Of a DNA stretch of 61,491 nt, positions 1-61,491 are shown piece after piece. The stretch is from Eubacteriales bacterium (GTDB taxonomy: Bacteria > Bacillota > Clostridia > Oscillospirales > CAG-272): assembly GCA_045613205.1 (NCBI GenBank), contig JAZLAO010000021.1, forward strand, positions 1 through 61,491, given 5' to 3'. The notes beneath the pieces were generated by a model. That model did not search any database. It was not told where the DNA came from and saw only the letters and a program-made list of their open reading frames with translations. Position 1 is the stretch's first letter, and every line of letters begins with the position of its first letter. Made by a program: the position numbers and the translations under genes.

Positions 1-135
1 TTTTCAAACGCTCTGCAAGCAGACGCGCCTGCTCGCATCCAAGCTTTGATAAGGGGATATCTCCCTTTGGAAAGGCAACGTCACCGAGATATTCGGCGTT
101 ATCTGCCACTTGTCCGTGCCGCGTAACGTATATTT

Positions 136-1806
136 TCATAATCTGAAAGCCCTTTCTTTTGGAATTTTAAGGTCGGTAAGGTCTTCTCTTACAAAATATA
201 TCGGATTCGTCAGCAAAAGCAGTCTTTGGTTTTTGTCGTATACTTCAACCCTTGCGAACCCGACGGGAAGAGAGACGGTAATTTCGATTTCAGACGACAC
301 GGCATCTTGGGTAAGGGTTATTTCCTTCTCTTTTTCTCCATTGACAATCCAATTGAGAGTCGAGCCGCGTTTTATTTTGTCGGCGCGGAAGCATATTTTT
401 TCTACTCGTTCCGAATTAGTGATGCAAACGCTGCCCATCGGTGCGCCGTCCTCGCTTTCGAATGAAATATTGCCATTGAAAGTAACGGGGTCCGCTGTGT
501 ATGCCAAACCCGATTTCATTGCGGAAATAAATTTATCCTCGTCGGGAGCTTCACCGCTCGGGATACCGAGCCAGGTCGCAAAATTGTTTCCCGAATACCA
601 GCCGCTTTTCAGAGAATGGCTGTCACTGCAACCGTAACCCGTGAGAAAATATCCGCCAAGAGAAAGCTTATCCCAAAGCTTTGTATAACCGCATTGCGGA
701 ATATGGTGGCGTCCGTCGGGATAACCTACGTCGAGCAGGGTTGCGCCGAAGCAGTTGTTGTCAAGAAAGAACTGAGCAACACTGTTTACCTCTGCCCCTA
801 TGTCAAGCTGCGAGCAATCGCGTCTTTTATATCTTACAAAGGGGTGATTTAAGGAAAATGCGCCGCCCTCGGAAAGCAAAATTCGGCAGGCTTCCGCATT
901 TGATATGTCGTAACCCTTAGCTTCGTAATCAAGAATTGGGATACGGGTTGAAAAGCAGTTTTTATGCATTCCCGCTGCGGAAACCTCGGTTGCGACAAAG
1001 GGCACAACTCCGTATTTTTCACCGATTTGAGCCGCTATTCTTTTTTGTCTGTCGTGGGTTTGTTGCGCTGATAAACCTACGGTTTTCCTAAAGCTGTCGA
1101 TGAATGCCGCAGCGCTCTTTTGACGGCGCGCCTCAAGCCTTACCGTAACTGTGGAAAATACGTTGTCCACACCGCCATAAGCACTATCTGCATCCTCAGA
1201 TAAATTGAAAATGCGATGTGTCCAATCACGTGAGCCGCTTATTGGGATAATCAAGGTGTGATTCCCCTCAAGTCCTTCTGTGCTTCCGAGCACGTAAAGA
1301 ATATGAGCGCAAGTCAGCTCGGGCGGCCGTTCGGAAAGCATCACGTCAAAAATAAGGCGCTGATTTTCGCTGTCTTGAAAGTCGGTCTTGTAAGCAAAGG
1401 ATATTGAAACGTCGGAAAGCAGGCTTGTGCAATGCTTTTTACCCGTTGAAAAAAGGGTTGCTTCGATGCCGTGCCAATCCTCTCCGTCTGCCTTTACCTG
1501 CATTTTCATACAGCCATCACCCTCGTATGCGGTGTCGCGGCAATGCTCGACAGAGCCGTATTCGGCATTTTCGCATTTAAAGCCGTATTCTTTTTTGTTG
1601 GAGTCGAGCAGGGAAAGCCCCGAGTTGAAATCAAAGCTGTCAATCTCCTCGGGTTTTCTTCCCATGCGGATATCGTGGTCGGTAAACCATATGTATTTCA
1701 TTCCCAGATTTTTTGCGTGGTATATATGTCCCTCCATGCTGGCACCCGGCTCGTAGCAGGAATGAATATGCATATGTTGGGCATAAAAGTCGTATTTATT
1801 TTTCAC
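136..1806 (-). CDS. PHP-domain metal-dependent hydrolase (CehA/McbA-like)
   Basis: HMHIHS, FTDHD, LNHP and CSDSH metal-binding motifs. Start moved to GTG at 1806, which has a GGAGG RBS; the ORF-track start at 1953 overlaps the neighbouring gene. Confidence 0.7.
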   Translation of the reverse strand: MKNKYDFYAQHMHIHSCYEPGASMEGHIYHAKNLGMKYIWFTDHDIRMGRKPEEIDSFDFNSGLSLLDSNKKEYGFKCENAEYGSVEHCRDTAYEGDGCMKMQVKADGEDWHGIEATLFSTGKKHCTSLLSDVSISFAYKTDFQDSENQRLIFDVMLSERPPELTCAHILYVLGSTEGLEGNHTLIIPISGSRDWTHRIFNLSEDADSAYGGVDNVFSTVTVRLEARRQKSAAAFIDSFRKTVGLSAQQTHDRQKRIAAQIGEKYGVVPFVATEVSAAGMHKNCFSTRIPILDYEAKGYDISNAEACRILLSEGGAFSLNHPFVRYKRRDCSQLDIGAEVNSVAQFFLDNNCFGATLLDVGYPDGRHHIPQCGYTKLWDKLSLGGYFLTGYGCSDSHSLKSGWYSGNNFATWLGIPSGEAPDEDKFISAMKSGLAYTADPVTFNGNISFESEDGAPMGSVCITNSERVEKICFRADKIKRGSTLNWIVNGEKEKEITLTQDAVSSEIEITVSLPVGFARVEVYDKNQRLLLLTNPIYFVREDLTDLKIPKERAFRL

Positions 1807-1841
1807 ATTATTGATCCTCCCATAAAAGAAAATCAGACAAA

Positions 1842-2660
1842 TCAATACTCTTGATTGTTTAGCATTTGAATACGCGTAATATACTTCTTTGGGGTGACGC
1901 CCATGTGCGTTTTGAAAACGGCGGAAAAATAGTCCGGATTTATATAGCCGCAAAGCGTGGCGATGTCTTTGATTACCGATACTCCGTGCTCCATAAGAAA
2001 GCAGGCGTGGCGCACGCGCAAAATCGTAATATATTTGATTACGCTGACCTGATATTCTCTTGCAAAAACCGAGGTGATATAATTTGAGTGATAAGAAAGC
2101 ATCTCGCTCATATAATTCAGGCTCAGCTCGCTGTTTGTGAAATTGCTGTCGATGAAATCCCGTATTCTCTGCGCTGCGCTTTGAGTATTGTTTTTTATGT
2201 CGGAGTTGCTGTACAGTCTGTCAAGCTCTGAAAAGGTGCAGTAAATGAGCCCTTTGCATCTTAAGGCAGCGATACTTGACGGAAGCGAAATGCAGGACTT
2301 CCACAATTCTCCAAATCCCACCGCATCGTGATACTGCGTCACGGTCATTCTGATTTTGAGGCGTGAGGCAAGCGCTGTCGCATCAGCACCGAAATAGGTA
2401 ATTCGTATATACTTAAGGTCGCGCTGATTTTTTATGCTCCATTCCACGTAAGGAGCAATAATAACGACATCCCCTGCGGAGAGTTTTCCGGGTGTGGCAT
2501 CCGCTTGAATCATGCCTTCGCCGGCGGTAACGTATATAAGGGAATAAAACGCCATGCTTTGCCGCGATTGCTTTGCCGAGCATTCGCTCTCGGAAACTAT
2601 CCCGTTGATAATCAGCGACTCGGATGCGATAGGGGTTACGTTGTGTTCCAATTCGCCCAT
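1842..2660 (-). CDS. AraC-family transcriptional regulator
   Basis: N-terminal cupin-like region; C-terminal double HTH (IATLCGYINPDYFSAVFKTHMGVTPKKY). Confidence 0.9.
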   Translation of the reverse strand: MGELEHNVTPIASESLIINGIVSESECSAKQSRQSMAFYSLIYVTAGEGMIQADATPGKLSAGDVVIIAPYVEWSIKNQRDLKYIRITYFGADATALASRLKIRMTVTQYHDAVGFGELWKSCISLPSSIAALRCKGLIYCTFSELDRLYSNSDIKNNTQSAAQRIRDFIDSNFTNSELSLNYMSEMLSYHSNYITSVFAREYQVSVIKYITILRVRHACFLMEHGVSVIKDIATLCGYINPDYFSAVFKTHMGVTPKKYITRIQMLNNQEY

Positions 2661-2827
2661 AATGCAAATCTCTCCGTTCTTTACTAAGTTGGTAATATTC
2701 TAACATTTTTATGGGTAAAAATCAACCTTGTCTTTAAAAAATAGGGTTTTTGATTAGTTTGATTCGGTTGATAAAGAATGCGCGATACCGTTCTTTGTTT
2801 TTTCAGTTTTTTTGTTTAGTTTTTCCG

Positions 2828-2856
2828 TTGACTCGTATTTTCAGTTAATATATAAT
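2828..2856 (+). promoter_or_regulatory. sigma-A promoter for the DUF4838-nagA operon
   Basis: TTGACT-17 bp-TATAAT. Confidence 0.6.
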
Positions 2857-2907
2857 TTAAATAAGAACGTTTTTTGAAAAAATTACGTTTACAAACCGGA
2901 GGTGGAT

Positions 2908-4881
2908 ATGAAAAAAGCAAATCACACGAAGAACATATATAAGACGAGAAGTGAGAGCCCTATTGACTTTGCCGCTGAGGAGCTGAGAAAATATTTAAGA
3001 ATGATGATGCCCGACGGAGGAAATTACAAAATACAGTGTTCCACCGATGCAAATGACGGCTTTAGGCTTGGACTTATGCAGGATTTTGGGCTTGATATCT
3101 CCGATGCGGAGGACGTCGAGCTTGACGATATAATATATATAGATTGCGACGAAAGCGGCGGAATTATTGCCGGCTCAAACCCAAGAAGCGTTTTGCTTTC
3201 GGTTTACGAATATTTCAGACAGATGGGATGCCGTTGGCTATTTCCCGGTGTTGACGGAGAATATATTCCGTTAAAGAACATCGAGGCTGTAAAAATCCGT
3301 CATAAACCGTCCATGCGTTACAGAGGTCAGTGCAATGAGGGGTGCGAATATCAAGAGTCTATGCTCGAAGCGATAGATTTCACCCCAAAGCTCGGTATGA
3401 ACGTTTTTATGATGGAATTCAAAATACCGAACGCCTACTACGATGGTTTCTATATGCACATGAACAACGAGGCAAACTATCCCGCCGAGCCGGTAACACC
3501 CGAACAAGTGCTTCAGTGGAAAAGGCAGTGCGAGGCAGAGCTTGCAAAGCGCGGTCTTCAGTTTCACGATATAGGTCACGGCTGGACCGCTGATCCGTTC
3601 GGCATTGACAGCACTCCGACGTTTTTGGATGATTCCAAGGTTCCCGAGGAGGCAAGACAGTTTATAGCTTTGCGTAACGGAAAGAGGGAGCTGTTTGATA
3701 ACAGACCCCGCCATACCGAATTTTGTATGTCTAACCGTGTTGCAAGAAAAAAAGTGGTGGAGCACATCACCGATTACGCGGCATCGCACGACAATCTCGA
3801 TTATCTGCACGTATGGCTTGCCGACCGCCGAAATAATCATTGCGAGTGTGAGGAATGTTGTAAACGCACTCCGTCCGATTGGTATATGATGCTCCTCAAC
3901 GAGCTTGATGCGGCGCTTACCGAAGCGGAGCTTGATACCCGCATAGTGTTCATCGTGTATACCGACACAACCTTTGCACCGCTAACCGAGTATATTAAGA
4001 ACCAACCTCGCTTCACTCTTATGATTGCCCCGGTAACGAGAAGCTATACTCAATCGCTTCCGCTCGAGATTCCCCAAAATATCGAGGTGCCGAAATATGA
4101 AAGAAACAATATTTCTTTGCCAACCATAGTTGAAGAATATTTCGTGCATCTCGACGGTTGGAAGAAAAAGTGGCATGGGTCATGTATAGCCTATGAATAT
4201 CATTTCTGGCGGCATCAATACTACGATTTTTCAGGTATTAAAATTGCAAAAGTAATCCACGAGGACGTAAAAGCCTACTTAAAGCATGATATTCAGGGCA
4301 TTATTCAGGATTGCTCGCAAAGAAGCTTTTTCCCGAACGGATTCGCGTTCTATTGCTATGCAAGAACGATGTTTGACTCTTCTTTGAGCTACGATGAGCT
4401 GCTTGAGGACTATTTTAAGATAGCCTACGGCGATAATTGGCGTGATTTTTACGCTTATTTTGAAGAAATTGCCACTGCTATTGATTTTAAGCTTCTCGAA
4501 CAGGAAAGGTCGACGGATTACGCTATTTCCCGTTTCTACAACCTTGAGTATGCCGAACGCCTTCGCAACGTCCGCGAGGTGACCGCAAAGGGACTTAAGC
4601 TCATACGTGAGAACTACAACCACCCTTACAGAATAGCGACCTTTTCCGTGCGTCTTCTTGAAATGCACGCAGAGTATTGCAATCTGTTTGCCGATGCTAT
4701 GATGTTTAAGGCAAGGGGCATGGACCAGTCTGCATGGGATAAATTCAACGTTTTGTGCAGCACGGTCGGCAAATACGAATATCAATTCCGACTTGTTTAT
4801 GACCACGGTTTAGCGATGAATTCGCTTAAAAACAATATTTTTGCAAAGAAAACCAATCTTCCCGAATTGGCTTACATGTAG
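2908..4881 (+). CDS. DUF4838-type putative glycoside hydrolase
   Basis: FAAEELRKYL / IIAGSNPRSVLLSVYEY...GCRWLFPG N-terminal domain, FCMSN and CECEEC motifs; GGAGG RBS before ATG 2908. Confidence 0.7.
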   Translation: MKKANHTKNIYKTRSESPIDFAAEELRKYLRMMMPDGGNYKIQCSTDANDGFRLGLMQDFGLDISDAEDVELDDIIYIDCDESGGIIAGSNPRSVLLSVYEYFRQMGCRWLFPGVDGEYIPLKNIEAVKIRHKPSMRYRGQCNEGCEYQESMLEAIDFTPKLGMNVFMMEFKIPNAYYDGFYMHMNNEANYPAEPVTPEQVLQWKRQCEAELAKRGLQFHDIGHGWTADPFGIDSTPTFLDDSKVPEEARQFIALRNGKRELFDNRPRHTEFCMSNRVARKKVVEHITDYAASHDNLDYLHVWLADRRNNHCECEECCKRTPSDWYMMLLNELDAALTEAELDTRIVFIVYTDTTFAPLTEYIKNQPRFTLMIAPVTRSYTQSLPLEIPQNIEVPKYERNNISLPTIVEEYFVHLDGWKKKWHGSCIAYEYHFWRHQYYDFSGIKIAKVIHEDVKAYLKHDIQGIIQDCSQRSFFPNGFAFYCYARTMFDSSLSYDELLEDYFKIAYGDNWRDFYAYFEEIATAIDFKLLEQERSTDYAISRFYNLEYAERLRNVREVTAKGLKLIRENYNHPYRIATFSVRLLEMHAEYCNLFADAMMFKARGMDQSAWDKFNVLCSTVGKYEYQFRLVYDHGLAMNSLKNNIFAKKTNLPELAYM

Positions 4882-4937
4882 TAAATTTCGGAGCTTTTCC
4901 GATTTTATCAGAAAAACAAAACTAAACAGGTGTGAAT

Positions 4938-6083
4938 ATGAAGGCTATAATTAACGCAGAGCTTGTTATGAGAGATCATTTTATACCCGATGCCGTTCTT
5001 TTTATTGACGAAGGCAGGATTTTCGGGTACGGTGAGATGCGAAATACCGAAATCCCCGACGGATGTGAAATAATCGACGCGGAGGGTGAGTACGTAGGAC
5101 CCGGTCTTATCGATATTCATTCCCACACGGGTGACGATATAAATGCATGGGAGGACCCCATTGCAGCGGCAAGCTTTCATCTTTCTCACGGTGTCACTAC
5201 CTATCTTCCCACGTCGTACGGAAGAATGTCGAAGGAAGAGTATATCACCATGTGCCACCGTGTGCGCGAGGCAATGAATACTCCCGAAGGCAAGAATATT
5301 GGCGGAATTTATTTTGAGGGCCCCTATTCTAACCCCAAATACGGCTCTAACCGCAACCTTAATCCATGGAACAAGCCGGTGCTTCCCGAGGATTACGAGC
5401 CTATTATAGAGGCGTCGCGCGGAATAGCAAGAGTGTGGGGGCTGGCACCCGAGAGAGAGGATATTCTTCCTTTCGTAAAGGCGGCGAAGAAAGCCGAGCC
5501 GAACGTTCGGTTTGCCGTAACGCATAGCGAAGCAACGCCGCAGCAAATAGAAAAACTGATACCTTACGGTCTTTGCATCGGTACGCATCACACCAACGCC
5601 ACGGGTACGATAGTAAATTATCCCGAGTGCCGCGGATGCTGTGTTGACGAAGCCGTAAACTATAACAAAAGTATATATGCCGAGATAATAAGCGATAGCC
5701 GCGGAATTCACGTCGACCCTTATATGCAACGACTTGTTCGCAGCATAAAAGGTGACGATAGGATAATCCTTATATCCGACAGAACGAAAACGGGAGCGCC
5801 AAATCCCGAGGGATACGAGGGCGTTACCGACCTTAATTTTGACTATGAAGCGGAAATTGCAGGCTCAAAACTTTCGCTTGAGGTTGCCTGCCGCAACTTT
5901 ATGAAGCATACCGGAGCATCAATGGTAGATGCATTTAAATTTGCTTCTCTCAATCCCGCGACCGCTCTCGGATTTACCGACAGAGGTCAAATTCTCGAGG
6001 GGCTTCGCGCCGATCTTGTAATCGTTGACCGCAAGATGAACGTCAAAAAGGTATTTCTTGAAGGCGAACTTGTCAGAGGCTAA
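4938..6083 (+). CDS. nagA: N-acetylglucosamine-6-phosphate deacetylase-like amidohydrolase
   Basis: PGLIDIHSH, FEGPY, LAPE, THS, IAGS, SLNPA and RADLV amidohydrolase motifs. Confidence 0.75.
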   Translation: MKAIINAELVMRDHFIPDAVLFIDEGRIFGYGEMRNTEIPDGCEIIDAEGEYVGPGLIDIHSHTGDDINAWEDPIAAASFHLSHGVTTYLPTSYGRMSKEEYITMCHRVREAMNTPEGKNIGGIYFEGPYSNPKYGSNRNLNPWNKPVLPEDYEPIIEASRGIARVWGLAPEREDILPFVKAAKKAEPNVRFAVTHSEATPQQIEKLIPYGLCIGTHHTNATGTIVNYPECRGCCVDEAVNYNKSIYAEIISDSRGIHVDPYMQRLVRSIKGDDRIILISDRTKTGAPNPEGYEGVTDLNFDYEAEIAGSKLSLEVACRNFMKHTGASMVDAFKFASLNPATALGFTDRGQILEGLRADLVIVDRKMNVKKVFLEGELVRG

Positions 6084-6144
6084 TGCCGAAATACTCTTCT
6101 TGACTAATAAAAAATATAGGGAAGCTCATTAAGCTCCCCGCAAA

Positions 6145-6184
6145 AAGCGGATGCTCAATACCGAAAGGTGTCGGGCATCCGCTT
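6145..6184. terminator. intrinsic terminator between convergent genes
   Basis: AAGCGGATGC...GCATCCGCTT inverted repeat between the nagA-like and oxidoreductase stop codons. Confidence 0.7.
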
Positions 6185-6256
6185 GATTATTATATAGTCT
6201 TTAGATAAAACGGTTTCGCCGTTTAACTTAAATTCGTTTGATTTGCCTTAGACGAA

Positions 6257-7294
6257 TTATTTTATATATTTCGGCATAACGGGCATACCGCCGTTCGCAG
6301 CCGATTCAACTGCGGCAAGACCTACCGCAACGGTGTTCGTGCCCTCGCGTACGGTGCATACTATGGGAGTATCGTTAAGTATAGCAAGCGCCATCTCACG
6401 AATCTCTGCGGCAACGTTGTGGTCCTTTACCTCAACGGGAACCTGAACCGCGGGATAGCTGTGCTTGCCGTTATCGTCGGTAACGTGGTGATAAAGGGTT
6501 AGGAAGGGACTTCTGTTATCACAAATGATAGTACCCTTCGTGCCGTAAAGGCAGGTGCGCATTGTGTAATCTCTTTTTACACCGATGCCGCAGAAAATCT
6601 TTCCGACAACGTTATTCGGAAATTGCATAATAGCTATCGTGCAATCGTCAACAGGCCAATCTGTGAGCACCTTTCTGTTTGAAAGTGCCATAACCCTTTC
6701 GGGATTTCCTGCAATCCAGCGAAGAAGGTCGATTGCGTGACAGCCGCCGCCTATAACGCTGTATCTGAGATTTACGGGATCGCGTCTCCATTCTGCACCG
6801 GGAATGAACTGATAATCGTGAGCATATTCCGACTCAACGTAGAAAAGCTCACCTATCTCGCCCGCATCAACAAGCTCTTTCGCCTTGACAAATCCGGGCG
6901 CCTTGCGGCATACCTGACCGGTCATGAAAATTTTTCCGCTTGCATCTGCCGAATCAACCATTGCCTGACAGTCATCCATGGACTGAGCGAGCGGTTTCTC
7001 GCAAAGCACGTGATATCCGGCAGCAAGCGCAGCCACAGCCTGTTCTCTGTGAATCTGGTCGGGAGTGATAATAATTACGCAATCAAAGCCGCCGTCTGAA
7101 AGCATTTTGTTATAATCGGTATATCTCTTGTTCTCGGGAATCTTAAACTCATCGCCGCGCGAATCAAGTGCTTTTTTGTCTATGTCGCAAATGCAAGCAA
7201 TCTCAGCCACGTCACTGTTCTGAAAAACACCGTTAATGTGGCGGAATGCGAGTGCGCCCATTCCAACAAGCGCAAATTTAATTTTTTTATCCAT
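6257..7294 (-). CDS. Gfo/Idh/MocA family oxidoreductase
   Basis: ALVGMG Rossmann start, HVLCEKP, GGCHAIDL. Confidence 0.9.
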   Translation of the reverse strand: MDKKIKFALVGMGALAFRHINGVFQNSDVAEIACICDIDKKALDSRGDEFKIPENKRYTDYNKMLSDGGFDCVIIITPDQIHREQAVAALAAGYHVLCEKPLAQSMDDCQAMVDSADASGKIFMTGQVCRKAPGFVKAKELVDAGEIGELFYVESEYAHDYQFIPGAEWRRDPVNLRYSVIGGGCHAIDLLRWIAGNPERVMALSNRKVLTDWPVDDCTIAIMQFPNNVVGKIFCGIGVKRDYTMRTCLYGTKGTIICDNRSPFLTLYHHVTDDNGKHSYPAVQVPVEVKDHNVAAEIREMALAILNDTPIVCTVREGTNTVAVGLAAVESAANGGMPVMPKYIK

Positions 7295-7480
7295 TTTTAT
7301 ATCTCTCTTTCTAAATTTTATTTCACAGAAATTTTATCATAAAGAAAGAATATTGTAAACAATCAAAACTAATACGTATCCTAAAAATCTTAAGAATTTT
7401 GATTAGCAAGTGACTTTATAGATTTGCAGTGGCTGATTTTTTCATCTTTTTTAGCGCAGCGTTCTTCTTTGTAATGCCAT

Positions 7481-7592
7481 GGAAAATGCGAGTATCAGTT
7501 AAGGTTCGTTTAAGACCGCGGACTAGCGATGATTTCGCTTAAAAACAATATTTTCTTAAAAAACCAACCTTACCGAATTGGCTTATATGCAG
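7481..7592 (+). pseudogene. degenerate duplicate of the last ~110 bp of the DUF4838 gene
   Basis: Aligns with 4768-4881 (tagcgatga.ttcgcttaaaaacaatatttt...ccgaattggctta.atg); contains an in-frame stop and an indel. Confidence 0.8.
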
Positions 7593-7610
7593 CCGTTTTC
7601 AAAAACAATA

Positions 7611-7654
7611 AAAAAGACAGCTCTTTACCGAAAAAATCGGTGGAGCTGTCTTTT
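7611..7654. terminator. bidirectional intrinsic terminator
   Basis: AAAAGACAGCTC...GAGCTGTCTTTT. Confidence 0.75.
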
Positions 7655-7658
7655 GTTA

Positions 7659-7693
7659 TAGCCGAAGAGAGCCGAACTCATAAGGTTTTGAAA
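7659..7693. repeat. end fragment of a MITE/REP-like foldback repeat
   Basis: aagagagccgaactcataaggttttgaaa matches the reverse complement of 34981-35008. Confidence 0.55.
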
Positions 7694-7755
7694 TATAGAT
7701 TTTCCCATCTTCATCGCTAAATTTTTCTTAAATATCCGCATATACCGGATTACCT

Positions 7756-8415
7756 TTAGTTTTTTGCGGAATCTTGTTCAAAAATTATTGCTTTCGGCAT
7801 ATTGAGCTTGAACACGGTTGCGAGGACGCGTATTGCGACGACGCATATGATGCCAAGCAGGAATGAGAGGTATTCGGGAACTGTGGTGGTTTTCAAGAGC
7901 ACGTAGTATAGCGAGGCACCGAAGAGGGATGCGACAGCGTACACACGCTTATTGAAAACAAACGGTATCTTACGAAGACACAAATCGCGTATCATACCTC
8001 CGCCGACGCTGGTTATCATGCCGAGCGAGATTGCGACGAGCGGGGAATCAAAGCCCTCACCGATACATATTTTTGCGCCCATAACCGCAAACACTCCAAG
8101 TCCGACCGCGTCAAAGTAGTTGTTTATACCTTCAACGACGTGCTCGTTTTTCACGTACTGCCGTTTGAATATCGCTGCCAGAATAAAAACCGCAAGAGCC
8201 GAGGCAATAGCGCAGATTATGTGAAAAAGACTCGTGAAGAATGAGGGCGTGCGGTCTATTAAGACGTCACGGAGCATACCACCGCCGAACGACGTGGTAA
8301 TTGCGAGAAAAAGAACACCGAAAATATCCATTTCCTTATCTATTGCCGCAAGAGCGCCTGATATGGCAAATGATACTACTCCAACCGTTTCAAGAATGAA
8401 AAAGAAGGACTGCAT
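7756..8415 (-). CDS. YadS/UPF0126 trimeric-channel family membrane protein (putative glycine transporter)
   Basis: Two GGG-M-(L/I)-RD repeats, DAVGLGVF; downstream of kbl. Confidence 0.85.
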   Translation of the reverse strand: MQSFFFILETVGVVSFAISGALAAIDKEMDIFGVLFLAITTSFGGGMLRDVLIDRTPSFFTSLFHIICAIASALAVFILAAIFKRQYVKNEHVVEGINNYFDAVGLGVFAVMGAKICIGEGFDSPLVAISLGMITSVGGGMIRDLCLRKIPFVFNKRVYAVASLFGASLYYVLLKTTTVPEYLSFLLGIICVVAIRVLATVFKLNMPKAIIFEQDSAKN

Positions 8416-8416
8416 C

Positions 8417-9601
8417 TTAAATGCCCATTTCCTCTTTAACCTGTTTGAAGGTGTCTGCGATAAAGAGTATCTGCTCCTCTGAAAGAGCTGCGGAAATCTG
8501 AGTTCTTATGCGCGCCTTGCCCTTCGGAACGACGGGGTATGAGAACGCAACCACGTACACGCCCTTTTCCATCATACGCTTTGCCATTTCAACGGCTTTA
8601 TGCTCGTCGTAAAGCATAATCGGGATTATGGGTGTGCCTCCGTCGATAACGTCAAGTCCGATTTCCTTTATCTTCTCTGCAAAAAGCTTGGTGTTTGCAA
8701 ACAGCTTATCTCTTCTTGAGGTATCATTTTCAATAAGCTCAAGAACCTTAAGCGAGCCTGCCGCAACGGCGGGAGCGAGGGTGTTTGAGAAAAGGTAGGG
8801 GCGGGAGCGCTGACGGAGAAGGTCGATTATCTCTTTTCTTCCTGATGTGAAGCCGCCCGAAGCCCCGCCGAGAGCCTTGCCGAATGTGCCCGTGATAATA
8901 TCTACTCTGCCCGAAACTCCGCAGTATTCTGCGGTGCCTCTGCCGGTTTTGCCCATAAAGCCTGCCGCGTGGCTGTCGTCAACCATTACGAGCGCGTCGT
9001 ATTCGTCGGCAAGGTCGCAAATAGACTTAAGGTCGGCAACCGTGCCGTCCATTGAGAATACGCCGTCGGTGGCAATGAGCTTTATTCTTGCGCCCTTAGC
9101 CTCTTCAAGCTTTGCACGCAAATCCGCCATATCGCGATTTTTATAACGGAATCTTGCCGCTTTACAAAGTCTCACACCGTCGATAATGCTGGCGTGGTTA
9201 AGCTCGTCGCTTATAACCGCGTCTTTGTCGGTGAGAAGAGTTTCAAAAAGTCCTCCGTTTGCATCAAAGCAGGAGGAGTAGAGAATAGTATCATCAGTGC
9301 CGAGAAATTCGCTTACCTTGGCTTCGAGGTCCTTATGTAGCTTCTGCGTTCCGCAGATGAATCTTACAGAGGAAAGTCCGTAGCCGTAGGTGTCGTAGCT
9401 TTTCTTTGCCGCCTCGATAACCTCGGGGTTGTCGGCAAGTCCGAGGTAGTTGTTAGCGCACATATTTATAACGTCGCGTCCGTCCGAAAGTCCGACCTTC
9501 GCGCCCTGAGGAGTGGTGATAATCTTTTCGTTTTTCTTAAGTCCGTCCCTCTCGATATCGTTACATATCTCGGTAAAATAATTAAGAGCTGTTTTTTTCA
9601 T
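8417..9601 (-). CDS. kbl: glycine C-acetyltransferase (2-amino-3-ketobutyrate CoA ligase)
   Basis: [35 protein letters not shown] (PLP lysine). Confidence 0.95.
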
Positions 9602-9614
9602 TTTGATACCTCAA

Positions 9615-10649
9615 TCAATTTATTTTAGACCAATCGAGTATTACCTTGCCCGATTTTCCGCTGTTCATTGCGGCAAAGCCCTCTTCGTAATCTCTTACGT
9701 CGAGTCTGTGGGTGATTATGTTGTCGATGTTGAGTCCGCCCTGAAGCATTGCCGACATCTTGTACCAGGTCTCGTGCATTCTTCTTCCGTAGATGCCCTT
9801 TATGGTGAGGCCGTTGAATATAACCTTAGACCAGTCTATTCTTGCGTCATCCCTCAGAAGTCCGAGCAAGGCAATGCGGCCGCCGTGTACCATATTGTCA
9901 ATCATCGTATTGAAGGCAATCTCGCTTCCCGACATTTCAAGTCCGATATCGAAGCCCTCTTTTATGAGAATTTTATCCATCACTGGTTTGAGGCTTTCCT
10001 TGGCTGTATTTACGGTCAGGTTAAGGCCGAGCTTTCTTGCAAGCTCGAGTCTGTCGTCGTTTATATCGGTGATAACTACGTTTCTCGCGCCCGCAAATTT
10101 ACACACGGCTCCCGCCATGATACCAATGGGGCCCGCACCTGTGATAAGAACGTCCTCCCCGAGAACGTTGTAGGAAAGCGCTGTATGCACTGCGTTTCCG
10201 AAGGGGTCGAAAATTGAGTAAAGCTCCTCGCTGATACCCTTTTCGCATCTGCGGACGTTCTCCTCGGGTATAACGAGATACTCCGCAAATGCACCGTCGC
10301 GGTTTACACCGACGCCTATAGTCTCTTTGCAGAGGTGCCCATTACCCGCGAGGCAGTTCCTGCATCTTCCGCAAACGATGTGACCCTCGCCGGATACAAG
10401 CTCACCGACGCGCCAGCTTGTGACGTTGCTGCCGACCTCGACTATCTCGCCTACGTACTCGTGTCCTATAATCTGTGGCGTTTTGATGGTTTTCTGCGAC
10501 CACGCATCCCAGTTGTAAATATGCAGATCGGTGCCGCATATTGCGGTTTTGTGAATTTTTATTTTGACGTCGTTCACGCCCGTTTGGGGTTCGGGAACGT
10601 CCTCAAGCCAAAGTCCTCTTTCGGGGAACTTCTTTACAAGAGCTTTCAT
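9615..10649 (-). CDS. tdh: L-threonine 3-dehydrogenase
   Basis: ICGTDLH, GHE, CGRCRNC Zn motif, GAGPIG; adjacent to kbl. Confidence 0.95.
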
Positions 10650-10663
10650 TGTTTTTCTCCTCT

Positions 10664-11572
10664 TTATATAGACATGTTTTTTATTGATTTTTCAAGTTTT
10701 TCGATAAATTTCGAGCTCATATCCGAAAATCTGCGGTTATCGTTCAGTATATATCCTATAATGTAATTATACTCGCAATGGAGAGGTATGCTCACTATAT
10801 CGCCGCCGTTGAGCATAGAGGGCATTATTCCCGTTCCGACGGTGTAGGCGTCGGTTATGAGAAGAAGATTCATGAGCGTTGCGCGGTCGCTTATCTCTAC
10901 GTGTTTTTTCACGCTTTCAGAGTCAAGCATTTCCTCGGTGAAATAGGAGCTGTTATGCTCTCCCTGCTCGTAGGATACGTAAGGGTAGTTTTCAAGCTCG
11001 CAGAAATCAAGAGTTTCGCGCGATGCCAAGGGATGCTCACGCCTAAAGAATACGTGGGGCGACGCCTTCAAAAATTCGACGAAGCTGATGCCCTTTTTGC
11101 CAAGGTAGCGCTTCATAACGTCAAAATCGCTGTCCTTGATGGCAAGGATGCCTATATCGCTGTTTCCCGTTTCGACCTCTCCGATAACATTGTGTGTTTC
11201 TATTTCCTTGATTGCAAGCTTATAGCACTCTGCATCGAGCTCCTTCAAAAAATTGCCGAATATATCAGCAATAAAATCATAGTGCTGCGTTGCTATTCGA
11301 AGCTTGCTTTTTACGGGTGCGGTTTTGTATCTGTCTGTGACGAATTTTTCGGCACTGACAATTTCAGATGCGTACTTTACAAATTCAGAGCCGTCCTCGG
11401 TGAGATAAACGCCATTGCTCGAACGCTCGAAAATTTTAATGTTCAATTCCTGCTCGAGCTGCTTTACGCTTATTGAAAGTGAGGATTGCGCTATGAAAAG
11501 CTGGTTAGCCGCCTCGGAAAAAGAGCCGGTTTTTGCAATTGTAAGAACGTATCTGCACTGTTGAATAGTCAC
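10664..11572 (-). CDS. LysR-family transcriptional regulator
   Basis: [17 protein letters not shown]...[15 protein letters not shown]. Confidence 0.9.
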
Positions 11573-11674
11573 CTTGTATCTCCTTTGCCACGAAATCCCA
11601 CGTTACAATTATAACAAAACGGATAGCGTTTTTCAATATAAATAAACTATGGCTGCCGTTCACCGACTGATATA

Positions 11675-12418
11675 TTACCTAGATTTCCGATATTCCACCG
11701 GGGTTTTGCCGACTGCCTTTAAAAAATCACGGTTAAATGTTCTTTGAGAGGCGAAGCCGCATTCCTCGGCAATCTCCCTCACGGCTTTGTCGGTGTGCGA
11801 GAGCATTTTGCAGGCTTCGCTGATTCTAAGTCCATTTACGTAGCTTCCCACCGACATACCCGTCGCCTTTTTGAAAAACTTGGATACGTAGCTGTAGTCG
11901 TAACCAACGAAGTCCGCAATAGCCGCGAGGCTGCAATCCTTGCAAAAATTTTCCGAAATGAAGAAAAGAATTTTTGAAAGAAGACTGTCGTCCGCTTGCG
12001 ATGCGTCGATATATTCCGCATTGCAGTCAAACAAGGCGCACAGATTATAACAAAGCGCCTTTCTGAAAAGCAAGCCGTCGCACGCTGCGGGGAGCTCACA
12101 GGAAAGCTTGAATGCGTTGCTTTTCGGTACACGCCTTGCGTTGTGAAAGCTGCCTACAAGGTCGGGGGAGAAAATGCAAACCCAGGTAGACGTGTTCTTT
12201 TTCGTCTCGTAGGAGTGGCTCTGATACGGGAAAACCAAAACCGCATCTCCTGCGCGGAGAATATATTCACGCCCATCAACGTTGACCTTGGCTTCTCCCG
12301 AGCGCACAGCATAGCATTCGTAGGACTTGTGAATGTGGAGAGGGAAGCCTTTGTTGTTTTCTTGCACGGCAATATCAAAATAATTATTCTTATCGGAACG
12401 TGTTGGCTCAAAAAACAT
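11675..12418 (-). CDS. AraC-family transcriptional regulator
   Basis: Cupin (PLHIH) plus IAEECGFASQRTFNRDF HTH; divergent from the GH3 gene. Confidence 0.9.
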   Translation of the reverse strand: MFFEPTRSDKNNYFDIAVQENNKGFPLHIHKSYECYAVRSGEAKVNVDGREYILRAGDAVLVFPYQSHSYETKKNTSTWVCIFSPDLVGSFHNARRVPKSNAFKLSCELPAACDGLLFRKALCYNLCALFDCNAEYIDASQADDSLLSKILFFISENFCKDCSLAAIADFVGYDYSYVSKFFKKATGMSVGSYVNGLRISEACKMLSHTDKAVREIAEECGFASQRTFNRDFLKAVGKTPVEYRKSR

Positions 12419-12600
12419 AAATTTCTCCTAACTTTGCGAAAGACATAAGTGCCAAAAGCGCTGAAAAATAAAGATTCAGATTGGGTCGGCATTGCTTAAA
12501 GACAAATTATGTCTACTATTTTACCACTTATGGCGTTGATTGTCAATATAATGTCTGTTATAATAGTGGTAGAATTCAATATATACATGAGGAGTATGTT

Positions 12601-14550
12601 ATGAAATACGATGTGAAAGATTTTACGATTGACGAAAAAATCAGACTTCTTGCGGCAAAGGACCGTTGGCATACCGCGGATTTTGACGGCAAACTTTACG
12701 AGGTTTTGGTTTCGGACGGCCCCGTGGGGCTTCGAACCATTGAGTCCGAGGAAAACGGAGTTTTGAAATATTCCGCAGCCGTTGCCTTTCCGTCGATACA
12801 GATTCTCGGTCAGACGTGGGATACCTCCAAGGCTTACAAAATGGGTGAGGTGCTTGCCGACGAGTGCATTGAGCGCGGGGTAGACGTTCTTTTAGCACCG
12901 GGTATCAATATAAAAAGACTTCCGACCTGCGGAAGAAATTTCGAGTACGTTTCCGAGGACCCCTACCTTTCGGGTATTTTCGGCAGAGAATATATAAAGG
13001 GCGTTCAGGACCATCACGTAGGAACATCTTTAAAGCATTATTGCGCGAACAACCAAGAGTATTCCCGTTATTCTCAGTCGAGCGAGGTTGACGAGCGCAC
13101 GCTCCGCGAAATATACACTTATAATTTTAAAATCGCACTTGAGGCGAAGCCCTGGACGGTTATGTCCTCATACAACCTTGTAAACGGCGTTAAGATGTCG
13201 GCTCACAAAAAGCTTTATACGATGCTCCGCTGTGAGCTCGGATTTGACGGAGTCATAATGAGTGACTGGAGCGCGGTTGACGACCACGCAGCATGCGTGC
13301 TTGCAGGGCTTGACCTTGAAATGCCCTATAGCGAGGCGGGCTATCAGAACCTTAAAGCCGCAGTCGAGGAGGGCAGAGTCACCGAGGAGGAGCTTGACAG
13401 GCGCGTCGAGGTGGTGCTTCGCTTTATCGAGCTTTGCGAGGCGGAAAGCAAAAAAAGAAAGGTCGAAACAACACTCGACGAGCGCGTAGCATTGACCGAG
13501 AAAATTGCCGAGGAGGGTATCGTCCTTCTTAAAAACAACGGTGTGCTTCCTATAAAAGACGGCGCGTCTGTAGCGGTGAGCGGTGAGGGCTCTGTGACAA
13601 GCGTATCGGGCGGCGGCTCTTCACGTGTGAATCTTGCGCGCGAGGTTCCGAAGCTTCACAAGGAGCTTGCGCTCGCCTTGCCGAGCTCGGAGATTTCTTT
13701 CTATCGCGAGCATAAGGGCGTATATGCCCATGCTATAAACAACGCGTACGGAAAGGACGTAAATATAATCTGCGTTCAAAAGATAGATTCCGAGGGCAGT
13801 GACCATAACAGTATACGTCTTGACACGTGGCAGGAAAACTTTATTCTTGAGATGGCAAGAAAGAATCCCAATACGGTAGTGGTTTTGTATCACGGCTCGG
13901 TCATAGATATGACCGCTTGGGAGGATAAGGTTGCGGCTATCGTTTCCGCGGGATACCCCGGTGAGCGAGGAAACGCGGCAATTGCAAAAATTCTTGCGGG
14001 CAAGGTTAACCCCTCGGGCAAAACCGCAGAAACCTATCCCGAAACTCTTGATGATTGCCTTGCTATGCATTGCGAAAGAGATTATAATTACAGCCTTTAT
14101 TCTGACGGACTTCTTGTGGGTTACCGTTGGTATGACACCGCGAAATATATGGGAAAAGGTGACACGGCTAGGGTGAAATACCCATTTGGTCACGGTCTTT
14201 CATACTCAACATTTGAATATTCGGGACTTAATCTTTATGTGGGTGACGGGGACATCACCGTTGAGTTTGACGTTAAGAACACCTCGAAGATAGATGGCAA
14301 AGAAGCGGCGCAGGTTTATTTCCGCGACCCCGTGTCAAGTGTATTCCGTCCGTACAAGGAGCTTTGCGGCTTTGAAAAGAAGCTTGTCAAAGCAGGTGAG
14401 TGCGAGCATTACACTGTTAAGGTGCCTAAAGAATACCTCGCATTCTATTCGACAAGCGAGGATAGATGGGTGCTTGAGAGCGGAGTGTTTGAAATTATGG
14501 TAGGCGCAAGCTCGGATGACATAAGACTTACAGGCAAAATAAGCATTTGA
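12601..14550 (+). CDS. GH3 beta-glucosidase
   Basis: GRNFEYVSEDP, KHYCAN, MSDW nucleophile, C-terminal Fn3-like domain. Start set at ATG 12601 after GAGGAG. Confidence 0.92.
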   Translation: MKYDVKDFTIDEKIRLLAAKDRWHTADFDGKLYEVLVSDGPVGLRTIESEENGVLKYSAAVAFPSIQILGQTWDTSKAYKMGEVLADECIERGVDVLLAPGINIKRLPTCGRNFEYVSEDPYLSGIFGREYIKGVQDHHVGTSLKHYCANNQEYSRYSQSSEVDERTLREIYTYNFKIALEAKPWTVMSSYNLVNGVKMSAHKKLYTMLRCELGFDGVIMSDWSAVDDHAACVLAGLDLEMPYSEAGYQNLKAAVEEGRVTEEELDRRVEVVLRFIELCEAESKKRKVETTLDERVALTEKIAEEGIVLLKNNGVLPIKDGASVAVSGEGSVTSVSGGGSSRVNLAREVPKLHKELALALPSSEISFYREHKGVYAHAINNAYGKDVNIICVQKIDSEGSDHNSIRLDTWQENFILEMARKNPNTVVVLYHGSVIDMTAWEDKVAAIVSAGYPGERGNAAIAKILAGKVNPSGKTAETYPETLDDCLAMHCERDYNYSLYSDGLLVGYRWYDTAKYMGKGDTARVKYPFGHGLSYSTFEYSGLNLYVGDGDITVEFDVKNTSKIDGKEAAQVYFRDPVSSVFRPYKELCGFEKKLVKAGECEHYTVKVPKEYLAFYSTSEDRWVLESGVFEIMVGASSDDIRLTGKISI

Positions 14551-14665
14551 TGCGAGGAAATTTTCATTAAAGGAAGACATAGCCACAGCTTATTGCGACG
14601 TTAATCTTACGTCATACGTCATAAAAATAATCAGCGCGCATTTCGTCTGCGCAAAAATATAGGAT

Positions 14666-14706
14666 AGGAGCGAAAACCGCGCTTTTTAGGTTTTCGCTCC
14701 TGTTTT
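14666..14706 (+). terminator. intrinsic terminator after the GH3 gene
   Basis: AGGAGCGAAAACC...GGTTTTCGCTCCT followed by GTTTT. Confidence 0.7.
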
Positions 14707-14738
14707 GTGATTATTTGACCGTACCTTAAAAAAATATA

Positions 14739-14767
14739 TTGATTTATTTTGTTTTTTGTGATATTAT
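14739..14767 (+). promoter_or_regulatory. sigma-A promoter of nfnAB
   Basis: TTGATT-17 bp-TATTAT with extended TG; a diverged copy lies near 49864. Confidence 0.55.
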
Positions 14768-14955
14768 AAAATAACAATTTATAATTGCTGTCTGTATTTG
14801 AGTAGGCATAAAAATAATCCGAATCCGCTCTGAATCTTTATTTTTCAGCGCCCTCGGTACTTATCTCTCTTGCAGCTAAGCAAAATTTGAAGTATTTGCA
14901 CCTTGGTTTTTGAAAATTGTTCCAAGTGGCGATGCTTTTGAAAGTGGAGAACAAA

Positions 14956-15810
14956 ATGTATAGAATAGTTGACAAAAAGGCATTAAATCCCACGGTGGTG
15001 CAGCTTAAGATTGAAGCACCGCTTGTGGCAAATAAGGCGCGGGCCGGACAATTCATAATTTTAAGAGTCGATGCGGACGGAGAGCGCATACCTCTCACCG
15101 TTGCAGGTGTGGACAAGGAGCGCGGCACTGTGAAGATAATTTATCAGATAGTAGGTTCTACCACCGAAAAGCTTTCTCATAAAGAGGCGGGTGAATATCT
15201 CGAGGACTTTGTCGGTCCTCTCGGTGTGCCAACGGAACTCGACGGACTTAAAAAGGTTTGTATCGTTGGCGGCGGCGTTGGCTGTGCCATTGCTATGCCA
15301 ATTGCCGAGGCTCTTCACCAAATGGGAGCAGAGGTGACGAGTATTATAGGATTCAGAAGCAAGGATTTGCTTATCCTTGAGGACGAATTCAGAGCTTGCT
15401 CGGATACTCTCCGTATTATGACCGACGACGGTTCTTACGGTGAGGAGGGAAACGTAACCGTACCGCTTAAGGAAATGCTCGAATCAGGTGAAAAATTCGA
15501 TATGATAATAACCATAGGTCCGCTCATTATGATGAAATTCGTGGTTGAGACGGCAAGACCTTTCGGAACACCCGTGACGGTTTCTATGAATCCCGTTATG
15601 GTTGACGGCACGGGAATGTGCGGCGGTTGCAGACTCACTCTTAACGTGGGCGGCGAGAGGGTCACAAAATTTGCCTGCGTTGACGGTCCTGATTTTAACG
15701 GATATGAGATTGATTTTGACGAAGCTATGACCCGCGGCAGAATGTATTACGGGTTTGAACGACACAAGCATGAGCAAACCTGTAACCTTTTCGCGAAGGA
15801 GGTGCGGTAA
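14956..15810 (+). CDS. nfnA: NADH-dependent reduced ferredoxin:NADP+ oxidoreductase small subunit (SudB-like)
   Basis: GQFIILR, ERIPLT, GGGVG, DGTGMCGGC...CVDGP [2Fe-2S] motif; ATG 14956 after GGAG. Confidence 0.9.
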   Translation: MYRIVDKKALNPTVVQLKIEAPLVANKARAGQFIILRVDADGERIPLTVAGVDKERGTVKIIYQIVGSTTEKLSHKEAGEYLEDFVGPLGVPTELDGLKKVCIVGGGVGCAIAMPIAEALHQMGAEVTSIIGFRSKDLLILEDEFRACSDTLRIMTDDGSYGEEGNVTVPLKEMLESGEKFDMIITIGPLIMMKFVVETARPFGTPVTVSMNPVMVDGTGMCGGCRLTLNVGGERVTKFACVDGPDFNGYEIDFDEAMTRGRMYYGFERHKHEQTCNLFAKEVR

Positions 15811-15811
15811 G

Positions 15812-17224
15812 ATGGCAGCAAATATGAGCCTCACGAGAAACAAAATGCCTACACAGGATGCTGAGGTGCGCGCTCGTAATTTTGACGAGGTTGCTCTGGG
15901 ATACACCGAAGAGGCTGCAATCGACGAAGCAAACCGTTGCCTCAACTGTAAAAATATGCCCTGCGTTGCAGGCTGTCCCGTTAAAATTCATATCCCCGAA
16001 TTTATTTCAAAAATCAAAGAGGGGGATTTTGAGGGAGCATATCAGATTATAACAAAATCCTCATCGCTCCCCGCCGTTTGCGGCCGTGTTTGTCCGCAGG
16101 AGGTGCAGTGTGAGGCTAAGTGTGTAAGAGGAATTAAAGGGGAGAGTGTCGGAATCGGACGGCTTGAGCGTTTCGTGGCGGATTGGCATAACACCTTCTG
16201 CCAGCAGAACCCGTCCCGTCCCAAAAGCAACGGACATAAGGTTGCCGTTGTCGGCTCAGGACCCTCAGGACTTACTTGCGCGGGCGACCTTGCGAAAAAG
16301 GGGTATGACGTTACTGTATTTGAGGCTCTGCATACAGCGGGAGGCGTGCTTGTCTATGGCATTCCCGAATTCCGTCTTCCCAAAGCAATCGTTGCAAAAG
16401 AGGTAGACACACTTAAAAAGCTGGGTGTGAAGATTGAAACCAACGTTGTTATAGGAAAGACGTTGACGGTTGACGAGCTTTTTGAATCCGGCTATGAGGC
16501 TGTTTTCATAGGCTCGGGTGCAGGTCTTCCCAATTTTATGGGTATTCCCGGAGAGTCGCTTTGCGGAGTGTATTCGGCCAACGAATTCCTGACGAGAAGC
16601 AATTTAATGAAAGCATATATTGAAAATCCCGAAACTCCTGTTATGAAGGGGGGCAAGGTTGCGGTAGTCGGCGGCGGAAACGTTGCTATGGACGCGGCAA
16701 GAACCGCCTTGCGTCTCGGGGCGGAAAAGGTATATATCGTTTACCGTCGTTCAATGGAGGAGCTCCCTGCGCGCCGCGAGGAAGTCGAGCACGCCGAGGA
16801 GGAGGGAATCGAGTTCTGTCTGCTTTCAACTCCCACCGAAATTCTCGGATATAAAAATCCCGATAACCCGAGGGACTCTAAAAACGGTTTCGTTACCGGC
16901 ATGAAATGCGTCAAGATGGCTCTCGGTGAGCCTGACGAGCGCGGCAGACGCCGCCCTGTTGTTATTGAGGGAAGCGAATTCACTATTGACGTTGATACGG
17001 TAATAATGTCTATCGGCACCTCGCCGAACCCCCTTATCAAGTCTACGACTGCTGGGCTTGAGGTCAATTCGCGCGGCGGCATCGTCGTTAATGAAGACGG
17101 TCTTACCTCCCGAAACAAAGTTTACGCAGGAGGAGATGCCGTGACGGGTGCGGCAACAGTTATTTCGGCTATGGGCGCAGGAAAAACCGCTGCTAAGGCT
17201 ATAGATGAGGCGCTGAATAAATAA
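15812..17224 (+). CDS. nfnB: NADH-dependent reduced ferredoxin:NADP+ oxidoreductase large subunit (GltD-like)
   Basis: RCLNC..PCVAGCP, CGRVCPQE..CE, GSGPSG, GGGNVAMD; paired with nfnA and no gltB nearby. Confidence 0.88.
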   Translation: MAANMSLTRNKMPTQDAEVRARNFDEVALGYTEEAAIDEANRCLNCKNMPCVAGCPVKIHIPEFISKIKEGDFEGAYQIITKSSSLPAVCGRVCPQEVQCEAKCVRGIKGESVGIGRLERFVADWHNTFCQQNPSRPKSNGHKVAVVGSGPSGLTCAGDLAKKGYDVTVFEALHTAGGVLVYGIPEFRLPKAIVAKEVDTLKKLGVKIETNVVIGKTLTVDELFESGYEAVFIGSGAGLPNFMGIPGESLCGVYSANEFLTRSNLMKAYIENPETPVMKGGKVAVVGGGNVAMDAARTALRLGAEKVYIVYRRSMEELPARREEVEHAEEEGIEFCLLSTPTEILGYKNPDNPRDSKNGFVTGMKCVKMALGEPDERGRRRPVVIEGSEFTIDVDTVIMSIGTSPNPLIKSTTAGLEVNSRGGIVVNEDGLTSRNKVYAGGDAVTGAATVISAMGAGKTAAKAIDEALNK

Positions 17225-17341
17225 GATGTTTTTACAGCCGAAATAAAACGCCAAAACGGATTGAATACGTGTTAAAGCGTGATATAATAATTTACAGATA
17301 TACGCTTTGTTACAAAGCAATTATTGGGAGAGTTTATTGAT

Positions 17342-17836
17342 ATGAAACTAAACAAGTTGGATAAAAGCGTACTAAAATTATGGTATATCAGAGCTGCAAT
17401 TGTTTCTCTTATACTGATTGGAGTTTGGATAAGTGTATTTGCGATTTTGATTGCAACGCAAGTGCCCGGCAATGTAACTCTTGCCGTTTCCTTAGGAGTA
17501 GGAGTGCCAACCGTTTTGCTTCTTTGCTTAACTTTGATAATGCCTGCTTTGCGCTATAAAATGTATGAGTGGGGATATGACGATAAACGTATTATAGTAA
17601 TGCAAGGTGTAATTTTCAGACAAAGAGTTGTGATTCCGGTTTGTCAAATTCAGGATCTTCACAGAACACAAGGACCTATTATGATGATGCTGAAGCTGAG
17701 CGGTGTTACCATATCAACTGCGGGTTCAAATTTTGACATTTCAACTCTAACAACAGCTCAAGCGGATCGTATGATTGAAGATCTTGAACACAACCTTGAA
17801 GCAAGAGTTGAGGAGCTTAAAAATGAAAAGATTTGA
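17342..17836 (+). CDS. YdbS-like bacterial PH-domain membrane protein
   Basis: Two TM helices followed by IQD...QGP...ISTAGS bPH_2 pattern. Confidence 0.8.
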   Translation: MKLNKLDKSVLKLWYIRAAIVSLILIGVWISVFAILIATQVPGNVTLAVSLGVGVPTVLLLCLTLIMPALRYKMYEWGYDDKRIIVMQGVIFRQRVVIPVCQIQDLHRTQGPIMMMLKLSGVTISTAGSNFDISTLTTAQADRMIEDLEHNLEARVEELKNEKI

Positions 17837-19346
17837 CAAAGGATATGTTTATTCAAGTTTGCTTTCGGATTTTTTTCGAAGCCTTGTAATATTTTTCATC
17901 CTTTTTGAAGATTTTTTCTTTGAGGACAGCGAGCATACTAAAGATATTATTGAAGCAATTCCCATTTTTTTAATAGGCTTCGCAGTAATTTATCTGTGCT
18001 TCGTTGCGTACAGGGTTGTGTATTACAGGACATCCGGATATGAGCTTACGGAAACTGAAATCAAATGCAAAAGAGGAGTGTTTTTTAGAAAGCGTTCGGT
18101 TCTCGACTATAAGAAAGTACACGCAATCAACAAAAAACAGGGTCTTATAAACAGAATTTTCGGAATTGCCGTTCTGACTGTGGACAGCGGTTCTGCCAAT
18201 ACCTCTCACCAAGCCGAGATAACTATTATTGAAAAGGAAAAAACAGTCGATGCTCTGCTTGATGAATTGAATGCAGCAAAGGAGAATGGTATTTGCAACA
18301 GCGTTGACAGAGTGACGGAAGAAGAATTGCTTCTCTCTGACAGGGACAGTTTATATAGCTTTACTTCCAAAAAGAAGATGCTGTATACGTTAATCAATAT
18401 TGCTTCAACCGCATTCTTTACTGCGTTGCTTGCGGTTTTATCCGTTATTGTCATAGGTGTTTGCAAATTGGTTTTACAGCTTGATTTCCTTGGCACGTGG
18501 GGACAGTATTTACTGTTTGCTCTTTTGATTACAGTGGGCGCGTTGCTGTTATTATCGGTCTTCTCCTTCATTGGATGCATGATTATCTCGTTTGTAAAAT
18601 ACCACAACTTTAACATTACAAAGCGTGACAATAATATTCAAATCTCCTTCGGCCTTTTGGAGAAGCACACCAACACGTTTAGTTACGATAGAATTAAAGC
18701 GGTTAAAATTTCTCAAGGTCTTGTGCAAAGGATGCTGGGCTTTGCTGAAATTAATCTTGAGGTAATAGGATATACAAGCGATACAGAAAACGGCAGCACC
18801 GAGCTCGGTGTGCTGGTTCCTTTCTGTAAATATGAGGAAATCGGTGAAATATTGAATAAAGTATTGCCGGACTTTATGCCGGATGAGAGACAAACGAAAT
18901 CGGTATCATTTTTTCCGTTTGTATCTTGGTTTCTTTTGATTTTCGGCAGTATAACGGGCATAACGCTATTGTTAACTGCGGTGATTATGATGTTGCTTAA
19001 GGCGCCGTCTGCCGCTGTTATCGCAGTACTGCTATCGCTTTCGGGCGCAGCATTGACTGTGCTTACAGTAAAATCGGTCAGCGCTGCTTTGGGTTATCGG
19101 ATTAACGGTATTTCTCATAACAACGGAAAAATAACTGTTTACAGCGGCGGTTTTACGAAAAACGTTACCGTATTCATGGCAAAAAATTTAATTGCGGCAG
19201 AAAACGTAACAACACCGCTACGCAAAAAGGCATGTATTACCAGCTTGGTAATGCATTTAAAAACTAATGCTGCATCTAATGAAGTGAAGGTTCACATTCA
19301 AAATGACGAGCTTGCCGATAAGCTTGAAAAGCTGTTGATACTGTAA
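17823..19346 (+). CDS. YdbT-like multi-bPH-domain membrane protein
   Basis: Three TM-pair plus bPH repeats; overlaps the ydbS-like stop codon. Confidence 0.8.
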   Translation: MKRFDKGYVYSSLLSDFFRSLVIFFILFEDFFFEDSEHTKDIIEAIPIFLIGFAVIYLCFVAYRVVYYRTSGYELTETEIKCKRGVFFRKRSVLDYKKVHAINKKQGLINRIFGIAVLTVDSGSANTSHQAEITIIEKEKTVDALLDELNAAKENGICNSVDRVTEEELLLSDRDSLYSFTSKKKMLYTLINIASTAFFTALLAVLSVIVIGVCKLVLQLDFLGTWGQYLLFALLITVGALLLLSVFSFIGCMIISFVKYHNFNITKRDNNIQISFGLLEKHTNTFSYDRIKAVKISQGLVQRMLGFAEINLEVIGYTSDTENGSTELGVLVPFCKYEEIGEILNKVLPDFMPDERQTKSVSFFPFVSWFLLIFGSITGITLLLTAVIMMLLKAPSAAVIAVLLSLSGAALTVLTVKSVSAALGYRINGISHNNGKITVYSGGFTKNVTVFMAKNLIAAENVTTPLRKKACITSLVMHLKTNAASNEVKVHIQNDELADKLEKLLIL

Positions 19347-19382
19347 TATTATACTGCAAAAACAGGTAACTGTCTTACGGCC

Positions 19383-19455
19383 AGCCGTAAGAGAATCGAA
19401 CGCATAAGCCGGCGTCGATAAATTTTAGCATCTTTCGTCGTATCGAGCCTAGTAA
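19383..19455. repeat. partial copy of the MITE/REP-like foldback repeat
   Basis: agccgtaagagaatcgaac...gataaattttagc.tctttcgtcgta...agcct shared with 34835-34908. Confidence 0.7.
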
Positions 19456-19495
19456 TAAAGAAAATAAGGCTCTCGCTCTTTTTTATACACTGAAC

Positions 19496-19548
19496 AGTAA
19501 AAGTGCAAAAATCCTCAGTACAATCGGAGGAATTTTGCACTTTTTACT
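19496..19548. terminator. bidirectional terminator
   Basis: AGTAAAAGTGCAAAA...TTTTGCACTTTTTACT between convergent genes. Confidence 0.75.
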
Positions 19549-19603
19549 TTGGCAGAAGAGAAGGAAACTGCGGCACAACGTAGTGTTTTTTGTTTTTTCA
19601 ATA

Positions 19604-21043
19604 CTATCCTCTTCCGTAAAGATTGTTGAAGAAACGAAAAATTTCCGTGTTAACCGAGGAGAGCTGATTTTGTGTTATGCGGTACGCCCAGTTGCTCTCG
19701 ACGGTGCCGGGGGTGTTCATTCGGGTATCAGCGCCGAAGGCTAAAATGTCCTGAATGGGAAAAATCACCGTATCCGCATGACTTGCCATCAAGGTTCTTA
19801 TAATGTGCTCGCAAATATCTTTCCATTCTCTTGACCTACAGTTACAGTAGGCAAGGAGACGCTCTCTTTTTCGGGGAGACATTTCAAAAAGATAACCGAG
19901 GAGAGTGTTGTTGTCATGTGTTCCGCTATAGGCTACGCAATTTCCGGGATAATTGTGGGGGAGGTGGGGCGAGGCCGGATTTTCCAAATCGGCAAACTGT
20001 AAAACGCGCATGCCGGGGAATTTGCTGTATAGAAGAAGTCTGTCAACCTCGGGCGTAATCTCTCCGAGATTCTCTGCAATAATGAGTCGGTTGCCGCCTA
20101 TACCTCGGAGAGTATCGATAAAGGCGCGCCCGGGACCCTTTTTCCATTTGCCCTCTTTGGCGGTCTTTGCCGCGGGCGGAATACTCCAATAGGACTCAAA
20201 ACCGCGAAAATGGTCTATGCGGATGCCGTCAAACAGCGTCAGCATATAGTTAATACGCCGCGCCCACCAACTGTAGCCGTCAGACTTCATTTCTTTCCAG
20301 TTGTAAAGGGGGTTGCCCCAAAGCTGACCGTCTTCGCTAAAGTAATCGGGAGGTACACCTGCTACTTCGGCAGGGCGTAAATTTTTATCCAGTTGAAATT
20401 GCTTCGGACTTGCCCAAACGTCACAGCTTTCGTCTGAGACGTAAATCGGCACGTCACCGATTGTTTGAATGCCTTTTTCATTCGCATATTTTTTAATTGA
20501 CATCCATTCGCTGAAAAACTCATACTGAATCCATTCCCAGAAGGAAATTTCCTCATTGTCGGGGGTGAGGTCTCTCCACTCGCGCCAAGGAATATTGCAA
20601 TTTTTTTGCTTTAACGAAAGAAATCTGACTGCGCAGGACAGGTCTGGATAGTCCAAAATCCAGGCGTGTGCCTCTGCTCTTTGCTTTTTTTCGGTTCTTT
20701 TGTGCGCCAACCGTAACAGAGGCAAACGCTCTTTATCTAATCGGGAATATTCGCAAAGATACGGTGTTTTTTGTTCGGCTTCGCTCAGCTCGCGTGATGT
20801 CAGCAAGCCCTGCTCGGCAAGAGTGGGAAGGTCAATAAAGAAGGGATTGGCGGCAAAGGCGGAATAGGATTTATACGGGGAGTGGCAGTTATCCGCCATA
20901 CAGAAGGGAAGGAGCTGCCAGTATGTAAAGCCGCTCCGAGAAAGAAAATCTATAAATTCACGCGCTTCCTTGCCGAATGAGCCGATAGAATAGCTGCCGT
21001 GTAGGGAAGACAGGTGCAAAAGAACACCGCTTGCTCGTTTCAT
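19604..21043 (-). CDS. malQ: 4-alpha-glucanotransferase (GH77)
   Basis: GVPPDYFSEDGQLWGNP, RIDHFRGF, GTHDNNT. Confidence 0.95.
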   Translation of the reverse strand: MKRASGVLLHLSSLHGSYSIGSFGKEAREFIDFLSRSGFTYWQLLPFCMADNCHSPYKSYSAFAANPFFIDLPTLAEQGLLTSRELSEAEQKTPYLCEYSRLDKERLPLLRLAHKRTEKKQRAEAHAWILDYPDLSCAVRFLSLKQKNCNIPWREWRDLTPDNEEISFWEWIQYEFFSEWMSIKKYANEKGIQTIGDVPIYVSDESCDVWASPKQFQLDKNLRPAEVAGVPPDYFSEDGQLWGNPLYNWKEMKSDGYSWWARRINYMLTLFDGIRIDHFRGFESYWSIPPAAKTAKEGKWKKGPGRAFIDTLRGIGGNRLIIAENLGEITPEVDRLLLYSKFPGMRVLQFADLENPASPHLPHNYPGNCVAYSGTHDNNTLLGYLFEMSPRKRERLLAYCNCRSREWKDICEHIIRTLMASHADTVIFPIQDILAFGADTRMNTPGTVESNWAYRITQNQLSSVNTEIFRFFNNLYGRG

Positions 21044-21164
21044 AATAACCTCCGAGAAACGTCAGATGTTGATAAAATTTTACTGTATGAGAAGAAAAAT
21101 TGGATATGGCACATATAAAAGGGAAGCGGGGGCTTCCTTTTTGTTTTTTGAGAATGGTCTTGGC

Positions 21165-23177
21165 TTAAACTCTGTTCGTTTTTCTCTTCATTTTTTTGAA
21201 TACTAAAGCTGAACGGGATGGCAGATAACAGAAAAATCCGGGTTCTTCTTTTGATTTTGACGTGTACTCGTATTCGGTGCTCGCGCGCTCAAATCCACCG
21301 AATCTTGCATCATCCGTGCTCAAAATCACACTGTATTTTCCTGCGCTCAGAGTAGGAATAAAATGTCTTTCAAACGACTGTGTCGGATTGAAATTAAACG
21401 CAAAGACAACGTCCCCCTTGCTGTAAATTATAATCTTATTGTTCTGGTCTATTCTTCTTATAGCAGCTTTTTTTTCGAATATTTTCTCATCTTTAAGCAT
21501 GCTAATCATTGCTTTATCGAATTTTTCAAGCTCACAGTAGCGAAGAAGCTCATTGTCAGCGAGGCTCCACTGTCTGCGGCAGTAACGGTAGCTCCATCCG
21601 TTTCCTTCCCGCGGAAAATCAATCCATTCGGGGTGGCCGAATTCGTTACCCATAAAGTTGAGATAACCCTCGCCCCCAACGGATGCGGTGATGAGACGTA
21701 TCATTTTATGAAGCGCTATACCTCTGTCGATTATTATACTGGGAGTGTCTTTACTCATACGTGTGTACATTTCCGCATCGCACAGGCGGAACATTAAGGT
21801 TTTATCTCCGACAAGCGCCTGGTCATGCGATTCTACGTATCCGATATTCTTTTCTTTGGGACGGCGGTTGTTAAGCTCATACCATAGCCTCCACATATCC
21901 CATTCCTCGTCTCTCTTTTCCTTTACGGTCTTTATCCATATATCAGGTATTCCCATAGACAGCCTGAAGTCAAATCCTATTCCTCCATACGAGATAGGCA
22001 GGCACATGCCCGGCATTCCCGACATATCCTCGGCTACGGTAATGGCATTGGTATTGACCTCATGAATAAGCTCATTTGCAAGCTGTAAATAAGTGACAGC
22101 ATCGTTATCCGTGTTGTCAGAGAAGTAGGATTCGTAATTTGTGAAAGAGCGTCCTAAGCCGTGGTCACGGTACAGCATAGAGGTAACACCGTCAAAGCGG
22201 AAGCCGTCGAAGTGGAAAATCTCCATCCAATATTTCAAATTGGAAAGCAAGAAATGAATAACCTCGCTTTTTCCGTAGTTGAAAAGCTTTGTTCCCCACG
22301 CCTCGTGGTTTCCCCGCACACCCTCATGAAAAAACTGATATACCGTGCCGTCAAAATCACTTATTCCTTCGTTAACGTTATTAACTGCATGAGAATGTAC
22401 CAAATCGAGCAAGACGGCAATATTCATTCCGTGAGCCGTGTTTATCAGTTCTTTAAGTTCACTGCTTGTACCGTATCTTGACGAAGCGGCAAAGAAATTA
22501 GAAACCTGATATCCAAACGAGGCGTAATAGGGGTGCTCCATTATTGCCATAAGCTGTATGGTATTATATCCGGCAGCTTTTATGCGCGGCAGAATGTTAT
22601 CAATGAAATTGCGATAGCTTCCAACATACCCCTCCTCCTGCGCCATTCCTATATGACATTCGTATATTATGGGAGTTTTCTCAGGAAGAAAATCAGAATC
22701 TGTCCATGAAAAAGAGGTCAGCGTGTCGTCAAGCTCGGCACACCACAATAAGCTTATGGGGTCTTGGACAACCCGTGTTGCATACAGAGGTATCCGTCTT
22801 AGCATACGCCCCGCGCTTATTACGATAGCTTGAAGCCTTTGTCCCGCTTGAAGAGCATCTTTTCCTTTTAGCTCTAATTCAAAAATGCCGTTTTCCTTTT
22901 TTTGCATCGGACAAGAGTAAACGCTCCAACCGTTAAAGTCACCGGTAAGATAGACTGCCTCTGCCGCCGGTGCCCATTCCCGATATACCCATCCGTCACA
23001 TGTGCGGTGAAATCCGAAAAACTTATATCCGTTAGCAAAATCGGTTAATTTGCCGTCGCGGTCGAGAAGCTGCCGTTTCTTTTTTCTAAAAAGATTTACT
23101 CTTTGCTCGATGTCCTTTTCGAAAGGCTCTAAATATGGGTCAACGTGTAGGATTTTTTTCCTGGCTCTCTTAGGCAT
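21165..23177 (-). CDS. glgB: 1,4-alpha-glucan branching enzyme (GH13_8 type)
   Basis: YREWAP, GFRFDGVTSM, AEDMSG, YVESHDQALVGDKT. Confidence 0.92.
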   Translation of the reverse strand: MPKRARKKILHVDPYLEPFEKDIEQRVNLFRKKKRQLLDRDGKLTDFANGYKFFGFHRTCDGWVYREWAPAAEAVYLTGDFNGWSVYSCPMQKKENGIFELELKGKDALQAGQRLQAIVISAGRMLRRIPLYATRVVQDPISLLWCAELDDTLTSFSWTDSDFLPEKTPIIYECHIGMAQEEGYVGSYRNFIDNILPRIKAAGYNTIQLMAIMEHPYYASFGYQVSNFFAASSRYGTSSELKELINTAHGMNIAVLLDLVHSHAVNNVNEGISDFDGTVYQFFHEGVRGNHEAWGTKLFNYGKSEVIHFLLSNLKYWMEIFHFDGFRFDGVTSMLYRDHGLGRSFTNYESYFSDNTDNDAVTYLQLANELIHEVNTNAITVAEDMSGMPGMCLPISYGGIGFDFRLSMGIPDIWIKTVKEKRDEEWDMWRLWYELNNRRPKEKNIGYVESHDQALVGDKTLMFRLCDAEMYTRMSKDTPSIIIDRGIALHKMIRLITASVGGEGYLNFMGNEFGHPEWIDFPREGNGWSYRYCRRQWSLADNELLRYCELEKFDKAMISMLKDEKIFEKKAAIRRIDQNNKIIIYSKGDVVFAFNFNPTQSFERHFIPTLSAGKYSVILSTDDARFGGFERASTEYEYTSKSKEEPGFFCYLPSRSALVFKKMKRKTNRV

Positions 23178-23207
23178 TATAAATCTCCATGATTAAAAGT
23201 AAATACG

Positions 23208-25058
23208 CTATGATACAAATTCTTCTAACAGAAATCCGCATTTATCAAGCGTAAGCCGACCGTTTTCCAGCCGCCCTCTCTCAATAATAAGCGGAGTTTT
23301 ACAAACGTCCAGTGTAACTGTATCGCCCATGTTGATATAAGCGCGGCACGTATAAGGCGGAGCTTTGCGCTCAATTATGACTCTCCCGCGGCCGTCAGAT
23401 TCAACCGAAACATTCCCTTGCTTTAAGGCACTGTGCGAATTTCGCACAGCCGCAAGACGAATGAAAAATTCGCGCAGAGGATTTTTCTCAACTTTCTCCC
23501 AATTGAAATATGCGCGGTTAAACGGGTCTCCAAATCCTTCGCTGCCAATCTCATCACCGTAGTATATACAAGGCATTCCGGGAAGTACGAATTGTAAAAA
23601 AGCAGCAACGCGCAGCCGAATAAGAGCCTCCGTGCGTGCCGACTCCTGCATAGAGTAGCCTGCTTTGGAATTTTTATCATCGGGGAAGGGTTCAGGGGAC
23701 AGCACAGATAAAATTCGCGGTGTATCGTGGGTGGAGAGACTATTCATAAGCGCATTCAAGACAGTTTTCGGATAATTTTCCGCAATTGTCATTACGGTTT
23801 CTTTGAAAGCCGTTCCGTTATCATTGCCTTTGACATAATTTATAATGCAACTTCTGAACGGGTAGTTCATAACGGAATCAAGCTCTCCCCCCACAAAATA
23901 ACGTCGGCGTTTTCCGTAGCTTATCTTGTTAGACGCATCCTCCCATACCTCTCCTAAAAGCAATGAGTCCGCCTTAATGCTCTTAAGGCGGGCTCGGAAG
24001 GCGGAGATAAATTCATCAGGCAGCTCATCCGCAACGTCGAGCCTGAATCCGTCTGCTCCTGCCCGCATCCAATGCGCTATGACGCTGTCCTCCGAGTCGA
24101 TAATATAATTTCTGAATCCCTCGTTTGTTTCGTTAATGCATGGCAACGTATTTATTCCCCACCAGGAAGTGTACTCGTTCGGATAGTCTTGAAAGTCGTA
24201 CCAAGAGCGGTATGGCGAGCTCGGTGAGGAATACGCACCGTTTCCGAAGATTCCGAGCTTATCAAAATATTTGCTATTGCTACCCGTGTGAGAAAAAACC
24301 CCGTCAAGTATAATCTTCATTCCGCACCTGTGCGCGAGCTTGCACAGATTTGAAAAATCCTCTTCCGTACCTAAAAGCTCGTCTATTTTGTGATAATCTG
24401 CTGTGTCATATCTGTGATTTGACCAAGCCTTGAAAATCGGATTTAAGTAGATAACACCGACGCCAAGCTCCTTTAAATAGTCAAGCTTTGCCGCTATTCC
24501 GTTGAGATTTCCGCCATAAAAATCACAATTCTGCACTTCGCCATTTTCGCCCGGAAGATAATACGGAACGTCGCGCTTGTCGGTATGCAACCAAAAGGGC
24601 GTGAGCTTTTCCTTAACGTCATATTCACCGCTCTGATTAAATCTGTCGGGAAAAATCTGATACATGACCGAGCCAAAATAGCTCTCGGGGACTAAGAAAT
24701 TCGCAGGAATGCAGGAAAGCTGCCAAAGCTCTCCCGCCTCCATATTCGTGCGGTCATACCCCTCGCGGTAAAGCGAAAAGGATTCGTTTTCTGTCGTTAT
24801 GCGAAAATAGTAGAAGTACAGCTCCGCGCGAGAAAGAGCAAAGGTGCAGGAGAAAATTTCGTAGTCCCCCGTATTTTCATGGCGCTGCATTGGTACCGAT
24901 TTGTATTCGTTCATGTCCTCAAAAAGAAAAACAAGATTAACCGTTTTTGTTTGACAGGATTTCGGTATATGAATCGATATTTTACACTTTTGACCTTCAG
25001 TCAAAGTGCCGAAGGGTGATTTGAACACCGTATCTTTGCTGTTATAAAGGATACGCAT
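23208..25058 (-). CDS. GH13 neopullulanase/amylopullulanase-like alpha-glucanase
   Basis: YQIFPDRF, NHRYDT, GFRLDVADE, GEVWE, STHD, YYGDE. Confidence 0.9.
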   Translation of the reverse strand: MRILYNSKDTVFKSPFGTLTEGQKCKISIHIPKSCQTKTVNLVFLFEDMNEYKSVPMQRHENTGDYEIFSCTFALSRAELYFYYFRITTENESFSLYREGYDRTNMEAGELWQLSCIPANFLVPESYFGSVMYQIFPDRFNQSGEYDVKEKLTPFWLHTDKRDVPYYLPGENGEVQNCDFYGGNLNGIAAKLDYLKELGVGVIYLNPIFKAWSNHRYDTADYHKIDELLGTEEDFSNLCKLAHRCGMKIILDGVFSHTGSNSKYFDKLGIFGNGAYSSPSSPYRSWYDFQDYPNEYTSWWGINTLPCINETNEGFRNYIIDSEDSVIAHWMRAGADGFRLDVADELPDEFISAFRARLKSIKADSLLLGEVWEDASNKISYGKRRRYFVGGELDSVMNYPFRSCIINYVKGNDNGTAFKETVMTIAENYPKTVLNALMNSLSTHDTPRILSVLSPEPFPDDKNSKAGYSMQESARTEALIRLRVAAFLQFVLPGMPCIYYGDEIGSEGFGDPFNRAYFNWEKVEKNPLREFFIRLAAVRNSHSALKQGNVSVESDGRGRVIIERKAPPYTCRAYINMGDTVTLDVCKTPLIIERGRLENGRLTLDKCGFLLEEFVS

Positions 25059-25198
25059 TTTTATATTTCCCCAATATTGTTCGCATAATCCATACTCCGT
25101 GTTAAGCTTTTTCTAACATTATTATGCCCGACTCCTTTTAAATATTCAACAGCGTTAAGATAACGTCAAAAAAGCTAAGGGGTTCAGCACTTTTCTTC

Positions 25199-25353
25199 TG
25201 GTCGAAGCGGCGGGTAAGCGAGGAAAAAACAGTTGATAACTGTTTACGACGACGCGCCCGAGCAAAACAAGGAGTTGAAGGAGAGAGGAACGACCGACGC
25301 CGGGCGACTATGCTTACGAGCCGTCGGAGAACTCGCGGCCTCCAGTACCCGAA
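25199..25353 (-). pseudogene. 3'-half tRNA-Pro(CGG) fragment (att remnant 1) with a 114-bp T-loop insertion
   Basis: Minus strand reads TTCGGGTACTGGAGGCCGCGAGTTC-[25215-25328]-CCCGCCGCTTCGACCA; no 5' half is present. Confidence 0.75.
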
Positions 25354-25783
25354 GAGTATCGGAGCAGCCTTTTGACTACTTTTGTTTGCTTTTTTGCGCT
25401 TTTTAGTCCGGAACTCGTGCTATTTTGCGCTATTATTGACACTGTTTCCGTACAGAAAAATTCTGCAGATGGTCAAAGGTGTAGTCGTCACCCGAATTCG
25501 AATCGATAAATATTGACGGAGTTAAACCGCATATACCCCGTGTTGAGTTTTTCTTCTGCTGCTAGTATATAATACATCTCAATATTGGTCAACGCAATTT
25601 GTTCGAAACTAAAAAAATGATTTGCAGTAGGCGAAATAAAACACAAGAGAAAACCTTTTCTTATACTTGAAACAACGCTGCAGTTAATTTGAAGTAAAAG
25701 TTGTCGAATGCAAGACGCAAAATTTAAGTCGCAGCAGTCAAAGAATAGAAACAGCGAAAGGCGGTTGATGATTTAACTGACAG

Positions 25784-26734
25784 TCAATTGTTATCCCTGT
25801 GTTTTTTTGGACTTGTGCTGTATTTTTTGTTGAAAATGCGGTGAAAATAACTTTTGTTTTCATAACCTACTGCAGCAGCAATATCTTCAACCGGCAGAGA
25901 TGTGGTTTTAAGCAGGAATGCCGCTTGAGAAAGCCTCTTTTCTTGAAGGTGCTCTGTGTAGGTTTTTCCTGTGCGGTTCTTTATCTTGTGGCTGAGCCAA
26001 TAAAAATCGTAGTGCAAAAGCGAAGCGGCCTCAGTAAGAGAGCCGTTTTTATAATTGCCCTCGATGTAGCGAAAAATATCCATTATCGCTTTGTCCTCGC
26101 GGGATTCGTATGAGAGCTTATCGGTGTGATTCAGAAGCTGCATAAAGAGTAGTCCCATAGTTGTCTGATTTATATTTCTCTTGTTTGGTGTGTTGCTGAT
26201 CAGCGTCCAAATAAGGTTCTCGATCAGATTTTGTACGGGCAGAACTCCGGCAACCTTAAAGTGCAGATAGCTTTGATTTTCACTGTCAAAGAGCGAAGAA
26301 AGCAAGAAGTTTTTTATCGGGGTTTCTTCCGCGCCCAGCATCTCGAGAGTTTTGTCAAAGAACGAGGGCTGAATTATGAAGTTTACTGCAATATCGCTCT
26401 CACTAGCCGGCAGAATTTCCTGTTTTGCATTTTGACCGAGGAAGAGAAGCTCGCCTTCCTTTAATATTAATTTTTTACCATTGATAATATGCGTAGTCTT
26501 TCCGGCACACATATACACAGCTTCAATATAGTCGTGGGTATGCTCAGGGAAATGAACAAATCTCGTATGTGCTCTCACACGTATCAGTCTGCCGTCAGAC
26601 AGCAGTTTCTGATGCCTGATAACACTGCCTCCGTGTGTTGTGTATATGCTCTTATCTACTCCATTTCCGTCAAGAACAGCCTTTTCCTCATCGGTTATAG
26701 GAATAAGCTTTTCAAGTATTTCCTCTTTAATCAT
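25784..26734 (-). CDS. AraC-family regulator of rhamnose catabolism
   Basis: HTHDYIE cupin, AVGYENKSYFHRIF HTH; divergent from rhaBAD. Confidence 0.88.
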   Translation of the reverse strand: MIKEEILEKLIPITDEEKAVLDGNGVDKSIYTTHGGSVIRHQKLLSDGRLIRVRAHTRFVHFPEHTHDYIEAVYMCAGKTTHIINGKKLILKEGELLFLGQNAKQEILPASESDIAVNFIIQPSFFDKTLEMLGAEETPIKNFLLSSLFDSENQSYLHFKVAGVLPVQNLIENLIWTLISNTPNKRNINQTTMGLLFMQLLNHTDKLSYESREDKAIMDIFRYIEGNYKNGSLTEAASLLHYDFYWLSHKIKNRTGKTYTEHLQEKRLSQAAFLLKTTSLPVEDIAAAVGYENKSYFHRIFNKKYSTSPKKHRDNN

Positions 26735-26779
26735 AACATCACCTCGTAGCTATTTTATCATGAAAAACGCAAAAAATCA

Positions 26780-26845
26780 ACACAAATAAGGACACTTTTT
26801 TACACAAATGGTGTTCTTTTGTTTTTTGTAAAAATATGCTATCAT
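26780..26845 (+). promoter_or_regulatory. putative activator-dependent rhaB promoter with AraC-type half-sites
   Basis: ACACAAAT direct repeats at 26780 and 26802; extended -10 TGCTATCAT at 26837. Confidence 0.4.
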
Positions 26846-26874
26846 TGTAACGAACAACTTTGCGAGGAGCAAAA

Positions 26875-28164
26875 ATGAAATATTATTTAGCAATAGACAT
26901 TGGTGCGTCAAGCGGCAGACACATAATCGGTTGGTACGATGATGGTGAAATCCACACAAAAGAGGTCTTTCGATTTCCAAACGGAGTGCAGAGAGAGGGA
27001 GGGCATCTCGTATGGGATATAAAGGCCCTCTATAAAAACGTTCTTTACGGTATAAAAGAAGCCTTTAAACTTTATCCCGAAATTGAAAGTCTTTCGATTG
27101 ACACCTGGGGCGTTGATTACGTTCTGCTTGAGGGAGACAGGGAAATTTTCCCTATTTATGCTTATCGCGACAGCAGAACTGAGTCGGTAATATCCAAGGT
27201 GCACGAGATTATTCCTTTCTCGGAGATGTATAGTAGAGTTGGTTGTCAGTTCCAGTCATTCAACTCTATTTATCAGCTTTACGACGATAAGCTTCGCGGA
27301 CGACTTGAGAGAGCGACCGATATGCTGATGATTCCCGAATATCTAATGTGGAAGCTATGCGGTGTAAAGGTAAGAGAGTACACCAATGCAACCACCACGG
27401 GTATGGTAAACGGTGAGTTTGATATGGAGATTGTAAGGCGTCTCGGTTATCCTGAAATTCTTTTCCCAAAGCTTTCTCTGCCGAAAACAGTTCTTGGCAA
27501 TTTGCTTCCGGATATTAGCGATGTGGTTAACGGCAACTGTAAGGTAGTACTCTGTGCCACGCATGATACAGGCTCAGCCGTGGAGGGAATACCTATGGAA
27601 GGTAATCACTTATACATTTCATCAGGGACTTGGTCGCTTCTCGGTGTTAAAACAGAAAAGCCAATTACCGATAAAGGCAGCGAGAAAGCCAATTACTCCA
27701 ACGAGGGCGGCGTCGGCTACAACCGCTATCAGAAGAATATTATGGGCATGTGGCTTATTAACGAGCTGAAAAAGGAGCTTTGCCCCGATATACCTTTCTC
27801 TGATATTGTGAAAATGGCAGAAGAAAGCACTTGTGAAGCAGTGATTGATGCAAACTCACCCGAGTTTTTGGCTCCAAAGAGTATGAGGGCGGCATTTGAC
27901 GATGCGGTATCAGGGTTGGAAAGCATGGGCGATTACTTCCGCTGTGCATATAGAAGTCTTGCCGAAAGTTACAAGAAAGCAATAGAAGAGCTTGAGACAA
28001 ACACAAATCAAAAATACAAAAAGTTATACATAGTAGGCGGTGGAGCGAAAAACGCGTTTCTCAATCGTTTGACCGAGGAAGCGACAGGTAAAAATGTTGT
28101 TGCCTTGCCTATTGAAGCAACCGCGTTGGGAAATTTGAAAATACAAATGGAGATGAATGTATGA
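26875..28164 (+). CDS. rhaB: rhamnulokinase
   Basis: LAIDIGASSGR, IDTWGVDY, THDT, ISSGTWS, NEGG. Confidence 0.93.
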   Translation: MKYYLAIDIGASSGRHIIGWYDDGEIHTKEVFRFPNGVQREGGHLVWDIKALYKNVLYGIKEAFKLYPEIESLSIDTWGVDYVLLEGDREIFPIYAYRDSRTESVISKVHEIIPFSEMYSRVGCQFQSFNSIYQLYDDKLRGRLERATDMLMIPEYLMWKLCGVKVREYTNATTTGMVNGEFDMEIVRRLGYPEILFPKLSLPKTVLGNLLPDISDVVNGNCKVVLCATHDTGSAVEGIPMEGNHLYISSGTWSLLGVKTEKPITDKGSEKANYSNEGGVGYNRYQKNIMGMWLINELKKELCPDIPFSDIVKMAEESTCEAVIDANSPEFLAPKSMRAAFDDAVSGLESMGDYFRCAYRSLAESYKKAIEELETNTNQKYKKLYIVGGGAKNAFLNRLTEEATGKNVVALPIEATALGNLKIQMEMNV

Positions 28165-29396
28165 GTTATATTGAAGCAAAACAAAAATATGAAAATTACG
28201 GCATTGATACCGAAAAAGCTATTGAAATGTTAAGCAAGGTTAGCATTTCGGTACATTGTTGGCAGGGCGATGACGTCGTTGGCTTTGACAGCCGCGAGAG
28301 CCTTTCGGGCGGAATCCAGGCAACCGGCAATTATCCGGGTAAGGCGAATACACCTGAGGAGCTTATGGCGGATTACGACAAAGCGTTCTCGCTTATTGGC
28401 GGTATAAAGAAACTTAATCTTCATGCATCCTATGCTATTTTTGAGGATGGTGAAGCGGTCGGCAGAGATAAAATCGAGCCAAAGCATTTTGCTAAATGGG
28501 TTGCATTCGCTAAAGAAAGAAAAATGGGTATTGATTTTAATCCCACATTTTTCTCGCACCCTATGATAAAGGATGGACTCTCTCTTTCATCTCCCGACGA
28601 GGACGTTCGTAAGTATTGGATAAATCACGGCAAGGCGTGTCTTAAAATTGCTGAATATTTCGCTGACGAGACCGGCATCCCTTGCGTTATGAACATCTGG
28701 ATTCCCGACGGATACAAGGATATTCCTGCTGACCGCCTTTCTCCCAGAGCAAGATTCAAGGCTTCTCTTGACGAGATTCTTGATACACCATATAATAAAG
28801 ACAAGGTTTATGTCACTCTTGAAAGTAAGGTGTTCGGCATCGGACTTGAAAGCTATACCGTAGGAAGTGCCGAGTTCTGCCTTTCTTACTCGGACCATAG
28901 GGGCATCACACCTTTGATGGATAACGGTCACTACCATCCCACAGAGGTCGTAAGCGACAAGATTTCCTCGCTTCTTCTTTTCAACGAGAAAATTGCGCTT
29001 CACGTGACACGTGCGGTGCGTTGGGATTCCGACCACGTTGTAATCTTCGACGATGAAACCAAGGAGATTGCCAAGGAAATCGTCAGGAACAACGCACTGG
29101 ACCGTGTGTTTATCGCAACAGACTACTTTGATGCTTCTATCAACCGCATTTCTGCTTGGGTTACAGGTGTGAGAAACGTTCAAAAGGCACTTCTTTTCGC
29201 ACTTCTTCAGCCGGACGAGCAGTTGAAGGCGCTTCAGAACGAAAGCAATTTTACCGAGGTAATGTACCTTCAGGAAGAAATGAAAATGATGCCCTTTGGC
29301 GACGTGTGGAAGGAATTTCTTGCAAGATGTGGCGTAGCAGAAAACTATCTTGCGCCAATTAAAGAATATGAAAGAGAGGTTTTACTAAAAAGATGA
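28161..29396 (+). CDS. rhaA: L-rhamnose isomerase
   Basis: HCWQGDDV, ESKVFGIG, GHYHPTE, RWDSDHV, DYFDASINR. Confidence 0.95.
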   Translation: MSYIEAKQKYENYGIDTEKAIEMLSKVSISVHCWQGDDVVGFDSRESLSGGIQATGNYPGKANTPEELMADYDKAFSLIGGIKKLNLHASYAIFEDGEAVGRDKIEPKHFAKWVAFAKERKMGIDFNPTFFSHPMIKDGLSLSSPDEDVRKYWINHGKACLKIAEYFADETGIPCVMNIWIPDGYKDIPADRLSPRARFKASLDEILDTPYNKDKVYVTLESKVFGIGLESYTVGSAEFCLSYSDHRGITPLMDNGHYHPTEVVSDKISSLLLFNEKIALHVTRAVRWDSDHVVIFDDETKEIAKEIVRNNALDRVFIATDYFDASINRISAWVTGVRNVQKALLFALLQPDEQLKALQNESNFTEVMYLQEEMKMMPFGDVWKEFLARCGVAENYLAPIKEYEREVLLKR

Positions 29397-30208
29397 ATCA
29401 TATAATTAATGCTCCCTTTGTTGTGGAAATGAGAAAGACCTGTGCCAATATGTACAGACTTGGCTGGGACGAGAGAAACGGTGGAAATATCAGCTATATG
29501 CTTGAAAAAGATGAGGTGGCGGAGTATCTTGATATAGACAGAGTGCTTCGAACCATTCCGCTCGGCTTTGATGCCACCGCACTCATTGGTAAAATCTTTA
29601 TTGTCACCGGTACGGGCAAATACTTTAAGAACGTAGATGACGACCCGGAAACCAATCTTGGTATTATCCGCATTGCCGAGGACGGAAAGACCGCAAATCT
29701 TCTCTGGGGCTACAAGGACGGTGGACGCTTTACGAGCGAGCTTCCCGCACACCTTATGAGCCATATTGCGCGCCTTTCGGTTGACCCTGATAACAGAGTG
29801 GTAATGCACTCTCACCCCACTCACACTCTTGCTATGAACTACGTTCACGAGCTTGACGAGAAGACGCTTACCCACACCCTTTGGGAGATGTGCACTGAGT
29901 GCATTGTTGTATTTCCCGATGGCGTTGGAGTTCTTCCTTGGATGCTCTGCGGAACTAACAAAATCGGTGAAGCAACCGCGGATAAAATGAAGGAATTCCG
30001 CCTAGTTATTTGGGGTATGCATGGTATTTACGGTGCAGGCAAGACTATAGACGAAACCTTCGGACTTATTGAAACTGTTGAGAAGGCGGCAGAGATTTAT
30101 ATGCTCACCGCACACCTCCCTCGTGTGAACACCATCAGGGACGAGGAGATGGCTTGTCTTGCAGAATTCTTTGGTGTTAAGTACAGAAAAGACTTTCTGA
30201 ATTTATGA
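29393..30208 (+). CDS. rhaD: rhamnulose-1-phosphate aldolase
   Basis: GWDERNGGNIS, SELPAH, MHSHP. Confidence 0.95.
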   Translation: MNHIINAPFVVEMRKTCANMYRLGWDERNGGNISYMLEKDEVAEYLDIDRVLRTIPLGFDATALIGKIFIVTGTGKYFKNVDDDPETNLGIIRIAEDGKTANLLWGYKDGGRFTSELPAHLMSHIARLSVDPDNRVVMHSHPTHTLAMNYVHELDEKTLTHTLWEMCTECIVVFPDGVGVLPWMLCGTNKIGEATADKMKEFRLVIWGMHGIYGAGKTIDETFGLIETVEKAAEIYMLTAHLPRVNTIRDEEMACLAEFFGVKYRKDFLNL

Positions 30209-30481
30209 TACATAACAGCACACTTATTGATTTTGAGTAACTCTTTGTCTTTTGATGCTGTTGTAGAAGCCGACGAAGAAGTCAAGACGATATTCTTTAA
30301 AGATTGGTTTGATTTCTATGCACTTGGAAATAAGCCGTAAGAGTATTACGTCTATGTTGACGAAATCCCTCTCGAATAAATGATTGAAAAAGAACAGAGA
30401 ATGCTCCGTCAGAAACTTATACCGAAGAAGAGTGTGGGGAGAAGCTTGCGGAGCTGATACGAGAGATGAAAAATGAGATAG

Positions 30482-30528
30482 AAAAACAGCCGAAAACAAG
30501 TCAAAATAGCTTGCTTTCGGCTGTTTTT
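30482..30528. terminator. terminator hairpin 3' of tRNA fragment 2
   Basis: AAAAACAGCCGAAA...TTTCGGCTGTTTTT; near-identical copy at 60303-60349. Confidence 0.7.
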
Positions 30529-30788
30529 TGGTCGAAGTGAAAGGTAAGCGAGGCATAAACAGTTGATAACTGTTTATGGGGACGCGCCCGAAGAAAATAA
30601 GGAGACGGCAGAGCCGAAGGCTTGCGAAGGCGATAGGCGACGACTATATTTTCGAGCCGTCGGAGAACTCGCGGCTTTCTTTGTGGCTGGATTTTCACCG
30701 TAGGTGAATATTCTCACGCTTGCCGCTTACAAGCGAGCTTGACGCGCTCTGCGCGGAGAATGAGAACTCGCGGCCTCCAGTACCCGAA
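30529..30788 (-). pseudogene. 3'-half tRNA-Pro fragment (att remnant 2) with two T-loop insertions
   Basis: TGGTCGAAGT...GAACTCGCGG...GGATT[insert]GAACTCGCGGCCTCCAGTACCCGAA on the plus strand; homologous to the 25199 and 60350 copies. Confidence 0.75.
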
Positions 30789-30993
30789 TAAATACGCCAT
30801 CGTTTTTTGACTACTTTTATTGACTTTTTGGTGCTTTTTAGTCCGAAAACGGTGCTTTCCGATGCTCCCCGTCGCACTGTTTCCACGTAGTCCTAGACGC
30901 TAGATGGTCAAAGATGTGGTCAAGCCGAATTCTCATCCCAAAAACCGAGCCGCGATTATAGCAAACTCATACCGTCAGGTGACTAAATGGTTC

Positions 30994-31217
30994 ACCCCGT
31001 GTCGAGTTTTTTTCGTCCGTATAAGGAGCTTTGCGGATTTGAAAAGAAGCTCATTCGGGCGGGAGAGAGCGAGCATTACGCGGTAAAAGTGCCTAAAGAA
31101 TACCTTGCCTTTTATTCGACGTCGGAGGACAGATGGATTCTCGAGGCCGGCGAGTTTGAAATTATGGTCGGTGCAAGCTCGGAGGATATAAGGCTTAAGG
31201 AAAAAATAAGCATCTAA
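30994..31217 (+). pseudogene. 3' fragment of a GH3 beta-glucosidase
   Basis: PVSSFFRPYKELCGFEKK...DIRLKEKISI is a diverged copy of 14327-14550. Confidence 0.9.
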
Positions 31218-31250
31218 ACACCTGTGTTGATTCGAAAAAGATTTGAAGAA

Positions 31251-31296
31251 AAACAGGAGCTGAAACGTCAAAAACGGCGTTCTCGCTCCTGTTTTT
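31251..31296. terminator. terminator related to the one after the intact GH3 gene
   Basis: AAACAGGAGC...GCTCCTGTTTTT. Confidence 0.7.
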
Positions 31297-31297
31297 A

Positions 31298-31507
31298 TTA
31301 ATTTCTATCGTCCTTGTAAACAATGATGTCTTCAATTTTGCAGTTCAGAGCCAAACAGATTCGGTCAAGCACATCGCTGTCATATCGCACGACTTTGTTT
31401 TTGTAGTAGTTATCTATTATCTGAAAGCGGATACCGCTTCGCTTGGCGAGCTCATATCTTGTTATCTTTTGCCCGTCTAAATACTCGTTTAGTGTAAGCC
31501 GTACCAT
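31298..31507 (-). CDS. small Cro/C1 (XRE, HTH_26-like) regulator
   Basis: ITRYELAKRSGI...LDRICLALNCKIEDII. Confidence 0.85.
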   Translation of the reverse strand: MVRLTLNEYLDGQKITRYELAKRSGIRFQIIDNYYKNKVVRYDSDVLDRICLALNCKIEDIIVYKDDRN

Positions 31508-31524
31508 AATTTTTCACCACCCAC

Positions 31525-31597
31525 ATATTTTAATAGGCATATATATATTTTAATAGGTGTATAGCCTATTGACAATTCCCTTAATTAAGTGTATACT
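31525..31597 (+). promoter_or_regulatory. operator repeats plus sigma-A promoter
   Basis: ATATTTTAATAGG direct repeat at 31525 and 31545; TTGACA(31569)-17 bp-TATACT(31592). Confidence 0.6.
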
Positions 31598-31605
31598 TAT
31601 ATAAA

Positions 31606-31693
31606 TGCATTCATTCCTGCAATTGATAGGTGTACAGATTTTAATACTTGTATACGGTGCTGAAACGAGCACCCAATGTTATCGCAGGATGCA
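31606..31693 (+). ncRNA. candidate structured RNA (three-way junction)
   Basis: CCTGC/GCAGG and TGCAT/ATGCA outer stem enclosing GTGTACA/TGTATAC and GGTGCT/AGCACC hairpins, starting just after a consensus promoter. Confidence 0.35.
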
Positions 31694-31753
31694 CAAAAAA
31701 CGCAAAATTTATCGGCGCATATGTTCCATTACGCTGAATTTTAGATATTTATA

Positions 31754-31782
31754 TTGACACTGCAAATTACGTATATTATAAT
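31754..31782 (+). promoter_or_regulatory. sigma-A promoter of the diguanylate cyclase
   Basis: TTGACA-17 bp-TATAAT. Confidence 0.7.
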
Positions 31783-31861
31783 AATATAATGTATTTATAA
31801 TATTTATAATCGGGTATTGTATCATGATACTCAGTTAATTCTTGGAAAGGACGGTCGCGGT

Positions 31862-33046
31862 ATGCTCTATATAAACTCGGAATCGTTTTACCGTTTGATA
31901 TCAAACTTATCAAGCGTCGTTTTTTGCATATTTATAGTTGTGTTTATCAGAGCGCTGCTTTCAAGCCGAAACAACTCTCACTCAAGATTTGCTTTTAAAC
32001 GCTTGATCAACGTCGTTTTGCTTGGGCTTGTGGCGGATATGCTGTCCTATGCTTTTGAAAATCAAGTGTTTTTCGGCGCGGTCTTTTTAAACCATCTTTC
32101 CATGTTTGCGAGCGTGCTCATTACGGTATATGCGGGCGCGGTGTGGCACATGTTCTTTGACGCAGGCTTCCATATTGAGCATACGGACAATAAGAGGCAG
32201 ATAATTTATGTCATTCCCACGATTGTGGCTTTCGCTTGCCTTTTCGTGAATTTGTTTACGGGATTTCTTTTCTCATATGACGCGCAAAGCGTATACACAA
32301 GAGGTTCTTTTGCTCTTGTAAGCTTTTTCTTGCAGTATTTGATGTTTGCCGTTTTGATTTTAAGAGCTGTATTTTTGAAGCTCGGCGCAAGGACTATGAG
32401 GCACACGAAGCTTCGTCAAAGCTTTATATGGGCAGGCACTCTTTTGCTGCTTTTCGGAATGCTTCAGATACTTGCGCTCGGAAAGGTCGCGTTCCACTGC
32501 TTTGGCATTGCCTCAAGCACGTTTATTATGTTCTTGAGATTCCAGGAAGACAGAATTACAAACGATTTGCTCACGGGACTCAGCAACAGGGGCGCGCTTG
32601 ACGCGTATCTTGAGGACCGTATTAGAATCTATCAAGATGGAATGCGCGGCACAGACAGCCTGTACCTCATTATGATGGACGTAAACGATTTCAAACGGAT
32701 AAACGATATTTACGGACATATGGAGGGTGACAGAGCTTTAAAAACCGTCGCGGCAACGCTTAAAAAGGTTGGCTCTCATTATAACAGCGGCTTGTTCATT
32801 GCGCGTTACGGCGGAGACGAGTTTGCGGCAGTTTTTGAAACGAACAGCGAGCGCAGAGTAAGAGAGCTTTGTAAAGAGATAAAAAGCACTCTGATGCGAG
32901 AAACAGAGGACAATAAATATCGACTTACCATCGGCACGGGATTTTCCGCTTTCGGCGGTAGAGAAACGTCGCTTCTGTCACTTTATGAAACGGCAGATAA
33001 GGCGCTTTACGAGGATAAAAACCAAATGAAAGGCGGCGAGAGATAA
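31862..33046 (+). CDS. membrane-bound diguanylate cyclase (multi-TM + GGDEF)
   Basis: About 7 TM helices; DLLTGLSNR, DVNDFKRINDIYGHMEGD, RYGGDEF intact. Confidence 0.92.
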   Translation: MLYINSESFYRLISNLSSVVFCIFIVVFIRALLSSRNNSHSRFAFKRLINVVLLGLVADMLSYAFENQVFFGAVFLNHLSMFASVLITVYAGAVWHMFFDAGFHIEHTDNKRQIIYVIPTIVAFACLFVNLFTGFLFSYDAQSVYTRGSFALVSFFLQYLMFAVLILRAVFLKLGARTMRHTKLRQSFIWAGTLLLLFGMLQILALGKVAFHCFGIASSTFIMFLRFQEDRITNDLLTGLSNRGALDAYLEDRIRIYQDGMRGTDSLYLIMMDVNDFKRINDIYGHMEGDRALKTVAATLKKVGSHYNSGLFIARYGGDEFAAVFETNSERRVRELCKEIKSTLMRETEDNKYRLTIGTGFSAFGGRETSLLSLYETADKALYEDKNQMKGGER

Positions 33047-33217
33047 AACCGCCGAAAAAAATCCGCTTAGTACGCATTTTTGGAGCTTTGAATAAAAAAA
33101 CAGGCTGAAAGGATGACGGGAAAGCGGATTTTTTACATGCGTCAACCCAAAACAAGCAAATTGTTCACATATTTACAAGCGCGTTTTTGTGCAAAACGTA
33201 GAAAGTTTTGCAAATTG

Positions 33218-33246
33218 TTGATTTTTGAACAAGGCATATATATAAT
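33218..33246 (+). promoter_or_regulatory. sigma-A promoter upstream of riboswitch 1
   Basis: TTGATT-17 bp-TATAAT. Confidence 0.65.
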
Positions 33247-33249
33247 ATA

Positions 33250-33355
33250 AATATAGCAAAACGTTGGAAACGGCGTGACGCAAAGCTATAGGGGCTTCAT
33301 TTTAAGCCAGCCAGTTGCAAGTCCAATGGGGATTTTTGCGACGGGCTGTTTTTTT
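33250..33355 (+). promoter_or_regulatory. c-di-GMP-I (GEMM-I) class riboswitch, A20 variant, with overlapping terminator
   Basis: AGCAAA-ACGTTG-GAAA-CGGCGT-GACGCAAAGCTATAGGG...GCCAGCCAGTTGC; terminator CAGCC...GGCTG-T7 at 33308-33355. Confidence 0.9.
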
Positions 33356-33383
33356 ATATCTTGAGAGAGGAGGGGCTGTGAAA

Positions 33384-34124
33384 ATGGTGGATTTTAACAA
33401 AGCGGACGAAATTTCCTTTAGGCCGATAGTGCTTGATTTTTCGGAGGTTCGTTTTTTTGCTACAGAGAAGCGGATGCTTCGAAGCTTTTTAACCGTTAAC
33501 AGTCTTGACCTCGGTGTTTTGGGATATGAGCAGTACAGATACGTTGCAAGGCGTACGAAGGTTGGAAATCAGCTTGTAAGACGGCATTTCGAAAAGCTAT
33601 TCCGCTCAATTCCCGAATTACTTTCCCGCGACCCCGAAATTGATTGCTTTACGTTGCAGGTGTACGCGCGAATGCTTTTCGACGGCGAGCTTGCTTCGCT
33701 GCTTGTAGAAATGAAATCGGTTTATCCCGAGATTCCGCTCGCGAAGATATGCGTTGAGTTATCTGCGGATATGCTTTATGAGGACCTTGACGTTGCGGCA
33801 GAGAAGATAGACGAGCTTCGTTTGCTCGGTGTCAGAGTGGCTATATTTGAGGTCGGCGACCGTTTCTGTCCCGTTTTCAGACTGTCGGAGATAAAATTCG
33901 ACTACGCGTTTATGGATTCTTACTCCACCGACAGCCTTGCAGGCGAGAGCGCGGAAAGAATAGCGGGAAGCCTTGCGGGCTATCTTCACCACCTCGGCTC
34001 TCTTGTCATTGCTCCCGCCCTTGACTCCAAGGAGAAGATAGAAAGCGCAAAACTCGTCGGTGCCGACGGATATACCGTAGCTCTCGAGTCTTCCTTGGAA
34101 GGAGATTCCGACGATGGACACTAA
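33384..34124 (+). CDS. stand-alone degenerate EAL-domain protein
   Basis: EAL-fold spacing is retained (ICVELS, LGVRVAIFEVG, KFDYAFMD, VIAPALDS, VGADG) but the EAL, DDFG, EGVE and QG residues are lost. Confidence 0.7.
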   Translation: MVDFNKADEISFRPIVLDFSEVRFFATEKRMLRSFLTVNSLDLGVLGYEQYRYVARRTKVGNQLVRRHFEKLFRSIPELLSRDPEIDCFTLQVYARMLFDGELASLLVEMKSVYPEIPLAKICVELSADMLYEDLDVAAEKIDELRLLGVRVAIFEVGDRFCPVFRLSEIKFDYAFMDSYSTDSLAGESAERIAGSLAGYLHHLGSLVIAPALDSKEKIESAKLVGADGYTVALESSLEGDSDDGH

Positions 34125-34836
34125 AAGAATAGTATCTAACGAAAAGCGCCTCAGTTTACTTAAGCGAACGGCGAACGAGGTCAAAAGCTACAGAACGCAA
34201 AAGAAGATTTTGACGGTGCTCCTTATTCTGCTTCTTATCGTAACCGGTATTCTTTACATGGTTGCCGTGCTTTACGAGAAATCCGGCAGCTTTACCGTCA
34301 GCATCAACAAATACGAAATGACAAAGTACGGCTTAACTCTCTCCGAGAGCCGAGATATGTCACGCCCGACCTCGCATCTTAACGCTAAAATAGCCGAGAA
34401 GATGACAAACATAGCAGGCGAAACGATTGACGCAAACGTCGATATGGTAGACGGCGAGCATAACGGCAGGGATTACATAGCCTATACCTTCTACGTGCAG
34501 AACGCGGGAGAGGTTGAGGTTTCATACGATTATGAAATCAAAATGTCGGGAATAACCAACGCTCTTGACGAGGCGCTGCGAGTTCGCCTTTACGTGAACG
34601 GCGGCACTCCCACAACCTATGCGAAAACCAAAAGCGACGGTAGCGGCGCAGAGCCGGGAACGGTTGAATTTGCTTCCGCGACGGTGGTTGCGAGGGAGAG
34701 AATCGAGGCATACAAGCCCGGTGATACCACCAAATTTACGGTAGTAATATGGATTGAGGGCAATGACCCCGACTGCATTGACTGGCTCATCGGCGGAAAG
34801 ATGAAGCTTGAGATGGATATAGGAATCGTTCACTAG
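34114..34836 (+). CDS. membrane-anchored paralogue of the SipW-substrate proteins
   Basis: N-terminal TM helix without an A-x-F cleavage site; C-terminal EALRVRLYV / VVIWIEGND matches the downstream paralogues. Confidence 0.65.
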   Translation: MDTKRIVSNEKRLSLLKRTANEVKSYRTQKKILTVLLILLLIVTGILYMVAVLYEKSGSFTVSINKYEMTKYGLTLSESRDMSRPTSHLNAKIAEKMTNIAGETIDANVDMVDGEHNGRDYIAYTFYVQNAGEVEVSYDYEIKMSGITNALDEALRVRLYVNGGTPTTYAKTKSDGSGAEPGTVEFASATVVARERIEAYKPGDTTKFTVVIWIEGNDPDCIDWLIGGKMKLEMDIGIVH

Positions 34837-34840
34837 CCGT

Positions 34841-35008
34841 AAGGGAATCGAACTAACAAGCCTTCAGGCGATAAATTTTAGCGTCTTTCGTCGTACTAAG
34901 CCTTGTAAAGTCCGCACTTGACTGCGGCTCACTACAACAAAATCCACAAAAAATTTATTCGCCGTAAGGTGCGAAGCAGTTTTAAAACCTTATGAGTTAG
35001 ATTCTCTT
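34841..35008. repeat. ~170-bp MITE/REP-like foldback element
   Basis: 20-bp imperfect terminal inverted repeats plus nested CCTT..GGCG.ATAAATTTT inverted repeats; partial copies at 7659 and 19383. Confidence 0.7.
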
Positions 35009-35099
35009 GCCTAACGGTTATTATTTCAAACCGCGGAGAAATCTTCGGTTGGTCTAAATATAAAATAACAAAAATAAATTCCTAAAAGGAGAAAAAACA

Positions 35100-35885
35100 A
35101 TGAAAATGACACGCAAACTCATCCCCGCGCTTGTAATGCTTCTCGTTTCGGCGATTATGCTGTCAACCGCATCTTACGCTTGGTTTGCAAGCAACTCTAC
35201 GGTTGGAATGTCGGATATGAGGGTAAGGGTTAAGGCAAACACCAGATTCCTTCAGATTTCGGAAAGCGAGGACACAGGCTTCGGAACGGCACTCAACTAT
35301 CAGGCAGAAGCGCTTGCAGAGCGCGAGCTTATAACGGCATCCTTTTCCAAGGAAGACTCCAGCTTGGTTCTCAGCTGGTTCACCGGAACAAGCAACGATT
35401 TCGCTTCCTCCGGAGCACCGGGTACTATTCCCATGGAAGATATGGGTAAACTGGACAGCACGTATACTCTTCATAAGACGGTATACGTAAAAATGTCGAA
35501 CAATTCCACGGCAGGCCTCAGCGATCTTAAATTTGATATGACCGCAGGCAACGCGCCTAGCGTATTGGATGCAAGTGATTCCACCACTCCCACAAATGAG
35601 CTTGCAGAGGCAATCAGAATCCTTGTTGTTGCAAGAGGTGATGCAGATGCCGTTACCGGCGCAGGTCTTTGGGACTACGTAGAGGGCGCGAAATACCTCA
35701 AAGCTGAGGACGGAACTCTTGTCGAAAACGGAAGCATCCTTTCCGCGATTGCATTAAATACTACGTATAAGCTCGACGTATACATATACTACGATGGAAA
35801 CGATGCACAGGCCTTCACTAATAACACGGATGGTCTTGAAGAGCTTCTTATCGGATTCAATCTTACCGCAGCTACGGCAGGCTGA
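35100..35885 (+). CDS. SipW-dependent secreted protein (TasA/CalY-like fibre subunit candidate)
   Basis: Signal peptide ends STASYA|WF; C-terminal EAIRILVV / DVYIYYDGND; strong RBS. Confidence 0.75.
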   Translation: MKMTRKLIPALVMLLVSAIMLSTASYAWFASNSTVGMSDMRVRVKANTRFLQISESEDTGFGTALNYQAEALAERELITASFSKEDSSLVLSWFTGTSNDFASSGAPGTIPMEDMGKLDSTYTLHKTVYVKMSNNSTAGLSDLKFDMTAGNAPSVLDASDSTTPTNELAEAIRILVVARGDADAVTGAGLWDYVEGAKYLKAEDGTLVENGSILSAIALNTTYKLDVYIYYDGNDAQAFTNNTDGLEELLIGFNLTAATAG

Positions 35886-35941
35886 TACACCCTTAAAACA
35901 AATTTTCAATTCAATTATTTATACCGGAAAGGATGATATAC

Positions 35942-37264
35942 ATGAAATCTAAAAGATTTTTGGTTGCGATATGTCTTTTGCTCATATCCGCAACAATGCT
36001 CGGAACGGCATCTTTCGCATGGTTCTCTATGAACACTGAGGTGTCTGTTGACGGAATTGAGGTTGAGGCTTATTCCGACTCTCTCTTCCTTGAAATCAGT
36101 AAGAAAAGCGCAACAGAAGAGTTCGCAACTTCCGTAACTCTTTCAGACTCTGAGGAGCATATTCTCAGACTCGCAAAGCACGGATTTGCAGGCTCGGCTT
36201 ACACTCTTGTAATCGATGACGCGATAACCGGTAATTTCACCGGTGAAACCGATGCTTATTATGAAGTCATCGAAGCAACCGCAGATTCCTATCAGAAGCT
36301 CGTTAAGGCAACTCTTCAGGCAGGAACTCCTCTTGCAGGACTTTACAAGAACCTTGTATTCACAAAGATTACCGTTAATACTTCTGCAAACGGTACCGAC
36401 ACCTACTATGAAATGAACGGTGGTAAGTACACTCCTGTTGTTCCCGCAGACGGCGACGAGGTGAAGGGAAAGTATACTCTTGACACCGTGGCTCCCGCTC
36501 CCGAAGCATCCGGAAATTATGCAGGCGGCACCGATGAATTCTTCTACTTTAATGACGCGGACGACTCATATTCCGACGTTACAAGCACTCTTGAGCTTGG
36601 TACCGACCTTTCGGATTACGTAAAGGTTACCGCTACTCTCGTAAATCTTGCGAGCGCAACCGGTGACGTTTATCTTGCAGGAACAGGTACTGCAACCGAT
36701 GAGTATGCCTTCCTCGGCACATTTACCGGTGAGAACATCACAAATCTTCTTTACTTCGGCAGAGCTTATTCCGACGTGATTGAAAACGGCGATCTTGGCG
36801 ACACCCTCAGCATTATCAAAGATACAAGCCTTGAAAGCTACCGTTACGCTGAGACAATTTGGCTCCGTAACGCGCTTAACACGAACGATTCGAAGAACCT
36901 TAAGGCAGAGTTCAAAATTGGCGGAGCAGATAACAACCTTGCTTCCGCGCTCAGAGTTCTCCTTGTTGTAAGCGATGATACAACAGGAGATATGGTTAAC
37001 GTAGTTTACTATGCAAACGGCGACAATCCCGCAACAAACGGAGTTGTTGAGACGGGATACACTACGTACGGTCTTAACGCGACCGACGATAACATCGTTG
37101 ACGTGCTTCTCGGCAACACTGCAGAAACCCTCAAGGTTGACATCTACGTTTACTTCGACGGTACTGATCCCATTGCTGAAAACGCTGATATTCCCGCAGG
37201 AATACTCGACGGTCAGACTGTTGAAATCAAGTTCACCATCGACAATCACGATTACAACAACTAA
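35942..37264 (+). CDS. SipW-dependent secreted protein with internal repeats
   Basis: GTASFA|WF signal; SALRVLLV / DIYVYFDGTD; acidic, T/G/Y-rich central repeats. Confidence 0.75.
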   Translation: MKSKRFLVAICLLLISATMLGTASFAWFSMNTEVSVDGIEVEAYSDSLFLEISKKSATEEFATSVTLSDSEEHILRLAKHGFAGSAYTLVIDDAITGNFTGETDAYYEVIEATADSYQKLVKATLQAGTPLAGLYKNLVFTKITVNTSANGTDTYYEMNGGKYTPVVPADGDEVKGKYTLDTVAPAPEASGNYAGGTDEFFYFNDADDSYSDVTSTLELGTDLSDYVKVTATLVNLASATGDVYLAGTGTATDEYAFLGTFTGENITNLLYFGRAYSDVIENGDLGDTLSIIKDTSLESYRYAETIWLRNALNTNDSKNLKAEFKIGGADNNLASALRVLLVVSDDTTGDMVNVVYYANGDNPATNGVVETGYTTYGLNATDDNIVDVLLGNTAETLKVDIYVYFDGTDPIAENADIPAGILDGQTVEIKFTIDNHDYNN

Positions 37265-37317
37265 TAAAAAATAAAATCGGGCATATCAGCCCAATCGCAT
37301 TGAAAGGTACTTAAAAA

Positions 37318-38376
37318 ATGGCGAAAGGTAGAGTGGCGTGGGTGTTCTGGGTGCTTGTCATATTGGCAGTTATTACATCCACGGCATCCTACGCTTGGCT
37401 GTCAATGAACACGTCGGCGTTCGCAAAGGGCATAGCGGTAAATCTTGCATCGAACAGCAGACATCTGCAGATTTCCGCAAACGCCGCGGACGGCTACAGG
37501 GAGGAGATTTCATTCGGAAAGGATTCCTATATCTATGAGGACTCGCTTGTGCAGGAAATCTATCTCACTACGTACGGATATCTTCCCGCGGAGGGCGGAC
37601 TTCGTATTTCAGCCGACCCGATAACCGAAGAAAATGCTGATGGACTCGGATTCCAGGGCGGCAAATATGCAGGAGTAGGACGCGTATTCAGAGCCGAGCC
37701 CTCGGGTATATCCTCGGCTTACAGCTACGAGGACGTAACTGCAGATATTTCCGATGGAGAGAGCGTCATAGGGCTGTATACCGTTTCCGACACCGGAGAT
37801 TTTGATTCCAAGTCGGCGGGAGTAGGTATCGCGTACTATTTCAGACATAAGCGCACGGGCGCGACCGACTACGTTTGCGTCGGCAGTGAGTTTTCCGAGG
37901 GGGAAACCCTTTCGGGCAGAAGGTACTGGGGATACGCTATTTCCGAGAACGAGGCTGAGGTTCAGGAAGAGCGAATGATAAGCGTTGTTTCAATGGACCT
38001 GCCCCACAAGGATTACGCGATGAAAAAAACCGCGTACATCAGAACGGCAAAGGGGTCGCTTGACCTGATGAATTTGCGCATTGATTCCATAAAAATTAAG
38101 GGCTTGCGCAACTTTTTGACCGATGCGATAAGGATTATGTTCGTAGCAAGGTCGAGTCTTGGCGGTGAGGAGGTCGTTACCTTTTACAACCCCGAAAAAA
38201 GCGAGGATTTTGACGGCAAGCTGCAGGATGTTTTGAACGGCGACAGAGGCGAAACCGTTACTGTTGAAATCTATATTTTCTTCGACGGAACGCACGAGAA
38301 CGCCAGCACCTATAACGGTGAGCTTTCAAACCATCAGATTGCCGTAGAATTTTCAGTAGATAAAATCATTGATTGA
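37318..38376 (+). CDS. SipW-dependent secreted protein
   Basis: STASYA|WL signal; DAIRIMFV / EIYIFFDGTH. Confidence 0.75.
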   Translation: MAKGRVAWVFWVLVILAVITSTASYAWLSMNTSAFAKGIAVNLASNSRHLQISANAADGYREEISFGKDSYIYEDSLVQEIYLTTYGYLPAEGGLRISADPITEENADGLGFQGGKYAGVGRVFRAEPSGISSAYSYEDVTADISDGESVIGLYTVSDTGDFDSKSAGVGIAYYFRHKRTGATDYVCVGSEFSEGETLSGRRYWGYAISENEAEVQEERMISVVSMDLPHKDYAMKKTAYIRTAKGSLDLMNLRIDSIKIKGLRNFLTDAIRIMFVARSSLGGEEVVTFYNPEKSEDFDGKLQDVLNGDRGETVTVEIYIFFDGTHENASTYNGELSNHQIAVEFSVDKIID

Positions 38377-38407
38377 CGGCGGAAACCGCAGATTTTTATT
38401 TGCAGTA

Positions 38408-38449
38408 TAAAGAGGCGACCTCAGGCTTTGATTTGGGGCGGCCTCTTTA
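38408..38449 (+). promoter_or_regulatory. intra-operon stem-loop (possible stabiliser or attenuator)
   Basis: TAAAGAGGC...GCCTCTTTA without a U-tract, between the subunit genes and sipW. Confidence 0.45.
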
Positions 38450-38538
38450 CGCCGTCTATAAGACAAAAAACAAAAGACACAAACAAGACTATTGAGATTA
38501 ACAAAAAAACACATAACAGTAAGTGAGGTACTGGTTAT

Positions 38539-39363
38539 ATGGAAAACACAAAAAAGCAGAGCTTTATGGAAATAATTAAAGCTCCGAAAACGAAAAAGAT
38601 ACTCTCGATAATCGCAAACACTGTTTTGTGGTTATTCGTAGCATTTTCGCTCTTTATCACTATTCTTGTCTTCTCTGCGCAGGGCAGTGAGGACGGAGTG
38701 CCCGATATATTCGGAAAGAGCCTTATTACCATAACCACCGATTCTATGGAGCCGATATACAAGGCGGGTGATTTGGTGTTTATGGAAAAGATTACCGAGG
38801 AGCAGATTTCCGAGCTCCAGCCGGGTCAGATAATCACCTTCCACGCTCCGATAGATATTGACGGCGACGGAATGATAGGTGACATTAACACGCATATAAT
38901 TTACGAAGCGCATCACGAGCGCAATGCATTTATAACTAAGGGTCAAAACAACCCGCATCCCGATAACGTGGGCGATGATCCTTACGAGGTCCATTATTCC
39001 GACGTAATCGGTGTCTGCACCGAGGATGCGAAGCTTGCGGGCGTCGGAAGCGTTATATCCTTCCTTCGTTCTTCGCTCGGATTTTTCCTTTGCATAGTTT
39101 TACCCCTTATACTTTTCTTCCTTTACGAGCTCTATCGCTTCATTTCTATTATAGTAACGGAAAAGGCTAAGCGCGCCGTTGCTGCGGCTCCCGCGGTAGA
39201 CGAGGAGGAAATAAAAAGACGCGCGATTGAGGAATACCTTGAAAAGCAGAAAAACGAAGAGGAAATCAAGAAGCGCGCAATAGAGGAATATCTTGCCTCG
39301 CAGAAGGCAAGCGAGGAAGCAAAAGCGGAGAAAGATTTCGACACACAGTCTTCCGAAGAATAA
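38539..39363 (+). CDS. sipW: signal peptidase I, SipW/S26B type (copy 1)
   Basis: TM-DSMEP..GD, NTH, FITKG.NN..D; C-terminal TM and a repeated EEEIKxRAIEEYL tail. Confidence 0.85.
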   Translation: MENTKKQSFMEIIKAPKTKKILSIIANTVLWLFVAFSLFITILVFSAQGSEDGVPDIFGKSLITITTDSMEPIYKAGDLVFMEKITEEQISELQPGQIITFHAPIDIDGDGMIGDINTHIIYEAHHERNAFITKGQNNPHPDNVGDDPYEVHYSDVIGVCTEDAKLAGVGSVISFLRSSLGFFLCIVLPLILFFLYELYRFISIIVTEKAKRAVAAAPAVDEEEIKRRAIEEYLEKQKNEEEIKKRAIEEYLASQKASEEAKAEKDFDTQSSEE

Positions 39364-39441
39364 ACAAGAGAATAATCGCTAGAAAGCGAAAACATACAAG
39401 ATGAAAACAAAAATCACAAAGAAGAGAGGAGGAGCATACTG

Positions 39442-40980
39442 ATGGGAGCGTTTTTGGATTGGTTTTTTGCCTTTTTGACAACAATGATAGACGGTGTCTG
39501 GAAGATATTGTCGGGTATTTTCGGTGGAATATTTCAGATATTTAACGTAGTCAGCTACGTTAAGCAGTTTAATGCTTACAAAGACGGATTCGGCGTTCTT
39601 GACTGGATTTTTTCGATAATTTCCTTCATTTTAGTGCTGTCTATATGGGTCGTCATCGTATATTTGCTCGTCCTTCTCATAAGAAAATACATAAGATTTC
39701 GCCGCTCGGCAGTAGGTAACGAGGATCTTCTTGAGGAGGTTGCGGAGCTTCACCGCGACGTTATTAAGCTTAATAACGAAAAGGAGCGCATACTCGCCCT
39801 TAAGATAGGTCAGACCGGTGTTCCCCTCGACGTTCTTAACGGAATCTACGAGGAGGAAGAGGAAAACGTCGCAGAGAGCGTCGGCGAAGAGGCGGAGCTT
39901 CTTCCGAGATTTTCAAAGCTCGATGCCATCGACCAGAAGTATACCTATTACAATCCTCCGGAATACAGAAGAGATTACACTCTTTCCGAGATATGCGATA
40001 CCTTCCGAAACTTCGCCTGTTCGCGTATGGGGCTTTACTATGAAGAGAAGACAATAAGACTTCTTTTCGCGGGATTTGCCTCGACGAAGCTTGTGCTTTT
40101 GCAGGGTATTTCGGGTACGGGTAAAACCTCTCTCCCCTATGCTCTCGGTAAGTTTATGGAGAACGATTCTACCATCGTTTCGGTTCAGCCCTCCTGGCGC
40201 GACCGTACCGAGCTTTTCGGTTACTTCAACGAATTCTCAAAGAAATTTAATGAAACCGACGTTCTTCGCAGAATATACGAGGCGTCCTATACCGACGACG
40301 TTAACGTAATAATCCTCGACGAGCTTAACATTGCCCGTATCGAGTATTACTTTGCGGAAATGCTTTCTATCATGGAAATGCCCGACTTTAACGAGTGGCG
40401 CATAGAGCTTGTTCCGTCCTCTTGGCCGAACGACCCGAAGAATCTCCGTGACGGTAAGCTTCTTATCCCCCAGAACACATGGTACGTCGGAACGGCTAAC
40501 AACGATGACACCACCTTTGCGGTTTCGGATAAGGTTTACGACCGTGCTCTTACTATCAACATAGATAATAAGGGTGTTCCGTTCGATGCGCCCGACACTC
40601 CGCCCGCAAGAATCAGCTATTCATATCTCAACAGCCTTTATCAGAAGGCTATCGCGGAAAACCCCCTTGATACCAAGTATCTCGATATGATAGAGGAGCT
40701 TGATAACTACGTTATTAAGAAATTCCGCGTGGCGTTCGGTAACCGTATTATGAAGCAGCTTAAGATGTTCGTTCCCGTATACGTTGCGTGCGGCGGCACT
40801 ATCCTTGAGGGTATTGACCACGTTCTCGCAACTAAGGTATTCAGAAAGTTCGAGTCACTCAACCTCTCTCTTATCAGAGATGAATTAAAGGGACTCATAA
40901 ACTATCTCGACACACTCTTTGGCAAGGGTACTATGGCATCCTGCATAGAGTTCCTTGAAAGACTTCAGCGTACGTATTAA
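39442..40980 (+). CDS. membrane-anchored McrB-like AAA+ NTPase
   Basis: N-terminal hydrophobic helices and coiled coil; Walker A GISGTGKT, Walker B IILDELN, McrB-type GTANNDD...SDKVYDRA. Confidence 0.8.
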   Translation: MGAFLDWFFAFLTTMIDGVWKILSGIFGGIFQIFNVVSYVKQFNAYKDGFGVLDWIFSIISFILVLSIWVVIVYLLVLLIRKYIRFRRSAVGNEDLLEEVAELHRDVIKLNNEKERILALKIGQTGVPLDVLNGIYEEEEENVAESVGEEAELLPRFSKLDAIDQKYTYYNPPEYRRDYTLSEICDTFRNFACSRMGLYYEEKTIRLLFAGFASTKLVLLQGISGTGKTSLPYALGKFMENDSTIVSVQPSWRDRTELFGYFNEFSKKFNETDVLRRIYEASYTDDVNVIILDELNIARIEYYFAEMLSIMEMPDFNEWRIELVPSSWPNDPKNLRDGKLLIPQNTWYVGTANNDDTTFAVSDKVYDRALTINIDNKGVPFDAPDTPPARISYSYLNSLYQKAIAENPLDTKYLDMIEELDNYVIKKFRVAFGNRIMKQLKMFVPVYVACGGTILEGIDHVLATKVFRKFESLNLSLIRDELKGLINYLDTLFGKGTMASCIEFLERLQRTY

Positions 40981-41014
40981 TTAATACAATTACTAAGGAA
41001 GGGAGTGCTTAAAA

Positions 41015-42967
41015 TTGAATAAGTTTTACGAAGACGTCAAAAGCAAAGCGCTCGCTTCCTACAGGGCGCTCGCAAAGGAATACGCTCCCTTTGAGGACGC
41101 AAATATGCTGCTCGGTGCTGCCGAAAAGTCGGTATCGCTCACGAGAAGCAAAACCGTCAAGACGATAGACACCGAATGGATAACGAAAATCGAGGAGGCA
41201 ATTCCCGAGCTCGATACAGTCATTCGTCGTCCTATGGTGGCAATAGAAGACGTTGACGAGGTTTTGCCTGTGGAGCTTTCGAAGCACATAACCGAAAAAT
41301 CCATAAAGCACCTCGCTCAGCACACGAATTATATTCTCGACGTCAAGGACGACGGAGAGGTCGTTCCGCAGAAGATTCTTAACGTCTTTCACGAGGAGAC
41401 CTATCTTACCTATGAGAATAAGTTCGTAAATACTTTACTCAGTAGACTTTCAGCCTTCGTCGATAAACGCTTGCGCTCCCTTGGTGGCACGAGCGGAGTT
41501 GAGATGGATTATAAGTTCGATTTTTCAACCGAATTTGAGCATCTTATCTCGGACGATGGCGGTCGAAATTCGGCTCGGATAAATCTCCGAATTGAGTTGA
41601 CCTCACCTCTCAGTCAGGAGACCTCCGAGTCGGATAATGAAATCAATGAAAGATATTCCGAGGCGCTGAACAGAATAAAGCGCATAAATATGGCTCTTAT
41701 ATCCTACCGTTCTTCCTCTTTTGCAGAAAAGCTCGGAAAGAATTATATAAGACCGCCCGTTATAAGAACTAACGCAATACTTAAAAACAAGAATCTCAGG
41801 GAGCTTTTGAATCTCTGGGAATATATCGAGGGATACGACAAGGTCGGCTATTCCTTCGTAAGCGATAAATATTACGAGCTTCCGTCGGATGAGTTCGTCG
41901 GAGGTATGTATTCGAGCGCGGCTCTGCAGTATCTTCACCTTTACAGCGGTATTTCCGGAGGGCTTGAGGATAACCGTCTTATTTCGGAAAAGCATCTCTT
42001 TGACGTTATGCCCGAGTTTGACGATGAGCTTTTGAACGACAGTATAGAAGATTATCATGTCTACGACTCGGAGTACAAAAAGACCGTACCCGTGTCAAGA
42101 CTTATGAATAACCGCAAGAAGCTTTCAGAGGACGAGAAAAAAATCAGAGAGGCTCTGCTCCTGGCTCTTCGCGAGGACGAAAGAATAACAGAGGAGCTTT
42201 TGCGCCAAGAGGAAGCAAGGCGGCTCTCCGAGGAAGAGGCAAAGCGTCTTGCTGAGGAAGAAGCAAAGCGTATTGCCGAAGAAAAAGCGAAGCGCCGCGC
42301 AGAGCAAAGAGCAAAGAGGCTCGCAGAAAAGGAAGCAAAGCGACTCGCTGAAGAAGAGGCGAAGCGTCTTGCCGAAGAAGAGGCGAAACGTTTTGCAGAG
42401 GAAGAAGCAAAGCGACTTGCCGAAGAAGAGGCGAAACGTCTTGCGGAAGAGGAAGCGAAGCAGCTCGCAGAGCAGCTTGAGCTTATGCAGCTCGAGGGCG
42501 AGGATAAGGTTGAAGAGCTTATCGAGGAGCAGCTCTCCGAGGACAAGGCTCATCTCGATACCAAGCTTGACGACGTAATAAGCTCGGTTATAAGCGGACA
42601 CAGAGCAATTCCTCTCAGTATGTTTGGCACACCCCTCGTATCGAGAGGACATTCCGGCGCGGTAATCGGTGTTTCCTTTGTCTTCAAGGGCGGAAATGAG
42701 AAGGGTGCGCTCTTCGTTGTCCCGTATACCAGGGAAGAATATATCGGAATGCCGAGAAAGAAGAAAAAGAGAGTTCTCACCTCAATCAAGGCGCTCCTTG
42801 CTTACTCATCAATAGCAAGGCTTCTGGCTGCACTTGAGAGCCTTGACAACAGGGGCGAGAGAATCAACGAGAGAATAGAGAAGCTCCGCGCAAGACTTTC
42901 CGAAAAGCGAAAGAGCCTTCCGACTTCACCCGTATGGGAAGAGGCAGTAAAAAGGGTTGTAAAATGA
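41015..42967 (+). CDS. DUF2357 (McrC N-terminal-like) protein with a charged helical repeat
   Basis: [19 protein letters not shown]2357-type motif, directly after the McrB-like gene; EEEAKRLA x11; no recognisable PD-(D/E)xK motif. Confidence 0.7.
42206..42469 (+). repeat. 11 x 24-bp coding tandem repeat (EEEAKRLA)
   Basis: Counted directly in DNA and protein. Confidence 0.95.
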
Positions 42968-43548
42968 TTTCGAATCGCAAAGCGCGTATATTAAAGGCGG
43001 TTAAAATTTCGGCAAAGGTGCTCTGGTGGTCGTTCACGGTGCTGCTGGTGATACTCCTTGTCAATATCTTGGGCTCAAAGATTCGCGGAAAAGTTCCATC
43101 GGCTTTCGGCTATTCGGTCGTTAAAATCGTCAGCGGAAGCATGGAAGACACGATTCCCCGCGGCTCTTACATCCTTATTAAAAAGACACCGCCCGAAGAC
43201 GTCGGTACAGATGATATAATCTGCTTCTATTCCACCGACCCGGTGATATACGGTGTGCCGAACACCCACCGTGTAAAAGAGGTAAAAAACGAGGGCGGAG
43301 AGTACAAATTCGTCACACGGGGCGACGCCAATGGCGCAGAAGACAAATATCTTGCCGAGGGCGGCAGACTTATCGGCGTCTACGTGAAAACGCTTGACGG
43401 ACTTACCTCGTTTTCAAATTCATTGAGTGGAAACACTCTTATAATTGTAATCATTTGTTTGCAAATATGCATAATTTCAATGGTTGTCTACTCGGTTGTT
43501 ATCTCGAAGGATCGGGCTAAAGGGGACGGGGGAGACGGCGAAGATTGA
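42964..43548 (+). CDS. sipW: signal peptidase I, SipW/S26B type (copy 2)
   Basis: VSGSME, THRV, TRGDAN..ED; ATGA overlap with the DUF2357 stop codon. Confidence 0.9.
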
Positions 43549-43568
43549 TTTTCAGAAGGGAGAGCGTT

Positions 43569-45845
43569 ATGGAAAAGAAAAAAGAAAAACTTAAATTTTC
43601 AGAAGTTGCGCCAAGGGTGGCGCTCTTGATTTTCGCGCTATTCCTTTTGATTTATCTTATCTCGGTAATTTCCGGCTCACAGGATTTTTACAACGAGTCG
43701 GCAGAGAAAAACTCCCTCCTTTATTTCGAGGAGGATATAGAGCGGGGTGAAAATCTCGCAAGAGAGCATTATAATAACCTCTATGAAATCGTCGATAGGC
43801 TCGAATATGCCAAAAACCGCGGTGACGTTGAAGCGGTGATGGAGAGCTATATTGGCTCGGATAAATTCGGGGACCTGCGATACTATTCACAGGGTAGCTC
43901 CTATTCGGCAAACGGCGCAGAGGTGGTGCTTGAAACAAGCGGAGGAGAATATATAACGCCTCTTACCGCATCAAACCGCGAGGGCTGTACTCCCGTATAT
44001 TACGATAAGCACACGGAGCTTGATTGCATTGCCTTTTTCGTTCCGGTGCGCGGCTCTGAATTCGTTGACGGTGTGCTGTCCATACTTCCGGCTAGAAATA
44101 TTATTAAGGTAAGCTCAGTAATCAACGGCAAGGCAAGTGCCGTCGCGGCGGTAACGAAAAGCGGTAAGGTGCTTTCCGATGCCGCAAATAATGATTTTGC
44201 AATTACCCTCGGAAATAATCTATACACCTTTATAGACAGTATAACTCATAACAAGTCGGATTCCGCTCTGGTTTCCGAGGCGATATCGAAGTCCGAAAAG
44301 GGCGCCTTGACAATAAGCACGCAGGGTGCAAATTATACGGTAGCAATAGCTCCGCTTGCGCAATTTGATAACAACGTGATTCTTGTGTCCTTCAGCGAGA
44401 GCGAGGGACTTATAGCGACTGAACTTACGTATATCAGACATATCGTAAACCTTCTTATTATAGCTATTTTGGCACTGCTTGTGGGCTTTGTTTTCGCGAT
44501 GCTGTATAAGAAGAAAACGACAGAGGCAATTACAGCGGCGGCGCTTGTTGACAGCGAGCTTGACTGCCCCAATACAGAGCAGTTTAAATTGCAGGCAAAG
44601 GAGCTTATACAGTCGCGCAGACGAAGATATTCCGTTGCTTCTCTGACAGTCAAGAATTTTGCTTACGTCAAGGAGCAGCTCGGCGAGAGCGGGGCGGTTG
44701 ATTTTCTGCGCGCAATTGCTGATATAATCGCCAATCTTTCCAATCATGAGGAGTGCTACGGCTACTCTGGCGACGGAAGATTCCACGTTCTGATGATAAA
44801 CGCGAATTCTCACTCGGTATCCGACAAGATAAGCCTTATCGAAACGCTTACAAACCGCAACGATTTGCTTTCCGAGCGAGGAATGAAGATAAAGCTCTCC
44901 GCCGGAGTTTATAACGCAATCTCCTCGGGCAGACGCTCGGTGCAGGAAATGATAGACTGCGCAAACCTTGCCGCGGAGCATGCAAACGATAATATAAAAA
45001 CCAATTACACCCTCTATTCAGAGGAGGTAAGAACCGAGATAGCGCGCAACGAGAAGATTGAGGCTATGATGGAGAGCGCTCTTCTAAACAGAGAATTCCG
45101 CCTTTTCCTTCAGCCGAAATACGATCCAAAGCACGACTGTATTCATTCTGCCGAGGCTCTCGTTCGTTGGTTTGATACGCGCAGGGGCGAATATATGTTC
45201 CCCGGCGAGTTCATTCCGCTCTTCGAGTCGAACGGCTTTATAGTAAAGCTCGACCATTTCGTGTATATCGAGGTGCTTGAGTACCTTTTCGGAGCGGCAG
45301 AGCGCGGAGAAAAGGTGGTTCCTATTGCGGTCAACGTATCGAGAGTCACCGCTACAAGCCCCGATTTCATAAACTTCTACGTCGGAAACAAGAAAAAGTA
45401 CGGCATTCCCGACGGATACGTTACCCTCGAACTTACCGAGAGCTTTGCAATGGAGAGCTACGATAAGATATCTTCCATAATACGTGACCTTCATAACGGC
45501 GGACTCCGTTGCTCAATCGACGATTTCGGCTCGGGATATTCCTCCTTCAGCATACTCAAGCAGATAGATTTTGATGAGTTAAAGCTTGACAGCGTATTTA
45601 TGAAGAGAGGTATTGACGTCCGCCGCGACGATAAGCTTTTGCAGACGATAATAGACCTTGCGAAGTTCATGGGTATGAGCGTTGTTCAGGAGGGTGTCGA
45701 AACTAAGGAGCTCTTCGACAAGGTCGTGGCAATGGGCTGCGACGTAATTCAGGGATATTACTACGCGAAGGCTATATCCCTTGAGGAATTCAAGATATTC
45801 ATAAATACCAATACTTCCATAAAATACAAATCAATGGTTAAATAA
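43569..45845 (+). CDS. membrane sensor phosphodiesterase (Cache-like + degenerate GGDEF + EAL)
   Basis: Two TM helices; SGDGRF at the GGDEF position; intact AEALVRW, ELTE, DDFGSGYSS, EGVE, QGYY. Confidence 0.88.
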   Translation: MEKKKEKLKFSEVAPRVALLIFALFLLIYLISVISGSQDFYNESAEKNSLLYFEEDIERGENLAREHYNNLYEIVDRLEYAKNRGDVEAVMESYIGSDKFGDLRYYSQGSSYSANGAEVVLETSGGEYITPLTASNREGCTPVYYDKHTELDCIAFFVPVRGSEFVDGVLSILPARNIIKVSSVINGKASAVAAVTKSGKVLSDAANNDFAITLGNNLYTFIDSITHNKSDSALVSEAISKSEKGALTISTQGANYTVAIAPLAQFDNNVILVSFSESEGLIATELTYIRHIVNLLIIAILALLVGFVFAMLYKKKTTEAITAAALVDSELDCPNTEQFKLQAKELIQSRRRRYSVASLTVKNFAYVKEQLGESGAVDFLRAIADIIANLSNHEECYGYSGDGRFHVLMINANSHSVSDKISLIETLTNRNDLLSERGMKIKLSAGVYNAISSGRRSVQEMIDCANLAAEHANDNIKTNYTLYSEEVRTEIARNEKIEAMMESALLNREFRLFLQPKYDPKHDCIHSAEALVRWFDTRRGEYMFPGEFIPLFESNGFIVKLDHFVYIEVLEYLFGAAERGEKVVPIAVNVSRVTATSPDFINFYVGNKKKYGIPDGYVTLELTESFAMESYDKISSIIRDLHNGGLRCSIDDFGSGYSSFSILKQIDFDELKLDSVFMKRGIDVRRDDKLLQTIIDLAKFMGMSVVQEGVETKELFDKVVAMGCDVIQGYYYAKAISLEEFKIFINTNTSIKYKSMVK

Positions 45846-45866
45846 AGAAAGAGAGGGGGAGGCGGC

Positions 45867-45947
45867 TTGTCAAAGCAATTAAATACGAAAATCGGAATAT
45901 TTTTAGCCTCTCTGACTCTCATTATGAGTATATTCACTCTTGCCTAA
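45867..45947 (+). CDS. 26-aa hydrophobic small ORF or signal-peptide stub
   Basis: GGAGG RBS, TTG start, MSKQLNTKIGIFLASLTLIMSIFTLA*. Confidence 0.35.
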   Translation: MSKQLNTKIGIFLASLTLIMSIFTLA

Positions 45948-46014
45948 GAGAAATTATACCGAAAAAAGAAAACACGAACAGTCTTTTTGATAATTGACTG
46001 CTCGTGTTTTTATT

Positions 46015-47946
46015 TTAAGCCAAAGCCGAATGCTCGGGCTTTTTTTGATTTTCGAGAAAATCCTTCAGCTTGTCAAGCGACATCGGCTTTGCAAAGTAGT
46101 AGCCCTGTATGCCGTCGACTCCGAAGGAGCGCAGCATTTCCACCTGCTCCTCGGTTTCCGCGCCCTCTGCGACAACGTTGAGTCCCATATCGTGAAAGAG
46201 GTCGGTGAGTATGTATACGAGGTTATTGTTTTTCTGCGTGGGCATAACCGTTGAGGTAAGGCTCATATCCAGCTTGACCGTTTTTAAGGGCAACTTAAGA
46301 ACGCAGTTGAAATTACTGTATCCTGTGCCGAAGTCATCGAGATAGAAGGTGTAACCGCTTCTCGCCAGTCTTCTCATATTCTTCTCGGCGAGGCTCAGGT
46401 CGTCTATGATGACTCTCTCGGTAAATTCGAAGCTTATTCTGCTATGCGCAACGTCATAGCGGTCGACAATTTCGTTGAGCTTCTTATCAAATGCGGGGTC
46501 GGTGAGCTGTATCATAGGGAGGTTTATCGACACGCGCTTGTCCTTCAGCTCTTTGCAGCTTGAGAGCGCGCGGCAGGACTCTTCGATAACGAACCAGGTT
46601 ATAGGTATAATGTGACCGGTTTTCTCGGCGAGGGGGATAAATTCGGCAGGGCTTACGTAGGTGCCGTCCTCCTCCTTGAGCCTCAGAAGAACCTCCATAG
46701 ACGAAAAGGCATTCTTTCTAACGCTGAATATAGGCTGGAACCATATTTCGAATCCGTTTTCGGAGCTTACCGTCTGTATACGGTTGATGAGGTACTGTCT
46801 TCTGAGTCTGGTTTTGTCAAGCTCGGGAGCGCAGCGTGTGTACCTAACCTTCATATCCCTTGCTATATCGGAGGCGTGCTCGAGCTGCTCGTATACGGTG
46901 TCTGCGTCCTGTTCGCCGTTCCAGACGTATTCCGAGAGAATATAGTCGAGCTTCATCGGCGCTCCGGTGTAGTTTACGGGGGCTTCAAGGAAGGAGAGAA
47001 GCTTTTCATTCTCTTCCGTGCTTGCCGTTTCCGAAGAATAGGGCAAAACCAAGGCGAAGGTAGCTCCGTGCAAATTAAATGCAGAGGCACCGGAGAAAAG
47101 CTTGTCCAGATTGAAGGCGAAGAGGTAGAGAACCTCATCACCCATTCGGTGACCGTAATTCTGACGGATTACGCTAAGATTTTGAAGCTTGATAAGATAC
47201 GCCTTGAATTTCGTTTCGCTTTTTATTCTTTTGTTCACCTCTTGAAAAAAGCTCCTTGAGCCATTGAGATTCGTGAGCGAGTTTACACCTATGCGGTGGT
47301 TCTGGAAATTTAGGAAGAATATAAGCTCTATAAGAACTATCGAAAGAATGAATACCGAAATTTCACGGTACAAAAGTTTTGCAGAAAGAGAAAGCAATAA
47401 TATGAGCAAGGATTCCGAAAGCGCTATTCTTACGTTGCGTATCAGTCTTTTTCTGTACTTAATACAGTATGCAAGTATCAGGAGAGATTGCGGAATTATG
47501 AAAAGATAGGGGAGGAAGGGAATAACACCCTCTTTATATACGCCCGCCTGTGAAGAGGAGAAAATAAATCCTAAGGGGAGGTTAAGTATGAGCACCGCGC
47601 ATAAAAGGAGGTAAATCGCTGTAAGCGTGAGCTTTGCAAAGAGAAGATGATTTCCGCCGATATTATGCTCGCATATCTTAGCGACGAGATAGATCGCCAG
47701 TACAGATGTGGTTAAGAGCATAAATGCAAAATCCACAGTGACGCACAGCTTTATAAGCCACGGTGAAAGAGAAAAACGCGTGGTTACTTCAATGCGCAGT
47801 ATGTTGACGATTGCTGATGCCAGCGTGGTTATAAGACAAATGGTGTAATAAAGGCTAGCCTTCGTTATGTGATATTTAATGCTAAAGAACACTATCATTG
47901 TGATCGCAAGTATGAGTAATGCGAAGCAATTTCCGATAGTCGTCAT
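46015..47946 (-). CDS. multi-TM phosphodiesterase (degenerate GGDEF + EAL)
   Basis: HGATF at the GGDEF position; EVLLRL, EFTE, DDFGTGYS, AEGAE, QGYYFAKP. Confidence 0.88.
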   Translation of the reverse strand: MTTIGNCFALLILAITMIVFFSIKYHITKASLYYTICLITTLASAIVNILRIEVTTRFSLSPWLIKLCVTVDFAFMLLTTSVLAIYLVAKICEHNIGGNHLLFAKLTLTAIYLLLCAVLILNLPLGFIFSSSQAGVYKEGVIPFLPYLFIIPQSLLILAYCIKYRKRLIRNVRIALSESLLILLLSLSAKLLYREISVFILSIVLIELIFFLNFQNHRIGVNSLTNLNGSRSFFQEVNKRIKSETKFKAYLIKLQNLSVIRQNYGHRMGDEVLYLFAFNLDKLFSGASAFNLHGATFALVLPYSSETASTEENEKLLSFLEAPVNYTGAPMKLDYILSEYVWNGEQDADTVYEQLEHASDIARDMKVRYTRCAPELDKTRLRRQYLINRIQTVSSENGFEIWFQPIFSVRKNAFSSMEVLLRLKEEDGTYVSPAEFIPLAEKTGHIIPITWFVIEESCRALSSCKELKDKRVSINLPMIQLTDPAFDKKLNEIVDRYDVAHSRISFEFTERVIIDDLSLAEKNMRRLARSGYTFYLDDFGTGYSNFNCVLKLPLKTVKLDMSLTSTVMPTQKNNNLVYILTDLFHDMGLNVVAEGAETEEQVEMLRSFGVDGIQGYYFAKPMSLDKLKDFLENQKKPEHSALA

Positions 47947-48175
47947 ATAATTCGCCTTTCAGATTTATATGTAATCATTGAAAAATAAGCCTTATAGTAG
48001 CTAATCCATTAGTCATTATACACAAAAAAAGAGGGCTTGTCAATGCTGATGAAAAAATAAATAATAAATATTATTGAAAAAAAACCGCGCCTGTGCTATA
48101 CTAATTAAAAAAGGAGTTTCCATGGGGGTCTTAACCCCGAGTAAATTTAGGTAAATTCCCTTGGGGTAGGTTGTA

Positions 48176-49765
48176 ATGAAATCAATACACGGTAAATTTT
48201 TAACGATTTTAATATCCGGAATGCTTGTTCTCGCTGTTTCGATAAGTATTATCAGCGTTCTTTACATAAACAGAATTCTTGAAAATGACTCGGACATTAT
48301 AACGGGCTCGGTTGCTAATACCGAGGCTCTCAGAATAAATGAAAAGCTAAGAGAGGTCGAGTTTTCGGCAAGGACTATGGAAAACTATATCACCTCGACC
48401 CTTAACAACGTAGAAATGCTCTCCGACTCGGATTTTCTCGGCGAATATCTTAGGACGGCAAAGGAAACCTTTTACGTAGTTGCTGAAAGCTGTGAGGGCG
48501 TTGTTGCTTACTACTTCCGTCCCGACCCTCTACTCACTGATGCCTATGCTGGCTTCAATATTGCAAGAACGTCCAGCAGTGCAAGCTTCGTAGAGCTTCC
48601 CACGACCAGCCTTGCGGACTGGGAGAATGCACCGTACGAGGACGTATGCTGGTTTTCCGAGCCTAAAACGAACGGCTCTGCGGTATGGCTTGAGCCGTAT
48701 ATAGATAAAGCTATCCAAATCAATATGATTTCCTTTGTGATTCCGGTTTACAAGAATCATACATTTGTCGGTGTAGTCGGAGTCGATTACGACTTTTCAA
48801 ACCTTTGCGGTATGGTTGCAAACGTATCGGTTTATGATAACGGATTTGCTTACCTCGGAAACCCCGATAATGAGGAACAGGTATTCTATTCTCCCGTAGA
48901 CGACCACTTGCTCAGCCGCGCTCATACCGACCACGGATTTGCCGAGGAGCATAAGGTGCTTGAGAACGGTATGACACTTGTCATTCACGCCGATTACAGC
49001 GATATTCAGCGCGACAGCTACAGAATCGTAAGTGTCATTATCCTTATCGTTGTGGTGTTACTTTCGGGCTTTACCTTTATTACATATTTCCTTGTAAGAA
49101 AAGAGATTATCCGCCCTCTCAAAAAGATTACGAAGGCGGCGGAGCTGCTGGCAGACGGCAAGACCGAGCTTGACCTTCAAAGCTGCAAAACAGAGGACGA
49201 AATAGGACTGCTCGCACACGCGTTTGAGAAAACGGCCGAGAAGCTGCGCGGTTACTTATCCTATATCAACACCTTGGCGTATAAGGATGCCCTTACGGGT
49301 ATTAAAAACCGCACGGCGTACAACGAGATGACCTCGGAGATTGACGTTAAGATAAAGATAGGCTACTACGAGCCGTTTGCAATGCTTTCTGCTGATATTA
49401 ATTTCCTTAAGGAAACCAACGATAAATACGGCCACGAGATAGGAAACAAGCTGATAATTAAGGCGGCGAAGATAATCTGCAACGTATTCAAGCACTCACC
49501 CGTTTTCAGAATGGGCGGAGATGAATTTGCCGTGCTGCTTAAGGGCGAGGACTTTGAAAATCTTGACGAGCTTCTTCTTGAGCTTGATGCCCTATCCCGT
49601 GAGAGCTCTCTCATAGTTGACGGCACTGAAATTCCTATTTCGATTGCATGCGCTGCGGAAAAATTCAATCCCTCCTTTGACGTTTGCGTTGAGGACGTAT
49701 ATGACAGAGCTGATAAAAAGATGTACGAGAACAAGGAAAGAATCAAAAAATTAGCTCTCAAATGA
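48176..49765 (+). CDS. Cache-HAMP-GGDEF dinucleotide cyclase
   Basis: TM, WFSEPK...WLEPY dCache, TM, HAMP (EDEIGLLA), DALTG, NDKYGHEIGN, RMGGDEF. Confidence 0.9.
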   Translation: MKSIHGKFLTILISGMLVLAVSISIISVLYINRILENDSDIITGSVANTEALRINEKLREVEFSARTMENYITSTLNNVEMLSDSDFLGEYLRTAKETFYVVAESCEGVVAYYFRPDPLLTDAYAGFNIARTSSSASFVELPTTSLADWENAPYEDVCWFSEPKTNGSAVWLEPYIDKAIQINMISFVIPVYKNHTFVGVVGVDYDFSNLCGMVANVSVYDNGFAYLGNPDNEEQVFYSPVDDHLLSRAHTDHGFAEEHKVLENGMTLVIHADYSDIQRDSYRIVSVIILIVVVLLSGFTFITYFLVRKEIIRPLKKITKAAELLADGKTELDLQSCKTEDEIGLLAHAFEKTAEKLRGYLSYINTLAYKDALTGIKNRTAYNEMTSEIDVKIKIGYYEPFAMLSADINFLKETNDKYGHEIGNKLIIKAAKIICNVFKHSPVFRMGGDEFAVLLKGEDFENLDELLLELDALSRESSLIVDGTEIPISIACAAEKFNPSFDVCVEDVYDRADKKMYENKERIKKLALK

Positions 49766-49777
49766 CACAATTGAATA

Positions 49778-49832
49778 AAGGACCGTTTCGTCTTTGGTTA
49801 TTCACTCTTGTCTAAAGAACGGGCGGTCTTTT
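49778..49832 (+). terminator. intrinsic terminator
   Basis: AAAGGACCGTT...GGCGGTCTTTT. Confidence 0.55.
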
Positions 49833-49995
49833 GATATTGATTTTATAATTACAGATTAAAATATTGATTTATTTTATTCTTTGTGCTATTATTAGATAAC
49901 AGATTTAAATTTAAGGAAGAGATGCCCTGCGGTATCCAAATCACCGCGATTTAAATGCGATTCACGCGGTGATTTTTTCAAAAACGGAGAACAAA

Positions 49996-50150
49996 ATGTA
50001 CAGAATAGTTGACAAAAAGTGCTGAATCCCACTGTGGTACAGCTTAAAATAGAAGCTCCGCTTGTGGCAAGTAAGGCCCGTCCCGGACAATTCATAATAT
50101 TAAGAGTTGATGCGGACGGAGAGCGCACTCCGCTTACTGTTGCAGGCGTT
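49996..50150 (+). pseudogene. nfnA: 5' fragment of nfnA (frameshifted)
   Basis: Diverged copy of 14956-15110 with the same RBS and upstream promoter; 1-bp deletion after GACAAAAAG. Confidence 0.9.
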
Positions 50151-50192
50151 GCTGCATCCGTTGCATTGCGCCGTAAAGGTTTTACCAAATGT

Positions 50193-50278
50193 GACAGCCC
50201 CTAGGATTTTCAGTCGCAGAAAACATTGAAAAGAGCCTTGCACTGACCAAAATTCAGTCAGCACCAAACAAAGAAAAG
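50193..50278 (+). repeat. module-boundary repeat (..CAGCCC..TTT..GTCGCAGAAA.CA..GAAAAG), two degenerate copies
   Basis: Similar to 55679, 56603 and 60165, and weakly to 25719. Confidence 0.5.
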
Positions 50279-50520
50279 AGTTTTACATAGTAGTTTTCTT
50301 CCTATGCATTGTCAAATAGAGCATTATGGTAAATAATATCGCACTTGCGTTGCCGAAGGCAATAAAACGAACGCAATTAAATTTGAAGCATGGATATATC
50401 CCTGCTTTTACGGTTAAATCGGTACAAAGTTAATGTGCTGGCGGAAGCTTTAAATTCAATTTCTTCAGTTGCTTTGATAATATATTATCAAAGGCGAGGG
50501 TTTGTTTCTTATATCAGCTA

Positions 50521-50549
50521 TTGACTTTTTCTCGTGACAGTGATATAAT
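50521..50549 (+). promoter_or_regulatory. sigma-A promoter upstream of riboswitch 2
   Basis: TTGACT-17 bp-TATAAT with extended TG. Confidence 0.7.
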
Positions 50550-50557
50550 TATAACAA

Positions 50558-50660
50558 TAAATAAGCAAACTTGCCGTAAGGCAAGGACGCAAAGCTATAG
50601 GGACCGTCTAATACGGCCAGCCAGTTGCAGAACATGTTTTTGTGTGTTTGCAACTTTTTT
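50558..50660 (+). promoter_or_regulatory. c-di-GMP-I (GEMM-I) class riboswitch, A20 variant, with overlapping terminator
   Basis: AGCAAA-CTTGCC-GTAA-GGCAAG-GACGCAAAGCTATAGGG...GCCAGCCAGTTGC; terminator AGTTGCA...TGCAACT-T5. Confidence 0.92.
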
Positions 50661-50697
50661 GTTTCATGGACGTTTTGCGAAGAAAGGAGGATGATTT

Positions 50698-51525
50698 GTG
50701 AAAAAATACAAGATGACAACGCTAATTGTTCTTTTATTTGCAATCCTGCTCTCTGTATTCAGTGCATCCTTGGCATGGTTTGTAAATACCAAAATCATAA
50801 GTCCAAACCTTTCCTTTTCTGCAGGTGCTCCGTCGGAATATAATCTTTACAAGGTTACTTGCGAAAATGATACGTCCGAACAAAAAGTATCTAAGGTCGA
50901 TACCGTAGGTATAGCTGGGTTTGATATATATGACTTGCAGTTTGGAAAAATCAACAACCTTTCTTTGCTTGAGCATTCAAATTACGTATATTACGTTGTC
51001 GAAGTTCCAAAGGAGGACGGAGGGCTTATATCATTAGGCGTCAGCTACGGCGACACCGACTCTGACGGCGAGCACTTCAAAATATACGTTCCGTTAAAGA
51101 GCGCTAACGGTGATATTCAGTACAATACTGACGGTACTGTAAAAACCGAGCTTTTCAGTGAACAAACTGCATTAGAGCAAATAAAAGCTATTGAAACCGA
51201 CAATTCTTCAACCTTTGTTTCATTTACGTATGCGCTTACAAACACTTCCCCGTACGAATATGAAAATATAGAAGCTATAGAAGCGATTTTTGATGAAAAA
51301 GAGCCGCTTAGTATGGATGCTGTTGACGAGAACAACAATCCAATACCGTATGAATTGACGCATGACGTTGGATCGGTTGTCGGAGATTTTTATTACGTTT
51401 ACATAAGGCTTGAGCCCAACGTTTCGCTGTATAAGCATTTCATCGAGCATCTTTGGAACAATATGCCGTATTTCCTGACGTACGAAATAAGAGCCACGCT
51501 TTCCGTGCGTTCGCAAACACCTTAA
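50698..51525 (+). CDS. SipW-dependent secreted protein
   Basis: Signal peptide ends SASLA|WF; acidic, beta-rich body. Confidence 0.7.
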   Translation: MKKYKMTTLIVLLFAILLSVFSASLAWFVNTKIISPNLSFSAGAPSEYNLYKVTCENDTSEQKVSKVDTVGIAGFDIYDLQFGKINNLSLLEHSNYVYYVVEVPKEDGGLISLGVSYGDTDSDGEHFKIYVPLKSANGDIQYNTDGTVKTELFSEQTALEQIKAIETDNSSTFVSFTYALTNTSPYEYENIEAIEAIFDEKEPLSMDAVDENNNPIPYELTHDVGSVVGDFYYVYIRLEPNVSLYKHFIEHLWNNMPYFLTYEIRATLSVRSQTP

Positions 51526-51551
51526 AAACTGAGAAAGAGAGTATACCGAAT

Positions 51552-54500
51552 ATGACAAAAATGAAACCGGTGGCTTTAATTTTGTGCATATTGCTCATAG
51601 CCGTATCACTCGTTTTGCTTATCTCCGAGTCGTTAGCGTATTTTCGGTTTATTTTTGATAAGAGCGGAACGAATACAGTTATGGTTGAATTGATTTTCGA
51701 CCACCTCGACTTCAATGATTCGGACGTTATAAACGCAGGCTTTGCCGACGAGGAAAACGGAAATGAAATCCCGTGGGGAAGCGAAAAGAATCCCTACGTA
51801 ATATCTCAAAAATATCATATACAAAACCTATCGGTTTTGCAGAATTCCGGATTCTTTGCAAGCAGGGTCAAAAAGGATGAGAACGGAGATCCCATCTTGG
51901 ATGAAAACAATAACACTATTCCCGATCAATCATACTTCCTTGTGTGCAACACGGACGGAACTCCCGTAAGCATAGATTGCGATGGGATTAAAATAGCTCC
52001 TATTGGATCGCACGAATATCCGTTTACGGGAGTAATCAGAGGCGCTCCCATAGCGGGCAGTACCACATACAATGGATACGGCTCGTCTGTATCCACTATA
52101 GCCGATCTGACGGTGGAATCCAAGCTTGACGAGCCTGACATAGGATTTTTTGGTAGACTCGGTTATAACGGTACGTACGATGCCGAAACGTTAACTGTGT
52201 CGGATGGCTTTGCCGCCATTGTGGACAATCTGCTTTTGGCGGACGTGACGATTTCGTCAAGAAAAAGCTTTTTTGATACTCTTGAGGAGTGGTGGAACTT
52301 ATTCCTTAATCATTTAAACCGTTCTGAAGAAATAAAAGAAACGCATCACGTTGGCATAATAGCGGGACATGCCGAATTTGCAACCGTGAGCAACATCAGT
52401 GTCTATTACACCGAAAACGTTCCCGCCTTTGACCTTGTATCCAATTACGAGGGAAGCAACACAAATTATTACAGCACTACAGGACTTATAGGACTTCTCG
52501 AGTGTGTAAATCCCGAAGTTGATGAAGAAAACGGAACACTCAGCGGCTCTGCCGGCATAAGAGACAGCGACCTTTTAGGTGACGGCTCTGCCGGTGGCGG
52601 AGGCGATGAGAGCGGAACGCTTACGGGATATTTTCTTGCTGAAAATCTCTTCTCACGGCACGAGGAATATTTACATAATGAAGAGGTGAATTTGCCGACC
52701 GCGGATGCTTATGACGTCAAAGAAATGAAAATCAACGAGAAGGAAGGTGGCGAGTTTAAGTCGCTTTTCTCGTCCGTTCAAATGAGCGAAGGCTTTTTAG
52801 GCGGTAACAAGGTCACTTATTATTACTTTAACGATACTGTCTTCACCTTTACCATGTCCTCAAGCTCTGAAGATTCCGCTTCCGATTCTAAAAAAACCGA
52901 CTACGTTATGAAGCTTTGGAAATTGGAGGATGAAAGACCGTTTATTTACGGAACCGACAGCAAAGAAAAATGGCAGTATGCAGACGACCTAGGAGCGACT
53001 CCGCGCATTTCGTATAAGTTAACTGCCCTGGAGAGCCAAAATGCATTTGCAACCCCTGGATATTACGTTATGCTTTACGTTCACGAGGGGGATATCTACG
53101 TGGTGGATATGCAAAGCCCGGCTACCGGATATATAACCAAGCTCGATCCGGGACAAATCTATGAGGGCGATGATGATATCAAGCTCGAAACCCTGTATTT
53201 CGATGACGGAAGTCTTAAGGAGATAAACGTTATCAGTACGGGAAAAGAATTTTTTTCAAACGCGTTTTACTATGCAAGCTCGAGCATAAAGATGCGAAAC
53301 CCCAACTCTACGCTTGCAGACCATCAGTTTGGATTCACCGTTCCGTACACAAACGGAAATTATACAGCGGCCCAGCCTTACCACGGAAGCGCGACTAACG
53401 ATGGATTAGGTTCTTTGTTTTCCAATGCAACAAGTTATTTCTACGATCTCACCTTTACGTATCATCAAAACGGTAAATTTTCAGCGTATATTCAAAGCAA
53501 GGCTATGGGTCCGTTATGGAACAGAACCTACGTATCCGCTATCTTTAAGTTTGATGCTGCGAGTGACAGCCTGTCCGTACAGTCCGATATAAAATCGGAC
53601 TCTGATCAGCTCGCCTCAATTGATTCGATGAGGGATGAAACCTGCTACTTCACAATTATGAAGCTGACGCCGAACACAGTTGATGAGCATAATAATATTA
53701 CAAACCTCGCAAGCGGAAACTATGAGCTCACACCGAAAAATATCGTTCCCACGACGAAAACCGAGAAAGATTCTACGACTCAGGAAGACGTTGAGGTGCC
53801 GGACACCCTTTATAGCTTTGATCCATCAAAGCATGTTCTCGAATATATTAATTCAACAAACTCCTACCGTCTTGCGCCCATCAGATCATATAAGCTCAAT
53901 AACGGTAAGGGCGATCTTCTCGAAGAATTAAACCATACAGTCAAGCTTTACAAGGCAACTACAGGAAACTTTTCTTTGCAGTTCGGAGGAAATTTTCCGA
54001 TATACAGCGATGGCGGCGTTCTTCGAGTTCCTATCGGAACAACGGGTATGGATGCGACCCTCCCTGCCGGTATGATTGCCTTTCATATCCTCGAGGCGAG
54101 TGTAGATGATCCATCGTATATCAACGTAATAGTTGCGGTTAATCCCGAGCAAAAATCTCCCGCTACGGTGGGACTATGGAAAGCCGACGAGAACTTTTGG
54201 GGTTCAACGTTTGATCTTACAGATCCCGATCAGTCCTTTGTCCTGCCGGTATCAATGGTTGCTGAAAGCTCCGCAGACAGTCAATTTATACTCCCGATAA
54301 CAGAAAGAGTGGTAGGAGAAAACATTGACGGAAAGATAGAATATACAACCGTGGCAAAAGACGGCGCCAATGAGGTTTCGTACGTATATCTCGGCGGTGA
54401 GTATGCTTTTATATATTACAGCTTCGAAGTAACAGAGCCTGATACAACATATCTTCTCGGCTCGGCTGCCGGCTCTCTTTCTATCAGCTACTTCTCGGTT

Positions 54501-54848
54501 TCCGGTGCTGCGGGCGAGGGTAATGACGGAATGTCAGGCTCTCCGCTTGGATCTGTCGATTTTGTTTATTCGTTTGAAGGACAGATTATTACAACCGACA
54601 AGCTATTCGCCGAAGACGAACAGCTTTTGAGCGATGAAAACTACAGTCAGTATTATCCCTCTTATCTTTTTGTTTCAATGCTGCCGGAAGAAAACAAAAT
54701 TCAAAATGAGGTTGTAAAAATACGGCGTTACGTCAATGAAGGAGATACCAAGGGAACTCGGCGCCATTTGATGTTAACCGGGCAAAACGAAACCTACGTA
54801 CGAAGTGTTTCCGTTTTTTTGCAGGATTTACAGGATGATATAGACTGA
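51552..54848 (+). CDS. large SipW-dependent secreted protein (putative adhesin/tip)
   Basis: MTKMK...SESLA|YF signal; WGSEKNPYVIS, PFTG, IGFFG, VGIIAG and GLIG motifs resembling GLUG/beta-helix adhesins. Start moved from 51453 to 51552. Confidence 0.7.
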   Translation: MTKMKPVALILCILLIAVSLVLLISESLAYFRFIFDKSGTNTVMVELIFDHLDFNDSDVINAGFADEENGNEIPWGSEKNPYVISQKYHIQNLSVLQNSGFFASRVKKDENGDPILDENNNTIPDQSYFLVCNTDGTPVSIDCDGIKIAPIGSHEYPFTGVIRGAPIAGSTTYNGYGSSVSTIADLTVESKLDEPDIGFFGRLGYNGTYDAETLTVSDGFAAIVDNLLLADVTISSRKSFFDTLEEWWNLFLNHLNRSEEIKETHHVGIIAGHAEFATVSNISVYYTENVPAFDLVSNYEGSNTNYYSTTGLIGLLECVNPEVDEENGTLSGSAGIRDSDLLGDGSAGGGGDESGTLTGYFLAENLFSRHEEYLHNEEVNLPTADAYDVKEMKINEKEGGEFKSLFSSVQMSEGFLGGNKVTYYYFNDTVFTFTMSSSSEDSASDSKKTDYVMKLWKLEDERPFIYGTDSKEKWQYADDLGATPRISYKLTALESQNAFATPGYYVMLYVHEGDIYVVDMQSPATGYITKLDPGQIYEGDDDIKLETLYFDDGSLKEINVISTGKEFFSNAFYYASSSIKMRNPNSTLADHQFGFTVPYTNGNYTAAQPYHGSATNDGLGSLFSNATSYFYDLTFTYHQNGKFSAYIQSKAMGPLWNRTYVSAIFKFDAASDSLSVQSDIKSDSDQLASIDSMRDETCYFTIMKLTPNTVDEHNNITNLASGNYELTPKNIVPTTKTEKDSTTQEDVEVPDTLYSFDPSKHVLEYINSTNSYRLAPIRSYKLNNGKGDLLEELNHTVKLYKATTGNFSLQFGGNFPIYSDGGVLRVPIGTTGMDATLPAGMIAFHILEASVDDPSYINVIVAVNPEQKSPATVGLWKADENFWGSTFDLTDPDQSFVLPVSMVAESSADSQFILPITERVVGENIDGKIEYTTVAKDGANEVSYVYLGGEYAFIYYSFEVTEPDTTYLLGSAAGSLSISYFSVSGAAGEGNDGMSGSPLGSVDFVYSFEGQIITTDKLFAEDEQLLSDENYSQYYPSYLFVSMLPEENKIQNEVVKIRRYVNEGDTKGTRRHLMLTGQNETYVRSVSVFLQDLQDDID

Positions 54849-54878
54849 AAATGATAAAAAGGAAGAAGGGATGCCGTA

Positions 54879-55601
54879 TTGAAAAAGGCGTATATCACAC
54901 CGCTGATATCTGTTATAGTTGCGGGGCTTTTAGTGATTTCATCTATTTTCATAATGATTGACGATGCTCTTGCATGGTTTTCGTATAACAACAGGGTGAA
55001 TTCAAGCGGAATGAGAATATCTGCGCGCGGTGTTCCGGATACCGACCAATATCTCATAGTTGACGGCGTTAAGGTTGAGGAAACGGCAAAAAATCTCTTC
55101 TCAAACTTGCTCCCCGGGGAAATTATAAGGTTTAGCCTTTGCGTTAAAAATAACACGGATTATGATATTGATTTTCAACTGTTTATGCAAGCCCCCACAG
55201 CGAACGATGACGTTCCTTACGTGATAGACGGACTTTATCATTATATGGGCACTCAAATAAGGATTAATTCCGTTAAGAACGGAGGAGAGGAAATTCTTGC
55301 GCTCGAAGGAACGGATCGTTATCTTTTAAAGCTTGACACGGCTCTCTACGTAGGTGAGGACGCTTCGCTACCGCCAACGTCTATAGATTTTGAATATGAT
55401 TTTTCTAATGAGGCGGATAGGAGCTTGATACAGCCGATAAAGATTCTCGCAAACGGTGAGGTAACACTCGATATAGAGATGGAGTTTGTAGATAACGGAA
55501 TGCTGCAGAACCCCTATATTGAGTTCGGAGCATCAAGCGCCTCCGAACCTAAAAAAGCATCGCTTGTGCTTTCTCGAACCTTGCTATGCTCTGTAGATTA
55601 A
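54879..55601 (+). CDS. SipW-dependent secreted protein (TasA-like)
   Basis: DDALA|WF signal; FSNLLPGE..F...VKN resembles the TasA/CalY NLxPGD motif. Confidence 0.7.
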   Translation: MKKAYITPLISVIVAGLLVISSIFIMIDDALAWFSYNNRVNSSGMRISARGVPDTDQYLIVDGVKVEETAKNLFSNLLPGEIIRFSLCVKNNTDYDIDFQLFMQAPTANDDVPYVIDGLYHYMGTQIRINSVKNGGEEILALEGTDRYLLKLDTALYVGEDASLPPTSIDFEYDFSNEADRSLIQPIKILANGEVTLDIEMEFVDNGMLQNPYIEFGASSASEPKKASLVLSRTLLCSVD

Positions 55602-55678
55602 CCCTAAATCAAATTCGCTGCGAAGCCTTGTTTTTCGGTGCTTCGAAAGATGTTAAAATGTAAACCAAAAATGACAAA

Positions 55679-55735
55679 AGGGGCGGCTGCGAACGGTCGC
55701 CCCTCAATGTTTGCGGTGCTGAAAGCAAAGAAAAG
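55679..55735 (+). repeat. module-boundary repeat with hairpin
   Basis: AGGGGCGGC..GTCGCCCCT followed by TTTGCGGTGCTGAAAGCAAAGAAAAG. Confidence 0.55.
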
Positions 55736-55809
55736 CCAAATCGGTTGAAAAGTTCATAAAAACATTGTATAATATCTCATAAACGAACAACAGCTTAACG
55801 GAGATTATA

Positions 55810-56586
55810 ATGGAAGATATTCTGATAAAAATTCTTGTATGCTTTATCGCAGGCGCAGGTGCGGGTATTGGAACCGGCTTTGCCGGTATGAGTGCCGCCG
55901 CGGTGATAGGCCCCATGCTCATAACATTTTTAGGTGTCCCTGCCTACGATGCGGTTGGTATAGGACTGTTCAGCGACGTTCTGGCAAGCCTTGTTAGCGC
56001 GTATACCTATAAGAAAAGTGGAAACTTGGATATAAAAAACAGCTTACCTTTGCTGGTAAGCGTTCTTGTTGTAACGACGATTGGTAGCTTTGTGGCAAGT
56101 TTTCTGCCCGAGCAAGCTATGAGTGGGGCGATGCAGATAGCGCTGATTATCATCGGACTGCGATTCCTTTTGAAGCCCGTCACTAAAACGAGAGAGCAAT
56201 TGGAGGAAAGCTCCCCGAAAAGTAGACTGATCAAGGCAATCGTCGGTGGTATATTCGTCGGATTTATCTGTGGCTTTGCAGGCGCAGGTGGCGGAATGAT
56301 GCTACTTCTTGTTCTGACATCTTTCCTTGGATATCCTATGCACTTGGCGGTTGGCACGAGCGTGTTTATTATGGCGTTTACTGCTTTGACCGGAGGTGTC
56401 AGCCATTTTGTAATCGGAGGAATGCCCAATATTCTTTGCCTTGTGCTGTGCGTTGTGTTCACACTAATTTGGGCGAGAATTGCCGCAAAAATCGCCAACA
56501 AGGCTAATGCAAAAACCTTAAATCGCGTGGTCGGTATCGTCATGATCGTCACGAGTGTCGTGATCTTGGCGGTAAACTATCTTTAA
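55810..56586 (+). CDS. TauE/SafE family sulfite-exporter-like membrane protein
   Basis: About 8 TM helices, GFAGAGGG, AVGTS; TTGAAA-17-TATAAT promoter at 55745. Confidence 0.85.
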   Translation: MEDILIKILVCFIAGAGAGIGTGFAGMSAAAVIGPMLITFLGVPAYDAVGIGLFSDVLASLVSAYTYKKSGNLDIKNSLPLLVSVLVVTTIGSFVASFLPEQAMSGAMQIALIIIGLRFLLKPVTKTREQLEESSPKSRLIKAIVGGIFVGFICGFAGAGGGMMLLLVLTSFLGYPMHLAVGTSVFIMAFTALTGGVSHFVIGGMPNILCLVLCVVFTLIWARIAAKIANKANAKTLNRVVGIVMIVTSVVILAVNYL

Positions 56587-56602
56587 TTGATGAATCAAAG
56601 AG

Positions 56603-56647
56603 CAAGGGCTGACGAAATCGTCAGCCCTTGTGATGTTTTAGTGGCAG
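56603..56647 (+). repeat. module-boundary repeat / terminator hairpin
   Basis: CAAGGGCTGACG-AAAT-CGTCAGCCCTTG, same stem as at 60165. Confidence 0.65.
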
Positions 56648-57058
56648 CTATGACCGCCGCAGTTTGTGCGTACCGCAACCGTGGTCGCCGCAACTGTGAG
56701 CACTGTTGTCGTGCTCGTGATCGTGTTGGTCGCACTTGACATTGGGGTTATAGCCGAGGTCGTTCGCAAGAAATGCCTCGACCGCTGCATCGCAAGAACC
56801 GCTGACACCGCCGTAGAGCTTGATGCCCGCCTCTGCAAGGGCCATCTGTGCGCCACCGCCGATGCCTCCGCAGATTAGTATGTCAGCACCGATGACCTTC
56901 AAAAACCCAGTAAGCGCTCCGTGTCCCTGACCATTGGTATCGATCACCTCAGAGGATAAGATTTTACCGCCTTCAACCGCATATACCTTGAACTGCTCCG
57001 TGTGACCGAAGTGCTGAAAAATCTGTCCGTTTTCGTAAGCAACTGCAATTATCATCAT
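56648..57058 (-). CDS. NifB/NifX-family FeMo-cofactor-domain protein with His/Cys-rich tail
   Basis: IFQHFGH, LICGGIGGGA. Confidence 0.85.
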   Translation of the reverse strand: MMIIAVAYENGQIFQHFGHTEQFKVYAVEGGKILSSEVIDTNGQGHGALTGFLKVIGADILICGGIGGGAQMALAEAGIKLYGGVSGSCDAAVEAFLANDLGYNPNVKCDQHDHEHDNSAHSCGDHGCGTHKLRRS

Positions 57059-57217
57059 ATATCTCCTTCGAAATCAAATAACGAATCTATGTAATTATTA
57101 TATCACGATTTTTGCTAAGAGTCAATGATTGCTTGGCATTTTCGGAAACAATACAGTAAATAAATGTTTATATTCGCTTCGGGAAATACTAAAGAAAAAA
57201 ACAATCACGGAGGTCTT

Positions 57218-57929
57218 TATGTGTACGGCTATCCCAACTCTCGCTATGAGGGAAGAAACGTGGAGGTCATGCGCGTGACCAACGGTAAGATCATGGCGCG
57301 TGACGAAATGGCAATAGGTGAGCTTCCAGAGGTTGACTTCGTGGCAGGTATGCCCGATTCGGGGGTTCCTCACGCGATGGGCTACGCAAGACAAAGCGGA
57401 TATGAATACGCCCGTCCCTTTGTCAAATATACTCCCACTTGGCCACGCTCCTTCATGCCCGCCAATCCAAGCGTTCGCAATCAAGTTGCCAAAATGAAGC
57501 AGATCCCCGTTCCCGAGCTTATCGAGGACAAGCGTCTCCTGTTCGTAGACGATTCCATCGTGCGAGGCACACAGCTTCGCGAAACCGTGGATTTCCTTTA
57601 CAGAGCAGGTGCCAAGGAGGTACATATGCGCGCGGCTTGTCCACCCAGTATGTATGGCTGTAAGTATCTCAGTTTCTCCCGCAGCAACTCGGATAAGGAG
57701 CTTCTCGCCCGTAGAGTAATCGACGAGCTTGAGGGTGACGAGGGAGATAAGCATATTGAGGAATACGCAGATGCGGGTACCGAGAGAGGAAAATGTCTCC
57801 TTAAGCAAGCGTATCTGCGAGGTATTCGGCTTCGACTCCTTAGGCTATCAGTCCCTTGACGGACTGCTTGAATCCATAGGTATCGATAAAGAAAAGGTAT
57901 GCACTTATTGCTGGACAGGTAAGGAATGA
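57218..57929 (+). pseudogene. purF: 3' fragment of amidophosphoribosyltransferase, frameshifted
   Basis: GMPDSG, VDDSIVRGT PRPP motif, CTYCWTGKE end; no glutaminase domain; AAGC duplication at 57803-57810. Confidence 0.88.
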
Positions 57930-57992
57930 TAGCGGTTCGTGTGATCGGTAAAGTGCTCGACTATGTATGACGGTATGCAAGGCAAAAACATA

Positions 57993-58080
57993 TTGACAAA
58001 AAAGTCAAAGTGTAATATAATTACAGTAAAGAATAAATAAAAAAAGGAACCAGCTGACTGCAGAGGACGTTGGTTCCTTT
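57993..58080 (+). promoter_or_regulatory. sigma-A promoter and leader hairpin of the ktr operon
   Basis: TTGACA-17 bp-TATAAT; AAAGGAACCA...TGGTTCCTTT stem. Confidence 0.6.
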
Positions 58081-58101
58081 ATGCTTTTTAGAGGAAAACT
58101 T

Positions 58102-59463
58102 ATGGTTAGGAAAAAGAAATTTACGCTTTCGACCACGCAGATCATATTACTCAGCTTCCTTGTGACCATTCTCATAGGAAGCGTACTTTTAGCGTTGCCG
58201 ATCAGTTCCGCGGACGGTGTAGCCGTGCCGTATCTCGACGCGCTTTTCACGGCAACCACATCCACCTGCGTGACGGGACTCGTTACGCTTCCCACGGTGT
58301 CAACGTGGAGCGTGTTCGGGCAGATCGTTATATTGCTCCTGATACAGATCGGAGGTCTTGGTATCATTACCATTATGTCGGGACTGATGCTTCTCTTGAA
58401 CAGAAAAATGGGCATCGGTGACCGATTGCTCATTCAGGATGCCTTCAACCTAAACACAATGTCGGGACTTTCAAAGTTTGTAAAGAACGTACTGTTCGGT
58501 ACGCTGATCATTGAAGGTATAGGCGCTGTACTGTATATGCTCGTGTTCGTTCCTGAGTTTGGCGTTAAGGGTATTTGGATATCGGTATTCAATTCGGTTT
58601 CCGCCTTCTGTAACGCAGGCATTGATATCATCGCGGAAAACAGCCTATGCAATTACGCCACCAATCCCTTGATAAACATCGTCACCTCCGCACTCATCAT
58701 TCTCGGTGGACTTGGATATATCGTATGGTGGGACGTGCTTCGTGTGGTTAAAAGCCGTTCACCGAAAAACAGAAAAATATTCAGGCACTTGACCTTGCAC
58801 TCAAAGATTGCCATTACGGTCACGGCAGGGCTCATCCTTGTCGGTGCAATCCTCATATTTGCTTTTGAATATGCAAATCCCTTGACCATCGGAGAGATGT
58901 CCTTGTTTGATAAAATTCAAGTGTCCTTCTTCCAATCGGTCACCACGAGAACCGCAGGCTTTGCCACGGTTCCGCAGGAGAATTTAACAAACGCCTCTGC
59001 CGCCGTATCCATCATCTTAATGTTAGTTGGTGGCTCACCCGTGGGAACGGCAGGCGGTATGAAAACGGTTACGATTGCCGTTCTCGTTTGTTCGGCGTTT
59101 GCAACGATAAGAAACAAAAAGGGGGCAACCCTTTTCGGTCGCCGCATTTCCGAAGAATCGATAAAGAAGGCGGTGGCTGTTGTTGTAATGTTCCTTACGA
59201 TATGTGCCACCTCAACTGTACTTTTGATGGCAACGAGTAACGCTTCCGCTATTGATGCGGTCTATGAAACGGTTAGCGCAACGGCAACCGTCGGACTTTC
59301 AAGAAATCTGACGGCAACGCTTAACACCTTCGGAAGGTTAATTATTATAGTAACAATGTATTTCGGCAGAGTCGGCCCCATCTCACTTGCGGTGGCACTT
59401 GGCAGCAAGAGTGTGAGTCAGAACGTGATTTCCGAGCCGACGGAAGATATCAGTATAGGATAA
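58102..59463 (+). CDS. ktrB: Trk/Ktr potassium uptake membrane subunit
   Basis: TSTCVTGL, AFCNAG, RTAGF and ATVGLS pore loops; GTAGGMK; YFGRVG. Confidence 0.9.
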   Translation: MVRKKKFTLSTTQIILLSFLVTILIGSVLLALPISSADGVAVPYLDALFTATTSTCVTGLVTLPTVSTWSVFGQIVILLLIQIGGLGIITIMSGLMLLLNRKMGIGDRLLIQDAFNLNTMSGLSKFVKNVLFGTLIIEGIGAVLYMLVFVPEFGVKGIWISVFNSVSAFCNAGIDIIAENSLCNYATNPLINIVTSALIILGGLGYIVWWDVLRVVKSRSPKNRKIFRHLTLHSKIAITVTAGLILVGAILIFAFEYANPLTIGEMSLFDKIQVSFFQSVTTRTAGFATVPQENLTNASAAVSIILMLVGGSPVGTAGGMKTVTIAVLVCSAFATIRNKKGATLFGRRISEESIKKAVAVVVMFLTICATSTVLLMATSNASAIDAVYETVSATATVGLSRNLTATLNTFGRLIIIVTMYFGRVGPISLAVALGSKSVSQNVISEPTEDISIG

Positions 59464-59473
59464 GGAGAAGATT

Positions 59474-60124
59474 ATGAAAACGAAGAAAACATACGCAGTC
59501 TTTGGACTTGGCAGATACGGCAGAGCCGTGGCAAAAGAGCTTGTAGAGAACGGTATGGAGGTCATTACCGTCGATACCGAGGAAAGAATCGTCAATGATG
59601 CGGCGGCATATCTGCCCGTCTGCAAGTGCGCCGACGTGACCGATGCGGAAGTCATCTCCCGTCTTGGTATTGGCAATATTGATACCGTTATCGTCTGTAT
59701 GGCGAGCAATCTTGAAGCGAGCGTCATGGCTGTCACGCTTTGCAAGGAGGCAGGCGTTAAAACCGTTATCGCAAAATGCGCCAACGAGATGCATCAAAAG
59801 ATATTGCTTCGTGTAGGCGCGGATCAGGTGGTTTTCCCCGAAAACGAATCGGGCATCCGCCTCGCCAAGAACCTACTCAGCTCCGGCTTTATTGATATGA
59901 TCTCTCTGTCAAAGGACGTATCAATGGTGGAGATTGACGTAAAGGACGAATGGTGTGGGAAGAACTTGATCGAATTGAATCTCCGCAAAAAATACGGCTT
60001 TAACATCGTTGCCATTAAGAAGGGCGAGAAGGTCAACGTGAATATCAATCCCGAGCAAGTGCTCGATTCCGAAACCACGCTGATCGTTATTGCAAATACG
60101 GCGAAGCTTGGTAAACTGAAATAG
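59474..60124 (+). CDS. ktrA: Trk/Ktr RCK regulatory subunit
   Basis: GLGRYG, VVFPE, RCK_C LNLRKKYGFNIVAI. Confidence 0.9.
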   Translation: MKTKKTYAVFGLGRYGRAVAKELVENGMEVITVDTEERIVNDAAAYLPVCKCADVTDAEVISRLGIGNIDTVIVCMASNLEASVMAVTLCKEAGVKTVIAKCANEMHQKILLRVGADQVVFPENESGIRLAKNLLSSGFIDMISLSKDVSMVEIDVKDEWCGKNLIELNLRKKYGFNIVAIKKGEKVNVNINPEQVLDSETTLIVIANTAKLGKLK

Positions 60125-60164
60125 TTTGAAAAATTCCATTACAGTGGGAAGAATAATGCAGAGC

Positions 60165-60225
60165 GAGGGCTGACGAAAATCAATCGTCAGCCCTCAAAAT
60201 TTGCGTCGCAGAAAGCAAAGAAAAG
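60165..60225 (+). repeat. module-boundary repeat (most complete copy)
   Basis: GAGGGCTGACGA..TCGTCAGCCCTC-AAAATTTGCGTCGCAGAAAGCAAAGAAAAG. Confidence 0.65.
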
Positions 60226-60349
60226 GGATTTTCGAAAGACTATGAAAAAGCCATGAAAAATCCAATAAAAAGCCCAAAATTTAGGCGAACATGTGGTCAA
60301 TTAAAAACAGCCGAAAACAAGTCAAAATGGCTTGTTTTCGGCTGTTTTT

Positions 60350-60623
60350 TGGTCGAAGTGGCGGGTAAGCGAGTAGGAAACAGTTGATAACTGTTTACGA
60401 CGACGCGCCCGAGCAAAACAAGGAGTTGAAGGAGAGAGTAACGACCGACGCCGGGCGACTATGCTTGCGAGCCGTCGGAGAACCGCGGAGCGAGTTTGAG
60501 TCCTGTGAAATATGATAGAAGGCGGGATTTTCACCGGAGGTGAATATTCTTACGCTTGCCGCTTACGAGTAAACTCGACGCGCTCTGCGCGGAGAATGCG
60601 AACTCGCGGCCCCAGTACCCGAA
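60350..60623 (-). pseudogene. 3'-half tRNA-Pro fragment (att remnant 3) with two T-loop insertions
   Basis: First insertion is nearly identical to 25215-25328; second is homologous to 30690-30760; TGTGGTCA motifs flank both sides. Confidence 0.75.
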
Positions 60624-61045
60624 GCCGAAAAAATATGTTTTTTGAACACTATTGTTTACATATAGTCCGTATATTACGCAAAATCACACCGTTTTGCACA
60701 TTGTTTCCGTTATTTCCGTATAGAACAATTCCTGTTGTGGTCAGTTATGTGGTCAAACCGTTTTCGCTCTGCGAAACGGTTTGACAGTGGACAGTTGAAA
60801 ATGAAAAATTGAAAGTTTAAGAAACTATCTTTCCCCACGACAAACTGTACCCGTGTTAAGAAATACGCACGCAATATACGCTTGATTTGCTGTATTGTAA
60901 CTCTAAAACAAACTATTGTCAAGCCGTTAGTGTGGCAAAAATTTATACAAGCTTAAACAAAGAAAAATCACTATGCCTAAAGCAATGAAAAGCGCATCTC
61001 ATTGATCAAAATTCAGACAACATTAAACAAAGAATACGCTTGGAT

Positions 61046-61264
61046 TTATACCCTATCTCTTTCGTTGCCGTACTCACGTTTCATAGCTTCAATGGACACT
61101 ACCCACTGCTTGCCGAACTTGCACACGTCAACACCGTTTACGAGCTTGCCGTAGGTGATTGCTTTGCGAAGCGTGCTTTCATTTAATCCCCAAAGCTCAG
61201 TTGCATCGCTGAAAGCCAGGAGTCCGGCAATGATTCCTGTTCCTACAATAGCAATTTTAATCAT
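61046..61264 (-). pseudogene. chimeric remnant: oxidoreductase N-terminus fused to an HTH domain
   Basis: MIKIAIVGTGIIA Rossmann start joined to LAFSDATELWGLNESTLRKAI...FGKQWVV HTH. Confidence 0.55.
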
Positions 61265-61433
61265 AACTTTTCCTCGCAGATTAGCAAATTAATAACCAAA
61301 TAGTTACTTTTAAGCATATTATACTTCCTTTTGTCTAAAATGCCAATAATATTTCAGAAAAAATATCATTCTATTGACAAAAGCTATGTTTTGTGCTAAA
61401 ATAAAAAAGAATTAGCAAATTGTGTGAGGACCA

Positions 61434-61491
61434 ATGGCAGAAAAGCGTTACAAGAAATCTGAAATAACAAGAGAAAAAATCCTTGAAGTTG
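61434..61491 (+). CDS. probable TetR-family regulator (partial, runs off the window)
   Basis: MAEKRYKKSEITREKILEV; GAGGA RBS; TTGACA-17-TAAAAT promoter at 61374. Confidence 0.55.
   Translation, partial: MAEKRYKKSEITREKILEV

Follow-up and report, generated by a model that had tools for sequence, protein, structure and literature searches.

Position 20 of the GEMM-I riboswitch and Asp344 of the GGDEF domain are two textbook switches of specificity between c-di-GMP and cGAMP. The GEMM-Ib aptamers of Geobacter (Gs1761 and Gm0970) carry A at the equivalent of Vc2 G20 with C92 kept, are selective for cGAMP (about 1600-fold for Gm0970; PMC8835794), and coexist with Ser-type Hypr GGDEFs. Hypr enzymes such as GacA and Bd0367 have a residue other than Asp at the PleD Asp344 position and carry GGDEF, never GGEEF. 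Predicted diguanylate cyclases have the cross-dimer Arg in 94% of cases. Hypr enzymes that make cGAMP have another residue there, and Arg-bearing Hypr enzymes are reported to make more c-di-GMP (PMC6456294). In another report, selectivity is not conferred by A20 alone; Vc2 G20A bound c-di-GMP at 53 nM and cGAMP at 120 nM in vitro, and Cbe 1-2, a natural A20 aptamer of Clostridium beijerinckii, bound c-di-GMP at 30 nM compared with 463 nM for cGAMP (PMC6140456).

The window, which is the whole stretch of 61,491 nucleotides analyzed here, contains two cyclases, two putative phosphodiesterases, and two riboswitches within about 24 kb, without PilZ. Each aptamer lies directly 3' of a cyclase gene and 5' of a secreted-protein operon; the cyclase 1 gene is directly upstream of riboswitch 1. 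The features are as follows.

31817..33046, + strand: cyclase 1, membrane-anchored GGDEF protein (ORF; Pfam GGDEF, 1.7e-29)
33218..33246, + strand: promoter-like site before aptamer 1, TTGATT-17-TATAAT (consensus match only, 10/12)
33245..33322, + strand: GEMM-I aptamer 1 (RF01051 c-di-GMP-I, 56.9 bits)
33308..33355, + strand: predicted terminator hairpin and U7 tract of riboswitch 1 (ViennaRNA MFE of 33253-33362 and 33300-33362)
33315..34124, + strand: EAL-domain protein, first gene past riboswitch 1 (Pfam EAL, 1.5e-13, profile positions 36-227 only)
34114..38376, + strand: four secreted-protein genes of operon 1 (translations)
38539..39363, + strand: SipW/archaeal-type signal peptidase I, copy 1 (TIGR02228, 4.6e-17)
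42934..43548, + strand: SipW/archaeal-type signal peptidase I, copy 2 (TIGR02228, 2e-23, 83 bits)
43545..45845, + strand: GGDEF(degenerate)-EAL protein (Pfam EAL, 5.6e-50; GGDEF, 1.5e-08; motif SGDGRF)
46015..47946, - strand: second GGDEF(degenerate)-EAL protein, membrane-anchored (Pfam EAL, 1.1e-58; GGDEF, 6.5e-10)
48176..49765, + strand: cyclase 2, dCache-HAMP-GGDEF protein, Asn variant (ORF; PF00990, 4.3e-20)
50521..50549, + strand: promoter-like site before aptamer 2, TTGACT-17-TATAAT with TG (consensus scan, 11/12)
50554..50632, + strand: GEMM-I aptamer 2 (RF01051 c-di-GMP-I, 61.5 bits)
50623..50661, + strand: predicted terminator hairpin and U6 tract of riboswitch 2 (ViennaRNA MFE of 50556-50680)
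50698..55601, + strand: three secreted-protein genes of operon 2 (translations)

Nearly the entire c-di-GMP kit of the source genome (95.9% complete), that of an uncultured bacterium of gut type, lies in the window, including all four GGDEF domains (one Asp type, one Asn type, and two degenerate), three of the four EAL matches, and both GEMM-I riboswitches. Searches of this genome gave no match to HD_5/HD-GYP, PilZ, or SMODS/CD-NTase, and the two riboswitches were the sole recognizable c-di-GMP receptors found in it. No established cGAMP synthase, that is, neither a Ser/Thr-type Hypr GGDEF nor a DncV/CD-NTase, was found in the genome. The protein encoded at 43545..45845 is a probable c-di-GMP phosphodiesterase, judging from its domains. 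By eye, the EAL protein at 33315..34124 is probably degenerate, with EQY replacing EAL and DDFGTG absent, and its translation probably begins downstream of the TTG given for the ORF.

The window was searched against Rfam with cmscan, and both matches were RF01051, above its gathering score of 35. The initial annotation had read A at Vc2 position 20 in both riboswitches, and the cmscan alignments bore this out at 33255 and 50564; the canonical G was absent in both. This position corresponds to model position 11, where an unpaired base (G20 in Vc2) immediately precedes the G-C-paired G of GCAAA, and a pattern search of the genome placed the starts of AGCAAA at the same two coordinates. The equivalents of A47 and C92 (GACGC-A and AG-C) were consensus in both aptamers. 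The two share the conserved core, and their P1a stems differ with compensating changes, so that neither is a recent duplicate of the other. The 3' part of riboswitch 1 had a predicted MFE of -21.7 kcal/mol (ViennaRNA). In riboswitch 1, the 3' strand of the aptamer doubles as the 5' arm of the terminator (CAGCCAGUUGCAAGU), and in riboswitch 2 the terminator's 5' arm (GUUGCAGAAC) overlaps the aptamer's 3' end. Because the terminator arm is common with the aptamer end, both riboswitches are predicted to be ON switches with the expression platform coupled to the aptamer. The scores, A47 and C92, and the predicted platform place both in GEMM-I; A20 occurs naturally within that class and is compatible with membership. 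Cbe 1-2 has the same fold, core, A20, Firmicute host, and transcription-terminator platform; the difference is that the two A20 aptamers here are the only GEMM-I aptamers of their genome. Geobacter GEMM-Ib aptamers, whose cGAMP selectivity is described above, differ in their genomic setting, since the window's genome lacks a Ser/Thr-type GGDEF.

Downstream of the riboswitches, three proteins of operon 1 (35100-35885, 35933-37264, and 37318-38376) have N-terminal signal peptides with ASYAWF/ASFAWF-type ends. Operon 2 encodes proteins of 275, about 1100, and 240 amino acids with SLAWF/ALAWF-type signal peptides. Pfam and NCBIfam searches assigned no family to the secreted proteins of operon 1 and no significant family to those of operon 2. 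Copy 1 of the signal peptidase scored 62.3 bits against TIGR02228 (cut-off, 51.85) and 2.3e-16 against the SipW model, which was below that model's cut-off. The arrangement resembles the SipW-TasA fibre systems of Bacillus and Clostridium, in which signal peptidase genes adjoin small secreted proteins with a common signal-peptide motif. Unlike those systems, the proteins of this locus had no TasA/camelysin model match, with an Atlas lead only, and c-di-GMP riboswitch control and two peptidase copies characterize this locus. The Atlas lead, for operon 1, was to PF12389 camelysin/TasA (score 0.90; 26% of cluster members).

The translations upheld the second call of the initial annotation, an Asn in one cyclase where the other reads GHMEGD. 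Cyclase 1 has the canonical Asp (...INDIYGHMEGD...RYGGDEFAAV) and an intact GGDEF motif. Cyclase 2 reads ...TNDKYGHEIGNKLI...RMGGDEFAVL, with an intact GGDEF at 49514-49528 and Asn424 (AAC, 49445-49447) at the guanine-reading PleD Asp344 position; the DNA pattern GH..GN plus 22 amino acids plus GGDEF matched 49430-49528. It has DxN..LK instead of DxD..FK and retains the cross-dimer Arg (IKNRT; PleD R300 / 5LLX R537), which was checked by PDB alignments in which its N-R falls under the N-R of canonical cyclases. By eye, no RxxD I-site is present. Compared with a canonical diguanylate cyclase, the PF00990 match, the intact motif, the metal Asp, and the Asn335 equivalent are all present, and Asp344 is replaced. 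Like GacA and Bd0367, the enzyme has a non-Asp residue at the Asp344 position and Asp in the center of GGDEF, and its family shows a loosened cross-dimer Arg; it differs from them in having Asn rather than Ser/Thr, a dCache-HAMP rather than a Rec input, and the Arg itself.

Among the best 120 homologs (37 to 98% identity), 118 had Asn at the Asp344 position, and the Asn/Asp state changed 6 times on a tree of 166 proteins, compared with a mean of 34.4 after shuffling. Asp is a single transition away, and this pattern is hard to reconcile with equivalence of Asn and Asp; it points to conservation of Asn by selection across a large family of cyclases, and not to noise. In 34 aligned members (37 to 78% identity), there was no variation in the Asp that binds metal, in the equivalent of Asn335, in GGDEF, or in the Glu that serves as general base (D407, N415, and G447-F451 of cyclase 2 were invariant across aligned members). 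A pattern search of 401 genomes of the order gave Asn-type GGDEFs in 17, and such enzymes were also seen in records under the labels Lachnospiraceae, Fibrobacter, Treponema, and Selenomonadaceae. A literature search found no measured product for any Asn-type GGDEF.

These features bear on an unlikely alternative, in which the Asn cyclase is Hypr-like with relaxed purine specificity. Its product would be 3',3'-cGAMP or a mixture of dinucleotides, and bispecific A20 aptamers would let both cyclases feed the same operons. The amide of Asn could in principle hydrogen bond with either purine, guanine or adenine, at its Watson-Crick edge, purifying selection acts on Asn, and cyclase 2 would be the only cGAMP synthase candidate since no SMODS was found in the genome. 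In addition, all 119 parsed homologs had GGDEF and never GGEEF, as in Hypr enzymes (PMC6456294), and only 59 of 119 family members had the cross-dimer Arg. However, the wider DxNxLK clade is also GGDEF-only in its Asp-type members (69 Asp/GGDEF), so that this trait goes with the clade and not with Asn. The window's enzyme retains the Arg with which Hypr enzymes are reported to make more c-di-GMP, the established Hypr residue is Ser/Thr, and the phosphodiesterases are of the EAL type only, with no HD-GYP found in the genome.

The distribution of A20 bears on the same alternative. Within the order, 9 (at most 11) of 55 aptamers from 80 genomes had A20 (16 to 20%), and none of the five sure A20 carriers among these genomes had an Asn-type GGDEF. 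No Ser/Thr-type GGDEF was present in five genomes with A20, of which four carried 3 to 8 such aptamers apiece, and three of the five held 3 to 4 Asp/GGEEF cyclases. Both A20 and the Asn-type GGDEF are minority states, and neither is rare. A20 is a common state in Clostridia and is apparently tolerated. Among the 42 Asn-type genomes examined, 13 had GEMM-I, with A20 only in four and G20 only in nine. The proportion with A20 (4/13) was not enriched over the background (5-7/26). One genome, G031 (97% complete), had the Asn-type cyclase as the only intact GGDEF found and a single aptamer with G20; thus, an orthologous genome pairs the Asn enzyme with a canonical aptamer, in contrast to the Hypr systems. 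Some recurrences at the module level favor the relaxed-specificity alternative. In G105, both intact GGDEFs were Asn type and the only aptamer had A20, directly 3' of the cyclase as in the window; both aptamers of G103 had A20; and sister loci in G005 and G006 paired A20 with an Asn-type cyclase and G20 with an Asp-type one. Except for G103, these recurrences, the selection on Asn, and the presence of Arg in only 59 of 119 members also count against a c-di-GMP reading. So does the family sample, in which 3 of 31 aptamers (100 family genomes and the window's) had A20, two of them the window's own, and all three belonged to Asn-type genomes.

Changes at both textbook positions in one genome invite a cGAMP call, which cannot be made from the A20 and Asn letters alone. 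The initial annotation had proposed, from A20 and Asn together, possible 3',3'-cGAMP signaling with mixed or altered dinucleotide specificity. Its base and residue calls were right, dual binding by A20 aptamers in vitro is known, and Asn is selected; the proposed link between A20 and Asn and the cGAMP signaling were not supported. A switch to 3',3'-cGAMP is disfavored by the lack of A20 enrichment, the pairing in G031, the frequency of A20 without Asn- or Ser/Thr-type GGDEFs, the c-di-GMP preference of the clostridial A20 aptamer, and EAL with no HD-GYP found in the genome. Because A20 is a frequent natural variant with nanomolar binding of c-di-GMP, this dinucleotide is the most likely in vivo ligand of both aptamers. 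It is also the most likely product of the Asn-type cyclase, whose affinity may be altered and which may be somewhat promiscuous.

Altogether, the locus is probably a self-contained module in which ordinary c-di-GMP ON switches drive operons for SipW-dependent surface proteins. In this module, the canonical cyclase and the Asn variant with its periplasmic dCache sensor would make c-di-GMP, and the two GGDEF(degenerate)-EAL proteins would remove it. The A20 aptamers would still bind c-di-GMP with nanomolar affinity through a protonated adenine. With ligand bound, the aptamer would keep its own 3' strand, the terminator would be blocked, and the operon would be read through; the two SipW-type peptidases of operon 1 probably process the secreted proteins. 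The analysis suggests that the variants at the guanine-reading positions are tolerated forms of ordinary c-di-GMP signaling. A broader proposal, speculative and unlikely, is that the amide side chain lets the widespread Asn clade of gut and rumen anaerobes use ATP in addition to GTP. The clade would then offer a second path to cGAMP or mixed dinucleotides, one that needs no Ser/Thr, and a number of the bispecific Firmicute A20 riboswitches, at the least, would have their missing synthases in it. It is quite improbable that the Asn-type GGDEF is weak or inactive and mainly a sensor or scaffold, with cyclase 1 alone supplying c-di-GMP: without the carboxylate to read guanine N1/N2, GTP should be bound less tightly, and the I-site is absent, but the catalytic residues are invariant in the 34 members, and in G031 and G105 no intact GGDEF other than the Asn type was found, although both genomes have EAL proteins and aptamers that look functional.

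With c-di-GMP as the favored ligand, the locus is a compact, full c-di-GMP circuit suited to reconstitution. The Asn clade is still of interest, being large, conserved, and confined to a GGDEF-only background with the second substrate contact loosened, and it would be a second kind of non-canonical GGDEF if its product were non-canonical. In G031, the Asn-type gene ends a gene cluster headed by the G20 aptamer, and this cluster also contains, by eye, family-2 glycosyltransferase-like and deacetylase-like genes.

The only Rfam matches in the entire window were two c-di-GMP-I (GEMM-I) aptamers (RF01051), detected by cmscan at 33245-33322 (riboswitch 1; 56.9 bits) and 50554-50632 (riboswitch 2; 61.5 bits) against a gathering score of 35. 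In both alignments, A occupied model position 11, the unpaired base directly 5' of the paired G-C of GCAAA, and a pattern search returned AGCAAA at 33255 and 50564. From the description of the Vc2 aptamer in PMC6140456, this position corresponds to Vc2 G20 (hereafter, A20 or G20 according to the base). The same description has G-alpha read by G20, G-beta read by C92, and A47 intercalating; the A47 and C92 equivalents were canonical in both window aptamers. The P1a stems differed between the two aptamers, each with compensating changes, thereby indicating that both are maintained and are not products of a recent duplication. Behind each intact cyclase gene of the window, the same order of promoter-like site, aptamer, and hairpin with U tract was found.

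33218-33246, + strand: promoter-like site of riboswitch 1 (consensus scan)
33308-33348, + strand: terminator-like hairpin with U7, riboswitch 1 (strong fold; the aptamer's 3' strand doubles as the 5' arm)
50521-50549, + strand: promoter-like site of riboswitch 2 (consensus scan)
50623-50655, + strand: terminator-like hairpin with U6, riboswitch 2 (strong fold; the aptamer's 3' strand doubles as the 5' arm)

Because the 5' arm of each hairpin is the 3' strand of its aptamer, bound ligand would block the terminator, and both are predicted to be ON switches. Ligand binding by either aptamer would thus permit read-through into a secreted-protein operon. Within 33241-33255, the -10 box predicted for riboswitch 1 ends at 33246; transcription would then begin just some 2 nt ahead of A20, without a 5' strand to form a P1 helix. 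Either this promoter call is wrong or the aptamer functions without P1, a helix said in PMC6140456 to influence ligand preference.

The operon behind riboswitch 1 encodes an EAL protein (probably degenerate), several secreted proteins whose signal peptides are of the ASYAWF type, and a pair of SipW/archaeal-type signal peptidases (TIGR02228; 4.6e-17 for one, 2e-23 for the other), and riboswitch 2 precedes three further secreted-protein genes. The secreted proteins of both operons matched no known family in Pfam or NCBIfam, and a protein-language-model look-up gave only a lead to camelysin/TasA. The assembly of the window's genome (2.05 Mb, 155 contigs, 95.9% complete) contained no GEMM-I aptamers beyond these two. 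Its four GGDEF domains all lie within the window; two belong to the intact cyclases, and two are degenerate and fused to strong EAL domains.

43545-45845, + strand: GGDEF(degenerate)-EAL protein (Pfam domains)
46015-47946, - strand: GGDEF(degenerate)-EAL protein (Pfam domains)

The genome had four EAL matches, of which three lie in the window and the fourth is a fragment at the edge of a contig, and no HD_5/HD-GYP, PilZ, or SMODS domain was found in this 95.9% complete assembly. One DAC (c-di-AMP synthase) is encoded outside the window. The entire GGDEF/EAL/GEMM-I complement is packed into one stretch of about 24 kb. We consider the locus likely to be an ordinary c-di-GMP circuit in which ON riboswitches control SipW-dependent secreted-protein operons.

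The two cyclases differ at the position of PleD Asp344. Cyclase 2 (48176-49765), a dCache/HAMP/GGDEF protein, reads TNDKYGHEIGN...RMGGDEF, with Asn encoded by AAC at 49445-49447 (pattern match on DNA), and cyclase 1 (31817-33046) reads GHMEGD...YGGDEF. These readings and the A at 33255 and 50564 agree in full with the sequence observations of the initial annotation. Among the 120 best homologs of cyclase 2 (37-98% identity, all dCache-(HAMP)-GGDEF), 118 carried Asn and one (P0111) carried Asp; the remaining unparsed protein, P0008, read GHEVGN. The GGDEF motif was present in 119 of 119 parsed homologs. A FastTree phylogeny of 128 Asn and 38 Asp full-length relatives (166 in all) showed 6 changes of state, compared with a mean of 34.4 and a minimum of 29 changes for shuffled labels (n = 500). 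Reversions (P0111/L068/L069; L062) and independent gains (L077; L078/L080/L081; L084) were few. Since the Asn and Asp codons are one transition apart, each state is held by selection within its own clades. Within the order, 17 of 401 genomes contained Asn-type GGDEF proteins, an undercount because the pattern demanded exact GH..GN and GGDEF 22-23 residues apart; the type also turned up in entries annotated as Lachnospiraceae, Fibrobacter, Treponema, and Selenomonadaceae, among others. The departure to Asn is genuine and conserved; no assayed Asn variant of GGDEF was found in the literature on D344N or Asp344 substrate specificity.

The Asn-type family was compared with the Hypr enzymes, the cGAMP-making GGDEF proteins with Ser or Thr at this position. 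The account in PMC6456294 defines them by Ser348 (equivalent to PleD D344), by GGDEF exclusively, and by a substituted cross-dimer Arg, a residue with 94% conservation among diguanylate cyclases. The cross-dimer position, taken as the residue that directly follows the N of LTGxxN and confirmed against PDB alignments, was Arg in 59 of the Asn family (n = 119), followed by Ser (26), His (8), Ala (7), Val (6), Thr (5), and other residues (8). Arg or Lys was present in 77 of 88 Asp-type relatives versus 20 of 28 Asn-type loci. Unlike the Hypr enzymes, cyclase 2 of the window retains the Arg. Exclusive use of GGDEF was rejected as a Hypr-like sign; Asp-type relatives of the same clade also read GGDEF (69 Asp/GGDEF), and because the whole DxNxLK clade is GGDEF-only, the trait says nothing specific about Asn.

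Next, the frequency of A20 was considered. The 31 aptamers of a 100-genome family sample plus the window's genome comprised 28 G20 and 3 A20, namely the window's two and L031, a locus in genome G005. In the order, clear A20 aptamers occurred in at least 28 of 401 genomes among the matches listed, by a pattern that gave many false matches, from which true aptamers were chosen by eye (31-nt match, stem, GNRA-like loop), and that overlooks about 4 of 31 known aptamers; for 80 genomes, pattern matches were confirmed by overlap with Infernal matches. With the Rfam model, 26 of 80 order genomes contained GEMM-I, giving 55 aptamers in total, and A20 was present in 9 (at most 11) of them (16-20%) and in 5-7 of the 26 carriers. 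The five sure A20 carriers were G135 (1 of 1 aptamers), G145 (3 of 8), G160 (1 of 3), G172 (1 of 1), and G185 (3 of 6), and the Asn-type pattern was absent from all five. The pattern GH..G(S/T) plus GGDEF was likewise absent from five A20-bearing genomes, G434, G410, G185, and G145 with 3 to 8 A20 aptamers each and G135 with one; the Asp/GGEEF pattern found 3-4 cyclases each in G410, G185, and G145, a positive control for these three genomes only. A20 states tended to cluster by genome, with four in G410, three each in G185, G145, and G271, and at least eight in G434 (contigs C22, C28, and C29), four of them a tandem array within 1 kb of C28 (60874-61897).

The affinities of Vc2 G20A reported in PMC6140456 are 53 nM for c-di-GMP and 120 nM for cGAMP, and those of a natural A20 aptamer of Clostridium beijerinckii, which binds by means of a protonated adenine, are 30 nM for c-di-GMP and 463 nM for cGAMP. 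A20 is described there as conferring bispecific binding, not cGAMP selectivity, and G20 in Vc2 as discriminating strongly (picomolar for c-di-GMP versus 10 uM for cGAMP).

Covariation of A20 with Asn was then examined in 42 different genomes of the Asn type, of which the family sample supplied 5, genome_contigs 22, and the order sample a further 15; most are incomplete assemblies, and they are related to one another. GEMM-I was present in 13 of them. Four genomes had A20 only: that of the window (2 aptamers), G005 (1), G103 (2), and G105 (1). G20 only was found in G031, G109, G117 (2), G119 (3), G120, G153, G366 (3), G425, and G435. The A20 share of 4/13 is no more than the background of 5-7/26, and the covariation raised in the initial annotation therefore showed no genome-level enrichment. 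GEMM-I lay within 10 kb of only one (L072) of 80 genome_contigs relatives, and the 4 kb around 80 metagenome_contigs relatives (none above 41% identity) contained one weak match (30.5 bits); with so few cases near relatives, the comparison of homologous islands has a small base. In G105, the only intact GGDEFs found were two Asn-type proteins, plus one degenerate domain, and its single aptamer was A20, directly behind the cyclase gene at L185 7613-9181, as in the window. In G031 (97% complete), one Asn-type enzyme, encoded at L184 2857-4443 on the minus strand, was the only intact GGDEF found, plus one degenerate GGDEF-EAL, and the single aptamer was G20. This aptamer heads a cluster (L184, G031:C65, 4720-16891, minus strand) that ends with the Asn-type cyclase and contains, as called by eye, VTC-, DUF4956-, CotH-, glycosyl-hydrolase-, family-2 glycosyltransferase-, and deacetylase-like genes in addition to the degenerate GGDEF-EAL gene; synteny with the window was confined to the cyclase and the latter gene. 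Because G20 discriminates against cGAMP, the simplest reading of this arrangement is that the Asn-type enzyme of G031 supplies c-di-GMP.

The proposal that the A20 aptamers and the Asn cyclase signal through 3',3'-cGAMP is not supported by the distribution of A20 and Asn, by G031, by the affinities of the clostridial A20 aptamer given in PMC6140456, or by the all-EAL degradation. An unlikely variant is that the Asn-type cyclase is promiscuous and its products are read by bispecific A20 aptamers. It would fit the sister loci of G005 and G006, with A20 and Asn in one and G20 and Asp in the other, and the restriction of A20 in the window's own family sample to Asn-type genomes, cases that are few and not independent; however, the G031 pairing and the 4/13 share argue against it. 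An inactive Asn-type GGDEF domain is less likely still, as the catalytic residues were invariant in the aligned family members.

The layout of cyclase gene, GEMM-I aptamer, and operon recurred in several genomes with Asp-type and Asn-type cyclases alike (window 31817-33322 and 48176-50632; G103 L170/L151 and L178/L181/L154; G105 L185 7613-9400; G005 L063/L031; G006 L042/L032), and operons under riboswitch control each seem to move together with a cyclase of their own. At L178/L181 (G103:C5:6729-7147), a gene for an Asp-type GGDEF protein that immediately precedes an A20 aptamer is broken across two reading frames, by a frameshift or through misassembly. Same-genus genome G027 (99% complete) had no GEMM-I match and no cyclase 2 homolog, and the Asn-type pattern was absent from G027 and G496, also of this genus, in a pattern search. 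Given these missing parts, the c-di-GMP island of the window's genome may be accessory or acquired.

Within operon 1, the first gene (33315-34124) encodes an EAL-only protein that by eye has EQY for EAL and FEVGDRF for DDFGTG; judged from these motifs, it may be a c-di-GMP-binding receptor rather than a phosphodiesterase. Between the two signal-peptidase genes (39442-42967) are two genes, one for an AAA protein weakly similar to McrB/AAA_5 (NF008457, 5.3e-05; PF07728, 0.0019) and one for a 650-aa DUF2357 protein (1.6e-06) with a long repeat (12 protein letters, not shown). The two resemble an McrBC-like pair that was inserted into the fibre operon or co-opted by it.
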